Sequence record: OZ035797.1
Source of the DNA: Vectrevirus T147P1
Length of the DNA: 43,709 bases
Direction: 5' to 3' (one strand)
In this document: one piece after another, positions 1 through 43,709 of the stretch
Layout of the letters: each line of letters begins with the position of its first letter
How positions within the stretch are numbered: position 1 is the first letter of the stretch
Notes under the pieces: model-generated
The model's input: only the letters and a program-made list of their open reading frames with translations
What the model was told of the DNA's origin: nothing
Databases searched by the model: none
Translations under genes and position numbers: made by a program

Positions 1-29
1 TAATAAGTTCAAGATTTGGAGAGAGAAGC

Positions 30-329
30 GTGAGCGTACACAATAAACATGCAGCTACAGAGGATGAGGTTGGCATTCTGCATGGTGCTATTACCAAAAT
101 CTTCAATAAGAAAGCACAGGCAATACTGGACACTATAGAAGAAGACCCTGATGCAGCATTACATTTAGTGTCTGGTAAGGATATTGGTGCGATGTGTAAG
201 TGGGTTCTTGATAACGGCATTACCGCCACACCTGCTGCACAGCAGGAAGAGTCCAAGTTATCTAAGCGCCTCAAGGCTATCCGAGAGGCATCCAGTGGTA
301 AGATAATTCAATTCACTAAGGAGGATTGA
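30..329 (+). CDS. terminase small subunit (gp18-like); true 5' end uncertain
   Basis: 99-aa ORF (GTG start) directly upstream of and overlapping the large terminase start; frame stays open back to window position 1; size and position match T7/SP6-like small terminase. Confidence 0.5.
   Translation: MSVHNKHAATEDEVGILHGAITKIFNKKAQAILDTIEEDPDAALHLVSGKDIGAMCKWVLDNGITATPAAQQEESKLSKRLKAIREASSGKIIQFTKED
124..144 (+). promoter_or_regulatory. partial phage-promoter-like sequence inside small terminase gene
   Basis: TACTGGACACTATAGAAGAAG matches consensus from -15 to +6 but lacks the upstream ATT. Confidence 0.3.
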
Positions 330-2227
330 TGGCTAAGGCAAGAGAATCACAAGCGGAGGCTCTTGCCAGATGGGAGATGCTACAGGAGTTACAGCAGACC
401 TTTCCTTACACAGCGGAAGGTTTGCTTCTCTTTGCAGATACAGTTATTCATAACTTAATTGCAGGCAACCCTCATCTGATTCGTATGCAGGCGGATATCT
501 TGAAGTTCCTATTTTACGGACACAAGTACCGCCTCATCGAAGCGCCTCGTGGTATCGCTAAGACAACACTATCAGCAATCTATACGGTATTCCGTATTAT
601 TCATGAACCGCATAAGCGTATCATGGTTGTGTCCCAAAACGCCAAGCGAGCAGAGGAAATCGCAGGTTGGGTAGTTAAAATCTTCCGTGGCTTAGACTTT
701 CTTGAGTTTATGCTGCCGGATATCTACGCTGGGGACCGTGCATCCGTTAAGGCGTTTGAGATTCATTACACCCTACGTGGCAGTGATAAGTCTCCTTCTG
801 TATCATGTTACTCAATCGAAGCAGGTATGCAGGGTGCTCGTGCTGATATTATTCTAGCGGATGACGTAGAGTCGATGCAGAATGCTCGTACGGCAGCGGG
901 CCGTGCCTTGCTTGAGGAACTGACTAAGGAGTTTGAATCTATCAACCAGTTTGGGGATATCATTTACCTTGGTACACCTCAGAACGTAAACTCTATCTAC
1001 AACAACCTACCTGCTCGTGGTTACTCTGTTCGTATCTGGACTGCGCGTTACCCTTCAGTAGAGCAAGAGCAATGTTATGGCGACTTCCTTGCACCTATGA
1101 TTGTTCAAGATATGAAGGACAACCCAGCACTTCGCTCAGGGTACGGGTTGGATGGTAATAGTGGTGCACCTTGTGCCCCTGAAATGTATGATGATGAAGT
1201 CCTGATTGAGAAGGAAATCTCTCAGGGTGCTGCTAAGTTCCAGCTTCAGTTCATGCTTAACACTCGCATGATGGATGCTGACAGATACCCATTACGCCTG
1301 AACAATCTAATCTTCACCTCGTTTGGTACAGAGGAAGTCCCTGTGATGCCTACGTGGAGTAATGATTCCATAAACATCATTGGTGATGCACCTAAGTATG
1401 GTAACAAGCCTACGGATTTCATGTACAGACCTGTAGCTCGCCCATACGAATGGGGTGCTGTCTCCCGCAAGATTATGTATATTGACCCTGCGGGTGGTGG
1501 TAAGAACGGAGATGAGACGGGTGTAGCCATAGTATTCCTGCACGGCACATTCATTTATGTGTATCAGTGCTTTGGTGTACCTGGCGGATACCGAGAGTCG
1601 TCCCTGAATCGCATTGTGCAGGCCGCAAAGCAGGCGGGTGTTAAAGAGGTATTCATTGAGAAGAACTTTGGTCATGGCGCGTTTGAGGCGGTAATTAAGC
1701 CGTACTTTGAACGAGAGTGGCCTGTAACTCTGGAAGAGGATTACGCCACCGGACAGAAAGAGTTGCGTATCATTGAGACGCTGGAGCCGCTCATGGCAGC
1801 CCATAGGCTTATCTTCAATGCAGAGATGGTGAAGTCAGACTTTGAGTCGGTACAGCACTATCCGCTTGAACTACGCATGTCCTACAGTCTTTTCAATCAA
1901 ATGTCGAACATAACGATTGAGAAGAACAGCCTCCGGCACGATGACCGCCTAGACGCCCTGTATGGCGCTATACGGCAATTAACTTCTCAGATAGACTATG
2001 ACGAGGTTACACGGATTAATCGCCTCAGAGCGCAGGAGATGCGCGATTACATCCATGCTATGAACACACCTCATCTACGCAGGGCAATGCTATATGGAGA
2101 TTACGGTACTGAGCGAAGAGTGACCAACACTTCCGTAGCGATGCAGCAGCGAGTTTACGGACAGAACTACCGAAATAAATCGGCAAGCAGAAATACACTT
2201 TCTGCAAGGATTTCAAGGACTTATTAA
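326..2227 (+). CDS. terminase large subunit (gp19-like)
   Basis: 633-aa ORF; ATPase-like segment PRGIAKTT and acidic ILADDVES, nuclease-like segment YIDPAGGGKNGDETG; follows small terminase with 4-nt overlap. Confidence 0.9.
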   Translation: MMAKARESQAEALARWEMLQELQQTFPYTAEGLLLFADTVIHNLIAGNPHLIRMQADILKFLFYGHKYRLIEAPRGIAKTTLSAIYTVFRIIHEPHKRIMVVSQNAKRAEEIAGWVVKIFRGLDFLEFMLPDIYAGDRASVKAFEIHYTLRGSDKSPSVSCYSIEAGMQGARADIILADDVESMQNARTAAGRALLEELTKEFESINQFGDIIYLGTPQNVNSIYNNLPARGYSVRIWTARYPSVEQEQCYGDFLAPMIVQDMKDNPALRSGYGLDGNSGAPCAPEMYDDEVLIEKEISQGAAKFQLQFMLNTRMMDADRYPLRLNNLIFTSFGTEEVPVMPTWSNDSINIIGDAPKYGNKPTDFMYRPVARPYEWGAVSRKIMYIDPAGGGKNGDETGVAIVFLHGTFIYVYQCFGVPGGYRESSLNRIVQAAKQAGVKEVFIEKNFGHGAFEAVIKPYFEREWPVTLEEDYATGQKELRIIETLEPLMAAHRLIFNAEMVKSDFESVQHYPLELRMSYSLFNQMSNITIEKNSLRHDDRLDALYGAIRQLTSQIDYDEVTRINRLRAQEMRDYIHAMNTPHLRRAMLYGDYGTERRVTNTSVAMQQRVYGQNYRNKSASRNTLSARISRTY

Positions 2228-2247
2228 TTACTGGACACTATAGAAGG
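2226..2247 (+). promoter_or_regulatory. phage RNAP promoter (phiOR-like, overlaps terminase stop)
   Basis: AATTACTGGACACTATAGAAGG, match to the window-wide consensus. Confidence 0.7.
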
Positions 2248-2384
2248 AAGGCCCAGATAATAAGATAAAATAATAGGTAATATATAGGTTAACCTAGGTT
2301 ATATAGGTATGCCTTAGTATGGGTGTACTCCTGTACACCCTATTCCTTACTACCTTACTATATTTACATAATAGGAGAGAGACA

Positions 2385-2663
2385 ATGGCTAATGATTATA
2401 GTAGTCAACCATTAACAGGTAAGTCTAAGAGAAAGCAGGTACAACCTGTAAGTGAAGAACTAATGCTTCCGGTACTCAAAAAAGAGGAAGTTAGTAAGAA
2501 AAGCAATGTTATTAATGATGCCACCAAATCAGGTAAACAGAAAGGGGCCATGGTGTGCCTTGAAGTGGAAGGTGGTGTATTGAAGATTGCTATCGCGGTT
2601 GATGGCAAAGAAGATTCAGAGTGGAAGTTAGTAACAGTGGAACCAACTGTTAACCCAGTTTAA
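2385..2663 (+). CDS. hypothetical small protein, paralog A of tandem pair
   Basis: ATG at 2385 preceded by AGGAGAGAGA; shares SGKQKGAMVxLE...IAxA core with the next ORF; the track ORF from 2319 has a hydrophobic N-extension without SD. Confidence 0.5.
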   Translation: MANDYSSQPLTGKSKRKQVQPVSEELMLPVLKKEEVSKKSNVINDATKSGKQKGAMVCLEVEGGVLKIAIAVDGKEDSEWKLVTVEPTVNPV

Positions 2664-2681
2664 GATAAGGAGGAAGATTAC

Positions 2682-2972
2682 ATGGCTAAATATGGTACTA
2701 CAGGTTCTGTTACTGGTCAGGCTTTTCGAGTAAAAGCAGTACAAACTATTGCAACGGCAATCCCGATGCCTGTTGTTAAAGAAGCAGACCTTAAGAGTAA
2801 AGACCACCCTATCAACATCAAACATTTATCAGGTAAACAGAAAGGTGCAATGGTTGCTCTTGAGAAAGGTGACACAACCCTGCATATTGCTGTTGCACGT
2901 GGCAGTGAACCAACAGACCCTTGGGATGTAACTGGTAGGGAAGAGGAAGCTGTTACTCCAGCAGGGGTATAA
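2682..2972 (+). CDS. hypothetical small protein, paralog B of tandem pair
   Basis: ATG preceded by TAAGGAGGAAG; 96 aa; motif SGKQKGAMVALE shared with the upstream ORF. Confidence 0.55.
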   Translation: MAKYGTTGSVTGQAFRVKAVQTIATAIPMPVVKEADLKSKDHPINIKHLSGKQKGAMVALEKGDTTLHIAVARGSEPTDPWDVTGREEEAVTPAGV

Positions 2973-2974
2973 TA

Positions 2975-3319
2975 ATGCTTAATAAATACTTCAAGCGTAA
3001 AGAGTTTGCTTGCCGTTGTGGCTGCGGTGCATCCACTGTTGATGCTGAATTACTACAGGTAGTAACAGATGTGCGTGAGCACTTTGGTTCTCCTGTAGTT
3101 ATCACTTCGGGGCATCGCTGTGCTAAGCACAATGCTAATGTAGGAGGAGCTAAGAACTCCATGCATCTTACTGGTAAGGCTGCTGACATTAAGGTACGAG
3201 GCATCTTACCTTCTGATGTACATAAGTATCTTACTGATAAGTACCAAGGCAAATATGGGATTGGTAAGTATAACTCCTTTACTCATATTGATGTACGTGA
3301 CGGGTGTGCACGATGGTAG
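2975..3319 (+). CDS. endolysin, peptidase M15-type zinc peptidase (VanY / L-Ala-D-Glu peptidase-like)
   Basis: 114 aa; FACRCGCG, SGHRCAKHN, MHLTGKAAD and FTHIDVRD match the zinc-binding signature of small M15 phage endolysins. Confidence 0.8.
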   Translation: MLNKYFKRKEFACRCGCGASTVDAELLQVVTDVREHFGSPVVITSGHRCAKHNANVGGAKNSMHLTGKAADIKVRGILPSDVHKYLTDKYQGKYGIGKYNSFTHIDVRDGCARW

Positions 3320-3427
3320 GTTGTGTTGCATGGTGTGAACGCATGGTTGCTAAGGCTTCAGAGGAAGGCAACTATGAAGATTGGCAGAACTACTCAACTT
3401 TATTAGCTCAATGGAAAGGGAGATGCA

Positions 3428-3577
3428 ATGAAAAAGCTGTTCAAATCTAAGAAGGTTGTAGGTGCACTAGTTGCATTGGCAATTGCTCTTGTTTCTGTAG
3501 GTCTTGGTGTAGACCTTGGCTCTGGCACGGAATCCTCTGTGACAGACGTGGTCTGCCAAGTGATCACCTGTGAATAA
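3428..3577 (+). CDS. small membrane protein (49 aa), holin-like or antiholin candidate
   Basis: ATG after GGGAGA; MKKLFKSKK then hydrophobic VVGALVALAIALVSVGLGV; below the 60-aa track threshold; sits between endolysin and spanins. Confidence 0.3.
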   Translation: MKKLFKSKKVVGALVALAIALVSVGLGVDLGSGTESSVTDVVCQVITCE

Positions 3578-3791
3578 GTTTCTAGAAGTGCTGGCAGGTC
3601 TTATTGGCCTGCTTGTCTCTGCTAAGAAGAAACAAGAAGAGAAGGAGGCACAAAGTGAAGCGAATCATGTTAGTGACAATCCTGCTGATTGGTTCGCTGA
3701 CCACTTCCGGGTGTCAGCAGGCGTTACCAGAGAAAGCAATGGTGAAACCTCTGAGGCCGACGCTGACGGCAGTTTACGAGGTAGACGATAA
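3570..3791 (+). CDS. i-spanin-like protein (short, N-terminal TMD)
   Basis: 73-aa ORF with hydrophobic FLEVLAGLIGLLVSA then charged KKKQEEKEAQSE; contains the start of the o-spanin ORF in another frame; unusually short and lacks a clear SD. Confidence 0.35.
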   Translation: MNKFLEVLAGLIGLLVSAKKKQEEKEAQSEANHVSDNPADWFADHFRVSAGVTRESNGETSEADADGSLRGRR

Positions 3792-3864
3792 AGTCTGCTT
3801 CAGTAAGCCTGATGCTACAAAATTAGGTTTGTATATTCTTTCGCTAGAACGCGGATATAATTAA
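3655..3864 (+). CDS. o-spanin outer-membrane lipoprotein (Rz1-like), overlapped architecture
   Basis: GTG at 3655 after GAAGGAGG; MKRIMLVTILLIGSLTTSGC gives a signal peptide plus lipobox Cys; starts inside the i-spanin ORF out of frame and extends past it. Confidence 0.5.
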   Translation: MKRIMLVTILLIGSLTTSGCQQALPEKAMVKPLRPTLTAVYEVDDKVCFSKPDATKLGLYILSLERGYN

Positions 3865-3893
3865 TACATAGCTTTATGTATCAGTGTCTTACG

Positions 3894-3916
3894 ATTTACT
3901 GGACACTATAGAAGAG
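3894..3916 (+). promoter_or_regulatory. phage RNAP promoter upstream of tailspike 1
   Basis: ATTTACTGGACACTATAGAAGAG exact consensus. Confidence 0.75.
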
Positions 3917-3995
3917 GTAAGATAGCGCCGTTCTTTTGAGCGGCCTATTACTAGCCAATCTTCATGGTGAGGGTTGGAAAGTAATAGGAGGTTTA

Positions 3996-5888
3996 ATGGC
4001 AAGATTAACTCGCCCTGTTAGTGTATTTAATAGTCTGATGGATATTACTTACCCATGCTCCACTGATGGTGGTAAAGCGGAACTACTACAGGTTATACCC
4101 GGACGTATGTCTGGTGGTGGTATCCTACTTTGGGACGCCAGTATGCCTCAGTCCAATCATAATGGTATTACCATCCTCAGCCCTGAAGCTAAATGGGATG
4201 GTACTCTAGAAGGTTTTAAGGCCTATAGGGAAAGTGGAGGGACTGGCAATGGTTGCTGGGTTCGACCACGCAAAGGTACTGATCTGATGGCATCTTGGGC
4301 TGGTGTTGACACAGACGGGGACTGGATTGCGGATGAGCCACTTATGGCGCTGTGTCAGATTGCACATACACAACGTCGTAATATACGCATAGACTCTGGT
4401 GCTGTCATTCGTTGCGGTTTCACAACTCCGATTTTTCAGCAAGACAAGCACAACATTCTATCTCAAACATCTTTTGTATTACGTGGTTTAAAGAACTTCT
4501 CCATATATGCTGAGCAAGATGCAGAGATAATCACAGACCACCCTGTACATCGTGAGCGTACAGTATTCTTCTTGGACGGTTGCGATAAGGTTACAATTTC
4601 TGGTCTTAAGTTTAATTCTGATTTCAGCGATTATTCTTTCGAACCTAATAGTCCCTATGAGCACCATATCAATGAACACTGGTTAGGTGTAGTTGCAGAG
4701 GCTTGTGGTACTGTTGAGGTTCGCAGATGTATGTTCAATGCACCTCAGTTTGCTGTAAAGGCCGACTGTTTTAATAGAACAGACGGTAGGTGGAATGACA
4801 CAGTTGCAGTAAAAGATTGTTTCTTCCAGTATGCTACAAACTATTGCTTTTTATCACGTAAGTTACGACATTACATCTTCTCTGATAATGAAGTAAGATT
4901 TAATGGACGTAAGTGGCATACATATGGAGAGGCTTGTGCTCCTACTACCTATACTGAGAATCAGATTATCACTCGTAACCGTTTCATAGATCAGATTGCT
5001 GGTCAAAGCTGTATAACTCCTGGTTCTTATGCTAAGCAAGTACTTATTTCAGATAACTTCTGTCAACGTAGTAATGGTATCTTTGTTGAGATAGGCAGTG
5101 CTAGTAATATTAATATTCTTAACAACGTCTCCAAATCTACAGGTGAACGCATCGTCCACGGAAGTGATAAGTATGCAGGAACTACACACATCCTTCTAGT
5201 ATCTGGGGCAGTTGATGATGAACCTGCTGGTGGGCTAAGTAATATCTTGATTCAAGGTAATAACTTCCAAGGCGGTGGTTATGCTTTACAAGAGTACAAT
5301 ACAGGCATCCCTATTCGTCGCGGGTTGGATATTCTTAATAACCACCTTGTAGACTGTATTCCACCAGCCTGTACTAACCAATCCTTTAAGTATATTAGGG
5401 TAGAAGGTAACTACATCCAAGCACCGGATGATTACCCAGATATGGCTATTGCAGGTCAACACCCTATTATCAAGGATAATGTCCTTATCGGTGTGCGATT
5501 GAGGGCTAGAGATTTAGGTTATACTGTTGTAGGGTTAAAAGTAATAGGTAATACTTTTACTGCAAATAGTGTAGCATCTAAGTTCCCTGCACTGATAGAC
5601 TACACTGATCTAGAAGATCTTGAAGCTTATGACAACGCAGCAGGTATTCAGGCATCTTATGATAGCTTTATAGTAGCACCTGATAACTGTAATAAAATTA
5701 GCTTTATGAAAGTCGGTATGGTTGAAGGTTTTACACAGACACCAGCAGTGGTTTATGGTAGTAAGTTGCAAGAACAGAAGGCAGGTGCGATTATTGGCAA
5801 TAGTGCACCTGGGTCTGTACATGGTTGTGCTGCATTCGTGAGTACTTCTAGTGGTGGTTGGGGTTTTATAAACTACGTTCCCGCATAA
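3996..5888 (+). CDS. tailspike protein 1, predicted beta-helix polysaccharide depolymerase; no T7 gp17 N-terminal adaptor domain
   Basis: ATG at 3996 after AGGAGG; ~630 aa with repetitive N/G/I/V-rich segments typical of right-handed beta-helix tailspikes; located after terminase as in SP6/K1-5-type phages. Confidence 0.65.
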   Translation: MARLTRPVSVFNSLMDITYPCSTDGGKAELLQVIPGRMSGGGILLWDASMPQSNHNGITILSPEAKWDGTLEGFKAYRESGGTGNGCWVRPRKGTDLMASWAGVDTDGDWIADEPLMALCQIAHTQRRNIRIDSGAVIRCGFTTPIFQQDKHNILSQTSFVLRGLKNFSIYAEQDAEIITDHPVHRERTVFFLDGCDKVTISGLKFNSDFSDYSFEPNSPYEHHINEHWLGVVAEACGTVEVRRCMFNAPQFAVKADCFNRTDGRWNDTVAVKDCFFQYATNYCFLSRKLRHYIFSDNEVRFNGRKWHTYGEACAPTTYTENQIITRNRFIDQIAGQSCITPGSYAKQVLISDNFCQRSNGIFVEIGSASNINILNNVSKSTGERIVHGSDKYAGTTHILLVSGAVDDEPAGGLSNILIQGNNFQGGGYALQEYNTGIPIRRGLDILNNHLVDCIPPACTNQSFKYIRVEGNYIQAPDDYPDMAIAGQHPIIKDNVLIGVRLRARDLGYTVVGLKVIGNTFTANSVASKFPALIDYTDLEDLEAYDNAAGIQASYDSFIVAPDNCNKISFMKVGMVEGFTQTPAVVYGSKLQEQKAGAIIGNSAPGSVHGCAAFVSTSSGGWGFINYVPA

Positions 5889-5894
5889 TCACAA

Positions 5895-5918
5895 GGCAGT
5901 GCGTAAGCACTGCTTTTC
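5895..5918 (+). terminator. intrinsic terminator-like hairpin between the two tailspike genes
   Basis: GCAGTGC-GTAA-GCACTGC (7-bp stem, GNRA loop) followed by TTTT. Confidence 0.5.
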
Positions 5919-5973
5919 ACGCAACTTTTCTTAAAGGTTATCATGGTGGTAGCCTTTCAGAAAAGGAGGTTAC

Positions 5974-7686
5974 ATGCTTCAAAGATTAAGTGCTTACTTG
6001 GTGAAGTACAAGAGTAAACTAACAGGTACTATTGAGCGCCTGCTATCTGATAAACTATCGGATACAATAGATGTTGCGGATTTTGGAGTTAATCCATCTT
6101 CTAATGACAACAGGCAAGCCCTTCAAGCTGCATTCAATGCGGTCAGATTTCTAGGCGGAGGTACTGTATCAGTCACTAAAGCTGGCGAATATAAACTCAG
6201 TGGTACTGTTGAGATATTTGCTAATACACACTTCAAGGTTGCTAAAGGTGTAACATTTGTACGTGACTACGAAACAGGAGATACGCTATTCAGATTATCA
6301 CAAGGGCAAGCTAGTAATGTAACAGTCAGTGGAGGTGTCTATGAAGGCAATGGTCACATTAAAGGAGATACACCTTTTGTAGTATTTGCATCTACTAGTA
6401 ATAATGATTTGAAGTTTGAAGGCATAACAGTTAACAATGTAGTGGACTACCACGCCATAGATTTAGCAGATTGGAACAACGTAGTTATTCGTGATTGTAA
6501 GTTCCTAGGGTTTAAGAATACAGGCAGTCGTAACTTCTCAGAGGCTATACAGTTAGACCCAGGACTTATTACAGTAGGTCGCTATGTGCAGTCTAGTGGT
6601 TTACTGGTAGAGAATTGCTATGCTGGCCCAAACCTTGATTCTGGATTTGGCGGGTATGGTGCTCTAGTAGGAAATCATGCATCAGCTTATGGTGTTCAAG
6701 ATAACAACATTAGAATCCTAAATTGCACTACAGATGGTGCGCTCTTTGCAGGTGTACGTGTATTTAACTGGAAAAACTGGACAGTACGTGGTTGCACCTT
6801 TAGAAACTCTAATGCAAGAGGTGTTCATGTTACACCTGTCTCCTCTCAAACTAAACCGCAAGGAACTCGACAAGGCAGTGTTGTAGATTGTACTTTTGAT
6901 GGCGTAAGAACACCAGTGCTAATTGCGGCACCATCTTGGCCTTTTACCGATATTAGTGACATTTGGCATGACCATATTGAAATTTCTAATAATACTATGA
7001 TCCTCACAGAGGATGTATCCTATGGTGTAGATGCAAGGTGGTGTAAGAATTTAATTGTAAAAGGTAATACAGGCTCTGGTGGCTTAGGGTTAATCGGTTT
7101 ACGCTTTGGGACAAAATACCACATCGAAGGTAATACTTGGGAAAACGGAAGAGGTAGTGGGATTTGGTTAGGTGAGTCTGATGCTGCTACATTCATTGGT
7201 ACTGGCTTATCGGGCGAAGGTATACTTAGTCGTAATATCCTCTCTAAATTAGGGCAATATGGTATTCATGTAAACTGCAAGGTTGGCGGTCTAGTGATTA
7301 AGGCTAATAATATGAAGGAAGTATCTACAGCTGAAGCAGGTAGGCACTTCATTAGCATAGACACAGGAGCTAACAACATCCTAGTAGAAGGTAATATTGG
7401 AGTAGATGGAGAAAGCCCTAACAAGCCAAGCCTTGGTATTCGTGTTACTTCTTCTTGCTCCAATATTAAACTAATTGGCAATGATTGCTATGGTACGCAA
7501 GCACCTCAGAATAACCAAGGAGTCGGTTCTAGTACGGTGATTGTTTATGGACTAAATGGTAACCCTACAACTTTAGGCGTAGGTGCACCTGTAGGCTCTT
7601 TAGCAACTGATATCAATGGGTCTGGTGGTAGTACATTGTACGTTAAAGAATCTGGTACATCTGCTCAAGGTTGGGTTGCAAAGTAG
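5974..7686 (+). CDS. tailspike protein 2, pectate-lyase-like beta-helix depolymerase
   Basis: 570 aa after AAAAGGAGG; N-terminal IDVADFGVNPSSNDNRQALQAAF resembles the pectate-lyase-3 motif of capsule depolymerases; Gly/Asn-rich repeats. Confidence 0.75.
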   Translation: MLQRLSAYLVKYKSKLTGTIERLLSDKLSDTIDVADFGVNPSSNDNRQALQAAFNAVRFLGGGTVSVTKAGEYKLSGTVEIFANTHFKVAKGVTFVRDYETGDTLFRLSQGQASNVTVSGGVYEGNGHIKGDTPFVVFASTSNNDLKFEGITVNNVVDYHAIDLADWNNVVIRDCKFLGFKNTGSRNFSEAIQLDPGLITVGRYVQSSGLLVENCYAGPNLDSGFGGYGALVGNHASAYGVQDNNIRILNCTTDGALFAGVRVFNWKNWTVRGCTFRNSNARGVHVTPVSSQTKPQGTRQGSVVDCTFDGVRTPVLIAAPSWPFTDISDIWHDHIEISNNTMILTEDVSYGVDARWCKNLIVKGNTGSGGLGLIGLRFGTKYHIEGNTWENGRGSGIWLGESDAATFIGTGLSGEGILSRNILSKLGQYGIHVNCKVGGLVIKANNMKEVSTAEAGRHFISIDTGANNILVEGNIGVDGESPNKPSLGIRVTSSCSNIKLIGNDCYGTQAPQNNQGVGSSTVIVYGLNGNPTTLGVGAPVGSLATDINGSGGSTLYVKESGTSAQGWVAK

Positions 7687-7695
7687 TAGGATTGC

Positions 7696-7845
7696 ATGCC
7701 AATAATCAAATCAGTTAAGCAAAGTGCTGTACGCCAGAACACAGAAGAGCTTATTCAATCAGGCCGTGACCCTAAGCAAGCTTATGCCATTGCCAAGGGT
7801 GTACAACGTCGTGCCTTGAAGAAACCTTCTGCATCTTCTGCGTAA
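7696..7845 (+). CDS. hypothetical small basic protein (49 aa)
   Basis: ATG 10 nt after tailspike 2 stop; MPIIKSVKQSAVRQNTEELIQSGRDPKQAYAIAKGVQRRALKKPSASSA; weak SD. Confidence 0.3.
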   Translation: MPIIKSVKQSAVRQNTEELIQSGRDPKQAYAIAKGVQRRALKKPSASSA

Positions 7846-7849
7846 GCAG

Positions 7850-8700
7850 GTTAATATCTTAGTGTACACAAGGGCAGACCTAGGTTTGCTCTTAGTGTAT
7901 TTACAATGGAGGTCTTATGTATATACCTATTGAAGCAATAGTAGGTTGCCTATGTTTGTTGATAGGTTTCGTTATAGGCGTAATAGCAAAGCCTTAGTAC
8001 TGTACAAGGATTAACCAAAGTCAAAATTTTGATATAGGCGTGTGTCAGCTCTCTCGCCCTCGCCCTCGCCGGGTTGTCCCCATATGGGGTCGGTCGGCGG
8101 TTGACCTAGGAATTTGGCGGGGCGGGTCCGTCTTCAACCTGCTGCCGCAGGAAGCTCGACGGGTGGGCGAGGGCTTGCCTTGTACTCGCTTAGTGGTACA
8201 CAAGGAGAACGCCTAGGAAGCGCTAGGGCACGCCTTAGTATTGGACAAGGTGATTGCCTTAGTTCAACCGCTTAGAGCTTACACGGGCCGTTTTAGGGCC
8301 ATTCCTGAGCGTTTGACAGGGTGTGAGGGCGTGGGCTATCTGTTCGTTTCGTTCACTCCGCTTGCGCTACGTTCACTCGCTCACGTGTACCTTAGGTTAT
8401 TCCTTGATGGATAGCTTAGGTTAGCCTTAGTGGATTACCTTAGTTAAAGCCTTAGTGCTTCACTTAGTATCAGCTTAGTAGTGTACCTTAGTAAGTATTA
8501 GTGTCTTCTCTTAGTGATTGCACATGCAAGCATGTAAGATGCCATTAGGTCGCGGTCGGTAGACCGCTAAAGAAGGAGAATAGTAATAAGATGCAGTAGG
8601 AGGAACACCCGAAACCTAGCCAACCTAGCCTATCCTAGCTCTGTATCTATTGCTTTTCCTTAGTCTAACATGTGAGACAACCTAGATTTATCTTAGTGAT
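7850..8700. repeat. genome terminus-like non-coding region with short repeats
   Basis: no long ORF; two copies of CTTAGTG(G)TACACAAGG near 7859 and 8189; GC-rich island with CTCGCC x3 (8053-8070) and CCCCATATGGGG (8078-8089); >10 copies of CCTTAGT/GCTTAG within 8230-8520; resembles the T7 left-end architecture. Confidence 0.5.
8664..8679. repeat. degenerate copy of the palindromic hairpin family
   Basis: GTCTAACATGTGAGAC, one substitution from the GTCTCACATGTGAGAC palindrome. Confidence 0.35.
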
Positions 8701-8712
8701 GATATCTTAGTG

Positions 8713-8741
8713 TTGACAAGGCCATCTCAATATAATACTAT
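8713..8741 (+). promoter_or_regulatory. host sigma70-like early promoter candidate
   Basis: TTGACA, 17-nt spacer, TACTAT; position corresponds to T7 early promoters near the left end. Confidence 0.45.
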
Positions 8742-8842
8742 TCATCACGTAGGCAGCACTGAGGTGCTTAGTAGCCAGCTAGTAAGGCATACGAAGAGAC
8801 TAGCGCTTACATTGCTCTTTAACAATTTGCTTAGTGTAACCT

Positions 8843-9064
8843 ATGTATGCCGTGGTTAATTACTTATTGAATGAGGGATTAACTATGACATTAAACAACC
8901 GTGAACTATCCGTTCTCTTCACTCTGTTGTGCTACATGATTCGTAACAACGAATTACTTACAGATGATGAGTTAGCCTTGTATCACCGCTTTCTTAACGA
9001 AGGTTGGACCGATACAGTTAATCAATACCGTAACATGATAGATGAGTTGAGGGAGGGTAAATAA
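8843..9064 (+). CDS. hypothetical early protein (start may be ATG 8885)
   Basis: 73-aa ORF; internal ATG at 8885 has a better SD (GAGGGA); first ORF after the early promoter. Confidence 0.5.
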   Translation: MYAVVNYLLNEGLTMTLNNRELSVLFTLLCYMIRNNELLTDDELALYHRFLNEGWTDTVNQYRNMIDELREGK

Positions 9065-9288
9065 TGTATCAACATGAGGTATTCTTTGAATCAGCTAGCG
9101 AAGCTATTCGCTTCCGTGATGATATGATGCAAGCTGGTGTAGGCGTTGATGTGTATCACTATTTGATAGATTACGACACTGAATATCACCGAGTTACCTT
9201 AGTATCTGAGTATGACAACCAAGTCATTACTGAGTACCTAGGCAGTGAAGATTACGATTACGATGAAGTAATCACGACAAATCTCTAA
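9064..9288 (+). CDS. hypothetical acidic early protein
   Basis: 74-aa ORF overlapping the previous stop (TAATG); acidic, Tyr/Asp-rich C-terminus. Confidence 0.5.
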   Translation: MYQHEVFFESASEAIRFRDDMMQAGVGVDVYHYLIDYDTEYHRVTLVSEYDNQVITEYLGSEDYDYDEVITTNL

Positions 9289-9296
9289 ATTAACTG

Positions 9297-9325
9297 TTGA
9301 CAGCCACGGCATACAAGGTTACATT
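9297..9325 (+). promoter_or_regulatory. host sigma70-like early promoter candidate
   Basis: TTGACA, 17-nt spacer, TACATT. Confidence 0.5.
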
Positions 9326-9406
9326 AAGCACATAGCCGATAGGCAACGCTCTTTAACAATACGGTTTGTGTCTTGATAGGCTAACTAACTAACTAAGGTA
9401 ATTATC

Positions 9407-9517
9407 ATGAAAGGTTTAATTTGTGTAGAACGTATGGTCAATGGTAAACTTGAAATATTACCACTGGAAAACCAATCTAGCTTCAAAGAGTGGTATGGCT
9501 GTTTCTCACTGATTTAA
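9407..9517 (+). CDS. hypothetical small early ORF (36 aa)
   Basis: ATG after CTAACTAACTAACTAAGG; follows the conserved GCTCTTTAACAAT leader element. Confidence 0.3.
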   Translation: MKGLICVERMVNGKLEILPLENQSSFKEWYGCFSLI

Positions 9518-9666
9518 GGTAAAGGCTGGCACTAGTCAGCCTATCAAGGCGCAAACCAAGCTCTTTAACAATTTGGATGGTAGCTTCTTAGTCTGGATAG
9601 GTTAAACCTAGGGTATTCTTTTGAGTACCCTATAATGTAACCTAACTAACTAATGAGGATTAAATC

Positions 9667-9999
9667 ATGGAACGCAATGCTAACGCTTACTACAACCTTC
9701 TGGCTGCAACTGTTGAAGCATTCAACGAGCGTATTCAGTTTGATGAGATTCGCGAAGGTGATGATTACTCTGATGCACTACATGAGGTTGTAGACAGCAA
9801 TGTTCCAGTTTATTACAGCGAAATCTTTACAGTGATGGCTGCTGATGGTATTGATGTTGATTTTGAGGATGCTGGTTTGATTCCTGACACGAAGGATGTA
9901 ACCAAGATTCTACAAGCTCGCATCTATGAAGCTCTTTATAATGATGTACCAAATGACAGCGATGTAGTTTGGTGTGAAGGCGAAGAAGAGGAAGAATAA
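9667..9999 (+). CDS. ocr: Ocr (gp0.3) DNA-mimic anti-restriction protein
   Basis: 110 aa, acidic; DEIREGDDYSDALHEVVDSNVPVYYSEIFTVMAADGIDVDFEDAGLIPDTKDVTKILQARIYE aligns closely to T7 Ocr as recalled; poly-Glu C-terminus. Confidence 0.9.
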   Translation: MERNANAYYNLLAATVEAFNERIQFDEIREGDDYSDALHEVVDSNVPVYYSEIFTVMAADGIDVDFEDAGLIPDTKDVTKILQARIYEALYNDVPNDSDVVWCEGEEEEE

Positions 10000-10001
10000 G
10001 G

Positions 10002-10115
10002 ATGGAAAAGCAATATAACTTTATCTTTTCAGACGGTGTAACCCTGAAGTGTTCCCTACGATTCGCACAAATTCGTGAGGAAGTACTAGGCACTACATAC
10101 AAACTATTTAGCTGA
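10002..10115 (+). CDS. small early protein, possibly gp0.4-like
   Basis: 37-aa ORF after AAGGA, directly downstream of ocr as T7 gene 0.4 is; weak similarity (SDxV...SL..AQ..E). Confidence 0.3.
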   Translation: MEKQYNFIFSDGVTLKCSLRFAQIREEVLGTTYKLFS

Positions 10116-10191
10116 CACTATAAGAGAAGGCTTAACAAGGCGTTACTAAGGTAGCGCCTGATTAAACTTTCACTTACTAGAGGTTAAGATT

Positions 10192-10317
10192 ATGAAACTA
10201 TCGCCATCCGCTAAAGGTCTTATTGCAGAACTTAAAGACTCTTTGAGGAATCCAATCATTTGGGCACTTATCTACATACCTTATGGTATCTACCTATTTC
10301 ACCTCATCACTGAGTAA
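10192..10317 (+). CDS. small membrane peptide (41 aa)
   Basis: ATG after AGAGG; hydrophobic C-terminal half IIWALIYIPYGIYLFHLI. Confidence 0.3.
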   Translation: MKLSPSAKGLIAELKDSLRNPIIWALIYIPYGIYLFHLITE

Positions 10318-10380
10318 ATAGCCTATAGCCTACCTGAGTGGGCTATGTGATATTTACTTACACTATATAAGGTGACTATT

Positions 10381-11304
10381 ATGACTACTGAAAACATCCT
10401 CCTGTCTGTCCGTGAAGCTGCAACTGCTGAGATTAAGCAGCATTTGGATAATATCGGCACTTCTTACATCAAAGTTGGCGCTTGTCTGAATGAATTACGC
10501 GGTGATTTCGAAGGTCAAAAAGACTTTTTAGCTTATGTAGAATCAGAGTTCGGCATCAAGAAAGCACAATGCTACAAGCTGATGAGTGTAGCCCGTGTCT
10601 TTGAAGGAGACGAACGCTTTAAAGGTGTGGCTATGCGTGTAATGCTGGCGCTTGTTCCTTTCGCTGATGAAAATATAATCATGGAGAAGGCCGCAGAACT
10701 CGCCGCAGAGGGCAAGCTGGACACTAACGCCGTAAACGCTCTGATTGATCCTAAGAAAGAGACAAAGGCTGAGACGGTACAATCTAAGGCTGAGACAGTA
10801 AAACCGCAGGAGAACGCGACTGAGGCCGCAGAAACTATGCAAGGACATGCAACCTTTGAGGATTTCATCTTAGAGAAGGCGAAAGAGGATTTACAAAGTG
10901 TGCCGCCAGTAAGTGAGTCGGGTAACGACGAATCCGCACCGTGGGAAGAGGAAAGCAAACCGGAAGAGCCAAAGGCAGCTCCGATGGATAACACGGCTAA
11001 TACTGAGAATGCCGCTATTGCTGGTCTGCTGGCACAAATTAAAGCACTGACTGAGCAATTACAGGCAGCCAATGACCGCATCGCCTCCTTAAGTAGCGCA
11101 CGCGAAAGCAAGAAGGCAGCCGCGCCTATGCTGCCGCAATTCAAATCTTCCTGCTTCTATGCTCGCTTAGGTTTAAGCGCTGAGGAGGCAACGAAGAAAA
11201 CAGCAGTTAACAAGGCACGCCGCGAACTGGTTAAGCTAGGCTACGGCGAAGGCCATGAAGCATGGCCCTTAATCTCTGAGGCAGTAGAAGAATTAACTAA
11301 GTAA
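10381..11304 (+). CDS. early protein of unknown function (non-kinase occupant of the T7 0.7 position)
   Basis: ATG at 10381 after AAGGTG; 307 aa; helical N-domain, acidic low-complexity linker with repeated KAETV, C-terminal FYARLGLSAEEATKK...ARREL segment; no protein-kinase motifs. Confidence 0.6.
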   Translation: MTTENILLSVREAATAEIKQHLDNIGTSYIKVGACLNELRGDFEGQKDFLAYVESEFGIKKAQCYKLMSVARVFEGDERFKGVAMRVMLALVPFADENIIMEKAAELAAEGKLDTNAVNALIDPKKETKAETVQSKAETVKPQENATEAAETMQGHATFEDFILEKAKEDLQSVPPVSESGNDESAPWEEESKPEEPKAAPMDNTANTENAAIAGLLAQIKALTEQLQAANDRIASLSSARESKKAAAPMLPQFKSSCFYARLGLSAEEATKKTAVNKARRELVKLGYGEGHEAWPLISEAVEELTK

Positions 11305-11367
11305 CCTTATCGGTGGCATCTTCTTAGGTGTCACCTATTAAGGTTTCTTTCACTAGGAGTAAACAAG

Positions 11368-13995
11368 ATGCAAGACCTACACGCTATTCAACTTCAACTT
11401 GAAGAAGAAATGTTTAACGGCGGTATCCGTCGCTTTGAAGCGGACCAACAACGCCAGATTGCATCCGGTAATGAATCAGACACGGCATGGAATCGCCGCT
11501 TATTGTCCGAGTTAATCGCGCCAATGGCTGAAGGTATTCAGGCTTATAAGGAAGAGTACGAAGGCAAGCGCGGTCGTGCACCACGTGCATTGGCTTTCAT
11601 TAACTGCGTAGAAAATGAAGTGGCAGCGTATATCACGATGAAGATCGTAATGGATATGCTTAACACTGATGTAACCTTGCAAGCTATCGCTATGAATGTA
11701 GCTGACCGCATCGAAGACCAAGTGCGCTTCAGTAAACTAGAAGGCCATGCAGCTAAATATTTTGAGAAGGTCAAGAAGTCACTTAAGGCAAGTAAGACTA
11801 AATCATATCGCCATGCGCACAACGTAGCGGTCGTGGCTGAGAAGTCAGTAGCTGACCGTGACGCTGATTTCTCTCGCTGGGAAGCGTGGCCTAAAGATAC
11901 CTTGCTACAAATTGGGATGACCTTGCTTGAAATCTTAGAGAATAGCGTATTCTTCAACGGGCAACCTGTCTTCCTCCGCACCTTGCGCACTAATGGCGGC
12001 AAACATGGTGTTTACTACCTACAGACTAGCGAACACGTGGGTGAATGGATAACTGCATTTAAAGAGCACGTAGCTCAGCTGAGTCCAGCCTATGCGCCTT
12101 GCGTGATTCCTCCTCGTCCGTGGGTGTCACCTTTTAATGGCGGTTTTCACACGGAGAAGGTGGCAAGCCGTATTCGTCTGGTTAAAGGTAACCGCGAGCA
12201 CGTCCGCAAGCTGACCAAAAAGCAAATGCCAGCGGTTTACAAGGCTGTTAACGCCTTACAAGCTACTAAGTGGCAGGTTAACAAGGAAGTATTGCAGGTA
12301 GTAGAAGATGTTATTCGTCTAGACCTCGGTTATGGTGTACCTTCCTTTAAGCCGCTCATTGACCGCGAGAACAAACCAGCTAACCCTGTTCCTCTTGAGT
12401 TCCAGCACCTGCGAGGCCGTGAACTTAAAGAGATGCTAACGCCGGAACAATGGCAAGCCTTTATAAACTGGAAAGGAGAATGTACCAAGCTGTATACCGC
12501 TGAAACTAAGCGCGGAAGCAAGTCGGCGGCGACCGTTCGCATGGTTGGACAAGCCCGTAAATACAGCCAGTTTGACGCAATTTATTTTGTGTATGCACTG
12601 GACAGCCGTTCACGCGTTTATGCGCAATCTAGCACGCTCTCGCCGCAATCAAACGACTTAGGCAAGGCATTGCTCCGTTTTACCGAAGGGCAGCGTCTTG
12701 ATAGCACTGAGGCGCTTAAGTGGTTTTTGGTGAACGGGGCGAATAACTGGGGTTGGGATAAGAAAACTTTTGACGTGCGCACCGCTAACGTGCTGGATAG
12801 CGAATTTCAAGACATGTGCCGCGACATTGCAGCCGACCCGCTGACCTTCACTCAATGGGTAAATGCTGATTCCCCTTATGGCTTCCTTGCATGGTGCTTT
12901 GAATATGCGCGTTATCTGGATGCACTGGACGAAGGAACGCAAGACCAATTCATGACGCACCTACCCGTCCATCAAGATGGTAGTTGCTCTGGTATCCAGC
13001 ACTATAGCGCGATGTTACGAGATGAAGTAGGTGCGAAAGCAGTAAACCTTAAGCCTTCTGACTCCCCTCAAGATATTTATGGCGCGGTTGCGCAGGTTGT
13101 TATCCAGAAGAATTACGCCTACATGAATGCAGACGACGCAGTGACTTTCACATCCGGAAGCGTCACACTTACAGGTGCAGAACTGCGTAGCATGGCTAGT
13201 GCGTGGGATATGATAGGAATCACTCGCGGATTGACCAAAAAGCCCGTAATGACACTACCTTATGGCAGCACACGTCTAACCTGCCGTGAATCAGTGATTG
13301 ATTATATCGTTGATTTAGAAGAAAAAGAGGCCCAACGGGCTATTGCGGAAGGGCGTACCGCCAATCCTGTACACCCTTTTGATAATGACCGTAAAGACAG
13401 CCTGACACCTAGCGCAGCTTATAACTATATGACAGCTTTAATCTGGCCTTCTATTTCGGAAGTGGTTAAAGCTCCTATAGTGGCAATGAAAATGATTCGT
13501 CAGCTTGCCCGTTTCGCAGCTAAAAGGAATGAAGGCTTAGAGTATACCCTGCCTACTGGCTTCATCTTGCAACAAAAGATTATGGCTACTGATATGCTCC
13601 GCGTATCTACTTGCTTGATGGGAGAAATCAAGATGAGTCTACAGATTGAAACGGACGTAGTAGATGAAACGGCAATGATGGGCGCTGCTGCTCCTAACTT
13701 TGTGCATGGTCATGATGCCAGTCACCTTATCTTAACGGTCTGCGACCTTGTTGATAAAGGGATTACATCTATCGCAGTAATTCATGATTCTTTTGGCACT
13801 CATGCAGGCCGTACAGCCGATCTACGCAACAGCTTAAGGGCAGAAATGGTGAAAATGTACCAAGGCCGTAATGCACTGCAAAGCCTGCTAGATGAGCACG
13901 AAGAACGCTGGTTAGTTGATACAGGAATCCAAGTACCAGAGCAAGGGGAGTTTGACCTTAACGAAATCTTAGTTTCAGACTATTGCTTCGCATAA
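11368..13995 (+). CDS. single-subunit DNA-directed RNA polymerase (T7 gene 1 / SP6 RNAP family)
   Basis: 875 aa; [25 protein letters not shown]-terminal SDYCFA; [18 protein letters not shown] matches the T7 RNAP segment AINIAQNTAWKINKKVL. Confidence 0.95.
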
Positions 13996-14002
13996 TATTA
14001 AT

Positions 14003-14034
14003 AGGCCATTCCTTCGGGAGTGGCCTTTCTTTTA
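14003..14034 (+). terminator. early intrinsic terminator after the RNAP gene (TE-like)
   Basis: GGCCATTCC-TTCG-GGAGTGGCC hairpin with UUCG loop followed by TTTCTTTT. Confidence 0.6.
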
Positions 14035-14068
14035 CCTACTACCTGTAACATTTCATTAACATAAACGT

Positions 14069-14084
14069 GTCTCACACGTGAGAC
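14069..14084. repeat. palindromic hairpin element (family copy A)
   Basis: GTCTCACACGTGAGAC, immediately upstream of the promoter at 14087. Confidence 0.6.
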
Positions 14085-14086
14085 TT

Positions 14087-14109
14087 ATTTACCGGACACT
14101 ATAGGATAA
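14087..14109 (+). promoter_or_regulatory. phage RNAP promoter (phi1.1A-like)
   Basis: ATTTACCGGACACTATAGGAT. Confidence 0.65.
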
Positions 14110-14248
14110 CCGTCGGAGACGGAAAGAGAAGGGAAGATAAGGATATAAAGGAAGTAATAGGTATTAAAGGTTATATAGGTTTACCTAGGAATACCTATTA
14201 CCTTCTTCCTTCCTCTTATTACTACTTAGAGAAGGTCAGACCTAAGTT
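14110..14248. other. candidate primary origin of replication (AT-rich inverted repeat between tandem phage promoters)
   Basis: AT-rich; inverted repeat GGAAGTAATAGGTATT ... AATACCTATTACCTTC flanking GGTTATATAGGTTTACCTAGG; position matches the T7 primary origin between phi1.1A and phi1.1B. Confidence 0.35.
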
Positions 14249-14264
14249 GTCTCACATGTGAGAC
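14249..14264. repeat. palindromic hairpin element (family copy B)
   Basis: GTCTCACATGTGAGAC perfect palindrome, immediately upstream of the promoter at 14270. Confidence 0.6.
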
Positions 14265-14269
14265 TTCGT

Positions 14270-14290
14270 ATTTACCGGACAGTATAGATA
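14270..14290 (+). promoter_or_regulatory. phage RNAP promoter variant (phi1.1B-like)
   Basis: ATTTACCGGACAGTATAGATA; C to G change in the conserved CACTATA core. Confidence 0.45.
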
Positions 14291-14317
14291 AGACTAACTT
14301 ACTTTGGAGATTTAACC

Positions 14318-14446
14318 ATGCGTAACTTTGAGAAGATGACCCGTAAAGCTAACCGTTTTGACATGGAAGAAGGGCAGACGAAAGGCAAGAAGCTGAATAA
14401 ACCTGTCCGTGACCGTGCATCTAAACGCGCAGCATGGGAGTTCTGA
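14318..14446 (+). CDS. gp1.1-like small basic protein
   Basis: 42 aa after GGAG; MRNFEKMTRKANR...KGKKLNK..RDRA.KR resembles T7 gp1.1 as recalled. Confidence 0.55.
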   Translation: MRNFEKMTRKANRFDMEEGQTKGKKLNKPVRDRASKRAAWEF

Positions 14447-14449
14447 GTT

Positions 14450-14668
14450 ATGGCTAAATACAGAATCAAGACCTGTTTAAATAGTCACGGGCAAGAGTTC
14501 TACGTAGTGCAACGTAAAGTATTAGGCTTAATATGGGTCACTTGTATGATGCCTATTGGCTATACTGATACAGAGGCTATCTTCTGCACCGAAAGGGATG
14601 CAAAGAAGTTTATCTCTAAGCGTAGAAAAGCTGACTCTTACCAACCTAGAATTATTAAGGTGAACTAA
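14450..14668 (+). CDS. hypothetical protein
   Basis: 72-aa ORF between the gp1.1-like gene and primase/helicase; 4-nt spacing upstream, overlapping stop/start downstream. Confidence 0.5.
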   Translation: MAKYRIKTCLNSHGQEFYVVQRKVLGLIWVTCMMPIGYTDTEAIFCTERDAKKFISKRRKADSYQPRIIKVN

Positions 14669-16656
14669 TGGCTATTATTAATAACATCCCGTGCCCTGCC
14701 TGTCAAAAGAATGGACATGATATTACTGGCAACCATCTTATGATATTTGAGGATGGCGCTGGTTACTGTAACCGTGGTCACTTCCATGATAATGGTAAGC
14801 CTTATTACCATAAGCCAGAGGGTGGTATCGAGATAACCGAATTGCCTATTACTGGCAATATCAAATATACACCTTCTCAATTCAAAGAAATGGAGAAGGA
14901 AGGGAAGATAAGCGACCCTAAGCTACGCGCCATCGCTCTTGGTGGTATGCGTATGAAAGACCGTTGGGAGGTCATGAATGAGCAAGAAAGGGCAGACCAA
15001 GAAGCAGAGTGGAAACTTGATGTTGAATGGTTCCTCACGCTTAAGCGTAAGAACCTTGTTTCCAGACACATTCGCGGCGACATTTGCGCATTGTATGATG
15101 TACGTGTCGGACACGATGAAGAGGGTAGAGTCTCGCGGCATTACTATCCACGCTTCGAGAAAGGTGAGCTAGTAGGAGCTAAGTGTCGCACATTACCTAA
15201 AGATTTTAAGTTTGGTCATTTAGGTAAACTCTTTGGTATGCAAGATCTTTTCGGTATGAATACTTTGTCTCACGTGTTAGACAAGGGGAGACGAAAGGAT
15301 TGCTTGCTTATTGTAGGCGGTGAACTTGATGCACTAGCAGCGCAGCAGATGCTCCTTGATTCTGCCAAGGGTACTAAGTGGGAGGGTCAGCCATACCATG
15401 TATGGTCTGTCAACAAAGGTGAGTCTTGCCTTGAAGAGATAGTGCAGAACCGTGAGCATATCGCCCAATTCAAGAAGATTATATGGGGTTTTGATGGAGA
15501 TGAGGTAGGGCAGAAGCAGAATCAGCAAGCGGCTCGCCTGTTTCCTGGCAAATCCTATATCCTTGAATACCCCTCTGGTTGCAAAGATGCTAACAAGGCA
15601 TTGATGGCTGGCAAGGCTAAAGAATTTGTAGATGCATGGTTTAATGCCAAGTCATCTGATGAAGTCTTTGGTAGCCAGATTAAATCTATCGCATCTCAAA
15701 GGGATAAGCTCAAGGCTGCACGTCCAGAGCAAGGACTATCATGGCCTTGGCCTAAGCTGAACAAGGTAACGCTAGGTATTCGTAAGAACCAGCTTATCAT
15801 TGTAGGTGCAGGGTCTGGTGTAGGTAAGACTGAGTTCCTTCGTGAAGTAGTTAAGCACCTCATTGAAGAACACGGTGAATCTGTAGGCATCATTTCTACA
15901 GAAGACCCGATGGTCAAGGTGTCCCGTGCTTTTATCGGCAAGTGGATTGATAAGCGTATTGAGTTACCGCCAACCAACGACCCGAAAGAAGACGGATACC
16001 GTGAGGTGTTCGACTACACCGAGGAAGAAGCTAACGCCGCCATTGATTATGTAGCTGATACAGGTAAGCTGTTTGTAGCTGACCTAGAGGGTGACTATTC
16101 GATGGAAAAGGTAGAGCAAACTTGCCTAGAGTTTGAGGCTATGGGCATTTCTAATATCATCATTGATAACTTAACGGGGATTAAATTAGATGAGCGTGCT
16201 TTTGGTGGGAAGGTTGGTGCACTTGATGAATGCGTCAAGCGGATTGGTACTATCAAAGACCGACACCCGGTTACTATATTCCTTGTATCACACCTTACAC
16301 GTCCTCCGGCAAACCGTACCCAACACGAAGAAGGTGGCGAGGTTATCCTTTCTGACTTCCGAGGCTCAGGCGCTATCGGATTCTGGGCATCTTACGCCTT
16401 GGGGATTGAGCGTAACACAAGAGCTGAAACGCTTGACGAAAGGACTACCACGTACATCTCATGTGTCAAAGACCGCGACCAAGGTATCTACACTGGAACC
16501 AAGGTCATGCTTAAGGGTGACATTCAAACCGGACGTTTAATGGAACCACAAGCCCGTACTAAGTCATTTGATACAGGTGAAGCAAGGCAACAAGAAGTAC
16601 CAGATTTACCGGACACTATAGAAGAGACTAACTTCGATGAAGAAAGTGAGTTCTGA
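14668..16656 (+). CDS. DNA primase/helicase (T7 gp4-like)
   Basis: 662 aa; N-terminal zinc ribbon CPACQ...CNRGH; Walker A GAGSGVGKTE; acidic C-terminus ending EESEF. Confidence 0.9.
   Translation: MAIINNIPCPACQKNGHDITGNHLMIFEDGAGYCNRGHFHDNGKPYYHKPEGGIEITELPITGNIKYTPSQFKEMEKEGKISDPKLRAIALGGMRMKDRWEVMNEQERADQEAEWKLDVEWFLTLKRKNLVSRHIRGDICALYDVRVGHDEEGRVSRHYYPRFEKGELVGAKCRTLPKDFKFGHLGKLFGMQDLFGMNTLSHVLDKGRRKDCLLIVGGELDALAAQQMLLDSAKGTKWEGQPYHVWSVNKGESCLEEIVQNREHIAQFKKIIWGFDGDEVGQKQNQQAARLFPGKSYILEYPSGCKDANKALMAGKAKEFVDAWFNAKSSDEVFGSQIKSIASQRDKLKAARPEQGLSWPWPKLNKVTLGIRKNQLIIVGAGSGVGKTEFLREVVKHLIEEHGESVGIISTEDPMVKVSRAFIGKWIDKRIELPPTNDPKEDGYREVFDYTEEEANAAIDYVADTGKLFVADLEGDYSMEKVEQTCLEFEAMGISNIIIDNLTGIKLDERAFGGKVGALDECVKRIGTIKDRHPVTIFLVSHLTRPPANRTQHEEGGEVILSDFRGSGAIGFWASYALGIERNTRAETLDERTTTYISCVKDRDQGIYTGTKVMLKGDIQTGRLMEPQARTKSFDTGEARQQEVPDLPDTIEETNFDEESEF
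16604..16626 (+). promoter_or_regulatory. phage RNAP promoter inside the 3' end of the helicase gene
   Basis: ATTTACCGGACACTATAGAAGAG. Confidence 0.6.
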
Positions 16657-16673
16657 TTAGTGTATTTATCAGG

Positions 16674-16697
16674 GCTTGTCTCACATGTGAGACAGGC
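16674..16697. repeat. palindromic hairpin element (family copy C)
   Basis: GCTTGTCTCACATGTGAGACAGGC; 18-bp perfect palindrome core plus flanking pairs, followed by TCTTATT. Confidence 0.6.
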
Positions 16698-16732
16698 TCT
16701 TATTAAGTACATTAAATAACTGGAGATTAACT

Positions 16733-17416
16733 ATGTGCAAATTAGTATTAAATGAAGGTGATAGGGTTCGTAATATTAATACACAATCTGAACGTAGAGG
16801 TTGGATTGGTTATGTAGGTGTCATTTCAGAGAACTATTATACTGTTATGTACACTAATGGTCATGCTCAAAGCTATCTTAAGCGATTAGCCCATAAATAT
16901 CTTGAGAAAATTGTAGAAGCAGACAACCAATGCAAGTGTATACATGATGAACTTTGTTATAAGTGTGCTCGCCAGATGCATAAGATGTCACTATTCCCTA
17001 CTCGCTATGGTGCTGGCATTCAAACCTTAGCAGAGGCATACGGCAAAGGTAAGACTACACTTAATAAAGATCGCCGCAATGTAATCACTGGTAAGACTCA
17101 AAGTGAAATGATTAAGCAATGTGGCACTGCACTAGGTGTTACGCAGTTTAACACTCGTGCTCTTGGTAAATCCACAGGACAAGCTATGGTAAAGATTGGC
17201 GAAGCCATGATGCATCCAAATGTACCTGTACGAATCATGGATGTTGACCATGCAATCACAGAACACGGTACGCAACGACGTGTAATTAATAAGCATTTTG
17301 CCGACACTATAGAAGGTATTATTCGTAAGCAAGGGTTGAAAGGTCTTCACATCTTGAATGATGAAGAGTTACTGTACCTCCCTATTGTTACTGAAGAAAC
17401 CTACGTGAATATCTAA
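16733..17416 (+). CDS. hypothetical protein
   Basis: 227-aa ORF after GGAGATTAACT; Cys cluster CKCIHDELCYKC; no recognised catalytic motif. Confidence 0.55.
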   Translation: MCKLVLNEGDRVRNINTQSERRGWIGYVGVISENYYTVMYTNGHAQSYLKRLAHKYLEKIVEADNQCKCIHDELCYKCARQMHKMSLFPTRYGAGIQTLAEAYGKGKTTLNKDRRNVITGKTQSEMIKQCGTALGVTQFNTRALGKSTGQAMVKIGEAMMHPNVPVRIMDVDHAITEHGTQRRVINKHFADTIEGIIRKQGLKGLHILNDEELLYLPIVTEETYVNI

Positions 17417-17426
17417 GGAGCTAATC

Positions 17427-17648
17427 ATGACTAAAGTTCTTATTTATATTGGATGGAATGGTTGCAAACACTACGCCATAGTAGCACCCAATGGTGTCAA
17501 AAGATATGGTGGTGAAAAGTGGATTGCGTTGATTGGTGCAAAGATGTGTGCTAGTTTCCAGATGACGCTTACAGGTCATCTGACTGAAAAGCAATTTCGT
17601 AAAGAGCATAAAGTCATTGGCAGCTTCATGGTGAAACATGCAGAATAA
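17427..17648 (+). CDS. hypothetical protein
   Basis: 73-aa ORF after TAAGGAG. Confidence 0.5.
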   Translation: MTKVLIYIGWNGCKHYAIVAPNGVKRYGGEKWIALIGAKMCASFQMTLTGHLTEKQFRKEHKVIGSFMVKHAE

Positions 17649-17820
17649 ACATAGTCTTAAAATGTTCGATGGTCATGAAGACCTGCAAGCCAAGATTACT
17701 AACCAAGCCTTCCTGTTTGCACAGTTAACCATGGCTGAAGCAAAGAAGAATAGCCTGACGCGTGAACAGGTTATCAAGGAAAGTGAAGTGAAACGTAAGA
17801 TTCGCAGTCGATAAGTCAAG

Positions 17821-17844
17821 GGTTGTCTCACACGTGAGACAGCC
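17821..17844. repeat. palindromic hairpin element (family copy D)
   Basis: GGTTGTCTCACACGTGAGACAGCC followed by TTTCAT. Confidence 0.6.
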
Positions 17845-17965
17845 TTTCATCATATTGATTGGAGGTGCATTATGCCACGTGATTATGATTCTGATTGGGA
17901 CTATTATGACTCAATGAATCCAAAACCCGAACGTTCAGATGATTACTACGAAACAGAGGCAATGT

Positions 17966-20512
17966 ATGAAGATTATTGATTGGAAGAATGAGGCAGAAGG
18001 TCGTATCCTCGTGATGGATGCGGAAGCTAAAGGACTCCTTGACGCTATCCGATATGGGCACCGTGAAGATGTGCATATCATTTGCTGCATGGATTTGCTT
18101 ACTACCGAGGAGTTTCTCTTCTTTGACCCGTATGAGATGCGTGACCCTGAAGCAAGAGAACGCCTGAAGGAATGGGAAGGTCATCAAGATGGAACCTTGG
18201 TTGACGGTGTTAACTTCCTGAAGCACTGTGAGGCTATTGTGTCGCAGAACTTCCTAGGGTATGACGGTCTTCTCTTTGAGAAAGCATTCCCTGATATTTG
18301 GAAAGGCTTTAACTATACCGAGAAGCGCGGCAAGGGCAGACTCCGTGCTGACCTGTGTCCGGTGCGAGTCATGGATACGCTGGTGATGAGTCGCCTGTTA
18401 AACCCCGATAGACGCCTTCCTCCGCAAGCATATGCCAAAGGTATGGGTAACGTCGCCCCTCACTCAATTGAGGCGCACGGCATCCGTATAGGCCGCTATA
18501 AACCAGAGAACGAGGACTGGTCTAAACTAACTGATCACATGGTTCACCGTGTACGTGAGGATGTGGCGATTGGTCGTGACCTATTCCTCTGGCTCTTTAA
18601 CGGGGAATGGATGGAGCACAAACGCCGTGGCGTGAACAAACGTACTGGCCTAGGGATTGAGACAGCCTTCCACATGGAGTCCATTGTGGCGCTGGAGATG
18701 AGCCGTCAGGCCGAGCGCGGGTTCCGTCTGGATATTGACAAAGCACTAGCGCGATGCGAAGAATTGGACGCTAAGATTGACGAGACAGTCGCAGCGTTCC
18801 GCCCTCACATGCCTATGCGTATCAAGTCTAAACCTTTTAAACCGGAAGAAAAGAATGAAGTATGCCAACGCGCAAATGAGTATGGAGCTAGCAACAATAT
18901 ACCCACTGTCCTTGACCCCTCACACTTTCTTCATGCCGAGAGACGAGGAGATCGCAAGACAGTATGGAGTGTCACTACTAAGTCTGGTGATTGGTCGGCT
19001 AGTGTCAAGAAAGACTTTCCTCACCTTAGAGGAAACCGTAATGACACGCCAAGCATCAAGTGGATTGGCGCTTACTCGCCTGTTACTTTCGAAGAGATCC
19101 CCTTGGGTAACAGGGATACAGTTAAGCAAGTGCTCTATGATTATGGATGGAAGGGTGTTGAATTTAATGATACCGAGCAAGCACACCTTGATGAGTATGG
19201 AGTGTTACCCAAACCTTGGAGTGGGAAGATAAATGAAAAGTCCCTTACTTTATGGCAAGAGAGAGCCGCACGTGAAGGTAAAACAGTACCCGATTGGTGC
19301 TTGGGTATCGCTGCATGGTACATACTCGTATCCCGTCGTGGTCAGATCCTCAACCGTGGTGACGTTGAAGCCTTCAACGAGAAAGGGACGTGGCCTTCGC
19401 AAGCTGGTGTACGAAAGTGTCGCGGCCTTGTACCTGTAGCATTTAACAAGGAGCTAGGAATCAATGCGCAGCAATACTACGAGAGGTACGGATGCTGGCC
19501 TACGTCAGACAAGGATGACGGAGAGTGGCGTGTTCCAGCTGTTGCTATTAGCATTGGCACTTCTACGTTCCGTATGCGTCATCGTAACGTGGTTAATATT
19601 CCTGCCCGTGGCTTGTATCCTTTACGTGATTTATTCATAGCAGGGAAAGGCAAGCTAATCCTTGGTTGTGACGGTGCAGGTCTTGAACTGCGTGTCCTGT
19701 CTCACTTCATGAATGACCCTGAGTACCAAGAGATTGTACTGCACGGTGATATTCATACGCATAACCAGATGAAGGCTGGTCTTCCTAAGCGTGATATGGC
19801 GAAGACGTTTATATACGCCTTCCTCTATGGCTCTGGTATAGCCAACCTTGCAGCAGTATGTGGTGTTACTGAGGAAGAAATGAAGGAAGTTGTGGCAAGA
19901 TTCGAGATTGAACTGCCGTCTCTTGCACGTCTTCGTGAGAATGTTATCGCACAAGGTAACAAGTTTGGCTACCTGCAAGCACCTGATGGGCATTGGGGTC
20001 GCATCCGCATGTCTGGTGGTGAACTTAAAGAGCACACGATGCTTAACGTATTACTCCAGATGACTGGCTCTTTGTGTATGAAATATGCATTAGTCAAGGC
20101 ATTTGCAGTAATGCGCAAGGAAGGTGTAGCCTTGGATGCTATGGGAAATCCTTGTGGTGTGGCTAACGTGCATGATGAAATCCAGATGGAAGTTCCTGAA
20201 GAGGAGGTCTTGTATCTTAACTACGACCTACCTTTCACCTTAGATGGGTTCGAAACAGAGAAGGCTGCCGTGAAAGCAGTGTTCGATGCAGAGGAGAAAC
20301 GTGTTCATGTGGATTCTGAAGGACGTATGTGGTCTGCTGCAAACCTCGTTAGTGTTGATGCTGATGCTGGTGTATTGCATTGCCAGCGCCGTTATCACCG
20401 TGCAGGTCATATCATTGCCGACGCCATGACTTGGGCAGGGCAGTATCTGAAGATGCGTTGCCCGATGGCAGGCGAATATAAGATTGGCGCAAGTTGGAAG
20501 GAAACACACTGA
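17966..20512 (+). CDS. DNA polymerase, family A (T7 gp5-like) with 3'-5' exonuclease domain
   Basis: ATG at 17966 after AGAGG; Exo I-like LVMDAEAKG; polymerase motifs DGAGLELRVLSH, KTFIYAFLYGSG, VHDEIQ. Confidence 0.9.
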   Translation: MKIIDWKNEAEGRILVMDAEAKGLLDAIRYGHREDVHIICCMDLLTTEEFLFFDPYEMRDPEARERLKEWEGHQDGTLVDGVNFLKHCEAIVSQNFLGYDGLLFEKAFPDIWKGFNYTEKRGKGRLRADLCPVRVMDTLVMSRLLNPDRRLPPQAYAKGMGNVAPHSIEAHGIRIGRYKPENEDWSKLTDHMVHRVREDVAIGRDLFLWLFNGEWMEHKRRGVNKRTGLGIETAFHMESIVALEMSRQAERGFRLDIDKALARCEELDAKIDETVAAFRPHMPMRIKSKPFKPEEKNEVCQRANEYGASNNIPTVLDPSHFLHAERRGDRKTVWSVTTKSGDWSASVKKDFPHLRGNRNDTPSIKWIGAYSPVTFEEIPLGNRDTVKQVLYDYGWKGVEFNDTEQAHLDEYGVLPKPWSGKINEKSLTLWQERAAREGKTVPDWCLGIAAWYILVSRRGQILNRGDVEAFNEKGTWPSQAGVRKCRGLVPVAFNKELGINAQQYYERYGCWPTSDKDDGEWRVPAVAISIGTSTFRMRHRNVVNIPARGLYPLRDLFIAGKGKLILGCDGAGLELRVLSHFMNDPEYQEIVLHGDIHTHNQMKAGLPKRDMAKTFIYAFLYGSGIANLAAVCGVTEEEMKEVVARFEIELPSLARLRENVIAQGNKFGYLQAPDGHWGRIRMSGGELKEHTMLNVLLQMTGSLCMKYALVKAFAVMRKEGVALDAMGNPCGVANVHDEIQMEVPEEEVLYLNYDLPFTLDGFETEKAAVKAVFDAEEKRVHVDSEGRMWSAANLVSVDADAGVLHCQRRYHRAGHIIADAMTWAGQYLKMRCPMAGEYKIGASWKETH

Positions 20513-20628
20513 TGGATAGGCTTGACATTGTTTGCCTATTCTTCACTTTCTTTCTTACACTCCTTATGCTTGCTTGTTATGGGAGTATGAGACTAGATAT
20601 ACCTGATGAAGAAGAGGGTTACGACTAA
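20512..20628 (+). CDS. tiny membrane peptide 1 (38 aa)
   Basis: ATG overlaps DNAP stop (TGATG); hydrophobic LFFTFFLTLLMLA then acidic tail ending GYD. Confidence 0.3.
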   Translation: MDRLDIVCLFFTFFLTLLMLACYGSMRLDIPDEEEGYD

Positions 20629-20726
20629 TGCAAACTGCTTTTATTATTCTTGGTATCATATTATTTATGGTAGTACTCTGGGCCTTCTCTGGCATTGACC
20701 CGGATTGTGATGGTAACTACGACTGA
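20628..20726 (+). CDS. tiny membrane peptide 2 (32 aa)
   Basis: ATG overlaps previous stop (TAATG); hydrophobic FIILGIILFMVVLWAF then acidic tail ending NYD. Confidence 0.3.
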   Translation: MQTAFIILGIILFMVVLWAFSGIDPDCDGNYD

Positions 20727-20784
20727 GTTATACTCAAGGTCACTTACGAGTGGCCTTTATGAATAACTTAACTAAGGAAATATT

Positions 20785-21045
20785 ATGATTAAATATACTG
20801 CTTATCAGTTAACTAAAGACCGTAAGATAGGTATTGAGGTTAAGGCTTGGGAGCGAGGTCATATCTCTGGAGTAATAGAGGTGCGTTCCAATGAAGGTAT
20901 GATGATTAGAAGACACTTTAGTTTCGCTAAATCTACTTGTAAGCATTTAACAGAGGAACAATTCTTACATCATATTATTAATAATATTAAAGCTATCCAG
21001 CCTTATGCCAAGCAAGTTGTAGGTAATGTCACAGTAGTACATTGA
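20785..21045 (+). CDS. hypothetical protein
   Basis: 86-aa ORF after AAGGAAATATT. Confidence 0.5.
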   Translation: MIKYTAYQLTKDRKIGIEVKAWERGHISGVIEVRSNEGMMIRRHFSFAKSTCKHLTEEQFLHHIINNIKAIQPYAKQVVGNVTVVH

Positions 21046-21066
21046 TTTACTGGACACTATAGAAGG
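21045..21066 (+). promoter_or_regulatory. phage RNAP promoter
   Basis: ATTTACTGGACACTATAGAAGG. Confidence 0.7.
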
Positions 21067-21131
21067 AAAGCCTAGACAATCTAGGTTTATAAGGTAGTAT
21101 AGGTAATTAAGTAAATATAGGAGATATAAAC

Positions 21132-21509
21132 ATGTCTATGGTAACTACTCTGGTATTTGTAGCTCAATACTTTCGTGGTCTGGCTAATAAGTTCAAGTCC
21201 AAGGCTATCAAAGCTATTGAGTCTCGCATCGAGGCAGTACAGGCAGAGCAAGTTAAAGTTGAAGAACATCGTAGTTCTCAAATGATTGACTGCCATAACC
21301 GCTACTATGAATCTCGTGATGACCTTAATGCACGCCAAGTCAAAGAGGTTGAAGAGATGCTGGCACGTCACCAGCAAGAGCGCGACAGCCTGAAAGCTGA
21401 ATTTGAAGAGAACAAGGCATCCATCGCCCTTGTACATCAAGCCGCATCTGACAGCCTGAAGAAAGAGATTGTTATGCTGGAAATTGAGTTAGACAACCTG
21501 ACCAAATAA
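21132..21509 (+). CDS. hypothetical protein (hydrophobic N-terminus, coiled-coil-like)
   Basis: 125-aa ORF after TAGGAGATATAAAC. Confidence 0.5.
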   Translation: MSMVTTLVFVAQYFRGLANKFKSKAIKAIESRIEAVQAEQVKVEEHRSSQMIDCHNRYYESRDDLNARQVKEVEEMLARHQQERDSLKAEFEENKASIALVHQAASDSLKKEIVMLEIELDNLTK

Positions 21510-21530
21510 TTACTGGACACTATAGAACAA
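21508..21530 (+). promoter_or_regulatory. phage RNAP promoter
   Basis: AATTACTGGACACTATAGAACAA. Confidence 0.65.
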
Positions 21531-21586
21531 TAGGTCGGCTTAGTTCGGCCTATGATTGTGTAGTGTAACAATAGGAGACTAAATAA

Positions 21587-22393
21587 ATGGCACGTGGTGA
21601 TTTTGATTTTGGTGCTCAGGTTACTAAAGCTGAAGGTAAGGTTTTTAAGAACCCTGAAGTTGGTGATCATGAAGCAGTAATCTCTGGCATCATTCATGTG
21701 GGTTCCTTCCAAGATATCTTTAAGAAAGGTAATACCACTGAAGTTAAGAAGCCAGCAAACTTTGTTCTTGTTAAGATTGTACTGATGGGTGACGATGACA
21801 AGAACGAAGATGATTCTCGCATGGAACAATGGATGGCTGTTCCTCTGAAGTCTGGTGATAAGGCAACACTGACTAAGTTCCTGAATGCAGTTGACCCCAA
21901 AGAATTGCTTGGTGGCTTCGATGATTTTATCGGGGAATGCCTGACTGCAACTATGGTTGGCTCTGGTGACAAGAATGACGATGGTTCATTCAAGTATGTT
22001 AACTGGAAAGGATTCGGTGGTATGCCTGACAAGCTTAAGAAACTTGTCATTGCTCAGGTTGAAGAAGAGGGTCTGTCTATGACAGGTCACATCACCTTCG
22101 ACAAGCTGACCAAAGAAATCCTTGATGACATTCCTGCTAACTTGGTACGCCAATACTTCCTTAATGAAACACCTCGTGGTAAGAACCTGTCTGTTGCTGG
22201 TTCTCACGTAGAAGCAATCATTAAAGCTGCTCGTGAAGAAGACCCAGAGTGGAAGAAAGCCAAGAAGAAAGATGACGAGGATGCTACTCCAGCTAATCGT
22301 AAATCTCTGGATACTGGTGAGTCTGTTCCACAGGAAGTACCTGAAGCAGAAGATACTCCTGCACCGGAGATGGATGAGGACGCGGAATATTAA
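21587..22393 (+). CDS. hypothetical protein with acidic C-terminal tail (possible ssDNA-binding or replisome accessory protein)
   Basis: 268 aa after TAGGAGACTAAATAA; C-terminus ends EMDEDAEY; size compatible with a gp2.5-type SSB but no direct similarity recognised. Confidence 0.5.
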   Translation: MARGDFDFGAQVTKAEGKVFKNPEVGDHEAVISGIIHVGSFQDIFKKGNTTEVKKPANFVLVKIVLMGDDDKNEDDSRMEQWMAVPLKSGDKATLTKFLNAVDPKELLGGFDDFIGECLTATMVGSGDKNDDGSFKYVNWKGFGGMPDKLKKLVIAQVEEEGLSMTGHITFDKLTKEILDDIPANLVRQYFLNETPRGKNLSVAGSHVEAIIKAAREEDPEWKKAKKKDDEDATPANRKSLDTGESVPQEVPEAEDTPAPEMDEDAEY

Positions 22394-22402
22394 GGAGAAA
22401 GG

Positions 22403-22621
22403 ATGAAAGTACAAATCGTAACCCTGCACTGCAAGAAAGGTATCACAACGCTCGGAGGTGGCACTTTCCACTCTTTCTCCGAAGGGGAGATTTATGCTGA
22501 CCTGCACTACATCTGGCGCGACGGACAGCACGTGGTGAACTACAGCGACCCAGCTACGGGGAAACGCCACGGCGTATCGCTTCCGGCGCATGACATTGCT
22601 CAGGTGAACACAGTTTTATAA
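22403..22621 (+). CDS. hypothetical protein
   Basis: 72-aa ORF after AAGGAGAAAGG. Confidence 0.5.
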   Translation: MKVQIVTLHCKKGITTLGGGTFHSFSEGEIYADLHYIWRDGQHVVNYSDPATGKRHGVSLPAHDIAQVNTVL

Positions 22622-22622
22622 A

Positions 22623-22638
22623 GTCTCACGTGTGAGAC
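22623..22638. repeat. palindromic hairpin element (family copy E, reverse-orientation centre)
   Basis: GTCTCACGTGTGAGAC, upstream of the promoter at 22654. Confidence 0.6.
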
Positions 22639-22653
22639 AAATCGGTGTCCGGT

Positions 22654-22676
22654 ATTTACTGGACACTATAGAAGAG
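22654..22676 (+). promoter_or_regulatory. phage RNAP promoter
   Basis: ATTTACTGGACACTATAGAAGAG exact consensus. Confidence 0.75.
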
Positions 22677-22726
22677 AAGAATTTTAATCGGTGATAATGC
22701 CATAACCAACAAAAGGAGAATTTAAT

Positions 22727-23098
22727 ATGTTCAAGATTGAAACTATCGTAAACCGTGTTGTTAAAGGTGCTGCTCTGGTATCCGTTGAGTCTTTCATTAT
22801 CGTCGATGAAGCTGATCAACTGGTAGCTGGTACTAAGGCTTACGATACCCGTGAAGAAGCTCAGGCTAAGATTGACAGCATGGGTAACTTCGCTGCTGGT
22901 CTGGAGTTCGCTCGTGCTTGCTTCCCTGAGCAGGCTGACAAAGCTCAGATTGGTAAGGCTAATATCGTAGCTGAATATCTGGATTGGGTTGCTGCTGGTA
23001 AACCAGTGAAAGAAGTTAAGGCTGCTGAAGAAGCTGAAGCTCCAGCAGAAGAAGTAGCTGCACCGGAAACTCCGGTAAGCGAAGAGGAAGAATTTTGA
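22727..23098 (+). CDS. small acidic protein with C-terminal EEEEF tail; function unknown
   Basis: 123 aa; strong SD AAAAGGAGAA; own promoter upstream and terminator-like hairpin downstream. Confidence 0.6.
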   Translation: MFKIETIVNRVVKGAALVSVESFIIVDEADQLVAGTKAYDTREEAQAKIDSMGNFAAGLEFARACFPEQADKAQIGKANIVAEYLDWVAAGKPVKEVKAAEEAEAPAEEVAAPETPVSEEEEF

Positions 23099-23157
23099 TA
23101 ATAGCAGGTGTTGCCTCTGTTAGTCCTGGTTGACTATCACGCTCACCTCATCTAATG

Positions 23158-23190
23158 CCCTGTCTGCCTTAGTGTAGGCAGGGTCTTTTG
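23158..23190 (+). terminator. terminator-like hairpin after the small acidic protein gene
   Basis: CCCTGTCTGCC-TTAGTGTA-GGCAGGG followed by TCTTTTG. Confidence 0.45.
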
Positions 23191-23215
23191 CGTAATAGTT
23201 ATTGGAGAATGAATT

Positions 23216-23512
23216 ATGCCGACTATTGAATCTCGTTTACGCGCTGACTATAATAGATACTTTAGCCGCTTACATAGGGATTATATGACACACGTTACAG
23301 TATGGTTAGATGGTGAGATATTCTTAGTGTATGAGTATTTACATGATACGGATGACCGCTATGACCCTAGTTCCTTCCAAGTAGCAAAGTCTATTGTAGA
23401 GCACATCTTGAAGGAGTGGCCTACATGCGACCAAACTTCGACTTCGGAGCTACAGTATCGGAAGACAATAACCTGTTGCTGTGGCCAACTGAAGGTAATA
23501 GAATCGCTTTAA
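23216..23512 (+). CDS. hypothetical protein overlapping the exonuclease start
   Basis: 98-aa ORF after TTGGAGAATGAATT; 3' ~90 nt overlap the exonuclease gene in another frame. Confidence 0.35.
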   Translation: MPTIESRLRADYNRYFSRLHRDYMTHVTVWLDGEIFLVYEYLHDTDDRYDPSSFQVAKSIVEHILKEWPTCDQTSTSELQYRKTITCCCGQLKVIESL

Positions 23513-24453
23513 TAGATGCTGACATGTTACCCTACATCGTAGGTTATACAATCAGTGACATGACTTATGTACGAGCCACAACTCGTGTTAAGTCAGGACA
23601 AGTCCCATCAATCAAAGATACACCTGAATGTAAGCAAGCGTGTGACCGTGTGAACTCCTTGCTCAACTCTTGGGTGTATGCAGCAGAGTGTGATGCAGCT
23701 AAGTTATTCATGACGAAATCAGAAGCTAACTTCCGTGTTCGCCTAGCCTTCACCAAGCCTTATAAGGGTCAACGTAAGACCGAGAAGCCTCCATTCTTCT
23801 ATGAATTGCGAGAGCATCTCTTAGAGGTTCATGGTGCAATCTTGGCAGATGGAGAAGAGGCTGATGACCTCATGAGCATTGCACAATGGGACAGCCACCG
23901 CCGCTTCCAGCAAGATACAGGTAACGAGTTCCCTATCGGTAGTCCAGAGCATAAAGCATTCTCTGATACTTGCATCGTTTCCTTAGATAAGGATTTGATG
24001 ATTGTTCCCGGTTGGCATCTTCAGCCGGGTCAAGAGAAGAAATGGGTAGAGCCTATGGGTTGGCTTGAGTTACGCCGTAAGGCTAATGGTCAGGTTAAAG
24101 ACCTTAAAGGTGCTGGCCTCATGTTTCATTATGCACAGATGATTATCGGTGATGATATTGATAACTATGCTGGCATACCTGGACGTGGTGCTAAATACGC
24201 CTATGATCTTCTCAAAGATTGTAAGACAGAGAAAGAGTTGTACATGGCAGTGCTTGGTGCTTACAAGGCTAAGTTCGGACATGGACAAGTTAAGATTAAG
24301 AATTACCGAGGTGGTTATCGTATCGGCAAGGCTTTTGACCTGATGCTCGAATGTGGTCGCCTAGCTCACATGGCAAGATTCAAAGGTGATATATGGCGAG
24401 CCGATAAGAACCCAATCTTGTGGGGAGATGATGCGGAATGGTTAGCAAATTAA
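23425..24453 (+). CDS. 5'-3' exonuclease (T7 gp6-like, FEN family)
   Basis: ATG at 23425 after AAGGAG; LIDADMLPY, ADDLM, SLDKDLMIVPG and GDDIDNYAGIPGRGAKYA parallel T7 gp6 motifs as recalled. Confidence 0.85.
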   Translation: MRPNFDFGATVSEDNNLLLWPTEGNRIALIDADMLPYIVGYTISDMTYVRATTRVKSGQVPSIKDTPECKQACDRVNSLLNSWVYAAECDAAKLFMTKSEANFRVRLAFTKPYKGQRKTEKPPFFYELREHLLEVHGAILADGEEADDLMSIAQWDSHRRFQQDTGNEFPIGSPEHKAFSDTCIVSLDKDLMIVPGWHLQPGQEKKWVEPMGWLELRRKANGQVKDLKGAGLMFHYAQMIIGDDIDNYAGIPGRGAKYAYDLLKDCKTEKELYMAVLGAYKAKFGHGQVKIKNYRGGYRIGKAFDLMLECGRLAHMARFKGDIWRADKNPILWGDDAEWLAN

Positions 24454-24848
24454 AATCATCGGAGGTAGCAGCTTATAAGAGGGAATTGCTAGAGAAGCAA
24501 GGATGGAGGTGCCCACTATGTGGCGGCAGTCTCAAGGCTGTTACTCCTATAAACCGTGTACTTGACCATGACCATGAGACAGGCTTCTGCCGTGCTGTTG
24601 TATGCCGAGGCTGCAATGGTGCAGAAGGAAAGATTAAGGGTGTTATCTCTGGTTACGGTAAGGCTGGTAACAACCGTTACTTCCAGCTTCAATGGTTAGA
24701 GCGACTATATGAATACTGGAAGTTACATAGTACGCCTCAGACAGATAAGTTATATCACAAACATCAAACGGAGGCAGAGAAGCGCGAGGCTAAGAACCGT
24801 AAGGCACGCCTTGCTTATGCAAGAAAGAAGGAGGTTAAAGTTGGGTAA
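24438..24848 (+). CDS. endonuclease VII-like Holliday junction resolvase
   Basis: 136 aa; WRCPLCGG...LDHDHETGFCRAVVCRGCNGAEG matches the recombination endonuclease VII zinc/catalytic signature. Confidence 0.75.
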   Translation: MVSKLKSSEVAAYKRELLEKQGWRCPLCGGSLKAVTPINRVLDHDHETGFCRAVVCRGCNGAEGKIKGVISGYGKAGNNRYFQLQWLERLYEYWKLHSTPQTDKLYHKHQTEAEKREAKNRKARLAYARKKEVKVG

Positions 24849-25848
24849 GCTTCGCAGCTTGTACAAAGACTCCGAGGTACTTGATGCAATCGAGCAAGCT
24901 ACCGACGAGAAAGGTAATGTTAATTACAATGAGATGGCACGTGTATTATCGTGTCACCCTGTGGGTAAGAAGATTACCCGCCAGTTGGCTCGATACTGGC
25001 ATGGTCAATTCAAGAAGACCAAGAAGAATGGTGATTATTACCAGACCCTTCTGCAAGAAGATAAGCGTATCAAAGAAGAGCGTAAGCTCAGGACTCCTGA
25101 CCGCTACGAGGATTTGGCTATTGTACCATTGCCTGACTCGCCTCATCGAAGTGTACTGGTAATCCCTGATACTCATGCACCTTATGAGCATCCAGATACC
25201 TTAGAGTTCCTTGCAGCAGTCGCGGCACGTTACCGTCCAGATACAGTGGTTCACTTAGGAGATGAGGCAGATAAACACGCCCTCTCCTTCCATGACTCTG
25301 ACCCGAATCTGGATAGTGCTGGCATGGAGCTAGAGAAGTCTCGTGTCTTCATGCACAAATTGCACAAGATGTTCCCTGTGATGAGACTGTGTCACTCCAA
25401 CCACGGCTCTATGCACTTCCGTAAGGCAAGCGCTAAGGGCATCCCTGTGCAATACCTGCGCACCTACCGTGAAGTCTTCTTCCCGCAGGGAGGTGGCGAC
25501 CAGTGGGATTGGCAACATACGCACGTCCTTGAGTTGCCGAATGGTGAACAAGTGGCATTCAAGCATCAACCTGCTGGCTCTGTCCTAGCAGATGCAGCGC
25601 ATGAGCGTATGAACCTTGTGTGTGGTCACTTGCACGGTAAGATGTCTGTGGAGTACGCACGTAATACACATGAACAGTATTGGGCTGTGCAAGGTGGCTG
25701 CTTAATTGATGAGTCATCCCGTGCATTTGCCTATGGTCGTGAGTCTAAATACAAGCCAGCATTAGGTTGTGTGGTCATTCTGGAGGGTGTACCTCATATT
25801 GTCCCGATGCAAACCAATAGCGACAACCGTTGGATTGGCAAGATTTAG
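24841..25848 (+). CDS. calcineurin-like metallophosphoesterase
   Basis: TTG start at 24841 after AAGGAGG (the track ORF from 24709 overlaps the previous gene); motifs IPDTHAPY, HLGDEAD, HSNHG, GHLHG. Confidence 0.65.
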   Translation: MGKLRSLYKDSEVLDAIEQATDEKGNVNYNEMARVLSCHPVGKKITRQLARYWHGQFKKTKKNGDYYQTLLQEDKRIKEERKLRTPDRYEDLAIVPLPDSPHRSVLVIPDTHAPYEHPDTLEFLAAVAARYRPDTVVHLGDEADKHALSFHDSDPNLDSAGMELEKSRVFMHKLHKMFPVMRLCHSNHGSMHFRKASAKGIPVQYLRTYREVFFPQGGGDQWDWQHTHVLELPNGEQVAFKHQPAGSVLADAAHERMNLVCGHLHGKMSVEYARNTHEQYWAVQGGCLIDESSRAFAYGRESKYKPALGCVVILEGVPHIVPMQTNSDNRWIGKI

Positions 25849-25865
25849 TTGACACTATAGAACAA
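25843..25865 (+). promoter_or_regulatory. phage RNAP promoter variant
   Basis: ATTTAGTTGACACTATAGAACAA; differs from consensus at -12 to -10. Confidence 0.5.
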
Positions 25866-25948
25866 AGGGCTAGGTAAGACTTTATCGGCTGGCGTATCCA
25901 AATGATATTGCACTAGCCCTTGATTGTATAGTGAATGGAGGATTCAAT

Positions 25949-26452
25949 ATGTCACACTATGAATGTAAGAAGTGTAATAAGCGTTATGATTACTGTACTT
26001 GTGGTCAAGAGAAAACATCTTTTAAAGTTGGAGACAAGGTATTTCGTAATGAAAAAGATTCGATTCCTTGGAATCAATACTGCAAAGAAGCTGGTATTGA
26101 CCCTGATAGCCCTGTAACCATAGATGATATTGATGGCATTAACTTGTGCTTTCGTGAGGTGAGGGGTACAGGTTGGGATTCCAAAAAATTCAAACTTGCA
26201 TCTGATAAGTTAGACAACAATATGGTAACTCAGCCTAAACACTACGAGTTCTTCGAAGGTGTAGAGGCAATCACTATCATTGCCCGTAGCATGACCGAGA
26301 AGCAATTCGCTGGGTATTGCATGGGTAACGCTTTGAAATATCGTCTGCGTGCAGGTAAGAAACTCAACACTGAAGAAGATCTGAAGAAAGCAGACTACTA
26401 CAAAGAGTTATTTCAGAAGCACCGTCACGAATGTATCGATGAGGATATTTGA
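25949..26452 (+). CDS. T7 gp1.7-like protein (putative nucleotide kinase)
   Basis: ATG at 25949 after GGAGG; C-terminal PKHYEFFEGVEAITIIARSMTEKQFAGYCMGNALKYRLRAGKK...KADYYKELFQKH resembles the T7 gp1.7 C-terminus as recalled; N-terminal Cys cluster CKKCNKRYDYCTCG. Confidence 0.55.
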   Translation: MSHYECKKCNKRYDYCTCGQEKTSFKVGDKVFRNEKDSIPWNQYCKEAGIDPDSPVTIDDIDGINLCFREVRGTGWDSKKFKLASDKLDNNMVTQPKHYEFFEGVEAITIIARSMTEKQFAGYCMGNALKYRLRAGKKLNTEEDLKKADYYKELFQKHRHECIDEDI

Positions 26453-26627
26453 TATGGAAGGTAAACTGTATAGAGGGTACTTTGGTAACTTATATAAAGT
26501 AAGCCCTCGCGGTTTTGTATTGACCTCTAACGATGAAGGTGTAACGTGGTATTTAAGTGCCTATGGTTCTGACTTAGCGTACTTTAAAGAGGCAATAGTC
26601 AAAGGTGTGATGAAGGAGGTGAAATGA
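26439..26627 (+). CDS. hypothetical protein
   Basis: 62-aa ORF overlapping neighbours at both ends. Confidence 0.4.
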   Translation: MRIFDMEGKLYRGYFGNLYKVSPRGFVLTSNDEGVTWYLSAYGSDLAYFKEAIVKGVMKEVK

Positions 26628-27571
26628 ATATCTTCCAATTCCTAGGCCTTCCAGAAGGCCACCGCAACCACCCATTCATGCTGGTGAAGCATCGCGGTGA
26701 AGTACCTGAGAAGAAACTAACATTTCCATGTTATGCACAGGTGAAACGAGATGGTATCTTTTCTGCTGTTGTTGTTCGCACTGATGGTGTCGTTGGCATT
26801 TTTGGTCGCACTGGTAAGAAACTGGCAAACACTGAAGGCCTCGAACAAACATTTGCTACCTTTCCGGTTGGCATTTATCTTGGTGAGCTTCAGTCTATGG
26901 CCATTGATATCTACCTTGAGGCAATCTCTGGGGTTGTGAACCCTAATCGCACTGAGCCACTTGATTTCATAGGCCAGCAGATTAAAGACAACCTGTATAT
27001 CGACTTCTTCGATATGTTAACTATTAAGGCATTCCATGATGGATTCACTGATGTTTCTTATCTCAAACGTTACGATGCTTTACATCGCCGCATCGGCGCT
27101 CATCTTAGCGGGTACAACGCTATCCTTCCTATTACTCCTTGCCATAATGAGCGAGAAGTTGAAGCGTTTGCGCAAGAGCAGATAGACGCAGGCCGAGAAG
27201 GTGCTGTGTTTAAACTGGACTGTGATTATGAAGCAGGACATAAAGGTTATCGTCAGACTAAAGAAGTCCGTAAGGTAACTTATGACCTTACTTGTATTGG
27301 CTTTGAAGAAGGTAAAGGCAAATACAAAGGTAAGGTAGCTAACCTCATTTTCAAATGGAAAGGAGGCAAGACAATCAAAGCTATGTTAGGTAAGGGGTGG
27401 ACTCATGCAGATGCAGAACAGATGTTCCACGACATTAAACATGGTGGACGATTGAATGTCATTGGTAAAATCTTTGAAGTCAAAGGTCTTCAGGATTCAA
27501 GCAAGGGCAACATTCGTCTGCCCAAAGCGGGAGAATTAAGACATGACAAAGATGAACCAGATTTCTTTTGA
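26624..27571 (+). CDS. ATP-dependent DNA ligase (T7 gp1.3-like)
   Basis: 315 aa; adenylation motif KRDG in YAQVKRDGIF; size and fold pattern of small phage ligases. Confidence 0.7.
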   Translation: MNIFQFLGLPEGHRNHPFMLVKHRGEVPEKKLTFPCYAQVKRDGIFSAVVVRTDGVVGIFGRTGKKLANTEGLEQTFATFPVGIYLGELQSMAIDIYLEAISGVVNPNRTEPLDFIGQQIKDNLYIDFFDMLTIKAFHDGFTDVSYLKRYDALHRRIGAHLSGYNAILPITPCHNEREVEAFAQEQIDAGREGAVFKLDCDYEAGHKGYRQTKEVRKVTYDLTCIGFEEGKGKYKGKVANLIFKWKGGKTIKAMLGKGWTHADAEQMFHDIKHGGRLNVIGKIFEVKGLQDSSKGNIRLPKAGELRHDKDEPDFF

Positions 27572-27758
27572 TAGCATGAAGGCAACTCGTGCAGTTGAGG
27601 TAGCAGAAGCTATCTTTGAAACTTTATCCTGTGGCATGGAAGTGCCATATACTTTACTTGCTGATGCAGAAGAACTTGGTCTTTCTGTAGAAGCTATCCA
27701 AGAGAAGGTTGACGAATTATATGGTACAGACGAAGAAGAAACCGACGATTTCATTTGA
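27543..27758 (+). CDS. hypothetical acidic protein
   Basis: 71-aa ORF overlapping the ligase 3' end. Confidence 0.45.
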   Translation: MTKMNQISFDSMKATRAVEVAEAIFETLSCGMEVPYTLLADAEELGLSVEAIQEKVDELYGTDEEETDDFI

Positions 27759-27762
27759 AGGA

Positions 27763-27891
27763 ATGGAGATGCTTGAGATTATTCTCAAGCCTTCTTCTCC
27801 GAAGGTGACTAAGACTCATGAAGAGTTAATCGTTGATGAAGTGAAGCGTTACATCATGGATTGTGTCAGAGCACAACTGGTGGTCCAATGA
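27763..27891 (+). CDS. hypothetical small protein (42 aa)
   Basis: ATG at 27763 after GAAGGA; stop overlaps the acetyltransferase start (ATGA). Confidence 0.3.
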   Translation: MEMLEIILKPSSPKVTKTHEELIVDEVKRYIMDCVRAQLVVQ

Positions 27892-28349
27892 TACGTCCAG
27901 CTTCCTTCCTAGATATTCCTGAGATTATAAACCTTGGGAATAAATATGTGGAAGAGGAAGTCAAGGTTGTAGCACACCACTCAGCCTCATGGAATGCAGA
28001 ACAAAGTGCACATAACCTTTGTGCATCTCTTAGTAGAGAAGATTTATTCCTATGGGTTGCTGTAGATGAAGGGCAGATTGTAGGGTTCCTGTGGGCTGGC
28101 TATCACGAGTTGGCACCTTGGACACCTGTAAGAGTTGCCTCTGACATTCTCTTTTATATTATACCAGAGAGGCGAGGAACACTACTTGGTATGCGTCTCA
28201 TCAAAGCCCTAAAGCAATGGGCCAATGAGAATGAATGCTCTGAAGTTCGTCTATCTATCGCCTCTGGTATCAATGAAGAACGTGTCGGACGTATGTATAA
28301 GCGACTTGGCTTTGAACCGTTTGGCACTGTGTACAACCTGAAGTTCTAA
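27888..28349 (+). CDS. GNAT-family N-acetyltransferase
   Basis: ATG at 27888; motif-A-like RRGTLLGMRLIKAL and C-terminal YKRLGFEP are typical of the GNAT fold. Confidence 0.6.
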   Translation: MIRPASFLDIPEIINLGNKYVEEEVKVVAHHSASWNAEQSAHNLCASLSREDLFLWVAVDEGQIVGFLWAGYHELAPWTPVRVASDILFYIIPERRGTLLGMRLIKALKQWANENECSEVRLSIASGINEERVGRMYKRLGFEPFGTVYNLKF

Positions 28350-28358
28350 GGAGATAAC

Positions 28359-28568
28359 ATGGGTGTTGTAAAGAAAGCATTTAAGGCTATCGGTCTTGCT
28401 CAAGATGCACCACGTATTGAAGCGAAAGTGCCAGCACAGCAGCTTGAGCGTAAGCCAGAGACTGAAGCTGAAGATATTCAGATTGGTGCAGGAGATGATG
28501 ATGCTACTGCATCTGCAAAAGGCAAGCGTGGCCTTGTCCGTCCTGTAGCTTCTAGCTTGAAGGTGTGA
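28359..28568 (+). CDS. small virion-associated protein candidate (gp6.7/7.3-like by position)
   Basis: 69-aa ORF after AAGGAGATAAC immediately upstream of portal; Ala/Lys-rich. Confidence 0.4.
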   Translation: MGVVKKAFKAIGLAQDAPRIEAKVPAQQLERKPETEAEDIQIGAGDDDATASAKGKRGLVRPVASSLKV

Positions 28569-28569
28569 T

Positions 28570-30120
28570 ATGAAACAGAGCACAGATTTGGAGTATGGAG
28601 GTAAGAGATCTAAGATACCTAAGCTATGGGAGAAGTTCTCCAATAAACGTAGCTCTTTCCTTGATAGGGCGAAGCATTACTCCAAATTAACCTTGCCCTA
28701 TCTGATGAATGACAAAGGTGATAACGAGACTTCGCAGAATGGATGGCAAGGTGTAGGTGCTCAGGCAACCAACCATCTAGCCAACAAGCTAGCGCAAGTA
28801 CTATTCCCTGCACAGCGTTCCTTCTTCCGTGTAGACTTAACTGCACAAGGTGAGAAGGTTCTTAATCAGCGTGGCCTGAAGAAGACAGAGCTAGCTACCA
28901 TCTTCGCTCAAGTGGAAACACGGGCAATGAAAGAGTTAGAGCAACGTCAATTCCGGCCTGCTGTAGTAGAAGCATTTAAGCATCTTATTGTTGCTGGCAG
29001 CTGTATGCTATACAAGCCGAGCAAAGGTGCAATCAGTGCTATCCCAATGCATCACTACGTAGTTAACCGTGATACCAATGGCGACCTGTTAGACATTATC
29101 TTGCTACAAGAGAAAGCCTTACGTACCTTTGACCCAGCTACACGTGCTGTAGTAGAGGTTGGCCTGAAAGGTAAGAAGTGCAAGGAAGATGACAGCGTTA
29201 AGCTGTACACACATGCTAAGTATCTTGGTGATGGATTTTGGGAACTCAAGCAATCTGCTGATGATATCCCTGTGGGTAAGGTGAGTAAAATCAAATCAGA
29301 AAAGCTACCTTTCATCCCATTAACTTGGAAGCGAAGCTATGGTGAGGATTGGGGTCGCCCTCTTGCAGAGGATTACTCCGGTGATTTATTCGTTATCCAA
29401 TTCTTATCTGAAGCGGTTGCCCGTGGTGCTGCGCTGATGGCAGATATCAAGTACCTGATTCGTCCGGGTGCTCAAACTGATGTTGACCACTTTGTTAACT
29501 CTGGCACTGGTGAGGTTGTCACTGGTGTAGAAGAAGACATCCATATTGTACAGTTAGGTAAGTATGCAGACCTCACACCTATTAGCGCGGTTCTAGAGGT
29601 ATACACTCGCCGTATCGGTGTTGTCTTCATGATGGAGACAATGACACGCCGTGACGCCGAACGTGTTACTGCTGTAGAAATCCAGCGAGATGCGTTAGAG
29701 ATTGAGCAGAACATGGGCGGTGTATACTCCCTCTTTGCTACTACTATGCAATCGCCAGTAGCGATGTGGGGTCTGCTGGAGGCAGGGGAGTCCTTCACTA
29801 GTGACCTAGTGGACCCTGTGATTATCACAGGTATTGAAGCTTTAGGACGCATGGCTGAGTTGGATAAACTGGCTAACTTTGCTCAGTATATGTCACTGCC
29901 ATTACAATGGCCTGAGCCTGTCCTAGCTGCTGTGAAATGGCCTGACTATATGGATTGGGTGCGTGGTCAAATCTCTGCTGAACTGCCGTTCCTTAAATCA
30001 GCTGAAGAGATGGCACAAGAACAGGAAGCACAGATGCAAGCACAGCAAGCACAGATGCTTGAAGAAGGTGTGGCTAAGGCCGTGCCGGGTGTAATTCAAC
30101 AAGAACTTAAGGAGGCGTAA
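28570..30120 (+). CDS. portal (head-to-tail connector) protein, gp8-like
   Basis: 516 aa; QGWQGVGAQATNHLANKLAQVLFPAQ and AVEIQRDALEIEQNMGGVYS align with T7 gp8 segments as recalled. Confidence 0.95.
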   Translation: MKQSTDLEYGGKRSKIPKLWEKFSNKRSSFLDRAKHYSKLTLPYLMNDKGDNETSQNGWQGVGAQATNHLANKLAQVLFPAQRSFFRVDLTAQGEKVLNQRGLKKTELATIFAQVETRAMKELEQRQFRPAVVEAFKHLIVAGSCMLYKPSKGAISAIPMHHYVVNRDTNGDLLDIILLQEKALRTFDPATRAVVEVGLKGKKCKEDDSVKLYTHAKYLGDGFWELKQSADDIPVGKVSKIKSEKLPFIPLTWKRSYGEDWGRPLAEDYSGDLFVIQFLSEAVARGAALMADIKYLIRPGAQTDVDHFVNSGTGEVVTGVEEDIHIVQLGKYADLTPISAVLEVYTRRIGVVFMMETMTRRDAERVTAVEIQRDALEIEQNMGGVYSLFATTMQSPVAMWGLLEAGESFTSDLVDPVIITGIEALGRMAELDKLANFAQYMSLPLQWPEPVLAAVKWPDYMDWVRGQISAELPFLKSAEEMAQEQEAQMQAQQAQMLEEGVAKAVPGVIQQELKEA

Positions 30121-31040
30121 TGTCTTTCTCATTTACTGAACCGTCAACCACTCACCCTACTACTGAAGAGGGTCCGGTAGAAACCAAGGAGGTAACAACT
30201 GATGCTGCTACTACTGATGCTACTGCTGACGCTGGCACTGCTGTACAAGATGACAATGCTGGTGCACAACCTACTGAAGACACCGGAGGAGAAGCTTCTG
30301 GACAGCCTTCAGAAAAAGGAGACAATGACGGAGAGAATGGTGAATCTAAGCCAGATGATACCGCGACCGACACTGAGGAAGTGCAATACTTCTTCGGAGA
30401 ACATGAAGTAACAATAGACATCCCACAGGATGTAACTGACAGCCTTAAAGAGAAAGGCATTGATGCCAAGCAGGTTGCCAAGGAACTATATTCCAAAGGT
30501 GGCAAGTTTGAACTGTCAGATGCAACCAAGCAGAAATTGTATGATGCTTTTGGCAAGTTTGCGGTAGATGCTTACCTGTCAGGTCTTAAGGCTCAAAATG
30601 AAGCCTTCTTCCTGAAAGAAGCCAACGCAGCTAAAGAGTTGGAAGCAGCTAACACCCAACGCTTCTCTGATGTTTCTAAGGAAATTGGTGGCGAAGAAGG
30701 TTGGTCCCGTCTTGAGGAGTGGGCGCTTGAAACGCTATCCGATGACGAACTCACGGCATTCAATGCTGTGATGGAGTCTGGCAACCAGTACCTCCAGCAG
30801 TACGCTGTGCGTGAACTGGAGAGCCGCCGTAAGGCTGCACAGGGTGATGATAGGCCATCCCTGATTGAGCCATCAGCACCTGCTAAGGCTAATGAAGAGA
30901 ATGGCCCACTGACGCGAGATCAGTACGTTCAAGCAATCGCAACTCTTAGCCAGAAGTACGGCAATGACCGTAAAGCTATGGCAGAAGCTCAGGCTAAACT
31001 GGACGCCCGTCGCCGTGCTGGCATGGCTCGCGGTATCTAA
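30120..31040 (+). CDS. capsid assembly (scaffolding) protein, gp9-like
   Basis: 306 aa, highly acidic low-complexity N-terminus; between portal and major capsid genes. Confidence 0.8.
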   Translation: MSFSFTEPSTTHPTTEEGPVETKEVTTDAATTDATADAGTAVQDDNAGAQPTEDTGGEASGQPSEKGDNDGENGESKPDDTATDTEEVQYFFGEHEVTIDIPQDVTDSLKEKGIDAKQVAKELYSKGGKFELSDATKQKLYDAFGKFAVDAYLSGLKAQNEAFFLKEANAAKELEAANTQRFSDVSKEIGGEEGWSRLEEWALETLSDDELTAFNAVMESGNQYLQQYAVRELESRRKAAQGDDRPSLIEPSAPAKANEENGPLTRDQYVQAIATLSQKYGNDRKAMAEAQAKLDARRRAGMARGI

Positions 31041-31046
31041 TTCAGT

Positions 31047-31069
31047 ATTTACTGGACACTATAGAAGGG
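31047..31069 (+). promoter_or_regulatory. phage RNAP promoter upstream of the capsid gene (phi10-like)
   Basis: ATTTACTGGACACTATAGAAGGG exact consensus; downstream strong SD TAAGGAGA. Confidence 0.8.
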
Positions 31070-31119
31070 AGAAAAGTTCTCCCTAGTTATCAATTTGATT
31101 TATAAGGAGATTATAATAC

Positions 31120-32328
31120 ATGTCTACACCGAATACTCTGACTAACGTTGCTGTATCTGCATCCGGTGAGGTTGACAGCCTTCTCATTGAGAAGTTTAAT
31201 GGTAAGGTCAATGAGCAGTACCTGAAAGGTGAGAACATTCTGTCCTACTTTGATGTACAAACTGTTACTGGCACTAACACAGTGAGCAACAAATATTTGG
31301 GCGAAACTGAGTTGCAGGTGCTAGCACCGGGTCAGTCTCCTAATGCCACCCCTACTCAGGCGGATAAAAACCAGTTGGTAATTGATACCACTGTCATTGC
31401 TCGTAACACTGTGGCTCACATCCACGATGTACAAGGTGACATCGATAGCCTGAAACCAAAACTGGCTATGAACCAAGCCAAGCAACTGAAACGTCTGGAA
31501 GACCAGATGGCAATTCAGCAGATGCTGTTAGGCGGTATTGCTAACACCAAGGCCAAACGTAACAAGCCGCGTGTTAAAGGGCATGGCTTCTCTATCAACG
31601 TTAACGTAACTGAGAGTGAAGCACTGGCTAACCCTCAGTATGTTATGGCTGCGGTAGAGTATGCTCTGGAGCAACAGCTTGAGCAGGAAGTGGACATCTC
31701 TGATGTAGCTATCATGATGCCGTGGAAGTTCTTCAATGCTCTGCGTGATGCAGACCGAATTGTAGATAAGACTTACACTATCAGCCAGTCTGGTGCAACC
31801 ATTAATGGCTTCGTTCTCTCTTCTTATAACTGCCCTGTGATCCCGTCTAACCGATTCCCTACCTTCGCTCAGAATCAGGCTCACCACCTGTTGTCTAATG
31901 AAGATAACGGCTATCGTTATGACCCTATCGCAGAGATGAATGGTGCAGTTGCTGTTCTGTTCACTGCCGACGCACTGCTGGTGGGTCGTACCATTGAAGT
32001 GACTGGTGACATCTTCTATGAGAAGAAAGAGAAGACTTATTACATTGACACCTTCATGGCTGAGGGTGCAATCCCTGACCGTTGGGAAGCAGTGTCTGTA
32101 GTTACCACTAAACGTAATGCAACTACTGGTGCTGCTGAAGGTTCTGGTGATGATCACGCAACCGTACTGGCTCGTGCACAGCGTAAGGCTGTATATGTCA
32201 AAACCGAAGGTGCTGCGGCTGCATTCTCTGCTGCCCCAGCAGGTATCCAAGCGGAAGACCTTGTAGCGGCGGTACGTGCTGTAATGGCAAATGACATCAA
32301 GCCGACTGCAATGAAACCTGCTGAGTAA
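31120..32328 (+). CDS. major capsid protein, gp10-like
   Basis: 402 aa; strong promoter and SD upstream, hairpin terminator downstream; position after scaffold. Confidence 0.85.
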   Translation: MSTPNTLTNVAVSASGEVDSLLIEKFNGKVNEQYLKGENILSYFDVQTVTGTNTVSNKYLGETELQVLAPGQSPNATPTQADKNQLVIDTTVIARNTVAHIHDVQGDIDSLKPKLAMNQAKQLKRLEDQMAIQQMLLGGIANTKAKRNKPRVKGHGFSINVNVTESEALANPQYVMAAVEYALEQQLEQEVDISDVAIMMPWKFFNALRDADRIVDKTYTISQSGATINGFVLSSYNCPVIPSNRFPTFAQNQAHHLLSNEDNGYRYDPIAEMNGAVAVLFTADALLVGRTIEVTGDIFYEKKEKTYYIDTFMAEGAIPDRWEAVSVVTTKRNATTGAAEGSGDDHATVLARAQRKAVYVKTEGAAAAFSAAPAGIQAEDLVAAVRAVMANDIKPTAMKPAE

Positions 32329-32335
32329 TACCTAT

Positions 32336-32370
32336 GCCCTATCTACCTTGCGTAGGTAGGGTTATTTTTG
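32336..32370 (+). terminator. phage late terminator after the capsid gene (Tphi-like)
   Basis: CCCTATCTAC-CTTGC-GTAGGTAGGG hairpin followed by TTATTTTTG. Confidence 0.7.
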
Positions 32371-32382
32371 TTAGGAGGATTC

Positions 32383-33120
32383 ATGCCTGTAATTAGACAA
32401 ACCAGTAAAGTAGGACACATGATGGAAGATGTGGCCTTCCAGATTATTGATAGTAAACTTGAAGCGGTCAACCTGTGTATGCGAGCTATTGGTCGTGAGG
32501 GTGTGGATTCTCTCGACTCAGGGGACTTGGACGCAGAAGATGCAAGCAAGATGATCGACATCGTATCCCAGCGGTTCCAGTACAACAAAGGAGGTGGCTG
32601 GTGGTTCAATCGTGAACCAAATTGGCAGATTGCACCTGATACCAATGGTGAAGTCAATTTACCTAACAACTGCCTAGCAGTATTGCAGTGTTACGCTTTA
32701 GGTGAAAAGAAAGTACCTATGACTATGCGAGCAGGTAAGCTCTACTCTACTTGGAGTCACACCTTTGATATGCGTAAGCATGTTAATGCTAATGGTATGA
32801 TTCGTCTTACCTTACTCACCTTACTACCCTACGAGCATTTACCTACAAGTGTAATGCAGGCTATTGCCTATCAAGCTGCTGTAGAGTTTATTGTGTCTAA
32901 GGATGCAGATCAGACTAAGCTAGCCACTGCGCAGCAGATAGCCACTCAGCTTCTTATGGATGTACAATCTGAGCAAATGTCACAGAAGCGATTAAACATG
33001 CTGGTACATAACCCCACTCAGCGTCAGTTTGGTATCATGGCTGGTGGCTCTCAGAATGTACCTGCTTACTCTCATTCACCTTATGAGAGTTGGGCGCTCC
33101 GTCCGTGGGAGGATCGTTAA
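32383..33120 (+). CDS. tail tubular protein A, gp11-like
   Basis: ATG at 32383 after AGGAGG; 245 aa; between capsid and tail tubular B. Confidence 0.7.
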   Translation: MPVIRQTSKVGHMMEDVAFQIIDSKLEAVNLCMRAIGREGVDSLDSGDLDAEDASKMIDIVSQRFQYNKGGGWWFNREPNWQIAPDTNGEVNLPNNCLAVLQCYALGEKKVPMTMRAGKLYSTWSHTFDMRKHVNANGMIRLTLLTLLPYEHLPTSVMQAIAYQAAVEFIVSKDADQTKLATAQQIATQLLMDVQSEQMSQKRLNMLVHNPTQRQFGIMAGGSQNVPAYSHSPYESWALRPWEDR

Positions 33121-35522
33121 TGGAAGTACAAGGTTCATTAGGTAGACAAATCCAAGGGATTAGCCAGCAGCCGCCAGCGGTACGCTTGGATGGTCAGTGC
33201 ACAGCTATGGTTAATATGATACCTGATGTAGTGAATGGTACTCAATCACGCATGGGTACAACTCATATTGCAAAGATACTTGATGCGGGGACTGATGACA
33301 TGGCTACTCATCATTATCGCAGAGGTGATGGTGATGAAGAGTATTTCTTCACGTTGAAGAAAGGACAAGTTCCTGAGATATTTGATAAGTATGGGCGCAA
33401 ATGTAATGTGACTTCACAAGATGCACCTATGACTTACTTAACTGAAGTAGTCAACCCAAGGGAAGATGTGCAATTTATGACTATTGCAGATGTAACCTTT
33501 ATGCTTAATCGAAGAAAGGTAGTTAAAGCTCGTACTGATAAATCACCAAAGGTTGGAAATAAGGCGATTGTCTTCTGCGCCTATGGCCAATATGGGACTA
33601 CTTATAAAATTATAATTGATGGCAATGTAGCAGCTACACGTACCACCCCTGACGGTGGTGAAGCGGGTCAAGTTGTAAATATAAGAACAGAAGACATTAC
33701 AAACCACCTTTATGATAGTTTACAGCAATGGAGTGGTATTAATGCCTACAACATCCAGAAAGATGGAACAAGTATCTTTATTGAAAAGAAAGATGGTAGC
33801 TCTTTTAATATTACTACAGAAGATGGTGCAAAAGGTAAGGACTTAGTAGCCATAAAGAACCGTGTAGCCTCTACCGACCTTCTACCCTCCCGTGCACCTG
33901 AAGGTTACAAAGTGCAAGTATGGCCTACTGGAAGTAAACCGGAGTCACGTTATTGGCTGGAAGCAGAGCCAAAAGAGGGGAATTTAGTATCATGGCAAGA
34001 GACAGTAGCGGCGGATGTTTTACTTGGCTTTGATAAAGGGACCATGCCGTATATTATTGAGCGTACAGGTATCATTGATGGTATTGCTCAATTTAAGATT
34101 AGGCAGGGTGACTGGGAAGACCGCAAGGTGGGGGATGACCTCACTAACCCTATGCCGTCTTTCATTGATGAAGAAGTTCCTCAGACAATTGGCGGAATGT
34201 TCATGGTGCAGAACCGTTTATGCTTTACAGCAGGTGAAGCTGTCATTGCATCACGCACTTCCTACTTCTTTGATTTCTTTCGTTATACGGTTATCTCTGC
34301 ATTGGCAACTGACCCATTTGATATTTTCTCAGATGCTAGTGAAGTCTACCAGTTAAAACATGCAGTGACCTTAGATGGCGCTACCGTGTTGTTCTCTGAT
34401 AAGTCACAATTCATACTGCCAGGCGATAAGTCTTTAGAGAAGTCAAATGCACTGCTTAAGCCTGTTACAACATTTGAAGTGAACAATAAAGTGAAGCCAG
34501 TAGTAACTGGTGAATCGGTAATGTTTGCCACTAATGATGGTTCTTACTCTGGTGTACGAGAGTTCTATACAGACTCTTATAGTGACACTAAGAAGGCACA
34601 AGCAATCACAAGTCATGTGAATAAACTCATCGAAGGTAACATTACCAACATGGCAGCAAGCACCAATGTCAACAGGTTACTTGTCACTACCGATAAGTAT
34701 CGTAACATAATCTACTGCTACGATTGGTTATGGCAAGGAACAGACCGTGTACAATCAGCATGGCATGTATGGAAGTGGCCTATAGGTACAAAGGTGCGAG
34801 GTATGTTTTATTCTGGTGAATTACTTTACCTGCTCCTTGAGAGAGGAGATGGCGTATATCTGGAGAAGATGGACATGGGTGATGCACTAACCTACGGTTT
34901 GAATGACCGCATCAGAATGGATAGGCAAGCAGAGTTAGTCTTCAAGTATTTTAAAGCAGAAGATGAATGGGTGTCTGAACCTCTTCCTTGGACCCCTACT
35001 AACCCAGAGCTTTTGGATTGCATCTTAATAGAAGGATGGGATTCATATATTGGTGGTTCTTTCCTATTCAAATACAACCACGGTGATAACACCTTGTCTA
35101 CAACCTTTGATATGCATGATGATAGCCACGTAAAAGCGAAGGTTATTGTTGGTCAGATTTACCCTCAAGAGTTTGAACCAACACCTGTAGTTATCAGAGA
35201 TAGGCAAGACCGTGTATCCTATATTGATGTACCTGTTGTGGGATTAGTTCACCTTAATCTTGATATGTATCCTGATTTCTCCGTGGAGGTTAAGAATGTG
35301 AAGAGTGGTAAAGTACGCAGGGTGCTAGCGTCAAACCGTATAGGTGGTGCTCTCAACAATACAGTAGGTTATGTTGAACCAAGAGAAGGTGTCTTCAGAT
35401 TCCCACTGAGAGCTAAGAGTACGGATGCTGTTTATCGTATTATTGTAGAATCACCTCACACATTCCAGCTTCGTGATATTGAGTGGGAAGGGAGCTACAA
35501 TCCAACCAAAAGGAGGGTCTAA
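33120..35522 (+). CDS. tail tubular protein B, gp12-like
   Basis: ATG overlaps the gp11 stop; ~800 aa; N-terminal GISQQP motif as in T7 gp12. Confidence 0.9.
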   Translation: MEVQGSLGRQIQGISQQPPAVRLDGQCTAMVNMIPDVVNGTQSRMGTTHIAKILDAGTDDMATHHYRRGDGDEEYFFTLKKGQVPEIFDKYGRKCNVTSQDAPMTYLTEVVNPREDVQFMTIADVTFMLNRRKVVKARTDKSPKVGNKAIVFCAYGQYGTTYKIIIDGNVAATRTTPDGGEAGQVVNIRTEDITNHLYDSLQQWSGINAYNIQKDGTSIFIEKKDGSSFNITTEDGAKGKDLVAIKNRVASTDLLPSRAPEGYKVQVWPTGSKPESRYWLEAEPKEGNLVSWQETVAADVLLGFDKGTMPYIIERTGIIDGIAQFKIRQGDWEDRKVGDDLTNPMPSFIDEEVPQTIGGMFMVQNRLCFTAGEAVIASRTSYFFDFFRYTVISALATDPFDIFSDASEVYQLKHAVTLDGATVLFSDKSQFILPGDKSLEKSNALLKPVTTFEVNNKVKPVVTGESVMFATNDGSYSGVREFYTDSYSDTKKAQAITSHVNKLIEGNITNMAASTNVNRLLVTTDKYRNIIYCYDWLWQGTDRVQSAWHVWKWPIGTKVRGMFYSGELLYLLLERGDGVYLEKMDMGDALTYGLNDRIRMDRQAELVFKYFKAEDEWVSEPLPWTPTNPELLDCILIEGWDSYIGGSFLFKYNHGDNTLSTTFDMHDDSHVKAKVIVGQIYPQEFEPTPVVIRDRQDRVSYIDVPVVGLVHLNLDMYPDFSVEVKNVKSGKVRRVLASNRIGGALNNTVGYVEPREGVFRFPLRAKSTDAVYRIIVESPHTFQLRDIEWEGSYNPTKRRV

Positions 35523-36268
35523 TGGCTATAGGTTCAGCCGTTATGGCTGGTATGTCTTCTATTGGTAGTATGTTTGCAGGTAGCGGTGCAGCCGCCGCTG
35601 CTGGTGGTACTGCCGCAGCAGCAGGAGGGACAGCCGCCGCAGGTGGCGGAGGTTTGCTTGGCTCCCTTGGTAGTTTCTTAGGAGGTACTTCTGCTGGCTT
35701 CTCTAATGCAGGACTGCTTAGTGCAGGTATGCAAGGTCTTGGTCTTCTAGGCAATCTTTTTGGTGGAAGTGATGAAGCCAAAGCTATGAAGAAAGCTCAG
35801 GAGGAGCAATGGCGGCAGCAGTTAATTGCTACACAAGAAGCATATAAGACAGTGGCAGATGCAGAACGCTCTGCTGCTAAACAGTATCATGCGGATGCAA
35901 TAAGCAATCAGGCTTCACTGCTACAGCAAAGAGCGCAGGTTGCACTACTTGCAGGTGCAACTGGCACTGGTGGTAACTCTGTATCTTCTATGCTGAATGA
36001 CTTAGCAGCAGAGGGCGGGAGGAACCAGAGTACAATTATTGATAACTATGAGAATCAGAAGATTAACTTCACCAATCAGCTTAAGTCTATCCAGCGAGGT
36101 GGACAGATGCAGATGCGTGAGTTTAAGAAGCCTTCTGCCGTGAGCACCTTGGTGCAAGGTATACCGAGTCTGGCATCTGCCTATGTAACAGGTAGTAAGT
36201 CCGGCATGGCTTTAGGTAAAGCTTTAACTGATTCTCGTACATATTCATCTGGAACAAGAGGTATTTAA
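35522..36268 (+). CDS. internal virion protein (gp14-like)
   Basis: ATG at 35522 after AAGGAGGG; Gly/Ala-rich hydrophobic N-terminus; position before the large internal virion proteins. Confidence 0.55.
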   Translation: MAIGSAVMAGMSSIGSMFAGSGAAAAAGGTAAAAGGTAAAGGGGLLGSLGSFLGGTSAGFSNAGLLSAGMQGLGLLGNLFGGSDEAKAMKKAQEEQWRQQLIATQEAYKTVADAERSAAKQYHADAISNQASLLQQRAQVALLAGATGTGGNSVSSMLNDLAAEGGRNQSTIIDNYENQKINFTNQLKSIQRGGQMQMREFKKPSAVSTLVQGIPSLASAYVTGSKSGMALGKALTDSRTYSSGTRGI

Positions 36269-39216
36269 TGGCAATTGAGCGACAAGCAGTACAAGGTCTG
36301 CCACAAGTGCAGGCCACTTCTCCTAATGTCATGACCTTTGCACCTCAGCGAGTTGGAGGTGTGGAGGCTGGCGTAGCTTCTACCTCCGGTAGTCGATTTA
36401 TCGAAGACCTTATTCGAGCAGCCAGTAGTGTAGCTGATGTAACCACTGGTATCCTTAATCAAAAGATTGAGGAAGATAAGGTTGTTCAAATGGAACGGGC
36501 ATATAACGGATTAATGCCTTCTGAGGATGCAACTCGTGGTGGCGCTCGTGCTAACATGCTTGTCAAAGCTCAACTGCTAGCTAATGATGAAGCAGCACGA
36601 ATGAAAGACATGGCTACTCGTTTCCAAGGAACGGATGACGAGTGGACACAACTTATGGTTGACTCTCGTAATGAGATGCAGAATAAGCTGTTCCAGCAAT
36701 ACCCTGAGTTGCAAGGTGACAAAGATACTATGCGTATGGTCACTAATGTCTTCCAAGAACAGCAGCCTCAGATTTGGGCTACACGAACCCAGCATAAACT
36801 TGACCGTGAACAAGCAGACCGTGAGGATACCTTTGACGGGCGAGTGGCTTCTACTTGGGATTCTAATATTGACCCTGAAGCCTCTGGCTATGCTTTACAG
36901 GAACGGATCCGCGAAGGTCTTACTCAAGGATTACTACCTGAACAGATGCACAAGAAGTTAGTCCAGCGAGCAATTTCACTTGCACAAGGCGGTGATGTTA
37001 GCATGGCTGAAGCCCTGAAGTATGTGAAGGACGATAAGGGTGTTTCTGTTTATGCTAAGAATCCACAGCTTATCACAGCCATCACTAGTGGTAATGCAGT
37101 TTGGGCTAGGAATAATATAGCTGATGTAACTCGTATGTCTTTCGAAGTTAAAGAATCCTACCTTGCAGGTGATTTAACTGATGAAGAATTGTTGGAACGA
37201 GCACAGCACATTAATAATCTGACAGGTAACTCTGTCTTCTCTAATCCAGAGCTAGAGGCACTGATGCGCCAACGGGCTAAGCAGAATGCAGAGCTAGGTG
37301 CAATGCAGGATATGCGACGTGAGCTTTACTCCGACCGCCTGACTGGCTTCCAAGGTAAGACTGATAAAGAGAAGAAGGCTTACATTGATGTTATCAAACA
37401 GGATAGCCAACTTTATGCAGACCAGCAAATCAAACAACGTGGCTTGGACCCTTACAGTCAAGAGGCTGAAGCTATTCGTGGTGCAGTGGAAGTGCAGCGC
37501 CTGCAATTCATGAACTCCAAAGGCTTAGTGGATGATACCTTTGAGTCTCGTATCAAAGCCATGGAGTCTATGCTATCGCCTGAGCACTTTGCCAAGGGCG
37601 AACCACAGGAGTTGATGACTATTCGCCAGTTGTGGGAACAGTTGCCAGAAGAGAGCCGAGGTGTCTTTGGTGACACGGTGAATGGCTACATGGATAACTA
37701 CAACACTGCACTACAAATGGGAGAGACACCTTTGCAGGCTGCAAGGTTTGCGCGTGAAGCACAGCAGAAATTCTCTCGTACTGAGAAGGAAACCAAGAAG
37801 TTCAACTCAGCTATTGGAGATGCACTGGATGAGGTATCTGGTGCTGGCTGGTTTGATGGTAAAACCGAAGTGTCAGACTTAGGTAAAGCTATTGCGGAAG
37901 AAGAGTTACGAGCTAAGGCCAATATGTTGTGGTCTAGTGGTATGCGTAACATGGATTCTATCAAGAAGGCTTTAATTACTTGGGGCAATAAACGCTACAC
38001 TCAAACAGAGGATGCAAAGACTTCCGGTGGCTATTTCATTAAAGGTGATTACACTTCTGCATCTGATATGCTTATGTCAGTTGGGAAAGGCGTAAACCCT
38101 ACCGATGTACCTCTGGCGCTTGGTAGGTATGTAGAAATACAGATGCCAGAATTGAAGAAGGAGCTTCAAGAGTGGGAAACTAAAGATGATATATACATTG
38201 ATTACAATGAACAGAAAGGAACTTTTGTGATTCGTGCTGGTGCAGCAGGTCGCCCTCTTTCTGGAGTAATCCCTGTAACCTCTTTAGATACTACTTCACT
38301 ACTAGATTCTGCCTATCAGAAGAAAGTAGAGGAACGAGATAAAGGCGAGTATGTCCACCCGTATCGTACAGATATTGGTGCACAAGAGCCTATGCCAGCT
38401 AAACCAACTGCCAAAGATATTGGTAAATTTGGACTAGCTAACTTCCTCATGTCTTCTGCTTTTGCTTCTGGTGAGAATCTGCCTTCTAACTTCGAGATTA
38501 ACTATCGAGGTAATATGCAACAATTCTATGACAAGCTAGCTATGGATGAGAATAAAGATAAAGTTGGCTTTAATAAGGCAACTGGAACCTTTACTCCATA
38601 TAAAGACGCTCACGGTGAGTCTATCGGTTACGGTCATTTCTTAACGGAAGAAGAGAAGCGAAACGGGTATATTAAGATTGGCGATGAACTAGTTCCCTAT
38701 CGAGGGTCTATGTCTCAGCTTACAGAGAGCAAGGCTCGTGCTCTTATGGAGCAAGATGCTAAGAAGCATGTGCCTCCTACTCGCGACTGGAAGATTCCGT
38801 TTGACCAGATGCACCCTGCACAGCAACGTGGCTTGATGGATTTAAGCTACAATTTAGGTAAAGGTGGAATCCAGGACTCACCGCGTGCTCTTGCTGCATT
38901 CAAAGCTGGTAAGCTTACGGAAGGCTTTATCGAAATGCTGGGCACTGCATCAAGTGAAGGTAAGCGTATCCCTGGCCTACTGAAGCGACGCGCTGAGGCA
39001 TACAATATGGCATCTGCTGGTGGTGTGCCTAAGATTACCGAAGTGGAGACTCGTGAAGATGGCTCCATGTGGGTTAGGTTTGGTGGACCTATGCCAGCAG
39101 GTTCTGTCTCGGCATGGACTCATAAACGTATTGGCGCGGATGGTTGGTATCAGGTTTATGAGGCTGCACCTACCAAGTTAGCTAAAGGTTCTAAGGTAGG
39201 TAAAGTTAAGTTGTAG
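36268..39216 (+). CDS. internal virion protein (gp15-like) with C-terminal lysozyme-like domain
   Basis: 982 aa; C-terminal YKDAHGESIGYGHFLTEEE...QQRGLMDLSYNLG resembles the T4-lysozyme-type motif YKDxEGxxTIGIGH. Confidence 0.75.
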   Translation: MAIERQAVQGLPQVQATSPNVMTFAPQRVGGVEAGVASTSGSRFIEDLIRAASSVADVTTGILNQKIEEDKVVQMERAYNGLMPSEDATRGGARANMLVKAQLLANDEAARMKDMATRFQGTDDEWTQLMVDSRNEMQNKLFQQYPELQGDKDTMRMVTNVFQEQQPQIWATRTQHKLDREQADREDTFDGRVASTWDSNIDPEASGYALQERIREGLTQGLLPEQMHKKLVQRAISLAQGGDVSMAEALKYVKDDKGVSVYAKNPQLITAITSGNAVWARNNIADVTRMSFEVKESYLAGDLTDEELLERAQHINNLTGNSVFSNPELEALMRQRAKQNAELGAMQDMRRELYSDRLTGFQGKTDKEKKAYIDVIKQDSQLYADQQIKQRGLDPYSQEAEAIRGAVEVQRLQFMNSKGLVDDTFESRIKAMESMLSPEHFAKGEPQELMTIRQLWEQLPEESRGVFGDTVNGYMDNYNTALQMGETPLQAARFAREAQQKFSRTEKETKKFNSAIGDALDEVSGAGWFDGKTEVSDLGKAIAEEELRAKANMLWSSGMRNMDSIKKALITWGNKRYTQTEDAKTSGGYFIKGDYTSASDMLMSVGKGVNPTDVPLALGRYVEIQMPELKKELQEWETKDDIYIDYNEQKGTFVIRAGAAGRPLSGVIPVTSLDTTSLLDSAYQKKVEERDKGEYVHPYRTDIGAQEPMPAKPTAKDIGKFGLANFLMSSAFASGENLPSNFEINYRGNMQQFYDKLAMDENKDKVGFNKATGTFTPYKDAHGESIGYGHFLTEEEKRNGYIKIGDELVPYRGSMSQLTESKARALMEQDAKKHVPPTRDWKIPFDQMHPAQQRGLMDLSYNLGKGGIQDSPRALAAFKAGKLTEGFIEMLGTASSEGKRIPGLLKRRAEAYNMASAGGVPKITEVETREDGSMWVRFGGPMPAGSVSAWTHKRIGADGWYQVYEAAPTKLAKGSKVGKVKL

Positions 39217-39228
39217 TACCTAACTCAA

Positions 39229-39254
39229 GGCTTGTCTCACATGTGAGACAGGTC
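39229..39254. repeat. palindromic hairpin element (family copy F)
   Basis: GGCTTGTCTCACATGTGAGACAGGTC between gp15-like and gp16-like genes, followed by TTTATG. Confidence 0.6.
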
Positions 39255-39280
39255 TTTATGATAGGCACTATGGAGGAATT

Positions 39281-42200
39281 ATGGAACAAGACATTAAGAC
39301 TAATTGGGCTGGATATGTCCAGTCTACTCCTGAGCCGTTTTCTATTGAGGCGGCTCCAGTATTGGCTCCTACGATACGCCAGCGTAATGAGTTACAAGAG
39401 CAAGTTCTTGAAGCTAAAGCTGACGCTGATATCTTAGGTGCTGTAGGTGCTGCCTTCCAGAATGAGTGGTTGGCATTCGGAGGCAAGCGGTGGTATGACC
39501 GTGCCACTGCTGATTTCACACCTCAACCAGACTTTGAGATACAACCTGAGCAACGTGAAGCACTACGTTTCAAATATGGTACGGATATGATGCAGACAAT
39601 CACGGAGGGTGTTCGTTCTGAGGATGAATTGAACTTCCGTATTCAGAATGCTGATGAAGACCTTGAGCGCAATAAGCGCATTGCTCAGGCTGGCTGGGTT
39701 GGCTCTGTGGCGACGATTGGCGCTGCTGTGCTTGACCCTGTGGGATGGGTTGCCTCTATTCCAACCGGTGGTGCCGCTAAAGTTGGACTCGTAGGCCGTG
39801 CTGTGCGTGGCGCTATCGCCGCTGGCGTAAGTAATGCCGCTATTGAATCCGTATTGGTCCAAGGTGACATGACTCGTGATTTAGATGACATTATGGTAGC
39901 ACTAGGCTCCGGTATGGCTATGGGTGGCGTTATTGGCGCTGTAGCGCGTGGTAGGGCCACTAAGCTCAGTGAGCAAGGGGATGACAGGGCTGCGAGCATT
40001 GTGCGCAGTGCAGACGCAGGGGACCGCTATGTGCGTGCTGTTGCTGATGATAGTATCGGTGCGATGCGTGTTAAGGGTGAAGAGGTACTCACTGAGGGTG
40101 CATTTGATATCTCTAGCAAAGGTGAAGATTTGCTGAAAACCCTACAGCGGGAAGGTAATGCAATTGATATGACCCCTCGCCGCTGGGCCGGAACTCTGTC
40201 TGCCCTTGGTACTGTCGTACATTCCTCTCAGGATGCAAGTGTACGCGGCCTTGGTGCTCGCCTGTTTGAGTCCCCCCAAGGCTTAGGTATGCAGAAGGCA
40301 TCTGCTAGTCTCATGCAGAATACTAACTTGAACCGTCTGAAATCTGCTGATATGAATCGTTTCAACGATGGGTTCGATTTATGGCTCAAAGAGAATAATA
40401 TCAACCCGGTTGCAGGTCATACTAACTCTCACTATGTGCAGCAATATAATGAGAAGGTATGGGAAGCTGTACGCATCGGTATGGATGAGTCTACGCCTAA
40501 GTCTATCCGTATGGCAGCAGAAGGGCAGCAAGCTATGTATCGTGAAGCATTAGCATTACGTCAACGCTCTGGTGAAGCTGGGTTTGAAAAGGTTAAAGCA
40601 GATGATAAGTACATGCCTGATATTTTTGACAGTATGAAGGCTCGTCGTCAGTTCAGTATGCACGATAAAGAGGACATCATTGAGTTATTCTCTCGTGCAT
40701 ACCAGAATGGTTCTCGTAAGGTTCCAAAGGAAGTGGCTGATGATATTGCACGAGCACAAGTAAACCGCGTTGCTGATGCCACCTTGACCGGACAGCTTAG
40801 CTTTGAAAAGGCTATGTCTGGTCAAACCAAAGCAGAATATGAAGCACTCATGCGCAAAGCAGGCTTTAGTGATGAAGAGATTGAAAAGATGGTAGAAGCT
40901 CTGGATAATAAAGAAACCAGAGATAATATCTCTAACCGAGCTAAGATGAGTTTAGGCTTAGATGTTACTCAAGAGTACAATGGTATTCGTATGCGTGACT
41001 TTATGAACACTAACGTGGAAGAGTTAACAGATAACTACATGAAGGAAGCGGCAGGTGGTGCTGCCTTGGCTCGTCAAGGTTTCTCTACCTATCAGGCTGC
41101 ACTTAATGCAATTGATCTTGTAGAGCGAAATGCACGAAATGCAGCTAAAGATACAAAAGCACACGCACAATTTGAAGCGGAGTCGGCTAAGATCCGTCAA
41201 TCAGAGCCTGATTACAAGAAGGCACAAGAGAAGATTGAAGAGTTAAAGAAGCGACTTAAATTGAAAGAGAAAGATGAAGCAGCAGGTCTGGCTATTGATG
41301 AAGAAATCCGTCAGATGCGAGAGGGGCTTCGCTTGATTATGGGTAAATCTATCGATTCAAACCCACAAGATTTGTCTACTAAAATGCTGCGTCGTGGGCG
41401 TGACATTACAGGTGTACTTCGCTTAGGTCAGATGGGCTTCGCACAGCTAGGTGAACTTGCTAACTTCATGGGTGAGTTTGGTATTGCTGCCACCACTATG
41501 GCTTTAGGTAAGCAATTCCGCTTCACCTCTAAGGCGTTGCGTAATGGCGATGGCTTCTTTCGAGATAAGAATTTAGCTGAGGTTGAGCGAATGGTAGGTT
41601 ACATTGGTGAAGACAACTGGCTAACAACTAAGGGTGCGCGTCCAGATGAGTTTGGTGATGTAACCACAGTGCGAGGTATGATGGCTCATTTTGACCAGTC
41701 CATGAACTCTATACGACGTGCTCAGACAAACCTATCCCTCTTCCGCATGGCTCAAGGTTCTCTAGAGCGAATGACTAATAGGCAAATAGCCCTATCTTTC
41801 ATTGACCACCTTGAAGGCAAGAAGATTATTCCTCAGAAGAAACTGGAGGAACTTGGTCTTACTCAGGAGTTCATGACTAACCTACAGAAGCACTATGATG
41901 CTAACTCTAAAGGTTCTGGCTTGCTTGGCTTTGATACAATGCCTTATGCCATGGGTGAAACTTTAGCTAATGCTATTCGTCGTAAGTCAGGTCTAATTAT
42001 CCAACGTAACTTCATTGGTGATGAAGGTATCTGGATGAACAAAGCACTAGGTAAGACATTTGCACAGCTTAAGTCATTCTCTCTTGTATCTGGTGAGAAG
42101 CAATTTGGTCGAGGGATTCGCCACGATAAAATTGGTCTTGCTAAGAAGACAGCTTACGGTTTTGCTTTGGGTTCAATAGTGTATGCGGCAAAAGCCTATG

Positions 42201-42589
42201 TGAACTCTATTGGACGAGAAGACCAAGATGAATATCTGGAAGAGAAGTTATCGCCTAAAGGGTTGGCCTTTGGTGCAATGGGTATGATGAGTACAACTGC
42301 TGTATTTAGTCTAGGTGGAGATTTCTTAGGTGGCCTAGGTGTTCTACCTTCTGAGTTAGTACAATCCCGTTATGAGGCTGGCTTTCAGACTAAGGGTTTG
42401 ATAGACCAAATACCACTAGTAGGTGTTGGTCAAGATGCATATCGTTTAGCAGATTCTATAACTAAATACGCAGAGGGTGATACAGAAGGTGTAGATGTGG
42501 CACGTAGGGCTTTACGCTTAGTGCCTCTAGCTAATGTAATAGGAATCCAGAACGCATTGCGTTATGGCTTAGATGAACTGGAGGATTAA
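39281..42589 (+). CDS. internal virion protein (gp16-like, ejection/core protein)
   Basis: 1102 aa after TGGAGGAATT; largest structural gene, located between the gp15-like gene and the tail-fibre adaptor. Confidence 0.8.
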   Translation: MEQDIKTNWAGYVQSTPEPFSIEAAPVLAPTIRQRNELQEQVLEAKADADILGAVGAAFQNEWLAFGGKRWYDRATADFTPQPDFEIQPEQREALRFKYGTDMMQTITEGVRSEDELNFRIQNADEDLERNKRIAQAGWVGSVATIGAAVLDPVGWVASIPTGGAAKVGLVGRAVRGAIAAGVSNAAIESVLVQGDMTRDLDDIMVALGSGMAMGGVIGAVARGRATKLSEQGDDRAASIVRSADAGDRYVRAVADDSIGAMRVKGEEVLTEGAFDISSKGEDLLKTLQREGNAIDMTPRRWAGTLSALGTVVHSSQDASVRGLGARLFESPQGLGMQKASASLMQNTNLNRLKSADMNRFNDGFDLWLKENNINPVAGHTNSHYVQQYNEKVWEAVRIGMDESTPKSIRMAAEGQQAMYREALALRQRSGEAGFEKVKADDKYMPDIFDSMKARRQFSMHDKEDIIELFSRAYQNGSRKVPKEVADDIARAQVNRVADATLTGQLSFEKAMSGQTKAEYEALMRKAGFSDEEIEKMVEALDNKETRDNISNRAKMSLGLDVTQEYNGIRMRDFMNTNVEELTDNYMKEAAGGAALARQGFSTYQAALNAIDLVERNARNAAKDTKAHAQFEAESAKIRQSEPDYKKAQEKIEELKKRLKLKEKDEAAGLAIDEEIRQMREGLRLIMGKSIDSNPQDLSTKMLRRGRDITGVLRLGQMGFAQLGELANFMGEFGIAATTMALGKQFRFTSKALRNGDGFFRDKNLAEVERMVGYIGEDNWLTTKGARPDEFGDVTTVRGMMAHFDQSMNSIRRAQTNLSLFRMAQGSLERMTNRQIALSFIDHLEGKKIIPQKKLEELGLTQEFMTNLQKHYDANSKGSGLLGFDTMPYAMGETLANAIRRKSGLIIQRNFIGDEGIWMNKALGKTFAQLKSFSLVSGEKQFGRGIRHDKIGLAKKTAYGFALGSIVYAAKAYVNSIGREDQDEYLEEKLSPKGLAFGAMGMMSTTAVFSLGGDFLGGLGVLPSELVQSRYEAGFQTKGLIDQIPLVGVGQDAYRLADSITKYAEGDTEGVDVARRALRLVPLANVIGIQNALRYGLDELED

Positions 42590-43551
42590 TGAGTTATACT
42601 TTCACAGAACATATAGCCAACGGTACGCAAGTAACCTATCCCTTTAGCTTTGCTGGTAGGGATAAAGGTTATCTTCGTGCCTCAGATGTGATAGTGGAGT
42701 CTCTTCAAGGTAACACTTGGATTGAGGTTACATCTGGCTGGCAACTAACTGGCACGCACCAGATTACTTTTGATGTAGCACCAGTTGCAGGTTTGAAGTT
42801 CCGTATTCGAAGGGAAGTACAAAAGGAGTATCCATACGCTGAGTTTGACCGTGGTGTTACCTTGGATATGAAGTCTTTAAATGGTTCTTTCATTCATATA
42901 CTGGAGATTACACAGGAGTTACTTGACGGGTTTTATCCAGAAGGATACTTCATTAAACAGAATGTAAGCTGGGGCGGCAATAAGATTACTGATTTGGCTG
43001 ATGGCACAAATCCTGGAGATGCAGTAAATAAAGGGCAGCTTGATGCCATCGACAAGAAGCATACAGATTGGAACGCCAAACAGGACATTGAGATTGCTGG
43101 CCTTAAGGCTGGTATGACTTCTGGTATTGCGCACAGAACTGTTCCTTGGTACACGATAGCCCAAGGTGGTGAGATTTCCGTAAAACCACCTTATGAATTT
43201 CAAGATGCACTAGTTTTCCTTAATGGGGTATTGCAGCACCAAATTGTAGGCGCATACTCTATAAGCAACAACACTATCACTTTCGCAGAGCCGCTTGTGG
43301 CGGGTACAGAGGTGTATGTGCTGATTGGTAGTCGTGTGGCTACATCTGAACCTAATATTCAGTTAGAGTTGAACTTTGACTTAGTAGAAGGCCAACAAGT
43401 AGTACAGATTGGCTCTGCATTTAAGTACATTGAGGTCTACCTTGATGGATTATTACAACCTAAACTTGCTTATCAGGTAGGCGGTGACATTGTTACTTTC
43501 TCAGAGGGAGTGCCAGAATGCCGGATGACTGCTAAGATTATCACAGAATAA
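42589..43551 (+). CDS. tail fibre adaptor protein with T7 gp17-like N-terminal domain
   Basis: 320 aa; N-terminal region has the character of the gp17 tail-attachment domain but lacks the receptor-binding C-terminal part; separate tailspikes are at 3996-7686. Confidence 0.65.
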   Translation: MSYTFTEHIANGTQVTYPFSFAGRDKGYLRASDVIVESLQGNTWIEVTSGWQLTGTHQITFDVAPVAGLKFRIRREVQKEYPYAEFDRGVTLDMKSLNGSFIHILEITQELLDGFYPEGYFIKQNVSWGGNKITDLADGTNPGDAVNKGQLDAIDKKHTDWNAKQDIEIAGLKAGMTSGIAHRTVPWYTIAQGGEISVKPPYEFQDALVFLNGVLQHQIVGAYSISNNTITFAEPLVAGTEVYVLIGSRVATSEPNIQLELNFDLVEGQQVVQIGSAFKYIEVYLDGLLQPKLAYQVGGDIVTFSEGVPECRMTAKIITE

Positions 43552-43560
43552 GGAGGTGGG

Positions 43561-43709
43561 ATGATTAACTCCGAACTGGTAGATAGTGGTGTGAAGCTTG
43601 CGCCACCTGCACTCGTATCAGGTGGGTACTTCCTCGGTATCAGTTGGGATAATTGGGTGTTAATAGCAACATTCATTTATACCGTGTTGCAAATTGGGGA
43701 CTGGTTTTA
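43561..43709 (+). CDS. holin (T7 gp17.5-like), truncated at window end
   Basis: ATG after AAGGAGGTGGG; WDNWVLIATFIYTVLQIGDWF resembles the T7 gp17.5 segment LNEWFYVAAIAYTVVQIG; frame open at the window end. Confidence 0.6.
   Translation, partial: MINSELVDSGVKLAPPALVSGGYFLGISWDNWVLIATFIYTVLQIGDWF

Follow-up and report, generated by a model that had tools for sequence, protein, structure and literature searches.

Two small paralogues downstream of the large terminase gene of a K1-5-like phage are candidate trimeric anchors of the capsid surface

The two small proteins encoded after the large terminase gene (TerL) of the K1-5-like coliphage analysed here, gp41 and gp42, are anciently diverged members of one phage protein family, and we give an even chance to the reading that this family provides a trimeric anchor on the capsid surface, of which gp41 and gp42 would be anchor-only “cement” forms. 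The step from a surface anchor to the capsid, and from there to cement, is one that we infer; what points us to the capsid is a natural chimera with the phi29 head fibre, the predominance of anchor-only forms within the family and a precedent in the Autographiviridae. The tandem pair itself is already known and annotated. What is new, as judged from the PDB and the searchable literature, is an apparently three-fold module that also occurs as fused pseudo-trimers, serves as the base of head-fibre, Ig and knob fusions, and has no solved structural relative.

The gp41-gp42 locus and its annotation

The window, by which we mean the whole stretch of 43,709 nucleotides that was analysed (Vectrevirus T147P1, record OZ035797.1), is the genome of a K1-5-like coliphage, complete and circularly permuted (Autographiviridae, Molineuxvirinae, Vectrevirus). 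Across the 1.2-kb stretch at 2200-3400 several Vectrevirus records are 97-99% identical to it and K1-5 is 95% identical. The equivalent stretch of K1-5 holds genes 40 (large terminase), 41, 42 and 43 (endolysin), and with the window being K1-5-like, its ORFs at 2385-2663 and 2682-2972 are therefore K1-5 genes 41 and 42. The preliminary description had reported two adjacent ORFs of 92 and 96 codons, and both are present on the + strand. The first, at 2385-2663, encodes a gp41-type member consisting of the anchor domain only (92 aa, 10.0 kDa, pI 7.8), in which a single residue of the 92 is not the same as in K1-5 gp41. The second, at 2682-2972, encodes a gp42-type member, likewise the anchor domain only (96 aa, 10.1 kDa, pI 8.1), to which K1-5 gp42 is 96% identical. 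The PHROG 2725 profile matches both over their full length (E 9e-38 for gp41, 6.7e-45 for gp42), and the family pattern TG..R.K ... N..SGKQ.GA.V ... A.G...W ... TP is present in each.

As in nearly all family loci that include TerL, the genes lie immediately downstream of a T7-type TerL, whose stop codon occupies 2225-2227, with gp41 starting at 2385. An alternative gp41 ATG at 2319 appears in the list of ORFs. We take 2385 to be the correct start because the ATG at 2319 sits at the 5' edge of a hairpin (2321-2340) and has no Shine-Dalgarno sequence (SD), and because the homologues all begin at the MAND/MSNS position. The SD of gp41, AGGAG at 2373-2377, is moderate (-7.3 kcal/mol). That of gp42, AAGGAGG at 2667-2673, has a duplex energy of -12.2 kcal/mol and ranks 3rd of the 58 called genes, so that the downstream copy does have the strong SD attributed to it. 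Many genes of this phage have strong SDs, and SD strength is therefore non-discriminating and uninformative as a proxy for copy number.

A K1-5/SP6-type late promoter for the phage RNA polymerase, ATTACTGGACACTATAGAAGG at 2227-2247 on the + strand, matches the core ACACTATAGAAG and starts at the final base of the TerL stop codon. Eleven sites in the window, all on the + strand, match the phage's own promoter consensus. This promoter is kept in K1-5, K1E, ACG-C91, CrRp3, Pm5460 and SP6, and the record of Pm5460 annotates it at the equivalent place. In T7 the corresponding position, ~100 nt after gene 19, is that of phiOR, and the phiOR-like promoter that had been proposed upstream of both ORFs is borne out by position and by consensus match. 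With their own consensus promoter, a strong SD and a place in the late structural/lysis block, the two genes have a late expression context.

The family carries an enzyme name. PHROG 2725 is labelled “acetyl-CoA acetyltransferase”, the RefSeq product name is the same for K1-5, SP6 and many relatives, and a note in the K1E record calls gp42 “putative Acetyl-CoA acetyltransferase”; a paper on UAB_Phi78 merely repeats the label, and all remaining source names for the family are “hypothetical protein”. If the label were right, gp41 and gp42 would be acetyl-CoA acetyltransferases (thiolases) or thiolase fragments, a reading that draws all its support from the inherited RefSeq and PHROG 2725 product name and the K1E note, and to which we give practically no credence. 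Thiolases are ~390 residues long and the two proteins 92-96. Neither protein finds a match in Pfam at E ≤ 1 or a relevant one in NCBIfam, the family profile retrieves no thiolase from all PDB sequences at E ≤ 10, neither structural (fold) search returns one, and the features that define a thiolase (PF00108/PF02803, a length of ~390 aa, catalytic Cys/His) are absent from gp41 and gp42. The name is an annotation artefact; it is misleading and is spreading via RefSeq and PHROGs, and a neutral or structural name is called for. The profile and structure searches that the preliminary description had proposed thus led to no named functional family, only to PHROG 2725, and the proteins are conserved in related phages. 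Two further matches, to GroES (E 0.009, with a score of 16 bits where the cutoff is 122, and absent from the fold searches) and to an aldehyde dehydrogenase (E 0.97), were treated as chance.

Age, spread and architecture of the family

BLASTP aligns gp41 with gp42 at 31/87 identities (36%) with one gap and an E of 5e-14, and their Smith-Waterman score of 119 compares with 26.6 ± 4.9 for 2000 shuffles (maximum 58; z = 19). Checked for significance in this way, the two proteins are the paralogues that their shared motif had suggested. The earlier picture of a common SGKQKGAMV core between N-terminal halves that diverge needs amending: the core is real, and the claim of N-terminal divergence is only partly right because the homology spans the full length and N-terminal residues are invariant. 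In an alignment of 31 sequences of both types M1, T11, G12, P30, N45, S50-Q53, A56, A72 and W81 do not vary, and R16 and K18 are nearly invariant over the 31 members.

In Vectrevirus, SP6, Pectobacterium and Klebsiella phages alike, the two types fall into distinct orthologous groups. Identities within the gp41 type are 38% to SP6 gp42, 38% to POP72_048 and 44% to FBKp16_049; within the gp42 type they are 53% to SP6 gp43, 49% to FBKp16_050 and 44% to POP72_050. First genes group with first genes and second with second across genera, and the pair is therefore older than the split between them. A tandem duplication had been described at this place; the paralogues are genuine, but the event was neither local nor recent, and what we see is an ancient, differentiated pair that recurs as genes 41/42 in K1-5 and 42/43 in SP6. 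Comparisons with relatives give dN/dS values of 0.21-0.57 for gp41 and 0.09-0.30 for gp42, against 0.06-0.23 for the endolysin and 0-0.15 for the TerL C-terminus. By these ratios both genes are under purifying selection and yet evolve faster than TerL and the endolysin, as would be expected for exposed structural proteins.

The family extends well beyond this genus. Searches with tblastn found it in 187 phage records, among them phages of Escherichia, Klebsiella, Salmonella, Vibrio, Proteus, Erwinia, Pectobacterium, Pseudomonas and Aeromonas, and an exhaustive profile search of 1.84 billion representatives returned 233 clusters at E ≤ 1e-3, the spread covering Molineuxvirinae, Colwellvirinae and metagenomic T7-like phages. 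A third word-index search for homologues, started from the alignment of triple repeats, was saturated, yielding just 4 proteins. T7 itself has no counterpart, as had been said of it: an HMM search of its six-frame translation found no family member.

Family genes lie downstream of TerL in 45/45 fetched loci that contain TerL, and the first of them starts at most ~0.8 kb from the TerL stop in 43/45 loci and at 3.7 kb in the other two. The endolysin gene is often not the next one after them in the fetched loci. A position between terminase and endolysin, as first described, is true of the order in the window but incidental, the constant neighbour being TerL and the endolysin often non-adjacent. 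The number of genes varies, from one in phi-A318 and two in K1-5, K1E and the window to three separate genes in POP72, two plus a truncated third (gp44) in SP6, and two short genes with one long in CrRp3, FBKp16 and several metagenomic Vectrevirus-like contigs. The long third gene, which follows gp42 and precedes the endolysin gene, accounts for a ~700-bp insertion in some megablast matches. Such a member (CrRp3 gp16 is an example) is missing from the window and from K1-5; in both, a long, fibre-bearing third member either has been lost or was never present. In one metagenomic relative a fourth family unit is divided over two reading frames.

An AlphaFold2 (AF2) model of the gp42 monomer has a pLDDT of 67, with residues 1-17 as a disordered arm and a small beta-sheet core, and the matches that Foldseek returned for it, to the RsmE N-domain and SH2, were non-significant. 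Given the low confidence of this model we turned to a natural triple-repeat homologue. Repeats and architectures were counted over those 145 of the best 150 profile-search hits that were newly retrieved representatives. Single-domain, anchor-only proteins of ~90 aa make up 90/145; three copies of the domain were detected in 25/145, generally at ~260-300 aa and in one case at 389 aa with a C-terminal extension; ~15 further representatives (~260-290 aa) have two detected repeats and a repeat-sized gap; and none of the 145 has four or more copies. Single proteins that carry exactly three domains in tandem make up about a quarter of the family representatives. One triple-repeat protein, P0354, is encoded directly after TerL on a 44.8-kb T7-like contig, and is therefore the positional equivalent of the separate genes. 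The first, second and third repeats (r1, r2, r3) are each orthologous between proteins, at 49%, 56% and 70% identity; since each is closest to its namesake in other proteins, the three positions are specialised.

For P0209, one of the triple-repeat proteins, AF2 gives a model (pLDDT 89, pTM 0.85) that implies a single predicted body in which the three domains are compactly joined, and the pTM, and this score only, suggests that the repeats pack with pseudo-three-fold symmetry. Beta structure predominates in the secondary structure predicted for gp42 and P0209, each domain having two short helices, and the family profile matches no chain in the PDB. Repeat number, predicted model and fusion partners that are obligate trimers, namely the Sf6 knob and the phi29 fibre, together point indirectly to a domain that probably trimerises.

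The fusion partners come from ~15-20 representatives and several isolated phages in which an N-terminal family domain is followed by another module. The clearest is gp450 of the Erwinia phage phiEa1H (identical in Era103), whose residues 86-232 match the phi29 head fibre gp8.5 over its shaft and tip, gp8.5 residues 116-271 (PDB 3qc7, E 2e-4; 6qvk, E 1.6e-3, from gp8.5 residue 116), as well as PHROG 4366, “head fiber protein” (E 4.5e-11). The same residues match the capsid decoration protein “B2 Dec gp45” (9d82) at E 0.015, with which gp450 has the motif ASTATDVA..V.DLN.LI in common. Read from these alignments, the family domain takes the place of the N-terminal part of gp8.5, which in the published phi29 structures is the capsid-binding base. 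Ig/Hoc-like domains follow the family domain in Klebsiella FBKp16 gp051 and in P0284, and the trimeric, TNF-like Sf6 tail-needle knob in P0275 and P0345 (PF16532, E 1.7e-30; PDB 3rwn, E 4e-28). Uncharacterised C-terminal domains are found in CrRp3 gp16 and relatives (PHROG 32357), in P0282 and P0312 (PHROG 17779), in P0278 and in P0335, while P0292 joins a triple-repeat base to a C-terminal domain, its locus containing a plain triple-repeat gene as well. In every locus whose contig has sufficient length to show it, a long member is accompanied by an anchor-only member; at L048 the knob-bearing long member comes directly after the tailspike gene and not beside the short one. A conserved N-terminal module with swappable trimeric or Ig-like distal modules is the signature of a virion-surface attachment domain.

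Candidate sites on the virion

On our preferred reading gp41 and gp42 are most likely late structural proteins of the virion surface, whose beta-rich domain of ~85 residues would come together in threes and most probably attach to the T=7 capsid from outside. It would bind at three-fold or quasi-three-fold capsid positions, with the major capsid protein (encoded at 31120-32328) rather than the tail as its partner, and its conserved, predicted-disordered N-terminal arm (TG..R.K) would become ordered upon binding. The paralogues could form a heterotrimer fitted to asymmetric quasi-three-fold sites, or they could occupy separate classes of three-fold site as different homotrimers, much as the two PhiM1 proteins do with their own sites. 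The searchable literature yielded no virion proteomics and no high-resolution capsid structure for SP6/K1-5-like phages. Papers on Morganella MP2, phiRIO-1, PP99 and phi-A318 say nothing on genes of the gp41/gp42 family, nor do those on KBNP1315, Pantoea phages and Acadevirus BigMira or a meeting report, and papers on Aeromonas phages and GRNsp51 mention a “head fiber” in passing only.

The fusion partners also admit a different place on the virion. The Ig-like domain and the Sf6 tail-needle knob are typical of tail proteins as well, the knob-bearing member at L048 is encoded directly 3' of a tailspike gene, the annotators of FBKp16 guessed at a “possible neck whiskers protein”, and Foldseek gives a weak domain-level resemblance (probability ~1.0) to N-terminal regions of a pectate lyase from a phage, of a tailspike-like SGNH hydrolase and of a “tail fiber protein”. 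The domain could accordingly be a trimeric docking module on the portal, adaptor or nozzle, or on a gp37-type tailspike adaptor, and we consider this unlikely while treating it as a serious rival, the two locations being inseparable by sequence. Long members would then be side fibres or whiskers and short ones fillers or stabilisers of docking sites, a division of labour that seems to us equally improbable. HMM searches did not find the domain in tailspikes of the window or of the relatives that were fetched, and the anchor-only majority (90/145), present in one to three copies, is awkward for the fixed parts list of a T7-type tail. The clearest fusion, moreover, is to a phi29 head-fibre shaft, with the family domain exactly replacing the capsid-binding base.

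Less likely still is that gp41 and gp42 are non-structural, late cytoplasmic proteins acting as a morphogenesis or packaging accessory, in lysis timing, or in anti-defence or host takeover. Their genes always adjoin those for terminase and in most cases precede the lysis cassette, and small, fast-evolving phage proteins are often counter-defence factors, a class to which a dN/dS of up to 0.57 for gp41 would be suited. What makes a cytoplasmic role less likely is the set of fusion partners, since recurrent fusion to head-fibre shafts, Ig domains and knobs makes little sense for a cytoplasmic factor, together with the absence of any match to a lysis, defence or other named family. Expression from a late promoter also speaks against it, and lysis genes are not constant neighbours. 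Neither protein has a transmembrane segment, lipobox or signal peptide; both are hydrophilic throughout (GRAVY -0.42 for gp41, -0.28 for gp42) and lack the features of a holin, antiholin or spanin. Of the roles offered in the preliminary description, capsid decoration is thus the one that the evidence favors, whereas lysis, superinfection exclusion and anti-defence find no support in hydrophilic proteins that match no such family.

The capsid-surface reading can be set against known systems at several levels. The closest are K1-5 gp41/gp42, K1E gp41/gp42 and SP6 gp42/gp43, which are the same genes in the same order; the promoter and the location after TerL are likewise shared. In phi29, gp8.5 attaches as a trimer to quasi-three-fold capsid positions. 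The long members of the family have a matching plan, a base at the N-terminus with a trimeric shaft and tip after it, whereas gp41 and gp42 of the window end after the base, with neither shaft nor tip, and the gp8.5 base has no detectable relation in sequence or fold to the base domain of the family.

In proposed role and stoichiometric logic the family resembles lambda gpD, a beta-tulip, and phage L Dec, an OB-fold, both of them small (~10-14 kDa) trimers that sit on a T=7 capsid at its three-fold or quasi-three-fold positions. The N-terminal arm of gpD is ordered on the capsid only. Neither the beta-tulip nor the OB-fold is shared by the family. T4 offers a parallel in Soc and Hoc, a small anchor-type protein and an Ig-domain display protein on one capsid; Soc and Hoc are mutually unrelated, whereas the short and long forms of the family share their anchor domain, and that domain has no sequence or fold relation to Soc.

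[quoted passage not shown] In PhiM1, cryo-EM showed gp44 (alpha-claw only) and gp43 (alpha-claw plus “forearm”) to be decoration dimers at two-fold and quasi-two-fold axes, and in Ar-KM the decoration protein gp55 and the spike gp54 have a near-identical head-binding core, with gp54 homologues diverging past residue 59. As here, such pairs (PhiM1, Ar-KM, HRP29, Buco) are adjacent late paralogues with a shared N-terminal core that binds the capsid; one protein is core-only and the other carries a variable outward domain. They differ in being helix-turn-helix dimers that form a four-helix bundle, whereas the family described here is beta-rich and apparently assembles in threes, and the family profile has no sequence match among alpha-claw or alpha-paw chains in the PDB.

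A more ambitious version of the capsid reading, which we put forward tentatively and at somewhat less than even confidence, is that the family represents an unrecognised decoration fold of the classical SP6/K1-5 group and of its relatives in marine and plant-pathogenic hosts: a trimerising “universal base” for three-fold or quasi-three-fold capsid sites that has repeatedly been split into two or three specialised paralogues or fused into a pseudo-trimer, perhaps to suit the asymmetry of the quasi-three-fold sites, and onto which head fibres, Ig domains and knobs can be swapped, with gp41 and gp42 together making a heterotrimeric cement. To our knowledge heterotrimeric cement is undescribed for tailed-phage capsids. 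SP6/K1-5-like phages are used as models and in therapy. Were the family indeed an anchor on the capsid surface, the T7 supergroup would have a new decoration fold, the variable extra gene between gp42 and the endolysin gene would encode a head fibre with a possible influence on adhesion or host range, and those who engineer these phages would have in the domain a small display scaffold, modular by nature and present in high copy.

The leader of the gp41-gp42 transcript

A conserved, AT-rich leader of 137 nt (2248-2384, + strand) separates the promoter from gp41. It contains four TAGGT motifs, at 2274, 2285, 2295 and 2304, and a palindrome, AGGTTAACCT, at 2286-2295. Its identity to SP6 and Pm5460 is 66-69%, compared with 67-68% for TerL coding DNA and 54-60% for gp41 coding DNA; between genera, leader conservation thus equals that of TerL coding DNA and exceeds that of gp41. 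Leader RNA from 2241 to 2400 folds no better than shuffled versions of itself (z = 0.14), and an Rfam search with the same segment found no match. Within the leader lies a perfect 8-bp GC-rich hairpin, GGGTGTAC-TCCT-GTACACCC, at 2321-2340 on the + strand, followed by a pyrimidine-rich tract. It was picked up by a terminator-like scan, is also present in the minimum-free-energy fold, and is identical among Vectrevirus relatives, and the annotations of FBKp16 and phi-A318 put a “terminator” at the corresponding position. The hairpin may act as a partial terminator or attenuator, or as a stabiliser of the mRNA 5' end.

The leader and hairpin upstream of gp41

Between the late promoter and gp41 lies a non-coding leader (window 2248-2384) that is 66-69% identical to its counterparts in SP6 and Proteus phage Pm5460. 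It is thus as conserved as the TerL coding DNA in the same comparison (67-68%) and more conserved than the gp41 coding DNA (54-60%). Four TAGGT motifs (2274, 2285, 2295 and 2304) recur within it at a spacing of 9-11 nt, accompanied by the palindrome AGGTTAACCT at 2286-2295. The leader RNA was not predicted to fold better than shuffled sequences, and a search of Rfam with the leader returned no match. Candidate readings are that the leader serves as an array of binding sites for a protein, as an AT-rich region resembling an origin, or as an attenuator.

Between the promoter and gp41 there is also a perfect 8-bp GC-rich hairpin (2321-2340; GGGTGTAC TCCT GTACACCC), which is unchanged across the Vectrevirus relatives. 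Klebsiella phage FBKp16 and Vibrio phage phi-A318 each have an annotated "terminator" at the equivalent position. Because the promoter is followed by this terminator-like hairpin, the arrangement suggests a role in attenuation or in stabilisation of the 5' end of the mRNA.

The list of open reading frames also contains a longer version of gp41 (114 aa) that begins at an upstream ATG at 2319. This ATG is at the hairpin's 5' edge and lacks a Shine-Dalgarno sequence, and relatives show no coding conservation of the added stretch (2319-2384). The start at 2319 is an artefact of ORF calling.

Variation in family genes among relatives

Citrobacter phage CrRp3, like several contigs of the Vectrevirus type, has an additional gene encoding a protein of ~232 aa (compare L014 1787-2485) at the position that corresponds to the gp42-endolysin junction at window 2972-2975. 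The family domain forms the N-terminus of this protein (E 1.7e-15), and its C-terminal domain belongs to PHROG 32357, an uncharacterised type. The gene is absent from both the window and K1-5, and this putative fibre gene is therefore a presence/absence polymorphism within the genus.

The product of SP6 gene 44 (81 aa; 2798-3043 of the SP6 locus), annotated as a "hypothetical protein", matches positions 8-62 of the family HMM (E 4e-9) and is a third family member, truncated and divergent. A fourth family unit lies downstream of the triple-repeat gene in a metagenomic T7-like phage (L006 6855-7456; also L007 and L008). It is divided between two reading frames, with a break near 7000-7010, such that HMM positions 15-48 and 49-86 are read in different frames, and it runs on into an extension of ~110 aa. 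The split unit could be a frameshifted pseudogene, a programmed frameshift or a sequencing artefact common to the three assemblies, which come from one study.

Neighbouring genes

The large terminase gene is intact in the window (329-2227), whereas that of phage K1E is annotated as split (gene 40B; 1-1045 of the K1E locus), and carries an insertion, gene 40.5, which putatively encodes a homing endonuclease. In metagenomic relatives, small predicted lipoproteins occur in pairs between or after the family genes (L016 4591-5001 and L006 7551-7926). Each carries a signal-like N-terminal segment with a cysteine, for example LSAC or MAGC, and these pairs may act in lysis, as spanin-like proteins or in some other capacity.

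Follow-up and report, generated by a model that had tools for sequence, protein, structure and literature searches.

Two consecutive genes at positions 3996-7686 of the window (the whole stretch of 43,709 nucleotides analysed here) raise the question of whether their products are the receptor-binding spikes of the phage, how such spikes would be held on the tail and which host glycans they would recognise. The window was a circularly permuted, K1-5-like Vectrevirus genome. With its positions 3800-7800 as a megablast query, 83 records were matched, almost all of them Vectrevirus or K1-5-like coliphages, and the module region was 99.6% identical in the deposited phages T147P9 and T147P1; a literature search on T147P9 or T147_P1 returned nothing relevant. 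Assignment to the genus Vectrevirus (Molineuxvirinae) follows from nucleotide similarity, seven SP6-type promoters and an 875-aa ORF that occupies the RNA polymerase position (11368-13995). An initial annotation had placed the module at the genome end, which holds in the reference orientation of K1-5, whose right end aligns close to window position 8338, but not in the permuted window as given. As the phage is almost identical to deposited genomes and the architecture is the known K1-5/SP6 design, no discovery is claimed at that level; the spike pair is new and uncharacterised.

In the branched arrangement of SP6 and K1-5, which the initial annotation had proposed for this module, the adaptor is encoded apart from the spikes, here as a 320-aa protein at 42589-43551 (+ strand) that would link both of them to the tail. 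Its residues 3-153 matched Pfam PF03906 at 27.1 bits (cut-off 25.2), 316 of 319 residues (99%) were identical to K1-5 gp37 (YP_654138), residues 1-317 aligned to the 'tail adaptor protein' 7y22_e in the PDB (E = 1.9e-81) and PHROG 2710 was matched at E = 5e-148. The adaptor-type N-terminus that had been noticed in this protein was therefore confirmed, and the whole was found to be a short, gp37-like adaptor with a T7 gp17-like N-terminal domain and without a receptor-binding domain of its own.

The two genes themselves had been described as encoding consecutive beta-helix proteins of 630 and 570 aa, and their coordinates proved right. Spike 1 (3996-5888, + strand, 630 aa) occupies the slot held by the K5 lyase gp46 in K1-5 and starts at ATG 3996, ahead of which lies an AGGAGG Shine-Dalgarno sequence; the mechanical ORF start, TTG 3936, was rejected because both this sequence and homology to K1-5 gp46 indicate ATG 3996. 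Spike 2 (5974-7686, + strand, 570 aa) occupies the slot of the K1-5 endosialidase gp47. AlphaFold2 models of both proteins consisted of a long series of short strands (mean pLDDT 84.7 for spike 1 and 89.7 for spike 2), with the beta-helix covering residues ~100-630 of spike 1 and all of spike 2 beyond its first 11 residues. At a Foldseek probability of 1.00, the two models together matched HK620, CBA120 TSP3, Sf6, the K. pneumoniae K1 lyase, GH110 and PfbA; the matches of spike 1 included tailspikes and GH110, and those of spike 2 PfbA and HK620. Spike 2 passed the Pfam Beta_helix cut-off (39.7 bits), whereas spike 1 fell below it (18.6 bits). PHROG searches returned 'tail fiber protein' (PHROG 24092, E = 1e-95) for spike 1 and 'tail spike protein' (PHROG 2234, E = 2e-53) for spike 2. 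The O-antigen tailspikes of HK620, Sf6, P22 and CBA120 share the right-handed parallel beta-helix fold with the window spikes at sequence identities of ~10-17% and TM-scores of 0.3-0.5.

Sequence searches of the PDB gave a chance match for spike 1 (E = 0.16) and the adhesin PfbA alone for spike 2, so that no catalytic mechanism could be transferred; with no close solved homologue, catalytic residues were not assignable in either spike. The initial annotation had also credited spike 2 with a pectate-lyase-like N-terminal motif. Residues 32-77 could be aligned, through a degenerate 'DFG...' motif, with the N-terminal ends of PfbA and of mannuronan epimerases, but Pfam PF12708 gave no match to spike 2 at E <= 1 and was detected only on its homologues of ~33% identity or less, which leaves that claim weak.

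Attachment to the adaptor is suggested by the N-termini. As outlined in PMC6872550, citing Leiman 2007, the spikes of K1-5 are modelled to dock through the peptides MAKLTKP and MIQRLGSSLVK. Residues 1-7 of spike 1 read MARLTRP, identical to the K1-5 heptapeptide at five of seven positions with both changes being K to R, and DNA homology to K1-5 extends through codon 5. Residues 1-11 of spike 2 read MLQRLSAYLVK, which shares 7 of 11 positions with the undecapeptide; similarity to K1-5 gp47 and to the second spikes of PSK8 and LF31P3 reaches about residue 30, and residues 3-57 match the N-terminus of a solved 'phage tail fiber', 7y5s_A. Neither spike matched PF03906, the gp17 N-terminal domain, at E <= 1, in agreement with the earlier description. 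With a gp37-like adaptor and variant heptapeptide and undecapeptide anchors, the SP6/K1-5-style branched arrangement was upheld.

A reading in which the two beta-helix proteins are soluble polysaccharide-degrading enzymes, secreted or associated with lysis, rather than virion spikes, would fit the location of both genes, which directly follow those for endolysin, holin and spanin. It is nevertheless highly improbable in view of the K1-5 docking peptides at both N-termini, the near-identity of the adaptor to K1-5 gp37 and the 'tail' category of both PHROG families. The orthologous slots of K1-5 hold spikes that have been seen on the virion, according to PMC6872550. In other phages, moreover, homologous bodies are joined to genuine tail-attachment domains: a spike 1-like body (45% identical) is fused to a T7 gp17 N-domain in the single fibre of Kayfunavirus T147P5, and other spike 1 homologues are fused to P22 head-binding or CBA120 TSP-N domains. 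A precomputed family table lists PF27114 for the homologues of spike 1.

Virion location and docking of the two spikes are thus predicted by homology to K1-5, and the module is very probably the receptor-binding apparatus of a K1-5-like T7-supergroup podophage of the genus Vectrevirus. A trimeric adaptor would attach to the tail through its T7-gp17-like N-domain and offer two docking sites, one for the heptapeptide of spike 1 and one for the undecapeptide of spike 2, and each tail vertex would therefore bear two different beta-helix spikes, predicted to bind or cleave glycans. The gp37, gp46 (K5 lyase) and gp47 (K1 endosialidase) genes of K1-5 resemble this module in their order near the right genome end, in the upstream promoter and the hairpin-containing linker of 85 nt (87% identity over 5886-6027), in the 7- and 11-residue N-terminal docking peptides and in the provision of two glycan-specific spikes of beta-structure per adaptor. 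Past the anchors, however, the spike bodies are unrelated, slot 2 holds a beta-propeller endosialidase in K1-5 and a beta-helix in the window, and K1-5 targets K5 and K1, whereas the candidate targets here are the O6 O-antigen and the K2 capsule. Salmonella phage SP6 shares the design of a gp37-like adaptor plus two spikes, as does the Klebsiella phage tail complex 7y22/7y5s, to which both the adaptor and the spike 2 anchor were matched; each belongs to another genus and host and has spike bodies with no relationship to those of the window.

Expression signals surround the two genes. Upstream of spike 1, at 3894-3916 (+ strand), lies a promoter of the SP6/K1-5-type phage RNA polymerase, with a sequence identical to the 23-mer ATTTACTGGACACTATAGAAGAG, which occurs seven times within three mismatches, always on the + strand, with 0 copies expected by chance; the promoter proposed at this position was thereby substantiated. 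The promoter block up to 4009 was 93-99% identical to K1-5, LL11 and LF31P3. Between the genes, a conserved linker of 85 nt (5889-5973, + strand) contains the hairpin that had been pointed out near 5895, located here at 5893-5916 and terminator-like, with a T-run behind it, and a second hairpin at 5925-5965 that abuts the Shine-Dalgarno sequence of spike 2. The depositors of LL11 annotated hairpin 1 as a terminator. Folded together, the two reached -35.9 kcal/mol (z = -7.3). The linker was almost invariant in seven phages with different flanking spikes, and a covariation test on these was uninformative because of that invariance; the conservation supports a function for the linker, and the hairpin structure is predicted. 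Both spike genes would be transcribed late from the promoter at 3894, and the linker would probably set the relative dose of spike 2.

From the work on K1-5 onward, such modules have been a textbook example of modular host-range switching. Blastn homology of the window to K1-5, LL11, EC120 and KMB47 ended at 4009 and restarted at 5886, which delimits 4010-5885 (+ strand) as the exchangeable body of cassette 1. The mosaic breakpoints, at 4009, 5886, 6027-6092 and ~7693, fall at codon 5 and the stop of spike 1, at codons ~18-40 of spike 2 and just past the spike 2 stop. Partners are exchanged accordingly among relatives. LL11, EC120, vB-Eco-KMB47 and LI10P3/P5 resemble the window in spike 2, backbone and linkers but combine this spike with a K5 lyase in slot 1 in place of the unrelated 630-aa spike. 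PSK8 and LF31P3 share the slot-1 spike (95.6% and 98.7% identity; T147P9 100%, T147P1 99%) but carry different slot-2 spikes of 507 aa and 727 aa, respectively. Spike 2 was 95-99.5% identical across LL11, EC120, KMB47 and LI10P3/P5, and 97-99.5% identical in LL11, EC120, LI10P3/P5, T147P1/P9 and others. The cassette exchange envisaged by the initial annotation is thus backed by sharp breakpoints and swapped partners, although the promoter and hairpins that had been cited in its favour lie outside the swapped cassettes, in conserved flanking linkers where they probably act as recombination anchors. A comparison of composition gave a GC content of 0.420 for the cassette 1 body and 0.41 for spike 2, compared with 0.452 +/- 0.023 in the remainder of the genome, which puts both spikes within the lower 3-8% of genome windows and is compatible with import without being decisive.

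Three conserved flanks would allow new specificities to be brought in by homologous recombination: the promoter and 5'UTR with the first five codons of spike 1, the linker with the opening ~18-40 codons of spike 2, and the gp48-like ORF downstream. Slot 1 would in this way have lost the K5 lyase of the nearest relatives and gained a spike with relatives on O6-infecting phages, and slot 2 holds a spike common to phages isolated on K2-encapsulated hosts.

The specificity of spike 1 was considered with a published host-range matrix whose scores mix adsorption with post-entry defence, and in which T147_P7 was taken as the window phage on grounds that include the near-identity of siblings, there being no exact match. 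T147_P7 lysed 14 of 21 O6 strains and 7 of 380 non-O6 strains (Fisher p = 5e-16, with rows pre-selected by eye and an approximate denominator of 401 strains); at a score of at least 2 these numbers were 11 and 2, and seven O6 strains were not lysed. From this enrichment, the O6 O-antigen is therefore the reasonably likely target of spike 1. Both T147 and LF31 are hosts of type O6:H1, and Kayfunavirus T147_P5, with its spike 1-like fibre body, lysed 17 of 21 O6 strains. Spike 1 homologues are found in Kagunavirus SHAK7693 (48% identity) and in phiEB49 (32% identity); its identity to relatives with established O6 dependence reaches just 32-48%. Spike 1 might instead be a K5-capsule depolymerase of a new kind and functionally replace the slot-1 lyase of the nearest relatives. 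The isolation host T147, like AN17, is K5-encapsulated, T147_P7 shows a weak enrichment on non-O6 K5 strains (4 of 17, versus 2 of 355 others; p = 4e-5) and the Kayfunavirus with the homologous body lysed 8 of the 17. Such an enzyme is quite unlikely, however, as 13 of these 17 strains were unlysed by T147_P7 and the lysed ones scored only 1-2, 12 of the 14 lysed O6 strains were not K5 (unencapsulated, K2, K15, CatB or type '5'), LF31, the host of LF31P3 with the same spike, has no listed ABC capsule type, and similarity to the K5 lyase was limited to a short patch of 27/82 residues. The distant homologue in phiEB49 points the same way, since that phage was shown by experiment to need the O6 antigen and not K2, depending on O6 rather than on a capsule (PMC12488582). 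Weak lysis of non-O6 K5 strains (4-8 of 17) was seen with all T147-propagated phages, the Kayfunavirus included, none of which carries a K5 lyase; a lysate effect or a second activity is a possible cause.

For spike 2, the hosts of the phages that carry it are informative. Phages of LI10 (O25:K2) and CFT073 (O6:K2) combine spike 2 with the K5 lyase, which leaves K2 as the host feature in common, and the K2 capsule is therefore a candidate target, although on the published host-range statistics the case for it is evenly balanced. The siblings T147_P9 and P10 lysed seven of eight non-O6 K2 strains, versus one of eight for Kayfunavirus T147_P5, which lacks spike 2. T147_P7 itself lysed just one of the eight (LI10), so that this phage may have a weak or impaired spike 2. 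K1E retains a vestigial slot-1 protein, and spike 2 might likewise be a largely silent passenger here, or act on a glycan other than K2. In keeping with this are the restriction of T147_P7 to LI10 among the eight strains, scores on K2 strains of mostly 1 even for the siblings, a host T147 that is K5 and not K2, and three differences of the window copy from that of T147P9 (T270I, A405T, S553G), position 405 being A in the window and T147P1 and T in T147P9, LL11, EC120 and all other copies compared. Set against it are an intact gene, 97-99.5% conserved in ~20 phages and with a confident fold, its presence in phages from two unrelated K2 hosts beside a K5 lyase that is of no use on those hosts, and the broader lysis of K2 strains by the siblings, so that inactivity on K2 seems unlikely, if less so than the K5 reading of spike 1.

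Should K2 be the target, spike 2 would, as a tentative possibility only, be the first depolymerase or receptor-binding protein to be identified for this capsule, and may share a beta-helix lineage with those Gram-positive phage tail proteins that recognise wall teichoic acid. Over its N-terminal half, spike 2 has ~30% identity with SPO1 gp18.3 and its relatives (E about 1e-30). K2 is described as a glycerol-phosphate-containing, teichoic-acid-like polymer (PMC10156666), and SPO1 gp18.3 as mutated on adaptation to hosts without glucosylated teichoic acid (bioRxiv 10.1101/466383). A literature search returned no K2-targeting reagent, and K2 is absent from the review-style list of E. coli K-depolymerases of 2025 in PMC12488582. 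If confirmed, spike 2 would become a capsule-targeting reagent for K2.

The O6 and K2 assignments give testable specificities for two uncharacterised spikes that are frequently found in phages targeting uropathogenic E. coli of ST73 and ST131, and the mapped recombination joints offer practical splice points for host-range engineering of Vectrevirus therapy phages. CFT073 is a member of the ST73 O6:K2 uropathogen lineage, and, if both assignments are true, a single particle would bear an O-antigen key in slot 1 as well as a K-antigen key, a combination that would fit the uropathogens of that lineage.

Megablast of window positions 3800-7800 matched 83 phage records, nearly all of them Vectrevirus or K1-5-like coliphages, and the closest, Vectrevirus T147P9 (two records) and T147P1, aligned over the full query at 99.6% identity. 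The T147 phages belong to the Guelin phage collection (Gaborieau et al., bioRxiv 10.1101/2023.11.22.567924), and the window phage is nearly identical in sequence to deposited genomes. The right end of K1-5 aligns near position 8338, making the window a circular permutation relative to the K1-5 reference, which in the canonical orientation leaves ~0.65 kb between the two spike genes and the right end of the genome, in agreement with the terminal location proposed in the initial annotation. The stretch at 8030-8720 is poor in ORFs, being GC-rich at 8040-8420 and then carrying many copies of CTTAGT/CCTTAGT (8380-8720); as the genome end and terminal-repeat region of K1-5 align here, the physical genome ends were placed in this stretch. 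Upstream of the endolysin lie two tandem paralogous small ORFs (2319-2663 and about 2680-2960) with a common 36-nt repeat (2528-2563 and 2828-2863), which are implausibly called 'acetyl-CoA acetyltransferase' in related records and a likely duplication in the LL11 record.

The two consecutive plus-strand tailspike genes were present as claimed. The ORF of the first (spike 1) extends from 3936 or 3996 to 5888, and the ATG at 3996 was taken as its start, giving 630 aa, since AGGAGG lies 5 nt before it and homology to K1-5 gp46 begins there. The ORF of the second (spike 2) runs from the ATG at 5974 to 7686 and is likewise preceded by AGGAGG. AlphaFold2 models based on alignments of 45 (spike 1) and 20 (spike 2) homologues had mean pLDDT values of 84.7 and 89.7, each consisting of a long stack of short strands. 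Foldseek searches of the PDB returned right-handed beta-helix proteins at a probability of 1.00 for both, namely GH110 galactosidases, the HK620 tailspike, CBA120 TSP3 and Acinetobacter and Klebsiella depolymerases for spike 1, and PfbA, HK620, Sf6 and the K. pneumoniae K1 lyase for spike 2. The beta-helix assignment made initially was thus upheld, although with modest TM-scores of 0.3-0.5 for both spikes it is secure for the fold class and not for a specific enzyme family. Residues 1-100 of spike 1 (3996-4290) were modelled at low confidence (pLDDT 36-70), and residues 12-91 have counterparts in PHROGs without annotation and in proteins of Pseudomonas phages (37% identity); this N-terminal stretch of ~100 residues could be a small domain of its own, a neck or linker that accompanies the beta-helix body. 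A pectate-lyase-like N-terminal motif had been ascribed to spike 2, and its 'DFG' region does align with the N-termini of PfbA and mannuronan epimerases, but PF12708 was not detected on this protein by Pfam, leaving the claim weak.

By Pfam, the T7 tail-fibre N-domain was absent from both spikes and found on the 320-aa adaptor protein (42589-43551; residues 3-153), the distribution that had been proposed. This adaptor is identical to K1-5 gp37 at 316 of 319 positions and, among solved structures, matches 7y22_e, a 'tail adaptor protein' (E = 1.9e-81). In K1-5, docking on the adaptor has been proposed to take place via a heptapeptide, MAKLTKP, for the K5 lyase and via an undecapeptide, MIQRLGSSLVK, for the endosialidase (Latka et al., PMC6872550, citing Leiman et al. 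2007); here, the corresponding N-termini read MARLTRP in spike 1 and MLQRLSAYLVK in spike 2. Over its anchor region (residues 3-57), spike 2 also has a match in the N-terminus of 7y5s_A, a phage tail fibre of solved structure, and the adaptor and both spikes all fall in PHROGs tail families. All the defining features of the K1-5/SP6 adaptor-branched system that can be read from sequence were found, and on this basis the module is a member of that double-spike family, as first suggested, with both spikes, we infer, sitting on the virion.

The promoter assigned to the module was substantiated as an SP6-type 23-mer on the plus strand at 3894-3916, ATTTACTGGACACTATAGAAGAG, seven plus-strand copies of which occur (within 3 mismatches) versus 0 expected by chance. 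The internal hairpin noted initially proved to be one of two on the plus strand, at 5893-5916 (annotated as a terminator in the LL11 record) and at 5925-5965, which together fold the 85-nt intergenic linker at -35.9 kcal/mol (z = -7.3). The 3' arm of the second hairpin, CAGAAAAG, continues into the spike 2 Shine-Dalgarno sequence AAGGAGG, so that this hairpin could influence how spike 2 is translated. The linker is nearly invariant among the seven phages compared, including across differing flanking spikes.

Cassette exchange, also postulated initially, is visible in breakpoints obtained by blastn of window positions 2300-9300 against seven relatives. Homology to K1-5, LL11, EC120 and KMB47 ends sharply at 4009 (codon 5 of spike 1) and restarts at 5886, the spike 1 stop codon; a second break falls at 6027 (K1-5), 6038 (LF31P3) or 6092 (PSK8), with homology returning at about 7693-7696, just past the spike 2 stop. 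Relatives accordingly pair either spike with another partner: LL11, EC120, KMB47 and LI10P3/P5 combine a K5 lyase (98-99% identical to K1-5 gp46) with spike 2 (97-99.5%), and PSK8 and LF31P3 combine spike 1 (95.6-98.7%) with two other second spikes. Given these sharp breakpoints and the near-invariant linker, the promoter and hairpins, which had been regarded as parts of the exchanged module, do exist but lie outside the cassettes in a constant flanking frame, the likely substrate for homologous recombination. The GC contents of the spike bodies, 0.420 and 0.412 respectively, lie at the low end of the genome range (0.452 +/- 0.023). A small conserved ORF (49 aa, MPIIKSVKQ..., 7696-7845) directly after spike 2, homologous in position to K1-5 '48', forms the conserved right flank of the second cassette. 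In vB-Eco-KMB47 (OR424385.1, 3679-5446), the spike 2 orthologue is broken into two short annotated CDS, the long ORF beginning 97 nt downstream in a different frame through a frameshift or sequencing error. In the Kayfunavirus T147P5, a spike 1-like body (45% identity over residues 3-626 of spike 1) lies behind a gp17-type N-domain in a single 824-aa fibre, and other homologues of this body follow a P22 head-binding or CBA120 TSP-N domain; judged from these homologues, the spike 1 body is portable across genera.

Host specificity was approached through the strain table and interaction matrix of Gaborieau et al. (first 49 phage columns), of which only rows with signal for T147 phages were parsed, the non-zero rows having been pre-picked by eye; the serotypes given there were predicted in silico, and lysis scores combine adsorption with intracellular defence. 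The host range of T147_P7 was used as that of the window phage, which is inferred to be T147_P7 or a phage almost identical to it. T147_P7 lyses 21 strains, comprising 14 of 21 O6 strains versus 7 of ~380 others (Fisher p = 5e-16, on an approximate denominator of 401 strains), or 11 O6 versus 2 non-O6 strains at scores of at least 2. The lysed O6 strains span K5, K2, K15, CatB, type '5' and unencapsulated strains and three sequence types, leaving O6 as the common factor. Of the 21 O6 strains, 17 are lysed by Kayfunavirus T147_P5, whose single fibre bears the spike 1-like body. For LF31, the host of LF31P3, the strain table gives O6:H1 and no ABC capsule type. On CFT073, phage phiEB49, which encodes a spike 1 homologue (32% identity), depends on the O6 antigen but does not need the K2 capsule (PMC12488582). 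Together, the host-range statistics and homologues make the O6 O-antigen the most likely target of spike 1, with somewhat better than even confidence. Non-O6 K5 strains were also weakly lysed (4-8 of 17) by every T147-propagated phage (T147_P1, P5, P7, P9 and P10), Kayfunavirus included. None of these phages, whose own host T147 has a K5 capsule, encodes a K5 lyase, and the Kayfunavirus has only the spike 1-like body in common with the others; possible sources are an additional activity of spike 1-type proteins, something present in lysates prepared on T147 and a general permissiveness of those strains.

Phages carrying the K5 lyase with spike 2 were isolated on LI10 (O25:H4:K2) and CFT073 (O6:K2:H1), which have K2 in common, making this capsule the candidate target of spike 2. 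Siblings T147_P9 and T147_P10 lyse seven of eight non-O6 K2 strains and the Kayfunavirus, which lacks spike 2, one of eight. Because most of these scores are only 1, indicating weak lysis, and T147_P7 lyses LI10 alone of the eight, confidence was lowered, and the host-range data leave recognition of K2 by spike 2 at about an even chance. The window copy of spike 2 differs from that of T147P9 at T270I, A405T and S553G, residue 405 being Ala in the window and T147P1 and Thr in T147P9, LL11 and EC120. The Thr405 siblings T147_P9 and T147_P10 are those lysing 7/8 strains, compared with 2/8 for T147_P1 and 1/8 for T147_P7, and this substitution might affect K2 lysis. The N-terminal half of spike 2 is ~30% identical to gp18.3, a tail protein of the Gram-positive phage SPO1 with an implied role in adapting to changes in teichoic acid (bioRxiv 10.1101/466383), and the K2 capsule is a glycerol-phosphate polymer (PMC10156666). 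On a more speculative reading, spike 2 could be an enzyme acting on the K2 capsule and a relative of gp18.3 and similar tail proteins of Gram-positive phages.

Variability of the receptor-binding proteins in these Vectreviruses has already been shown (Gaborieau et al., bioRxiv 10.1101/2023.11.22.567924), and no description of the specificity of either spike was found in the searchable literature. The double-spike architecture itself is already known, and the pair of spikes described here is a new member of the K1-5/SP6 family.

Follow-up and report, generated by a model that had tools for sequence, protein, structure and literature searches.

A dispersed palindrome of SP6-like phages as a candidate operator for the early protein gp6

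A short palindrome recurs at the gene boundaries of Vectrevirus T147P1. Does it act as RNA, or is it a DNA site read by a protein? The window analysed here is the whole stretch of 43,709 nucleotides (OZ035797.1), a rotated K1E/K1-5-like (Vectrevirus) genome. The initial annotation reported seven copies of the element. It pointed to a parallel with the RNase III processing sites of T7 and also considered a site for a dimeric DNA- or RNA-binding protein. Our analysis favours, as most likely, a DNA docking site of the phage protein gp6 over an RNase III cutting site.

Copies of the palindrome along the window

The repeated family is real. The motif GTCTCACNNGTGAGAC (GTCTCAC-NN-GTGAGAC) has six exact matches in the window, at 14069, 14249, 16678, 17825, 22623, and 39234, and none in 100 dinucleotide-preserving shuffles. 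When up to three mismatches are allowed, nine matches are found against 1.5 expected, a copy number above chance for this composition. Two copies carry a single mismatch, at 8663 (GTCTAACATGTGAGAC) and 15267 (GTCTCACGTGTTAGAC). The three-mismatch match at 26805 is probably due to chance. All seven copies listed at first were recovered, four with the same start and three shifted by one nucleotide (8663, 16678, and 39234 are correct). The copy at 15267 had been missed. The claim that every copy is intergenic is limited to those seven, because the eighth sits in the primase/helicase gene. Non-coding DNA makes up about 7% of the window and holds seven of the eight copies. The centres of the six exact copies were described correctly (AT in three, AC in two, and GT in one).

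The first copy (8663..8678, no strand assigned, found by the mismatch search) has a distance of about 610 bp to the physical left end. The first sigma-70-like early promoter (8713..8741, plus strand; TTGACA, a 17 nt spacer, and TACTAT), which was predicted by a consensus scan only, has its -35 hexamer 34 bp downstream of this copy. K1E (632), K1-5 (559), SP6 (493), and UAB_Phi78 (521) have a counterpart in the syntenic place. The gp6 gene (10381..11304, plus strand, 307 aa) is located just upstream of the RNA polymerase gene. Directly 3' of the latter is an intrinsic terminator, a hairpin with a T-run (14003..14026, plus strand).

Between this terminator and the phage promoter P1 (ATTTACCGGACACTATAGGAT; 14087..14107, plus strand) sits an exact palindrome with centre AC (14069..14084), which ends 2 nt before the promoter. 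Another, with centre AT (14249..14264), ends 5 nt before P2 (ATTTACCGGACAGTATAGATA; 14270..14290, plus strand), upstream of the T7 gene 1.1 homolog (14318-14446). The primase/helicase gene (14668-16656) contains the copy at 15267..15282, where the palindrome codes for S-H-V-L-D and a TGA stop codon would arise without the single mismatch. The copy with centre GT (22623..22638) begins 2 nt past the gp17 stop. It ends 15 nt before a consensus phage promoter upstream of gp18 (22654..22674, plus strand). The order gp17 stop, palindrome, promoter, and gp18 is also present in SP6, UAB_Phi78, Premi, Njord, and DT115. These three copies agree with the earlier observation of palindromes just upstream of the promoters at 14087, 14270, and 22654, with gaps of 2, 5, and 15 nt.

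The other three copies form the apex of plus-strand RNA hairpins of 13 bp. One (16671..16700, -20.3 kcal/mol, apex 16678-16693) is followed by CUUAUUAAG. It lies 3' of the primase/helicase gene, and transcription from the promoter at 16604 starts 50 nt upstream of it. Another (17818..17847, -17.9 kcal/mol, apex 17825-17840) is upstream of a small gene that precedes the DNA polymerase gene. The last (39227..39256, -18 kcal/mol, apex 39234-39249) separates the internal virion protein genes gp35 and gp36.

Conservation, symmetry, and RNA structure

We compared the window with genomes and contigs whose phage RNA polymerase is at least 40% identical. All of these relatives (more than 50) present a 16-17 bp GT...AC palindrome in the same syntenic places, and the T7-like contigs have none. 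The search of SP6-like relatives for the 16-mer, which had been proposed as a check, found the palindrome conserved and the core changed in some lineages. The palindrome has been kept in a large branch of T7-like lytic phages. K1E and K1-5 have the same sites as the window, and SP6, UAB_Phi78, PYH-2, and Premi carry GTCCAAC or GTCTAAC at the syntenic sites. Likewise, Erwinia phage phiEa1H shows GTCTCAC at syntenic sites; in this phage, a duplication runs through the element. Pseudomonas phage Njord, with an RNA polymerase only 42% identical, has eleven copies of GTCTCAC with a 3-nt centre. More variants occur in IMG/VR contigs, DT115, and VL73. The lineage cores include GTCTCAC, GTCCAAC, GTTTCAC, GTTCCAC, GTCTACA, GTCTAGT, and others, and the whole core switches in concert between lineages. 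The most conserved feature in all lineages consists of one or two copies directly 3' of the RNA polymerase gene, adjoining two promoters and the gene 1.1 homolog. In-gene copies match their codons to the local motif: His CAC with GTCTCAC, as at 15267, and Asn AAC instead in phages with GTCCAAC.

Selfish or recombination-driven repeats (REP/MITE-like, homogenised by gene conversion) would require no trans-acting reader. The 16 positions of the palindrome are uniform within a genome, as such repeats would be, and the duplication in phiEa1H also fits. However, synteny of the positions extends across genera, from Vectrevirus to Njord-like phages, and the core has been kept over very long evolutionary times. 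The fit of codons to the motif in the in-gene copies speaks against this origin too. The element has only 16-18 bp and no flanking target duplications, the conserved gene families include no transposase, and the insertion sites are not variable. Among near-identical Vectrevirus genomes, neither presence/absence polymorphism nor new insertion sites were seen. We give this explanation hardly any credence.

The symmetry of the core is of a DNA type. The centre is RY (purine-pyrimidine) in 129 of 129 distinct copies with a two-nucleotide centre, the -1/+1 flanks are always A/T, and both orientations occur. Mismatched copies would form G·U and A·C pairs equally often (16 each), so a bias toward plus-strand pairing is absent. 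The asymmetric variants of L178 (5:4), VL73, and L186 are found in both orientations, and the VL73 and L186 versions are non-palindromic and unable to form hairpins. To judge from these sequence patterns, the core has the properties of a double-stranded DNA site with two-fold symmetry.

Three copies (16678, 17825, and 39234) are clearly selected as real plus-strand RNA hairpins, and this is supported by covariation. Their stems reach about -18 to -20 kcal/mol (z -3.5 to -6.1), 98.9% of the cells are paired, and 6 of the 13 pairs changed on both sides. The G·U pairs work on the plus strand only, and the covariation is restricted to the flanking stems of these three sites. The long stems and U-rich tails first attributed to several copies are therefore those of these three. 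The other five of the eight copies have a 6-bp stem only and fold no better than shuffles.

Can the whole family act as RNA, as processing sites for RNase III or another nuclease, 3'-end stabilisers, or terminators? The three strong hairpins with their covariation suggest it. They look like terminators and, as in intrinsic or T7-RNAP class I terminators, consist of stable stem-loops with U-rich sequence. The depositors of Proteus phage Premi annotated the syntenic sites as terminators, including the counterpart of 39227..39256. Nevertheless, the hallmark of a stable G+C-containing hairpin with a U-run is only partly present at these three copies, where the U-tracts are short and interrupted, and is absent at the five without stem extension. 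The apex sequence is conserved beyond the needs of a terminator. Moreover, a true intrinsic terminator stands immediately before a palindrome in the window and in several other phages.

The T7 sites (R0.3 to R18.5) offer the closest layout for an RNA role. They are likewise about ten intergenic elements on one strand of a T7-supergroup genome. In T7, the RNA polymerase gene is separated from gene 1.1 by a spacer with two promoters, and R1.1 sits between them; one copy of the window also lies between two promoters in the corresponding spacer. Thus, the parallel drawn in the initial annotation stands for position, with an order of RNA polymerase gene, promoter, promoter, and gene 1.1 common to T7. 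It fails for structure. The T7 sites are long irregular RNA hairpins with conserved structure, whereas the palindromes are conserved in sequence and mostly unstructured. RNase III-type hairpins on the transcribed strand are extended, with stems of about 20 bp or longer that usually contain an internal loop; here, five copies have 6 bp and three reach 13 bp. The core sequence is fixed within each genome, and it is kept where structure alone would do, even at 42% RNA polymerase identity. A symmetric RY centre and A/T flanks would be meaningless in a hairpin loop, and Rfam gave no match for the element. Together with the lack of wobble bias and the VL73 and L186 versions that cannot pair, these data make an RNA role of the whole family improbable. 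For the suggested dimeric protein site, the DNA form is favoured by symmetry, freedom of orientation, absence of wobble bias, concerted change, the non-palindromic lineages, and a covarying candidate reader with a predicted KorB/ParB-type fold.

gp6 as the candidate reader

gp6 is a previously uncharacterised early phage protein; it corresponds to gp6 of K1E and gp7 of SP6. It presents a predicted DUF3102/KorB-ParB-type helix-turn-helix domain (1-125), an acidic disordered linker, a coiled coil (205-244), and a J-domain-like C-terminus. The latter lacks the HPD motif, and its conserved loop is GYGxxH. Pfam gave a weak DUF3102 match only, with no ParB-type N-terminal domain, and 11 of 20 diverse gp6 N-terminal domains matched DUF3102. 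The AF2 model of the N-domain has a pLDDT of 87-95, and its structural neighbours in BFVD are DUF3102 proteins. Clustered at 50% identity, the gp6-type family comprises 113 clusters with E <= 1e-30, a number that rises to 896 at E <= 1e-3. Wherever a palindrome-bearing locus included enough upstream sequence, gp6 was found; it is absent from the palindrome-free T7-like loci.

Changes in the helix residues of gp6 accompany changes of the motif. More precisely, Q63-Y65-K66 are invariant in all GTCTCAC lineages, despite a gp6 identity of only about 35-45% between lineages, and every other motif class has a change at position 63, 65, or 66. N66 occurs with GTCCAAC and H66 in SP6; R66 goes with GTYCCAC and S65 with GTTTCAC. 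Y63/R66 and W63/R66 accompany GTCTACA and GTCTAGT, respectively. After the rule was stated, lookups of P0220 and P0219 (Q-Y-K) gave GTCTCAC, and P0196 (R66) gave a new motif variant, as the rule expects. The class-specific columns cluster at 63-66 and 85-86. In ParB, the residues that determine specificity belong to the recognition helix and the next helix but one; in both proteins, these positions involve the recognition helix and a following one.

The site could also be read as DNA by another clade-specific phage protein or a host factor. Many other clade-specific genes have a distribution like that of gp6, and gp16, gp18, endonuclease VII, and others are also universal in the clade. Phylogeny confounds motif class with gp6 lineage. 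The test on a single column is weak: gp6 has one A-vs-B discriminating column against a background of about 0.2-0.4% of columns, which is not significant alone. However, among the conserved proteins, a predicted fold for sequence-specific DNA binding was found in gp6 alone, and the helix residues of gp6 tracked the motif in the later lookups. A host factor cannot explain why motifs differ between phages that share a host or infect closely related ones. We regard a different reader as unlikely.

Known systems resemble this arrangement to a different extent. Plasmid RK2 (IncP) carries a dozen or so dispersed KorB OB palindromes, some directly upstream of promoters and others remote. Likewise, one short palindrome is dispersed here over the replicon, with three of the eight window copies 2-15 bp upstream of promoters. 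gp6 differs from KorB in lacking the ParB-type N-terminal domain, having instead the coiled coil and J-like domain, and no IncC/ParA or KorA partner is evident. The operator sequence also differs, and the replicon is that of a lytic phage, in which a single-subunit RNA polymerase does most of the transcription.

ParB-parS shares a 16-bp site with two-fold symmetry. Chromosomal parS is TGTTTCACGTGAAACA, with half-sites TGTTTCAC and GTGAAACA. The cores GTTTCAC (L160) and GTTCCAC (L210) equal these half-sites, and the GTCTCAC of the window differs by one base. In contrast to parS, the phage sites have 2-3 extra central bp and are spread at gene boundaries rather than in a centromere-like cluster. 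The gp6 system has no CTPase domain and no ParA (no ParA-like gene was found in the ORF set of the window or the K1E/SP6 annotations), and a virulent phage has no partition function to serve. In temperate phages, the stoperators of mycobacteriophage L5 and the C1 operators of P1 are likewise many scattered copies, mostly in short intergenic gaps, of one protein-binding site; they affect transcription that starts close by or passes through them. Those sites are asymmetric, stoperators are orientation-dependent, and both serve lysogenic repression; the phage sites studied here are symmetric and orientation-free, belong to virulent phages, and have an unrelated candidate reader.

A proposed operator network and its meaning

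We propose that the palindromes are double-stranded DNA operators read by a gp6 dimer that regulates transcription, a reading that we consider about as probable as its negation. Fold, co-occurrence, and covariation are the grounds on which we infer that gp6 binds and has a regulatory effect. The full operator would be of 18 bp, W-GTCTCAC-RY-GTGAGAC-W, bound through the N-terminal DUF3102 domain with its predicted KorB/ParB/SopB-type helix-turn-helix fold. gp6 would be made early, from host-polymerase transcripts, alongside the phage RNA polymerase. About eight sites per genome would then mark boundaries between transcription units. The first is upstream of the early sigma-70 promoters, two flank P1 in the RNA polymerase-to-gene 1.1 spacer, one lies within the primase gene, and one directly upstream of the gp18 promoter. 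Three are located at the apex of RNA hairpins resembling terminators or attenuators. Bound gp6 may modulate initiation at adjacent phage promoters and, at other sites, polymerase passage or termination. In this way it would resemble KorB as a global regulator, acting on the region of early to middle genes and probably also on its own early promoters.

A promoter core is found within 45 nt downstream of 13 of 49 copies (six genomes) against a background of 1-6%. However, simple activator or repressor geometry is not evident, because the operator-to-promoter gap varies (2, 5, and 15 bp) and 10 of the 13 phage promoters in the window have no operator. A pure DNA-operator model does not predict the three selected plus-strand hairpins, and a homodimer does not obviously fit the always-asymmetric sites of L178, VL73, and L186.

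The sites might instead serve DNA replication, as origin or replisome-loading marks read by gp6 or another phage protein. These marks would cluster around the RNA polymerase-to-gene 1.1 spacer. Through its J-like domain, gp6 would recruit replication proteins of the host or the phage, or remodel them. The T7 primary origin lies in this spacer, and we confirmed the two-promoter/gene 1.1 layout in T7 itself. The copies by the two promoters and the gene 1.1 homolog are the most conserved feature, and the DNA-metabolism region holds most copies, one of them inside the primase gene. However, copies also occur between virion genes (39234), after the capsid and terminase genes of Njord, and at the genome end. 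The missing HPD motif of the J-like domain argues against such recruitment, and we know of no need for an origin-binding protein in T7-group biology. A replication role seems to us unlikely, though it deserves consideration.

The transcriptional reading can be extended to the family. A T7-supergroup branch, formed by SP6/K1E-like Molineuxvirinae, Njord-like Colwellvirinae, and many uncultured relatives, would encode a gp6 that reads co-evolving parS-like operators at promoters, terminators, and the origin-equivalent spacer. We hold the chances for and against this to be evenly balanced. In T7, timing depends on genome entry, two polymerases, promoter strength, and lysozyme; to our knowledge, the T7 paradigm has no phage-encoded site-specific DNA-binding regulator. 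If gp6 reads the operators, SP6-like phages would be controlled additionally at the early/middle boundary and in the region equivalent to the T7 origin. Control of this group has been ascribed to polymerase, promoter strength, and genome entry alone, and a regulator-operator layer would be new to it.

Such a layer would also give a function to DUF3102 and show a ParB/KorB-type DNA-binding domain reused without partition machinery. About a dozen natural residue/base switches would make the recognition code readable, and the evolution of specificity would be directly testable, as for ParB and Noc. The operator-in-hairpin sites would suggest a coupling of DNA-bound protein with RNA-hairpin termination. 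SP6-like phages are widely used in therapy targeted at K1/K5 capsules, and SP6 polymerase comes from them. Variants of gp6 and the 18-bp sites may provide orthogonal regulator parts for T7-type expression systems.

The palindrome in the window and in related phages

The window represents a K1E/K1-5-like phage genome in circularly rotated form; the phage belongs to Vectrevirus (Molineuxvirinae, Autographiviridae). Over 13 kb the window matches many Escherichia phages at 92-96% identity, and all its genes lie on the plus strand. Alignment to the K1E and K1-5 termini places its physical left end at about 8052 and the far limit of the direct terminal repeat at about 8338. Two tailspike-sized ORFs occupy the right end of the genome (3996-5888 and 5974-7686). 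For the first (630 aa), tblastn found no match in K1E, SP6 or the further relatives included in the comparison; the second (570 aa) shares just 34% identity with K1E. They probably form a swapped host-range module.

The palindrome GTCTCAC-NN-GTGAGAC, searched as GTCTCACNNGTGAGAC, has six exact matches in the window (14069, 14249, 16678, 17825, 22623 and 39234). One hundred shuffles of the window gave none. Two more copies have one mismatch (8663 and 15267); a match with three mismatches at 26805 is probably due to chance. The initial annotation had listed seven such elements. The family is thus borne out and extended, the coordinates being correct to one base or less. The statement that all copies are intergenic holds for those seven; the copy at 15267, which had been overlooked, lies within the primase/helicase gene. 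Three copies do sit just upstream of phage promoters, ending 2 nt before 14087, 5 nt before 14270 and 15 nt before 22654. Most of the 13 promoter-like sites in the window have no palindrome.

An intrinsic terminator (14003-14026, plus strand) stands between the RNA polymerase gene and the 14069 copy. The order terminator, palindrome, promoter is also present in phiEa1H, Njord, PYH-2, DT115 and locus L214. The first 215 nt or so of the transcripts from the 14087 promoter are non-coding (window 14104-14317). This leader includes a conserved 5' hairpin (14110-14122, CCGTC-GGA-GACGG), which takes the compensatory form CCTTC-GGA-GAAGG in Klebsiella phage PYH-2. The next gene is the homolog of T7 gene 1.1 (14318-14446, plus strand; Pfam PF08200).

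A search of related SP6-like genomes, proposed with the initial annotation, found the same sites retained in K1E and K1-5, and changed cores at syntenic places elsewhere. SP6 has no GTCTCAC and nine copies of GTC[C/T]AAC-NN-GTTGGAC at those places; UAB_Phi78 and PYH-2 follow the SP6 pattern. In Proteus phage Premi the core is GTCCAAC around a centre of three bases, and Erwinia phage phiEa1H has the GTCTCAC core again. Pseudomonas phage Njord (Colwellvirinae), whose RNA polymerase shares only 42% identity with that of the window, carries 11 copies of GTCTCAC-ANT-GTGAGAC. We also sampled 79 IMG/VR loci surrounding RNA polymerase homologs. At polymerase identities of at least 40%, nearly all lineages have a repeated 16-17 bp GT...AC palindrome, with variants such as GTTTCAC-N3, GTCTACA-N2 and GTCTAGT-N2. 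Among loci at about 30%, which comprise T7-like and other ones, a given palindrome was never found more than twice. Two phages were negative at first look. Edwardsiella phage DT115 has a diverged version, GT[A/C]TAGT-RY-ACTA[T/G]AC, and Erwinia phage VL73 shares with locus L186 the non-palindromic GTCYACTGTARGAGAC, in both orientations.

One core is common to all copies of a genome and changes as a set between lineages, which points to co-evolution with a trans-acting reader protein. A host factor of any kind would leave such lineage-specific cores in phages of related hosts unexplained, and the boxes of SlmA, MatP, CRP and MetJ differ in sequence from the motif. A primase recognition site was also considered. 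T7 primase recognises GTC and SP6 primase GCA. GCA is absent from the motif, and the conservation of the motif over its whole length speaks against this reading, which we rejected.

Two arrangements were observed in single lineages. In the DT115-like lineage (DT115, L159, L161 and L177), several operators have another palindrome, GTACTAG-N4-CTAGTAC, about 10 nt beyond them; this could be a second type of site or a hairpin. In phiEa1H (7036-7086), an operator is followed by a truncated promoter (ATTAACCACCCAG...) and then by a second operator, which looks like duplication or recombination through the operator.

Probable operators in DNA and hairpins in RNA

An 18-bp duplex form of the putative operator is TGTCTCACATGTGAGACA. 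The centre of the copies with two central bases is purine-pyrimidine in all 129 distinct cases (AT 38, AC 36, GT 47, GC 8), and therefore each half-site is GTCTCAC-R. At -1 and +1 the same copies nearly always have A or T. These two-fold symmetric constraints on centre and flanks fit a duplex bound by a dimer and make no sense for a hairpin loop. Asymmetric variants occur both ways relative to transcription: 36 AC against 47 GT centres, five against four in locus L178, and both in VL73 and L186, whose versions cannot form a hairpin. The 16-mers of VL73, L186 and L178 (GTCYACTGTARGAGAC and GTCTACTATAATAGAC) are consistently asymmetric or non-palindromic and are not explained by a simple symmetric homodimer.

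Pairing of the core in RNA was first suggested by SP6, where seven of seven transcribed imperfect copies are U·G. Among 258 distinct copies, however, the imperfect ones comprise 16 G·U, 16 A·C and 48 other mismatches. The plus-strand wobble preference is absent, and we rejected this signature as evidence that the core pairs in RNA.

Inside genes, the codons are fitted to the local motif type, in both the primase/helicase and the RNA polymerase genes. The primase motif is S-H-V-L-D with CAC in GTCTCAC phages and S-N-V-L-D with AAC in GTCCAAC phages. In the window copy at 15267-15282, the lone mismatch averts a TGA stop that a perfect GTCTCAC would make in that frame. Some phages have a copy within the polymerase gene, in the same reading frame and with the same His/Asn rule. 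Besides the window copy, in-gene copies in this frame stand at 4964 in L127 and at 5768 in phiEa1H.

Some copies also form hairpins. The number of extra flanking base pairs is bimodal, 0-2 in 205 copies and 4-8 in 54. The long runs require G·U to be allowed on the plus strand; read on the minus strand, no copy has five or more extra pairs. We aligned 21 distinct sequences from three syntenic sites, which follow the primase/helicase gene, precede the DNA polymerase operon and follow gp35. Of the aligned cells 98.9% are paired, and 6 of the 13 pairs show changes on both sides. Neither shuffles nor slid registers approach the observed pairing, so all three sites form genuine RNA hairpins on the plus strand, each with the operator at its apex and a U-rich tail. 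Rfam had no family at its gathering threshold for them, and the depositors of Premi annotated the hairpin sites as terminators. Upstream of the first, the primase/helicase gene has a near-consensus phage promoter in its 3' end (16604-16624, plus strand). Transcription from this promoter would reach the hairpin at 16671-16700 after about 50 nt, which looks like an attenuator arrangement.

The long stems with U-rich 3' sequence described at the outset correspond to three copies with 13-bp stems (16678, 17825 and 39234; -18 to -20 kcal/mol, z -3.5 to -6.1). The remaining five of eight fold no better than shuffled sequence. For the family taken together, the proposal of RNase III processing sites lacks support. 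The other proposal, a site for a dimeric protein, is supported in its DNA form by the symmetric centre and flanks and by the use of both orientations.

gp6 as candidate reader protein

The candidate is gp6 (10381-11304, plus strand), an early protein of 307 aa encoded directly upstream of the RNA polymerase gene, 3' of the sigma-70-like promoters and 5' of the early terminator. Its family is common to all nine full genomes compared, as are other gene families. An HMM of its N-terminal domain finds it in every palindrome-bearing locus with enough sequence upstream of the polymerase gene, and has no match in T7-like loci.

gp6 has no function in PHROGs, and no match in Pfam or in a sequence search against PDB chains; a profile search of its N-terminal domain against PDB sequences gave only spurious matches. 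For a set of 20 proteins, Pfam and PHROGs returned only ocr, gene 1.1, a metallophosphoesterase and phrogs of unknown function. The N-terminus contains a helix-turn-helix-like stretch (FGIKKAQCYKLMSVARVF), and 11 of 20 diverse gp6 N-terminal domains match Pfam DUF3102 (best E 1.7e-6). An AlphaFold2 model built from 44 sequences predicts an N-terminal domain of six helices with high confidence (pLDDT 87-95), an acidic linker that is disordered, then a coiled coil (205-244) and a C-terminal domain that is again confident. The structures listed for the model are Spo0J (5.7), the ParB DNA-binding domain (5.5) and SopB-DNA (5.1). Foldseek matches in the PDB are not significant, with VirB and KorB among the top ones, and the viral structural neighbours are DUF3102 proteins.

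Substitutions in gp6 follow those in the operator. Q63, Y65 and K66, in the second helix of the HTH, are invariant across all GTCTCAC lineages (including Vectrevirus, the phiEa1H group, L167, Njord-like and HJG-like), although mutual gp6 identity is only about 35-45%; the residues next to them vary freely. All remaining motif classes have a change at one or more of these positions, motif class being confounded with lineage. N66 goes with GTCCAAC, H66 with the mixed GTCTAAC/GTCCAAC of SP6, and R66 with GT[T/C]CCAC (L210). S65 is found with GTTTCAC, Y63/R66 with GTCTACA, W63/R66 with GTCTAGT, and W63/F65 with the VL73 type. The most class-specific columns cluster at 63-66 and 85-86, the latter where the next-but-one helix begins. 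The residues that set specificity in ParB and Noc belong to the recognition helix and to helix alpha-6.

We then picked gp6 homologs by helix sequence and looked up the motif on their contigs. P0220 and P0219 (Q-Y-K) have GTCTCAC copies, P0192 (Aeromonas phage HJG, Q-Y-K) has GTCTCAC-N3, and P0196 (R66) has a new variant. The single-column A-versus-B test alone is not significant (one such column in gp6, background about 0.2-0.4%), and a strict count of discriminating columns was too low in specificity to point to gp6. The pairs differing in spacer length (L144 and L145; Njord with L167 and L185) are too distant to pinpoint a diverged protein. With moderate confidence, we propose gp6 as the reader protein of the operators.

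Another protein, gp17 (22403-22621), first seemed restricted to motif-bearing genomes. This correlation failed because DT115 and VL73 were found to have motif variants, and the sequence has no DNA-binding signature. Its neighbours gp16 (21587-22393) and gp18 (22727-23098), publicly annotated as hypothetical and without matches among PDB chains, as was gp10, end in ...EMDEDAEY and ...SEEEEF. Such acidic tails, closed by an aromatic residue, resemble those of T7 gp2.5 and gp4, and gp16 is probably the single-stranded DNA-binding protein.

Likeness to parS and proposed role

The chromosomal parS site is TGTTTCACGTGAAACA. Its half-sites are identical to the phage half-sites GTTTCAC (L160) and GTTCCAC (L210), and the TGTCTCAC of the window differs by one base. 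gp6 appears to be a ParB/KorB-type DNA-binding domain put to another use. Unlike ParB-parS, the phage sites have 2-3 more central base pairs, the N-terminal domain of ParB is missing from gp6 and a ParA gene is absent; therefore, this is not a partition system. Our searches of the literature on the 16-mer, DUF3102 function and ParB-like regulators in Autographiviridae found no description of the operator system, the original SP6 and K1-5 genome papers (Dobbins 2004; Scholl 2004) being outside their coverage.

Every lineage keeps the tandem of operator and then promoter. Of 49 copies in six genomes, 13 are followed within 45 nt by a promoter core, compared with a background of 1-6%. Other copies are at terminator-like hairpins, inside the primase gene and upstream of early promoters.

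We infer that gp6 binds the operators and affects transcription or replication. Alternatively, the same pair of gp6 and site may control the spacer that separates the polymerase gene from the gene 1.1 homolog and is equivalent to the origin region. The layout of two promoters and gene 1.1 is shared by T7, where this spacer contains the primary origin as well as R1.1, an RNase III site. In the transcriptional model, gp6 would be produced early, together with the phage RNA polymerase, would probably dimerise via its coiled coil and would occupy about eight operators. The closest working analogy is KorB with the OB sites of plasmid RK2. gp6 would thus act as a global regulator at the boundaries of transcription units in the early and middle region.

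Follow-up and report, generated by a model that had tools for sequence, protein, structure and literature searches.

Probable genome ends of Vectrevirus T147P1: a collapsed terminal repeat placed by comparison with K1E-, SP6- and T7-like phages

The genome of T7 has fixed ends, which carry a direct repeat of 160 bp. This repeat opens on TCTC and holds, about 26-29 nt in, the palindrome CCCCCATAGGGGG (CCCC-ATA-GGGG), while its right edge reads CCCT^ATCTGTT, i.e. ...GTGTCCCT^ATCTGTTACAG (a caret marks a boundary throughout). CCTAAAG heptamers lie inside the repeat at 17, 41 and 60, to the left of its right-end copy and, to the right of its left copy, in an array with a period of 13 nt. To our knowledge, such heptamer arrays have not been given a function in any phage, T7 included, and we know of no protein that binds the heptamers, in T7 or elsewhere. 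The class II signal of T7 RNA polymerase consists of a non-template ATCTGTT preceded by A, C or T, a natural copy of it sits at the T7 concatemer junction, and it requires a downstream U-run for release, the polymerase pausing where this run is missing. The paused polymerase-lysozyme complex of T7 was reported to interact with gp18 and gp19 and thereby to start maturation and packaging (PMC3276506), and a sigma-70 promoter hidden inside the class II motif was reported for the same phage in a 2026 preprint. In the SP6-like phage UAB_Phi78, fixed ends and a short terminal repeat were established by Bal31 digestion and run-off sequencing (PMC4837284). The terminal repeats that we computed from the ends of linear records measure 288 bp in K1E, 286 bp in mutPK1A2 (annotated as 'redundant repeat' in its record), 234 bp in K1-5, 174 bp in SP6 and 160 bp in T7.

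Here, we examine the corresponding locus of Vectrevirus T147P1 (sequence record OZ035797.1, of which the whole stretch of 43,709 nt is called the window below). The feature is one that is already known, namely the ordinary terminal-repeat or concatemer-junction region of SP6/K1E-like (T7-like) phages, and the genus is well sampled: a megablast search with the region and the first 25 kb matched more than 120 related phage records, almost all of them Vectrevirus, Zindervirus or other Molineuxvirinae. When compared with the complete linear K1E record by local blastn, the window is fully collinear as a circular permutation. Its last part (43549-43709) matches K1E 36901-37061 and its first part (17-1495) matches K1E 37078-38556, and the window ends 43709/1 abut in K1E at 37061/37062, without a gap, directly upstream of the small-terminase gene. 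Around the locus of interest, window 7693-8338 matches K1E 44632-45251, the match halting at the final K1E base, and window 8052-8697 matches K1E 1-666, the match opening at the first K1E base. The two matches overlap by 287 nt in the window, and this overlap is the K1E terminal repeat (288 bp). Since the window has a single copy of the repeat and its ends adjoin in K1E, the assembly was collapsed and rotated. Judged by this collinearity, the window is a circularly closed and re-opened assembly of a K1E/K1-5-like Vectrevirus (Autographiviridae, Molineuxvirinae).

We infer the termini of T147P1 from their orthology with the record ends of these relatives. The virion DNA would be linear, beginning at about 8052 (TCTCGCCC...) and finishing at about 8338 (...GTGGGCTA), with 8052-8338 (~287 bp) present at both ends. 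The assembler would have fused the two copies, and the sequence would then have been rotated so as to open at the small-terminase gene, which would give a true genome of about 43,996 bp. It is thus very likely, on the strength of these alignments, that 7850-8900 shows the genome ends of a K1E/SP6-like podophage as they are joined in a concatemer. An earlier sequence-only reading had taken 7850-8700 as the probable site of the physical ends and of a collapsed direct terminal repeat and had called for a comparison with the ends of SP6-like genomes. Homology supports this placement, K1E base 1 falling on 8052 and base 45251 on 8338, and the boundary motifs match the record ends of K1E, mutPK1A2, K1-5 and SP6. 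The gene order around the junction is consistent with it: all genes are on one strand and the junction separates the last late gene from the first early one, the tail-spike genes and small ORFs finishing at 7997 and the first early gene opening at 8885. The genome also encodes a TerS (PHROG 891, E 1e-25), a TerL (PHROG 17672, E 9e-241) and an SP6-type single-subunit RNA polymerase (11368-13995; PHROG 414, E 2e-290). In practice, these coordinates can be used to re-linearise the genome (start ~8052, end ~8338, repeat duplicated, ~43,996 bp), and the correct linear form matters for annotation, for synthetic-DNA rebooting, for engineering and for phage-therapy dossiers in which the packaging mode has to be given. 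As a rule, a low risk of generalised transduction goes with short fixed terminal repeats.

Table 1. Positions of the features at the proposed junction and of the terminase genes of Vectrevirus T147P1, in window coordinates.
Feature	Position	Strand	Remarks
TerS gene	30-329		
TerL gene	326-2227		
49-aa conserved ORF after the tail-spike genes	7696-7845	+	PHROG 2423, E 6.6e-21; counterpart of K1-5 gene 48/SP6 gp51
CTTAGT-N4-5-ACAAGG elements, 16-17 nt, five copies	7858, 7993, 8189, 8234, 8706 (span 7858-8721)	+	Pattern match
Long imperfect hairpin from two CTTAGTG units	7862-7904	+	-20.1 kcal/mol, z -4.7; 0/200 shuffles as good
Hydrophobic 26-aa ORF, ribosome-binding site GGAGG	7917-7997	+	PHROG 37692, E 5.8e-12; SP6 gp52 counterpart
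Ultra-conserved 40-nt block (TAACCAAAGTCAAAATTTTGATATAGGCGTGTGTCAGCTC)	8012-8051		Adjoins the left repeat edge
Direct terminal repeat (287 bp), collapsed to a single copy	8052-8338		Left edge 8050-8054, right edge 8337/8338; K1E alignment
CTCGCC x3, extreme left of the repeat	8053-8070 (8053, 8059, 8065)		Direct match
Palindrome CCCCATATGGGG	8078-8089		Repeat position 27; occurs once in the window
ATCTGTT preceded by T (T8337), candidate class II pause/termination motif	8338-8344	+	Straddles the right repeat edge
Array of 10 CTTAG(T/G) units	8391-8515	+	Counterpart of the T7 CCTAAAG array right of the left repeat
Conserved hairpin block TAGGTCGCGGTCGGTAGACCGCTAA, 6-bp stem	8546-8570		-13.5 kcal/mol, z -2.2
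Short tandem repeat AACCTAGCCT x2.8	8613-8639	+	Conserved from SP6 to K1E
Candidate sigma-70-type early promoter TTGACA-17-TACTAT	8713-8741	+	10/12 consensus matches; TTAGTGTTGACA conserved
First early gene, 59 aa	8885-9064	+	PHROG 9275, E 2.4e-40; K1-5 gene 1 counterpart

The two edges of the repeat can be placed by a five-way junction alignment (right-end unique sequence, repeat, left-end unique sequence) of the window with K1E, mutPK1A2, K1-5 and SP6, to which the window aligns along the whole length. All four relatives finish on ...GTGGGCTA, which is followed in the left-end copy by TCTGTTCG, placing this edge at window 8338^8339. The first bases of the four map to window 8050 (SP6), 8052 (K1E), 8053 (mutPK1A2) and 8054 (K1-5). 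We set the left edge at 8052 ±2 because some relatives read ...GGTG^TCTCGCC there and only the 8052 register gives these relatives a TCTC start; at the other edge, 8337 and 8338 are indistinguishable by run-off sequencing, an A being the next templated base. We therefore give the right edge with an uncertainty of 1 nt and the left edge with one of about 2 nt. The records of other phages fall on the same positions: those of fTuEco01, EEc2 and VEc3 open at 8052 or 8053, those of Pm5460, MidiMira and ACG-C91 end at 8051, that of AAPEc6 opens at 8339 and ends on GGGCTA, that of Mt1B1_P10 also ends on GGGCTA, and that of phD2B has the related GGGCGGTA as its end. Public records that open or stop exactly on one of the two boundaries number at least 12, and mutPK1A2, K1-5, SP6, Mt1B1_P10, AAPEc6 and phD2B share the end motif ...GGGC(T/G..)TA, with starts lying 0-4 nt from the TCTC start. 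The record of UAB_Phi78 has an annotated repeat of 180 nt that starts 16 nt and ends 9 nt further left than in all other records, so that the exact cut positions within the group are only tentative.

The repeats of these Vectrevirus and Zindervirus phages (K1E, mutPK1A2, K1-5 and SP6) are orthologous to that of the window, with 82-98% identity over the repeat in the closest relatives. They occupy the same site, between the tail-spike genes and small ORFs and gene 1, and have the same boundary motifs (...GTGTCAGCTC^TCTCGCC and GTGGGCTA^TCTGTTCG), the same palindrome position, the same flanking CTTAGT array and the same conserved hairpin block. Unlike the K1E-group records, the window has one collapsed copy and is rotated; its repeat interior carries substitutions and indels, and its upstream tail-spike genes are unrelated to the K1E endosialidase. 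The repeat is 60.3% GC versus 44.9% for the whole window, and in a GC scan of the window no peak is higher than this island at scales of 150 and 300 nt, and at 300 nt it alone exceeds the mean by more than 3 sd. At 500 nt, it does not stand out. The GC island of the sequence-only reading is confirmed. The same reading took the region to be the only long non-coding stretch, which is true if ORFs of at least 60 aa are considered (the gap without them, 7687-8842, is the longest of the window with 1156 nt, the next one having 454 nt), but not of its left part, which holds two short conserved ORFs (7696-7845 and 7917-7997), so that the truly non-coding part is about 7998-8884.

We gathered a set of 15 IMG/VR loci, found with a 23-nt left-flank pattern, and six more distant annotated relatives, which are Proteus Acadevirus, Lelliottia Tuodvirus and Klebsiella phages. 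About 25 junctions have one common frame. It begins with the left flank and the repeat start, CAAAATTT(T)GATATAGGCGTGTGT-NNNNNN^TCTCG(G/C)CC, continues with the palindrome CCCC-ATA(T)-GGG(G), which was detected in approximately 20 junctions and sits at repeat position 27 in 19 of them and at 26 or 28 in two, and closes, 172-331 nt downstream, with the right edge GGGCTA^TCTGT(T/C); the repeats between these motifs have a length of 172-331 nt and a GC content of 54-67%. The region of the CTCGCC triplet is kept in all relatives as TCTCG(G/C)CCTCG(G/C)CC. In an alignment of 14 junctions, 8012-8045, the first ~40 nt of the repeat and 8331-8345, a block that includes ATCTGTT, are near-invariant, and the boundaries are conserved far better than the repeat interior, of which 8090-8200 is merely 20-60% conserved and rich in indels. 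As read from this alignment, conserved edges with a variable interior are the signature of cis-acting sites at two cuts with a freely evolving spacer between them. The 40-nt block on the left side is particularly well kept: it is 100% identical in the Proteus phages Pm5460 and MidiMira, whose records stop there and which otherwise share almost nothing with the junction region, and it is also kept in Klebsiella and Lelliottia relatives with little else in common. We propose that it is a putative terminase recognition and left-cut site. The frame as a whole (left flank, TCTC start, palindrome at ~27 and right-edge ATCTGT) offers a simple rule to locate the ends in collapsed Molineuxvirinae assemblies.

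This frame is common to the Molineuxvirinae and T7. The parallel with the T7 left end, drawn by the sequence-only reading from the presence of a terminal repeat and of CCTAAAG-type repeats, holds in detail when the T7 sequence is compared. Both repeats open on TCTC, both have the palindrome at nearly the same distance from the start, both have ATCTGTT at the right edge, and the CTTAGT(G) units of the window are distributed as CCTAAAG is in T7, i.e. on the same strand to the left of, inside and to the right of the repeat. In both phages, host-type early promoters (a candidate one in the window) follow the junction. The two junctions have no alignable sequence beyond these motifs, and the heptamer is CCTAAAG in T7 versus CTTAGTG in the window. 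The window repeat is longer than that of T7 and much GC-richer than its genome, and no phage promoter like T7 phiOR/phiOL was found beside it. Finally, the right end comes one base later in the window group (CTA^TCTGTT) than in T7 (CCCT^ATCTGTT), a difference that is within run-off sequencing error.

On the + strand, 7858-8857 has 18 copies of CTTAGT, and the - strand of this interval has none; in 300 dinucleotide shuffles, no kilobase had more than 5. These copies lie to the left of the repeat (7858, 7891, 7993), inside it (8189, 8234, 8258) and to its right (8426-8510 and beyond). In the array of 10 units, the spacing is 10-13 nt, mostly 11-13 nt, save one 24-nt gap after the first unit, and Tandem Repeats Finder reports a 24-nt period with ~2.9 copies at 8388-8457. 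From this spacing, the period is about 12 nt and not 10.5. Some of the CTTAGT units are part of longer elements, in which ACAAGG follows after 4-5 nt: two are left of the repeat, two within it and one right of it, and these five copies, to be compared with a mean of 0.01 in shuffles, have no equivalent elsewhere in the 43.7-kb window. All the motifs listed by the sequence-only reading are in the sequence. Its three CTCGCC copies and its palindrome are present, the latter being unique in the window; its two copies of CTTAGTG(G)TACACAAGG about 330 bp apart are indeed found, 331 bp apart, at 7858-7873 and 8189-8205, and are two of the five 16-17-nt elements; and its count of more than ten CCTTAGT/GCTTAG units is borne out by the 18 copies given above. 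The roughly helical spacing that it described is right as to a regular array, but at ~12 nt the spacing is slightly over one helical turn and the description is therefore approximate.

Phages of the E. coli, Salmonella and Proteus lineages have CTTAGTG as their most frequent 7-mer, those of the Klebsiella lineage have CATAGTG and T7 has CCTAAAG, and in the alignment of 14 junctions the columns of the units do not vary, unlike the spacers, which drift. Such a concerted switch of units between lineages suggests, at the level of sequence, a phage-encoded binding protein, and a putative co-evolution with this phage-encoded reader can be proposed because the units switch together and stay fixed while the spacers drift. 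The CTTAGTG units and the 16-17-nt elements correspond to the T7 CCTAAAG arrays and are probably bound by a phage protein. That the arrays and elements form a lineage-specific binding code, which would assemble the terminase or a polymerase-terminase complex on the concatemer junction, is a more tentative idea, to which we give rather less than an even chance.

A different reading of the same units and elements would be that they are transcription control sites (degenerate promoter-like or operator sites of the early leader, for the host or phage RNA polymerase) and not packaging signals. The TTGACA that would be the -35 of the candidate early promoter does come from the last 16-nt element, and the TGGACA of the 8234 element matches the phage promoter consensus ATTTACTGGACACTATAGAAG in its core, but there is no full phage promoter in the region at up to 3 mismatches, and the single + strand sigma-70-like site is no more than is found in shuffles. 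In addition, some units precede the repeat and come after the last late gene, a place in which control of early transcription would be meaningless, and the equivalent T7 arrays flank both sides of its repeat alike. We hold transcription control in place of packaging to be unlikely. The 16-17-nt elements were likewise considered as canonical phage promoters and rejected, since none of the 8 SP6-type promoters of the window (SP6 consensus, up to 3 mismatches) lies in 7850-8900. For the region as a whole, one could also think of a replication origin, with the GC island and the CTTAGTG units serving as iterons and with genome ends that are either elsewhere or not fixed. The repeats do crowd together, on one strand, in the longest non-coding stretch, the Klebsiella relatives carry 6-8 DnaA-box-like repeats (CTGTGGATAAC) within the homologous repeat, and a secondary origin is present near the left end of T7, which also counts in favor of this idea. 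However, many relatives have records whose ends coincide exactly with the two conserved boundary motifs, no DnaA-box-like TTWTNCACA is found on either strand in 7600-9100, and the island is GC-rich, without an AT-rich unwinding element; moreover, an origin function could coexist with the termini and would not replace them. We thus hold it to be very improbable that the region is mainly an origin.

Still less credit can be given to headful packaging from a pac site, in which case the genome would be circularly permuted, without fixed ends, and the repeats would do no more than mark a pac or terminase-binding region. What speaks for it is the window itself, a circular-looking assembly with a single copy of everything, and the many related public records that were deposited in arbitrary rotations, but a collapsed short terminal repeat is the expected outcome of an assembly. 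Against permutation stand the identical end motifs of the relatives that have both repeat copies in linear records, the at least 12 related records that open or end on the same two nucleotide positions, the fixed ends of UAB_Phi78 obtained by Bal31 digestion and run-off sequencing (PMC4837284) and a layout that matches that of T7, whose ends are fixed.

At the right edge of the repeat, T-ATCTGTT (8337-8344) fits the class II definition, with an exact core, on the non-template strand, and, when compared with the known class II terminators (PTH, VSV and the T7 junction), an allowed preceding T. It is the only + strand copy of ATCTGTT in the whole window, which has 4 on the - strand. This + strand depletion is not significant (1 observed versus 3.4 expected, 15% of shuffles having one or none), so that the evidence is limited to the placement and the conservation of the motif. 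The sequence that follows it, CGTTTCGTTC, is T-rich yet interrupted, and the lack of a clean U-run in the downstream CGTTTCGTT suggests pausing rather than release. Likewise, in the comparison with class II terminators, the downstream TTCGTTTCGTT is not an uninterrupted U-run and a pause is likelier than release, as at the T7 junction. The Klebsiella-phage relatives read ATCTGTC at the right edge, which would not stop T7 polymerase, and this means either that their polymerases differ or that the motif also serves a nuclease. A hidden sigma-70 promoter, of the kind described inside the T7 motif, was rejected here, since the downstream TGTTCGTTT is without a usable -10.

A packaging mechanism can be drawn by analogy with T7. 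Replication would produce head-to-tail concatemers with one repeat copy between neighboring genomes, which is the arrangement seen in the window. The phage RNA polymerase, moving rightward over the junction, would pause at T-ATCTGTT, at the right repeat edge, and the paused polymerase would help to recruit the terminase (TerS, TerL), which would cut there and package leftward. A second cut would be made at the left edge, beside the ultra-conserved block, and repair synthesis would duplicate the repeat. A separate observation concerns the hairpin formed by two CTTAGTG units at 7862-7904. It is strong, a terminator-like match with a weak U-tract lies within it (7870-7893), and it is possibly a class I terminator of late transcription. 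As such, it may end late transcripts before the junction, which would tell against the mechanism; no phage promoter was found between this hairpin and the repeat (SP6 consensus, up to 3 mismatches).

To the left of the junction, the 49-aa ORF aligns with the right ends of K1-5, K1E and SP6, and the 26-aa ORF, which aligns with SP6 43466-43543, is the last gene before the right genome end. Within the repeat, ORFs of 50-59 aa are found, and the K1E 'gp48' annotation and those of Mt1B1_P10 and UAB_Phi78 overlap the repeat. We did not count them as genes, since the interior is the least conserved part and has many indels. A perfect inverted repeat, GCCCTCGCCC/GGGCGAGGGC (8056-8065 and 8165-8174), was also set aside as due to chance because it is not retained in K1E, mutPK1A2 and K1-5. 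Searches with Rfam gave no covariance-model match at E <=1 in 7600-9100. On the right, the hairpin block is followed by the conserved AAGATGCAG and AGGAGGAACACC, all at least 85% conserved in the 14 junctions. The TTGACA-17-TACTAT site lies further downstream, with its -35 falling in the last 16-nt element and at a distance of ~145 nt upstream of the first early gene; from its sequence, it is a plausible host-type early promoter.

The junction frame (the conserved left flank with the TCTC start, the palindrome and the ATCTGT motif at the right edge) is retained in three Klebsiella-infecting Molineuxvirinae (L032, OY979398.1; L033, PV239575.1; L034, ON602765.1), at about positions 1000-1250 of their loci. 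The interior of their terminal repeat contains 6-8 direct copies of CTGTGGATAAC, which is the reverse complement of TTATCCACA, the DnaA-box consensus, and their flanking heptamer is CATAGTG rather than CTTAGTG. No such DnaA-box-like copies were found on either strand of the window between 7600 and 9100. To the right of the terminal repeat, at a distance of about 210 nt, lies a block that is near-invariant from SP6 through K1E, and whose hairpin is flanked on either side by TAAGATGC.

Relative to the repeat boundaries used for SP6, K1-5, K1E and others, the terminal repeat annotated in UAB_Phi78 (GU595417.2, 1-180) is displaced to the left, by 16 nt at its start and by 9 nt at its end. This offset reflects either a true difference in the ends or an error in one of the mappings.

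On the left side of the junction, the final gene ahead of the right genome end is a mini-gene that is conserved in SP6, where its counterpart is gp52, and that is unaligned in K1E and K1-5. It is preceded by a hairpin, both arms of which contain CTTAGTG and which may be a late terminator. If this candidate is efficient, one has to ask how the polymerase gets to the predicted pause site at the junction (ATCTGTT, 8338-8344, plus strand), since there is no phage promoter between the two.

Features around the genome junction (window coordinates)
Feature	Position	Description
Hairpin	7862-7904	~18 bp; folding energy -20.1 kcal/mol (z score -4.7); directly 3' of a 49-aa ORF
Mini-gene	7917-7997	26 aa, hydrophobic (MYIPIEAIVGCLCLLIGFVIGVIAKP); good ribosome-binding site
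Conserved block	8546-8609	TAGGTCGCGGTCGGTAGACCGCTAA (hairpin) ... TAATAAGATGCAG ... AGGAGGAACACC

Numerous Vectrevirus genomes, including MZ997841.1 and the OZ0357xx series, have been deposited as rotated or collapsed assemblies, and the coordinates of such records do not reflect the physical ends. The ULINTec7 record, for example, begins within the terminal repeat, at the equivalent of window position 8080. The OZ0357xx records share the start point of the window, at the small-terminase gene.

Away from the junction, the tail-spike region (4010-7693) has no blastn match to K1E: in place of the K1E endosialidase, the window has two large ORFs (3936-5888 and 5974-7686). Judging from this replacement, the target of this isolate is probably a capsule or O-antigen other than K1. 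The large-terminase gene also differs, being split in K1E by a homing-endonuclease gene (gp40A / 40.5 / 40B; L009, 37390-40034), whereas in the window TerL (326-2227) is one intact ORF of 633 aa.

Follow-up and report, generated by a model that had tools for sequence, protein, structure and literature searches.

The stretch of DNA analysed here, called the window throughout, comprises 43,709 nucleotides of Vectrevirus T147P1 (sequence record OZ035797.1). Positions 8400-10200 share 96.5% identity with Escherichia phage K1-5 (nt 296-2105) and were matched by more than 100 SP6-group records of the genera Vectrevirus and Zindervirus. Judged from these matches, the window represents the genome of a K1-5-like (SP6-group) podovirus in circularly permuted form, in which K1-5 nt 1 corresponds to approximately position 8105, which places the repeated motif described below at the start of the early region. 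From the left end, the early region contains several small ORFs, ocr, a 310-aa ORF and the phage RNA polymerase gene (11368-13995), which closes it. The ocr gene (9667..9999, + strand), which encodes a DNA-mimic anti-restriction protein, was recognized by Pfam PF08684 with an E-value of 9.6e-31. A strong intrinsic terminator (14003..14033, + strand), made of a 10-bp stem with six GC pairs (14003-14026) followed by TTCTTTT, starts 8 nt past the RNA polymerase gene and is likely to end the early transcription by the host polymerase, as an analogue of TE. The K1-5-type phage promoter motif was first found at 10113 and next at 14094, and no such motif was present within 7700-10112. The early leaders discussed here therefore lie in territory that, early in infection, should be transcribed only by the host polymerase.

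The earlier note on this DNA had pointed out a 13-mer, GCTCTTTAACAAT, repeated in the early leaders. The exact sequence was indeed present at 8814..8826 (copy 1), 9348..9360 (copy 2) and 9560..9572 (copy 3), in all cases on the + strand. Copy 1 heads the leader of gene 1, designated type A (SD GAGGG at 8873-8877, ATG at 8885), copy 2 heads a short type B leader of a 36-aa ORF (ATG at 9407), and copy 3 heads the long type C leader of ocr (ATG at 9667). The distances from the motif end to the ATG were 58, 46, and 94 nt for copies 1, 2, and 3, respectively, in agreement with the spacing of 30-110 nt before a start codon given previously. Only a single near match with two mismatches was found, at 7595 within the tailspike ORF. 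When the window was searched with the degenerate sequence GYTCTTTAANA, three matches were obtained against 0.28 expected, all of them in the early region, and none of 100 shuffled sequences reached three.

It had also been proposed that each copy lies behind a sigma-70-like promoter or candidate; this was borne out for copies 1 and 2 but not for copy 3. The candidate promoter P1 (8713..8741, + strand; TTGACA-17-TACTAT, a 10/12 match) has a predicted start at ~8748, so that copy 1 is located at ~+66, and the same TTGACA context was observed in relatives. The second candidate, P2 (9297..9325, + strand; TTGACA-17-TACATT), has its -10 hexamer 22 nt from the start of copy 2, and the P2 module TTGACAGCCACGGCATACAAGGTTACATT is kept in K1-5 and K1E as well as in Klebsiella and Proteus relatives. 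Both candidates have perfect -35 hexamers. No promoter-like site was found upstream of copy 3, including the interval between P2 and copy 3. Copy 3 lies 212 nt downstream of copy 2 and belongs to the same predicted transcript.

The 13-mer was identical at 13/13 positions to the boxA of the E. coli K-12 rrnB leader (517-529 of record L002), which lies 31 nt past the P2 region of that operon (TGCTCTTTAACAATTTATCAG), and over GCTCTTTAACAATTTG the identity of copies 1 and 3 with the rrnB leader was 15/16. The E. coli 16S-23S spacer carries a boxA variant, GCTCTTTAAAAATCTGG. The occurrence of the sequence in the T7 leader, as stated in the note, is also real: T7 nt 813-825, between A3 (start 750) and gene 0.3 (925), are identical to the 13-mer, and so are nt 781-793 of T3. 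The functional gamma-proteobacterial BoxA consensus, GYTCTTTAANA, was derived from rrn, suhB, and mutational data (Baniulyte et al., PMC5725501), and the rrnB-leader 13-mer is a defined NusB/NusE site (PMC5725501). All three copies in the window fit this consensus perfectly. By sequence, then, the thrice-repeated 13-mer is an rrn-type boxA, that is, a known device present in three copies and no new kind of leader.

To see how the element is distributed, the early regions of K1-5, K1E, SP6, and 17 IMG/VR relatives were compared, together with those of SP6-group phages of Klebsiella, Proteus, Enterobacter, and Erwinia and those of T3, T7, Klebsiella P560, and KP34. Consensus matches in 30 related phage loci were all on the gene strand and all in early intergenic leaders. 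The copy number was three in phages of the K1-5 and K1E types, two in SP6, PM116, and several others, and one in T7, T3, P560, and Era103, and no boxA was found in the first 9 kb of the enterobacterial autographivirus KP34. In 57 non-redundant contexts from the 30 loci, changes were confined to positions 2 (C>T), 10 (C>T), 12, and 13, although for the 11 core positions this profile is in part circular, the contexts having been selected by their match to the consensus. Positions 2 and 10 are those left free by the consensus, and positions 12-13 lie outside it. Upstream of ocr, SP6 (GATCTTTAACAAT) and Kpp-61 (GCTCTTTGACAAT) carry extra copies that look decayed, with changes in the core, beside intact ones. 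Since copy 3 has decayed in these two phages, not every boxA copy is indispensable.

The sequences flanking boxA were unrelated to one another and behaved as swappable modules: upstream there is either a promoter (TTGACAGCCACGGCATACAAGGTTACATT plus ~22 nt) or a small hairpin, and downstream there is one of the three leader types. The alignment of early leaders thus upheld the idea of modular early leaders common to SP6-like and T7-like phages. The relative L012 equals the window minus exactly the 212-bp cassette from copy 2 to copy 3, with 98% identity upstream of copy 2 and 89% downstream of copy 3, and the same fusion was found in L007 and L021. Because exactly this cassette is missing, the identical boxA cores also mark points of cassette gain and loss. 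This exact removal could be taken to mean that the 13-mers are functionless and represent nothing more than the cores kept in duplicated leader modules, or joints of recombination. However, the core stays invariant while both flanks diverge or are swapped, the changes fall only at positions that the NusB/NusE consensus leaves free, and the identical core recurs in T7, T3, Klebsiella, Proteus, and T5-like phages and in host rrn. We consider a passive repeat extremely unlikely, and a role as a recombination joint is in any case compatible with antitermination, so that the two may coexist.

An exact scan of IMG/VR for GCTCTTTAACAATNTGG returned at least 120 contigs. T7-like and SP6-like contigs were among the matches listed, and so was the T5-like Proteus phage Stubb, whose pre-early region contains four promoter-plus-boxA modules co-directional with dmp and A1. 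Lambdoid SfIV-like phages were listed as well, in which boxA lies near the repressor region and has a hairpin immediately in front of it, and so were contigs in which boxA directly precedes tRNA genes, for example L119. As the listed matches span T7-like, SP6-like, T5-like, lambdoid, and tRNA-gene contigs, the use of BoxA by phages is broad.

The secondary structure of the leaders bears on the function that had been ascribed to the repeat, namely RNA processing or translational insulation. In the predicted MFE folds the boxA copies are unpaired, and the predicted P(unpaired) of the boxA 11-mers is 0.08-0.19 against a median of 0.008, which ranks them in the top 2-11% of 11-mers of the early transcript. 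Downstream of copy 3, folding and covariation revealed a bipartite hairpin at 9584..9658 (+ strand), in which a lower stem (9584-9604 with 9638-9658) is separated by an internal loop from an upper stem (9609-9618 with 9623-9632). The fold has a free energy of -27.7 kcal/mol and a z-score of -4.1, or -5.6 with its context. Among 13 relatives, 98.7% of the pair cells at the 29 pairs were standard, compared with 28-48% when the partners were slid, and two pairs of the upper stem showed fully compensatory changes (G-C/A-U and U-A/G-C) with a U-G intermediate. These counts come from alignment A2 (13 sequences); alignment A1 (17 sequences) misplaced the leaders of the Klebsiella type. In the Klebsiella relatives (L013-15, L023) the lower stem is retained under a different upper hairpin, and Proteus PM116 is predicted to fold into the same bipartite layout with stems of different sequence. 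At the base of the hairpin, CUUC (9584-9587) pairs with the ocr SD GAGG (9655-9658), and this pairing was invariant in the 13 sequences. Copy 3 itself is left unpaired in the fold, with 11 nt between its end and the start of the hairpin.

Comparison of the folded leaders with T7 R0.3, which had been suggested as a check, showed that copy 3 shares its layout: boxA (9560), hairpin (9584-9658), and ocr (9667). T7, T3, and the window have the same order of boxA, bipartite hairpin, CU/A-rich tract, and SD, and the first gene of T7 is also ocr. In T3, the stem-loop 29 nt past boxA is annotated as the RNase III site R0.3 (822-875). The hairpins of T7/T3 and of the window are unrelated in sequence and have only the layout in common, and RNase III cleavage is documented for the former, whereas the hairpin at 9584-9658 is, by analogy, a candidate RNase III processing site. 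Cleavage there would free the ocr SD. RNase III cleavage was reportedly found by Dunn and Studier in 1975 to stimulate the translation of T7 0.3 mRNA. In contrast to the leader of copy 3, no long hairpin was found in leaders A and B, whose folds were not better than those of shuffled sequences (z -1.9 and +0.4), and for this reason we claim no processing hairpin for them.

RNA processing is thus plausible for the 9584-9658 hairpin only, and not for the 13-mer. That the 13-mer itself might be an RNase III processing signal or a translational insulator is suggested by its location, always in leaders and 46-94 nt before a start codon, and by its distance of 29-31 nt from the R0.3-type hairpin in T3 and T7 and of 11 nt from the hairpin described here. 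A processing signal is, however, difficult to reconcile with a motif that has no predicted pairing, is not part of any conserved stem, lacks a long hairpin in two of its three positions, and occurs in the rrnB leader as a NusB/NusE site. Nor does insulation account for a 13-mer that in other phages stands before tRNA genes, which are not translated. The exact match to the E. coli rrn boxA, an antitermination element bound by NusB/NusE, speaks against both functions, which we regard as improbable.

The idea of insulation had also drawn on stop codons in all three frames. As reported, CTAACTAACTAA stands immediately before the SD in two leaders, at 9381/9385 and 9642, with three matches against 0.24 expected. 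The first site is a (CTAA)4 tract (9381..9396, + strand), predicted to be unpaired and located directly 5' of the SD AAGGT (9395-9399). The second is a (CTAA)3 block (9642..9653, + strand), which forms the 3' arm of the lower stem of the hairpin by pairing with CUUAGUCUGGAUAGGUUA; at this site, AACCTAACTAACTAA was invariant in 17 relatives. At the position of the (CTAA)4 tract, relatives have CTAACTACTTACTAAGG, CTTACTAACAAAGG, or CTTACTAATAAGG, so that three-frame stops are not conserved in leader B. Three frames are always closed in type C leaders, one to three in the type B leaders of relatives (only one or two in K1E, L006, L011, and L027), and two in type A leaders, and the Proteus PM116 leader has (ATCA)n instead. 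An all-frame stop block as a conserved trait consequently fails, since the type A and B tracts of relatives often close one or two frames. The stop-block idea is also weak at 9642, where the sequence is the 3' arm of a hairpin. The conserved trait is a G-poor CU/A tract before the SD, and we read the stops as a by-product.

Several known systems indicate what an rrn-type boxA may do on these transcripts. According to published abstracts, the Nus complex confers Rho-resistant, fast elongation in rrn operons. BoxA also protects the untranslated CRISPR arrays of Salmonella against Rho (PMC7665894), and stand-alone BoxA complexes counter Rho-dependent termination (PMC5725501, PMC7665894). Polymerases of the T7 type do not respond to Nus factors (PMC5725501). 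The boxA that follows the T7 early promoters is called an anti-termination element in PMC3709561, which also states that Gp2, the inhibitor of the host polymerase, becomes dispensable when boxA is mutated, as it does with promoter-down mutations (Savalia 2010, via PMC3709561).

By analogy with these systems, we estimate at about three in four the probability that the boxA copies are NusB/NusE loading sites that make the host polymerase Rho-resistant up to the terminator at 14003. Host RNA polymerase would start at P1 and P2 and transcribe the boxA copies, and the single-stranded GCUCUUUAACA RNA would bind the host NusB-NusE(S10) heterodimer. NusB-NusE on boxA would then nucleate a Nus complex (NusA, NusG, SuhB) on the elongating polymerase, which would resist termination by Rho, and probably move faster, across ~5.2 kb in which ORFs are short and untranslated leaders long. 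The last elements of this Rho-resistant stretch would be the phage RNA polymerase gene and the intrinsic terminator behind it. Copy 3 would serve as an internal reloading site ahead of the ocr processing hairpin, like the boxA of the rrn spacer, and the RNase III-type hairpin would keep the ocr SD inaccessible before cleavage, in the manner of the boxA-R0.3-gene 0.3 arrangement of T7. The reading is based on the observed sequence identity, consensus fit, strand, position, and conservation pattern of the copies and on the observed covariation of the hairpin, from which we infer Nus binding, antitermination, RNase III cleavage, and release of the SD. Stand-alone BoxA complexes are not known to suppress intrinsic terminators. 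As they are documented to act against Rho-dependent termination, an early region that ends at the intrinsic terminator 14003 fits a stand-alone BoxA. No Rho-dependent terminator was identified in the early region, where the windows of a C/G-skew scan for rut-like regions were unremarkable, and when 8000-14500 was scanned against Rfam by E-value, no known RNA family was recovered, the matches being to miRNAs and snoRNAs at chance level.

The E. coli rrn operons resemble the early region in that a boxA lies shortly downstream of sigma-70 promoters and a second one further along the transcript, just 5' of a processing stem. They differ in that the phage transcripts are protein-coding and carry three copies in 760 nt. 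Furthermore, the rrn antitermination complex (NusA, NusB, NusE, NusG, SuhB, S4) acts as a chaperone of rRNA folding, a role with no obvious counterpart in the phage. The spacing of boxA from T7 A3 is the same as that from P1 in the window (~+64 to +66), whereas in T7 and T3 a single boxA follows three tandem promoters and this phage has three copies among dispersed promoters and cassettes. The BoxA elements of Salmonella CRISPR arrays and of the suhB 5' UTR likewise stand alone, without N protein, on non-rRNA transcripts; they belong to host genes and are present in a single copy, and the suhB element is repressive, unlike the role proposed here.

The suhB case nevertheless offers an alternative, in which a Nus complex on boxA loops the leader and blocks the SD, so that the first gene of each cassette is damped and exposed to Rho, and boxA acts as a brake on early proteins. 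In suhB, a BoxA within ~50 nt of the start codon inhibits translation, which is followed by Rho termination, and the effect can reach over more than 50 nt (PMC5725501); copies 1 and 2 end 58 and 46 nt before their ATGs. For a virulent phage, however, damping of the early genes, including ocr and ultimately the RNA polymerase gene, would be costly, boxA also precedes phage tRNA genes that are not translated, and the genetic evidence from T7 (PMC3709561) favours antitermination. Repression of this kind is therefore unlikely here, though it is the alternative to which we give the most weight. A decoy function was also weighed, in which abundant early RNAs with three BoxA copies titrate NusB/NusE/SuhB away from host rrn and thereby aid host shut-off. 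Three perfect host-type sites, identical to the host rrn site and located behind predicted strong promoters, would suit such a decoy, but T7 manages with one copy, and antitermination in cis explains more simply the orientation of the copies and their position right behind promoters. We judge a decoy very unlikely.

Antitermination by the boxA copies may have a further consequence. Entry of the T7 genome is driven by transcription by the host polymerase. Because entry in the T7 group depends on host transcription in this way, a termination-proof and faster polymerase would also speed genome entry. Taken together with the wider occurrence of the element, this allows a tentative and rather doubtful generalization: promoter-plus-BoxA heads may be a general, portable device of those virulent enterobacterial phages in which the host enzyme transcribes the first genes, with the cores as cassette joints and possibly with a drain on Nus factors. 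It would cover T7-like phages (one copy), SP6/K1-5-like phages (two or three), and T5-like phages (four, in the pre-early region of Proteus phage Stubb). If it is true, these phages borrow the fast, Rho-proof elongation of the rRNA type and thereby speed both transcription-driven genome entry and early expression. The multi-copy cassette-head layout and its recurrence in T5-like phages suggest such a broader rule.

The repeat looks functional, but BoxA as such, as well as its presence and role in T7, is already established, and any novelty is confined to the way in which several copies are arranged as cassette heads in the SP6/K1-5 group. The inspected GenBank records of K1-5, K1E, SP6, and T7 contain no boxA annotation, and in the literature on boxA with SP6, K1-5, Autographiviridae, or lytic phages, within a scope that lay outside the original SP6 and K1-5 genome papers, only the papers on T7 Gp2 and udk were found. 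The functional label of the repeat is corrected, from processing or insulation to a host transcription-elongation signal. K1-5/SP6-like phages are predicted to require NusB, NusE, and SuhB of the host during early infection. Such a dependence would matter for host range and phage-resistance mutations and for the engineering of early-gene cassettes in therapeutic K1-specific phages.

Other elements near boxA were compared with those of the known systems. As in lambda nut, NusB/NusE would act on the boxA of a phage early transcript. The lambda boxA is a weaker variant, CGCTCTTA. Lambda needs N bound to a downstream boxB hairpin, whereas the boxA of the window is of the full rrn type, and the predicted folds contain no boxB-like hairpin directly downstream of copies 1 and 2. 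Unlike E. coli rrn, the phage has no boxB 3 nt upstream of boxA and no clear boxC. The P1 leader contains a small hairpin, AGCAC-UGAG-GUGCU (8755..8768, + strand), which was read by eye from the sequences. Its counterparts are GGUGC-UGAG-GCACC in K1-5 and GGAAG-UGA-CUUCC in Proteus PM116, and since these variants still pair, the stem is kept by compensatory changes; the hairpin may be boxB-like. An 8-bp hairpin without a U-tract, AGGCUGGC-ACUA-GUCAGCCU (9523..9542, + strand; -14.2 kcal/mol, z -2.8), ends 17 nt upstream of copy 3, and its counterpart in K1E-type relatives, GCCAGC-UUAAUA-GCUGGC, again read by eye, has the arms swapped. On the 3' side, the extension AAT-N-TGG of the E. coli rrn spacer copy matches the phage copies. 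The positions 3' of the core (AAT-N-TG) were nearly invariant among the phages, and they resemble the rrn spacer and T7/T3 versions.

The sequence immediately downstream of the boxA core was compared among 57 non-redundant phage boxA contexts, which had been chosen by their match to the consensus GYTCTTTAANA. The motif A-T-N-T-G, often followed by another G, was nearly invariant at +12 to +16 from the boxA start, just after the 11-nt core; in the window it is exemplified by positions 8825-8830. This extension agrees with the rrn spacer and the T7/T3 versions of boxA (AATCTGG) but not with the rrnB leader (AATTTAT).

Relatives differed from the window in their boxA copies. In L012 (4183), L007 (4176), and L021 (4415), the module of the sigma-70-type promoter candidate P2 is joined directly to the leader of the anti-restriction gene ocr at a single boxA, whereas the window has two copies in the corresponding region (9348-9572). 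The difference is a 212-bp cassette carrying a 36-aa ORF, whose gain or loss took place precisely from one boxA copy to the next. Upstream of ocr, degenerate boxA sequences were found in SP6 (GATCTTTAACAAT at 1536) and in Kpp-61 (GCTCTTTGACAAT at 1319), and both phages carry two intact copies elsewhere.

The annotated gene 1 start at 8885 is preceded by the SD sequence GAGGG (8873-8877). A second ATG, which lacks an SD, lies in frame 42 nt upstream of this start (8843-8884), leaving the gene 1 frame open in all relatives through leader A, the boxA1-headed leader of gene 1.

The T5-like Proteus phage Stubb contains four modules of a sigma-70 promoter and boxA on the minus strand (4811, 4899, 5601, and 5776), in which boxA is located 18-22 nt past the -10 hexamer. 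These modules are situated in the pre-early region in the same direction as the dmp and A1 genes, indicating that the same design is present outside the T7 supergroup. In SfIV-like lambdoid phages, the hairpin AGCGCCCTACAGGACGCT directly precedes a full rrn-type boxA (GCTCTTTAACAATCTGG) adjoining the repressor region; among the matches listed, this arrangement was found in L035, L065, and some 30 further IMG/VR loci of the same kind. The order in these temperate phages, a hairpin and then boxA, is rrn-like. In three viral contigs (L093, L094, and L119) tRNA genes directly follow boxA, which in L094 and L119 is preceded by a TATAAT-containing sequence. The location of boxA before tRNA genes is consistent with a role in shielding untranslated RNA from Rho.

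The hexamer CTTAGT was present in 19 copies on the plus strand within ~1 kb surrounding the left end of the genome (7858-8835). The whole window contains 51 copies against 30 expected, a total that was reached by none of 100 shuffles; one copy lies just 3' of boxA1 and another 3' of boxA3. These copies are possibly related to short repeats that adjoin the terminal repeat of T7-group genomes. A GC-rich stretch at 8040-8400 (ctcgccctcgccctcgcc and similar sequences) spans the position equivalent to K1-5 nt 1 (~8105). The window is circularly permuted, and its terminal-repeat region is collapsed.

The first phage-polymerase promoter, ATTTAGCTGACACTATAAGAGA, lies directly before a long hairpin of irregular structure (-28.6 kcal/mol; together 10106-10186), and both precede the gene at 10192. 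The hairpin is a second RNase III-like candidate; an Rfam search with it returned only chance matches to miRNA models. Farther downstream, within 14069-14290, the palindrome GTCTCACAYGTGAGAC occurs twice (14069 and 14249), in both cases with a phage promoter-like site after it (14094 and ~14268, respectively). Between these pairs lies a long AT-rich hairpin (14125-14216; -28.7 kcal/mol). The layout resembles the promoter-flanked primary replication origin located 3' of gene 1 in T7 and T3.

Follow-up and report, generated by a model that had tools for sequence, protein, structure and literature searches.

The gene analyzed here occupies positions 10381..11304 on the plus strand of an SP6/K1-5-like Vectrevirus genome whose sequence record is circularly permuted (the whole stretch of 43,709 nucleotides is referred to as the window), with the genome left end at about 8040. 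Its reading frame, confirmed together with the three-part architecture of the product, begins with an ATG at 10381, 6 nt behind a ribosome-binding site that reads AAGGTG in the sequence (10369..10374, plus strand), and its stop codon ends at 11304, yielding a protein of 307 aa. An SP6-type promoter for the phage RNA polymerase (RNAP), ATTTAGCTGACACTATA, matches without mismatch at 10106..10122 on the plus strand and precedes a 41-aa open reading frame, the 307-aa gene, and the gene for the 875-aa RNAP (11368-13995); the window holds 15 SP6-type promoter sites against 1.9 expected. No larger open reading frame lies between position 8040, approximately, and the RNAP gene, in agreement with an initial sequence-only reading that had called this the largest early gene ahead of the polymerase. 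The protein is the counterpart of SP6 gp7 and K1E Gp6 and matches PHROG 4571 over its full length (phrog_4571; E 1.3e-130, with residues 1-307 aligned to positions 1-287 of a 289-position profile). Near-identical genes occur in 86 phage records, and those that are annotated call the product 'hypothetical protein'.

For the wider family, 340 relatives at 90% clustering, 130 clusters at 50%, and 213 phage records were counted, a breadth that argues against a chance reading frame. Hosts of the phages carrying a homolog include Escherichia, Vibrio, Pseudomonas, Ralstonia, and Marinomonas, among others, and the gene is syntenic and core-like throughout. Database records mislabel family members as endolysin, kinase, and lipoprotein transferase, among others. 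Single-sequence scans of the 307-aa protein against Pfam, NCBIfam, and PADLOC matched no family, and a single-sequence search against the PDB returned only noise. The remark in the sequence-only reading that kinase motifs are lacking holds, with no kinase family in the Pfam and NCBIfam scans and unrelated folds in both terminal domains. Its further proposal of a host-directed takeover or anti-defense factor is not backed by the analysis: no PADLOC family was hit at E ≤ 1, no relatives were detected in a plasmid collection or in a collection of bacterial and archaeal species-representative genomes, and the position next to the RNAP gene is fixed across two subfamilies in a synteny comparison, which is the behavior of a core regulatory gene rather than of an accessory counter-defense gene.

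Structure prediction with AlphaFold2 recovered the three parts that had been proposed from the letters, a helical N-terminal domain, an acidic linker, and a separate C-terminal domain, and resolved them into a helix-turn-helix-type domain, a disordered stretch, a long helix, and a J-like domain. Both end domains are conserved in the family alignment, and the linker is variable. The N-terminal domain (aa 10-122; 10408..10746, plus strand) is helical with pLDDT values above 90 and has a helix-turn-helix fold of the KorB/ParB/SopB type, distantly related to DUF3102; fold comparison places the helix-turn-helix in the ParB-type class. The helix-turn-helix proper spans aa 46-74 (10516..10602, plus strand), as delineated by predicted secondary structure, conserved residues, and the covariation of residue 66 described below. 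Its recognition helix, KAQCYKLMSVARVF, carries the specificity residue K66 (codon 10576-10578). Conserved basic or polar positions (K40, K61, Q63, Y65, K66, K69, and R86) line one face of an otherwise acidic domain, whose mean net charge is −2.5; this slightly acidic average, with a strongly acidic linker following, counts against a DNA-binding function. An N-terminal ParB/Srx CTP-binding domain with its arginine patch is absent, as the folded helix-turn-helix domain starts at residue 10 and no ParBc Pfam match was obtained, and the N-terminal extensions found among 60 relatives gave no ParB-type match either. Annotation tables retrieved for related phages list no ParA-type product. A profile of the N-terminal domain matched no PDB sequence; DUF3102 (PF11300) matched this domain weakly in 21 of the 60 relatives (best E 1.1e-6) and gave no match to the 307-aa protein itself at E ≤ 1.

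The linker (aa 123-205; 10747..10995, plus strand) is acidic, variable in length, and without conservation across the family, with pLDDT values of 47-65 and predicted disorder at about aa 125-205; residues 116-215 have a net charge of −13. The repeated KAETV units noticed earlier amount to two copies, at residues 129 and 136; a direct repeat of 21 nt in the DNA underlies them (AAGGCTGAGACGGTA at 10765, AAGGCTGAGACAGTA at 10786). A long amphipathic helix follows (aa 206-243; 10996..11109, plus strand; pLDDT 85-95), with a leucine/isoleucine spacing that is kept in the family consensus, and is a probable coiled-coil dimerization element. The C-terminal domain (aa 247-307; 11119..11301, plus strand), predicted confidently for aa 250-307, contains the segment FYARLGLSAEEATKKTAVNKARRELVKLGY and lacks the HPD tripeptide, as originally observed. 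The suspected resemblance to a J domain extends to the fold, with antiparallel helices II and III and a flanking helix I. The HPD motif occurs in none of 60 relatives, in which the II-III loop reads GYGEGH or, in other subfamilies, YTAxxxP; PF00226 matches only 6 of these 60 at E ≤ 0.01 and fails to match the 307-aa protein at E ≤ 1. Because HPD is required for productive coupling to Hsp70, the domain would not be expected to work as a canonical Hsp70 co-chaperone. Just ahead of it lies a conserved PxLPQF motif. A clamp-binding role for LPQF was rejected, given that the motif does not fit the clamp-binding consensus QL[SD]LF and is packed onto the J-like domain in the AlphaFold2 model (pLDDT ~97).

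Dispersed over the same genome are eight copies of a 16-bp palindrome, GTCTCACNNGTGAGAC, against 0.23 expected. Allowing up to two mismatches, GTCTCACATGTGAGAC occurs eight times in the window, a count reached in 0 of 100 shuffles. The layout is GTCTCAC-NN-GTGAGAC, that is, two 7-bp half-sites around a spacer. Copy 1 (GTCTAACATGTGAGAC, 8663..8678) is close to the left end of the genome and precedes the −35 hexamer of the first sigma70-type early promoter (8713) by 35 bp. Copies 2 (GTCTCACACGTGAGAC, 14069..14084) and 3 (GTCTCACATGTGAGAC, 14249..14264) precede the phage promoters at 14087 and 14270 by 2 bp and 5 bp, respectively. In this region immediately behind the RNAP gene (14069-14290), the two copies bracket an A/G-rich stretch of 140 bp. 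Copy 4 (GTCTCACGTGTTAGAC, 15267..15282) falls within the primase/helicase gene and has a counterpart at the same relative place in SP6 and Klebsiella phage H01. Copy 5 (16678..16693) directly follows the primase/helicase stop codon, copy 6 (17825..17840) is intergenic ahead of the DNA polymerase gene, and copy 8 (39234..39249) separates two large open reading frames, 36268-39216 and 39281-42589, that correspond by synteny to the internal-virion-protein genes in phage H01. These three copies form the apices of bipartite hairpins on the sense strand, with folding energies of −26.6 kcal/mol (z −7.7), −22 kcal/mol (z −5.4), and −21.1 kcal/mol (z −4.0), respectively. Copy 7 (GTCTCACGTGTGAGAC, 22623..22638) precedes the phage promoter at 22654 by 15 bp. 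Many palindromes lie 0-15 bp upstream of phage-RNAP promoters, and a similar placement is suggested for SP6, phiEa100, VEN, MJG, Pm5460, and CPP1m, where the promoters are annotated in the Pm5460 record and were recognized by eye in the other five. The genome ends additionally carry a CTTAGT array. It was considered as a binding target and set aside, being non-palindromic; T7 has analogous end arrays without a protein of the 307-aa type.

A 16/17-bp palindrome recurs in 20 of 20 genomes or contigs with a homolog. Each has 2-11 copies, apart from one 3-kb metagenomic contig on which only one imperfect copy is present; the contigs of metagenomic representatives are all short (2-4.6 kb) and therefore give local information only. 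T7 and phiKMV have no homolog, phiKMV has no palindrome family of this type, and the sole family in T7 is the core of that phage's own promoter, a presence/absence contrast that is confounded by descent since both phages are phylogenetically distant. The 7-bp arm sequence, beyond mere pairing, is kept between phages whose proteins are only ~35% identical, and the loop bases vary freely. Half-sites start with GTC in all but one case, and most genomes examined keep the pair of sites that follows the RNAP gene.

The half-site sequence follows the recognition helix. K66 pairs with GTCTCAC in seven phages and H66 or N66 with GTC(C/T)AAC in five; SP6 gp7 has a histidine at this position, and the SP6-type palindrome is GTCCAACATGTTGGAC. 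Further combinations are W63 and R66 with GTCTAGT, Y63 and R66 with GTCTAC(A/C), W63, F65, and K66 with GTCTCCT, and a rewritten recognition helix with GTTCGAG. In a comparison of 249 alignment columns without gaps, residue 66 alone among the folded-domain positions separates the two half-site classes; on the protein tree, the switch from lysine to asparagine or histidine falls on three or more separate branches, as independent events. Lysine commonly contacts guanine and asparagine adenine; the association of lysine with C:G and of asparagine or histidine with A:T at half-site position 5 would fit such contacts. A correlation of the spacer, 2 or 3 bp long, with a 4-residue insertion in Colwellvirinae proteins was dismissed, as Pm5460 has a 3-bp spacer without the insertion.

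These correlations make DNA binding the most likely reading of the protein. We consider it reasonably probable that the gene product binds specific sites in the phage's own DNA as a dimer, probably in the role of a global regulator, and propose the following model. The KorB/ParB-type helix-turn-helix would read the half-site GTCTCAC, with Lys66 on the recognition helix as a direct specificity determinant, and the central coiled coil would pair two chains such that the dimer could occupy GTCTCAC-NN-GTGAGAC. The eight dispersed sites would serve as operators, one ahead of the early promoters, two beside the pair of phage-RNAP promoters that come first after the RNAP gene, and the others at boundaries of DNA-metabolism genes and in the late region. 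Given this dispersal over promoters and gene boundaries, the protein may function in the manner of a KorB without CTPase, binding operators to regulate the phage transcription units globally, by activation, repression, or otherwise, and it may also help to start replication at the origin-like region that follows the RNAP gene. The J-like domain may mediate contacts between proteins, either among copies of the protein itself or with another factor, such as DnaK, a real J domain, or an RNA polymerase. One observation counted against a symmetric dimer, which leaves it unexplained, is an orientation bias: asymmetric variants of the palindrome have one orientation at internal sites and the reverse at the genome ends.

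Could the palindromes instead be RNA elements, such as RNase III sites, 3′-end stabilizers, or RNAP pause or termination hairpins, unrelated to the protein, with the residue-66 correlation reflecting shared descent? The bipartite hairpins at 16678, 17825, and 39234 (−21 to −27 kcal/mol, z −4 to −7.7) resemble T7 RNase III sites in shape, and their stem extensions use G·U pairs that exist on the sense strand only, at three of the eight sites here and at one to three sites in most related genomes. The location of palindromes at such apices implies that part of their conservation is at the RNA level. As an account of the whole set, we nevertheless regard an RNA origin as unlikely, since the left-end and promoter-proximal copies (1, 2, 3, and 7) fold no better than shuffled sequence, the left-end copy is situated ahead of the early promoters, the arm sequence itself persists between highly diverged phages, and freely varying loops are the opposite of typical RNA-hairpin recognition. 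Descent would also have to explain a single discriminating column with repeated independent switches. Conserved imperfect copies in Nufs112 (GTCTCCT-AC-AGTGGAC) and Reminis (GTCTCTT-AT-AGGAGAC) would be poor hairpins and appear to fit better as degenerate protein half-sites.

Two further explanations, each likewise unlikely in our estimation, assign the protein a different task. It may be a replication-origin or genome-organizing protein rather than a transcription regulator, marking the origin-like region behind the RNAP gene or bridging sites like a ParB/SopB centromere binder, and thereby organizing or protecting replicating DNA. Such a protein shares palindrome binding with the proposed regulator and differs only in its downstream role. 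The two promoter-linked sites around the A/G-rich stretch, whose layout and position match those of the T7 primary origin, and the retention of this pair in most genomes favor it, as does the GTC start of nearly all half-sites, GTC being the recognition triplet of T7-type primases. The J domain of SV40 large T antigen is a structural match to the J-like domain, and polyomavirus T antigen joins an origin-binding domain to a J domain. Against this explanation, neither a CTPase nor a ParA partner was seen, evidence for spreading or bridging is absent, and most sites lie away from the origin-like region. Alternatively, the protein could be a host-directed chaperone decoy, its HPD-less domain binding DnaK, or the J domain of host DnaJ, CbpA, or DjlA in the way that Tim16 binds Tim14, and blocking or redirecting Hsp70 early in infection, with the N-terminal domain targeting host DNA or protein. 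The uniform loss of HPD in 60 of 60 relatives, a specificity residue that follows phage rather than host sequences, and a syntenic, core-like gene in phages of hosts from Escherichia to Marinomonas all speak against it, although decoy activity would be compatible with DNA binding as a second function of the C-terminal domain. Overall, the architecture anticipated by the sequence-only reading stands, and its host-takeover interpretation is only partly supported: a KorB/ParB-type helix-turn-helix whose specificity residue tracks palindromes dispersed over the phage genome points to an undescribed regulatory circuit instead.

What is the relevance of such a circuit? Phages of the SP6/K1-5 type find wide use as RNA polymerase sources, capsule-targeting therapeutic phages, and engineering chassis, and still their largest early protein before the RNAP gene has no assigned function. 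To our knowledge, these phages have no recognizable T7 gp0.7, gp2, or lysozyme-type RNAP regulator. A conserved reader with operator-like palindromes beside phage promoters is a testable candidate for timing their middle and late transcription. The apparent one-residue specificity code (K66 versus N/H66) might yield orthogonal protein-operator pairs for synthetic biology. We also speculate, as an unlikely extension, that SP6-like and Colwellvirinae phages mark their own DNA through a private protein-palindrome pair that evolves fast, with a ParB/KorB-type reader lacking the CTPase and 5-11 dispersed sites; that the HPD-less J-like domain of the DNA-bound reader captures or neutralizes a host J-protein/Hsp70 component or the phage RNAP, tying the recognition of self DNA to the switch from early to middle expression or to the start of replication; and that the palindrome doubles as the tip of an RNA-processing hairpin. 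Such a system would amount to a plasmid-style global regulon in a strictly lytic phage of the T7 supergroup.

Known systems offer partial parallels. With T7 gp0.7, a protein kinase involved in host shut-off, the 307-aa protein has only its map position in common, each being encoded by the final large early gene ahead of the RNAP gene; kinase domains and motifs are absent, the sequences show no similarity, and the folds differ. For the phiA318 equivalent of this gene, the description 'similar to gene 0.7' has been published (PMC4099482). That label is not supported for the present family. DUF3102, to which the N-terminal domain of some relatives bears a weak likeness, is mentioned without a function in the literature searched, which contains nothing on the 307-aa protein or the palindrome and did not include the first description of the SP6 genome or the comparison of K1-5 with SP6; the palindromes may already have been noted there. 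KorB of the IncP plasmid RK2 (ParB family; PDB 1r71 and 8qa8), one of the closest known systems, shares the helix-turn-helix fold with undetectable sequence similarity. Unlike KorB, the phage protein opens directly with this domain, lacks the N-terminal ParB/Srx CTPase domain, has no ParA/IncC partner in the annotation tables of related phages, and carries a coiled coil and a J-like domain in place of KorB's C-terminal dimerization domain; the promoters concerned belong to the single-subunit RNAP of a strictly lytic phage. Rki of phage RB43, likewise a phage-encoded protein with a J-type domain, reportedly keeps HPD and works through DnaK, whereas the motif is missing throughout the 60 relatives of the 307-aa protein. 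J-like proteins without HPD such as Tim16/Pam16 are related in sequence only by a general J-domain signal; in contrast to these, the phage domain lacks helix IV, packs a conserved PxLPQF extension onto itself, and is fused to a predicted DNA-binding domain, adding a case of such a fusion in bacterial viruses.

The early gene at 10381-11304 on the plus strand (ATG at 10381, stop codon ending at 11304, ribosome-binding site AAGGTG 6 nt before the ATG) encodes a protein of 307 aa and, as the sequence-only reading had stated, is the largest ORF of the early region. The three-part architecture claimed there is reproduced by an AlphaFold2 model based on a 60-sequence alignment, in which a confident, helical N-domain (aa 10-122) is followed by a disordered stretch from about aa 125 to 205, a long helix spanning aa 206-243 and a confident C-domain (aa 250-307). 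The acidic linker, with a net charge of -13 over residues 116-215, indeed contains the reported KAETV repeats, at aa 129 and aa 136, encoded by a direct repeat with a 21-nt period (AAGGCTGAGACGGTA / AAGGCTGAGACAGTA, window 10765-10800). Since most Vectrevirus homologues have 294 aa rather than 307 aa, the linker gains and loses short units. The single sequence matched no Pfam, NCBIfam or PADLOC family, its sole family match being PHROG 4571; the absence of protein-kinase motifs noted earlier is thus upheld, and a gp0.7-type kinase identity is rejected.

What does the N-domain resemble? Modeled alone (pLDDT 93.6), it scored 7.3 and 6.7 against KorB, 6.4 against Spo0J, 6.1 against ParB, 5.6 against SopB, 5.4 against VirB, and 5.2 against P1 ParB. 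A ParB-type CTPase domain is absent, the chain beginning with the helix-turn-helix (HTH) domain, and DUF3102 is weakly matched by 21 of 60 relatives. The domain is slightly acidic overall, yet a group of basic/polar residues is conserved in the recognition helix and its vicinity (K40, K61, Q63, Y65, K66, K69, and R86).

The palindrome GTCTCAC-NN-GTGAGAC, allowing up to two mismatches, occurs eight times in the window (0.23 expected), a number reached in none of 100 shuffles. Copies lie upstream of the first early promoter (8663), 2 bp upstream of the phage promoter at 14087 (14069), 5 bp upstream of that at 14270 (14249), and 15 bp upstream of that at 22654 (22623), as well as within the primase/helicase gene (15267), just 3' of it (16678), ahead of the DNA polymerase gene (17825), and between two large ORFs, 36268-39216 and 39281-42589 (39234). 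The region 14003-14290, after the RNAP gene, comprises in order a terminator-like hairpin (14003-14026), a palindrome, the promoter at 14087, a 140-bp A/G-rich stretch, a palindrome, and the promoter at 14270, which corresponds in position and layout to the primary origin of T7 replication (phi1.1A/phi1.1B together with an AT-rich region).

Related palindromes accompany the homologues in other phages. The window's own form recurs in Erwinia phiEa100 (nine copies) and, with a three-base spacer (GTCTCAC-NNN-GTGAGAC), in Vibrio VEN (eight), Pseudomonas Njord and Achelous (11 each), and Aeromonas MJG (at least six). SP6 carries GTC(C/T)AAC-NN-GTTGGAC (nine), Klebsiella H01 and Lelliottia phD2B carry GTCCAAC-NN-GTTGGAC (seven and at least eight), Proteus Pm5460 carries GTCCAAC-NNN-GTTGGAC (five), and Vibrio BD5 carries GTCTAAC-NN-GTTAGAC (at least nine). 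More divergent forms are GTCTAGT-NN-ACTAGAC in Pectobacterium PP99 (seven) and E. coli ECBP5 (at least five), GTCTCTT-AT-AGGAGAC in Ralstonia Reminis (at least six), GTCTCCT-AC-AGTGGAC in Pantoea Nufs112 (at least about four), and GTTCGAG-AT-CTCGAAC in Marinomonas CPP1m (at least four), the counts for MJG, ECBP5, CPP1m, Reminis, Nufs112, BD5, and phD2B being lower bounds because about half of each genome (24-26 kb) was scanned. Four short metagenomic contigs have GTCTACA, GTCTACC, or GTCTCAC half-sites near the homologue gene. Neither phiKMV nor T7 encodes a homologue; no such palindrome family was found in phiKMV, and the only one found in T7 was its own promoter core. The sites are syntenic across genomes, recurring close to the left end, directly behind the RNAP gene beside the first phage promoters, within the primase gene or right after it, and before the DNA polymerase gene. 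Asymmetric variants point one way at internal sites and the other way at genome ends, a pattern for which a symmetric dimer does not account. In Gajwadongvirus phages and Reminis, a second family of the GTACTAGT-N2-GCTAGTAC type lies 20-50 bp from several first-family copies (PP99, 161, 7939, 8017, and 16305; ECBP5, 5995, 6061, and 14590; Reminis, 11494 and 20430-20710), as would be expected if another DNA-binding factor were involved or the operator were composite.

Aligning recognition helices against half-sites revealed a consistent code. K66 accompanies GTCTCAC in seven phages and H66 or N66 accompanies GTC(C/T)AAC in five; W63 with R66 (and R86E) goes with GTCTAGT in PP99 and ECBP5, Y63 with R66 goes with GTCTAC(A/C) in metagenomic contigs, W63, F65, and K66 go with GTCTCCT in Reminis and Nufs112, and the completely different helix of CPP1m goes with GTTCGAG. 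In a neighbor-joining protein tree, the window phage (K66, TCAC) is nested within an N/H66 (CAAC) clade, phiEa100 (K66) falls outside that clade, and BD5 (N66) groups separately, with P0129 (K66) as its sister; these placements imply that the switch between K and N/H accompanied the C-to-A change in position 5 of the half-site on at least three occasions. Five of 249 ungapped alignment columns separate the half-site classes. Among these five, residue 66, the sixth position of the recognition helix, alone lies in a folded domain and alone is invariant within a class (K in 7/7 versus H/N in 5/5). Lysine opposite a C:G pair and asparagine or histidine opposite an A:T pair would fit common base contacts.

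Could the palindromes instead act as RNA-level elements? The copies at 16678, 17825, and 39234 form the tips of bipartite sense-strand hairpins (16660-16712, 17807-17859, and 39216-39268, all on the plus strand), each with a 13-bp upper stem, an internal loop, and a lower stem of 9, 7, and 4 bp, respectively. These hairpins have fold energies between -21 and -27 kcal/mol (z from -4 to -7.7), form G.U pairs in their stem extensions on the sense strand only, and resemble T7-type RNase III processing sites. Extended hairpins also occur in most other genomes examined, at one to three sites each, with syntenic equivalents in SP6, H01, VEN, Njord, Achelous, MJG, Pm5460, PP99, and ECBP5. The left-end and promoter-proximal copies, in contrast, fold no better than shuffled sequence, so that the palindrome has two contexts. 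Against a purely RNA-level function, very distant phages share the arm sequence itself and not merely its pairing, the bases at the center are free to vary, the conserved asymmetric copies would pair poorly, and residue 66 covaries with the half-site. We therefore favor recognition of the core palindrome as duplex DNA by a protein, with an additional RNA-level role likely for the extended copies.

We consider it quite probable that the protein recognizing this duplex is the 307-aa early protein, and propose the following model. The protein would dimerize via its 206-243 helix, and the KorB/ParB-type HTH domains of the dimer would bind the palindromes. In several genera, sites precede phage-RNAP promoters by 0-15 bp; others are found at the left end before the early promoters and around the origin-like region directly behind the RNAP gene. 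This placement suggests a KorB-like global regulator of the phage transcription units. A role of the palindrome-binding protein in starting replication is a close alternative. Binding and the regulatory mechanism taken together are somewhat less secure than binding by itself, though we still lean toward the full model.

The C-terminal sequence quoted in the sequence-only reading and its lack of an HPD tripeptide are both confirmed. Its suspected J-domain resemblance is real, reflecting a J-like fold with remote homology: Pfam DnaJ is matched by 6 of 60 relatives, and a C-domain profile run against PDB sequences found almost only J domains (best E 5e-4). HPD, the defining catalytic motif, occurs in none of the 60 relatives, the loop reading GYGEGH, or YTAxxxP in other subfamilies, and we therefore reject a J-domain co-chaperone identity. 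Lacking HPD, the domain is most simply a protein-binding or self-association module. HPD-less J-like domains can pair with real J domains, as in Tim16, and hence a link to the host Hsp70 system is possible.

The window is a circularly permuted genome of a Vectrevirus, a genus among the K1-5/K1E/SP6-like phages (Autographiviridae, subfamily Molineuxvirinae), with its left end near 8040. There, gctctctcgccctcgccctcgcc near 8046 (window 8040-8100) resembles the terminal-repeat start of SP6/K1-5-type genomes; ORFs earlier in the window (e.g., 5974-7686, 570 aa) would then be right-end genes. Around the genome ends (7858-8835, plus strand, about 1 kb), CTTAGT occurs in 18 same-strand copies (0.27 expected), out of 32 plus-strand copies in the whole window; several extend to CTTAGTGTACACAAGG-like units, and one of these units overlaps the -35 element of the early promoter at 8713. 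The array is reminiscent of the short-repeat arrays beside the T7 terminal repeats. A further sigma70-type early promoter lies at 9297, and the 875-aa single-subunit RNAP is encoded at 11368-13995. SP6-type phage promoters (consensus ATTTAC(C/T)GGACACTATA) gave 15 matches in the window against 1.9 expected; the sites listed are 10106-10122 and 11 others. The copy at 10106-10122 is perfect and lies upstream of both the target and RNAP genes, so that the phage polymerase can also transcribe both in positive feedback, an arrangement also noted in phiA318 (PMC4099482). A 10-bp hairpin (TATAGCCTACCTGAGTGGGCTATG, 10324-10347) separates a 41-aa ORF from the target gene and is followed by ATTTACTTACACTATA (10353-10372), which resembles a phage promoter minus one base; the element may serve as a processing site or an attenuator, or may be a promoter that has decayed.

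The 110-aa early ORF at 9667-9999 (+) is a homologue of the Ocr (T7 gp0.3) DNA-mimic anti-restriction protein (PF08684, E 9.6e-31) and lies about 380 bp upstream of the target gene, with the 41-aa ORF between. At the corresponding map position in OR424384, a 119-aa ORF two small ORFs upstream of the target is labeled 'protein kinase'; if it is the same gene, as its position leads us to assume, that label looks wrong. Many relatives carry, one or two genes ahead of the homologue, a gene for an S-adenosylmethionine lyase/hydrolase or one annotated as a 'SAM-dependent methyltransferase' (metagenomic contigs L020, L023, and L024; phiEa100, 2209-2640; BD5; phD2B). Together with Ocr in the window, these genes indicate that an anti-restriction gene frequently precedes the homologue.

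The target gene is 99% identical to that of 'Vectrevirus T147P9' and 95-97% identical to those of many E. coli K1 phages, and its product corresponds to gp7 of SP6 and Gp6 of K1E. Relatives number 340 at 90% clustering, clustering at 50% identity gives 130 clusters, and phage records number 213; searches of the plasmid collection and of the collection of species-representative bacterial and archaeal genomes yielded no relative. Their hosts include Escherichia, Klebsiella, Salmonella, Proteus, Erwinia, Pectobacterium, Vibrio, Aeromonas, Pseudomonas syringae, Marinomonas, Ralstonia, Pantoea, and Shewanella. Conservation extends over the two terminal domains, whereas the linker differs in length and sequence between relatives. 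In each of the four annotated loci inspected (vB-Eco-KMB14, H01, VEN, and Njord), the homologue precedes the RNAP gene either immediately or with a single small ORF in between. These features characterize a core early gene rather than an accessory one. Database labels on homologues ('endolysin' or 'andolysin', 'putative prolipoprotein diacylglyceryl transferase', 'periplasmatic protein', 'late transcription factor') are not supported by the domain analysis. The literature searched, which did not extend to the first genome paper on SP6 or the paper comparing K1-5 with SP6, describes neither the function of the protein nor the palindrome network.

The protein is a concrete and easily testable candidate for transcriptional and genome control in SP6-like phages, and its specificity appears to follow a simple code. 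Among known systems, KorB of RK2 comes closest: it shares with this family the DNA-binding fold and, under the proposed model, the logic of many palindromic operators dispersed over its own replicon. Unlike KorB, the phage family lacks a CTPase domain, has no ParA-type partner among the products listed in the annotation tables of related phages, possesses a coiled coil and a J-like domain, and belongs to lytic phages whose promoters are read by a single-subunit RNAP.
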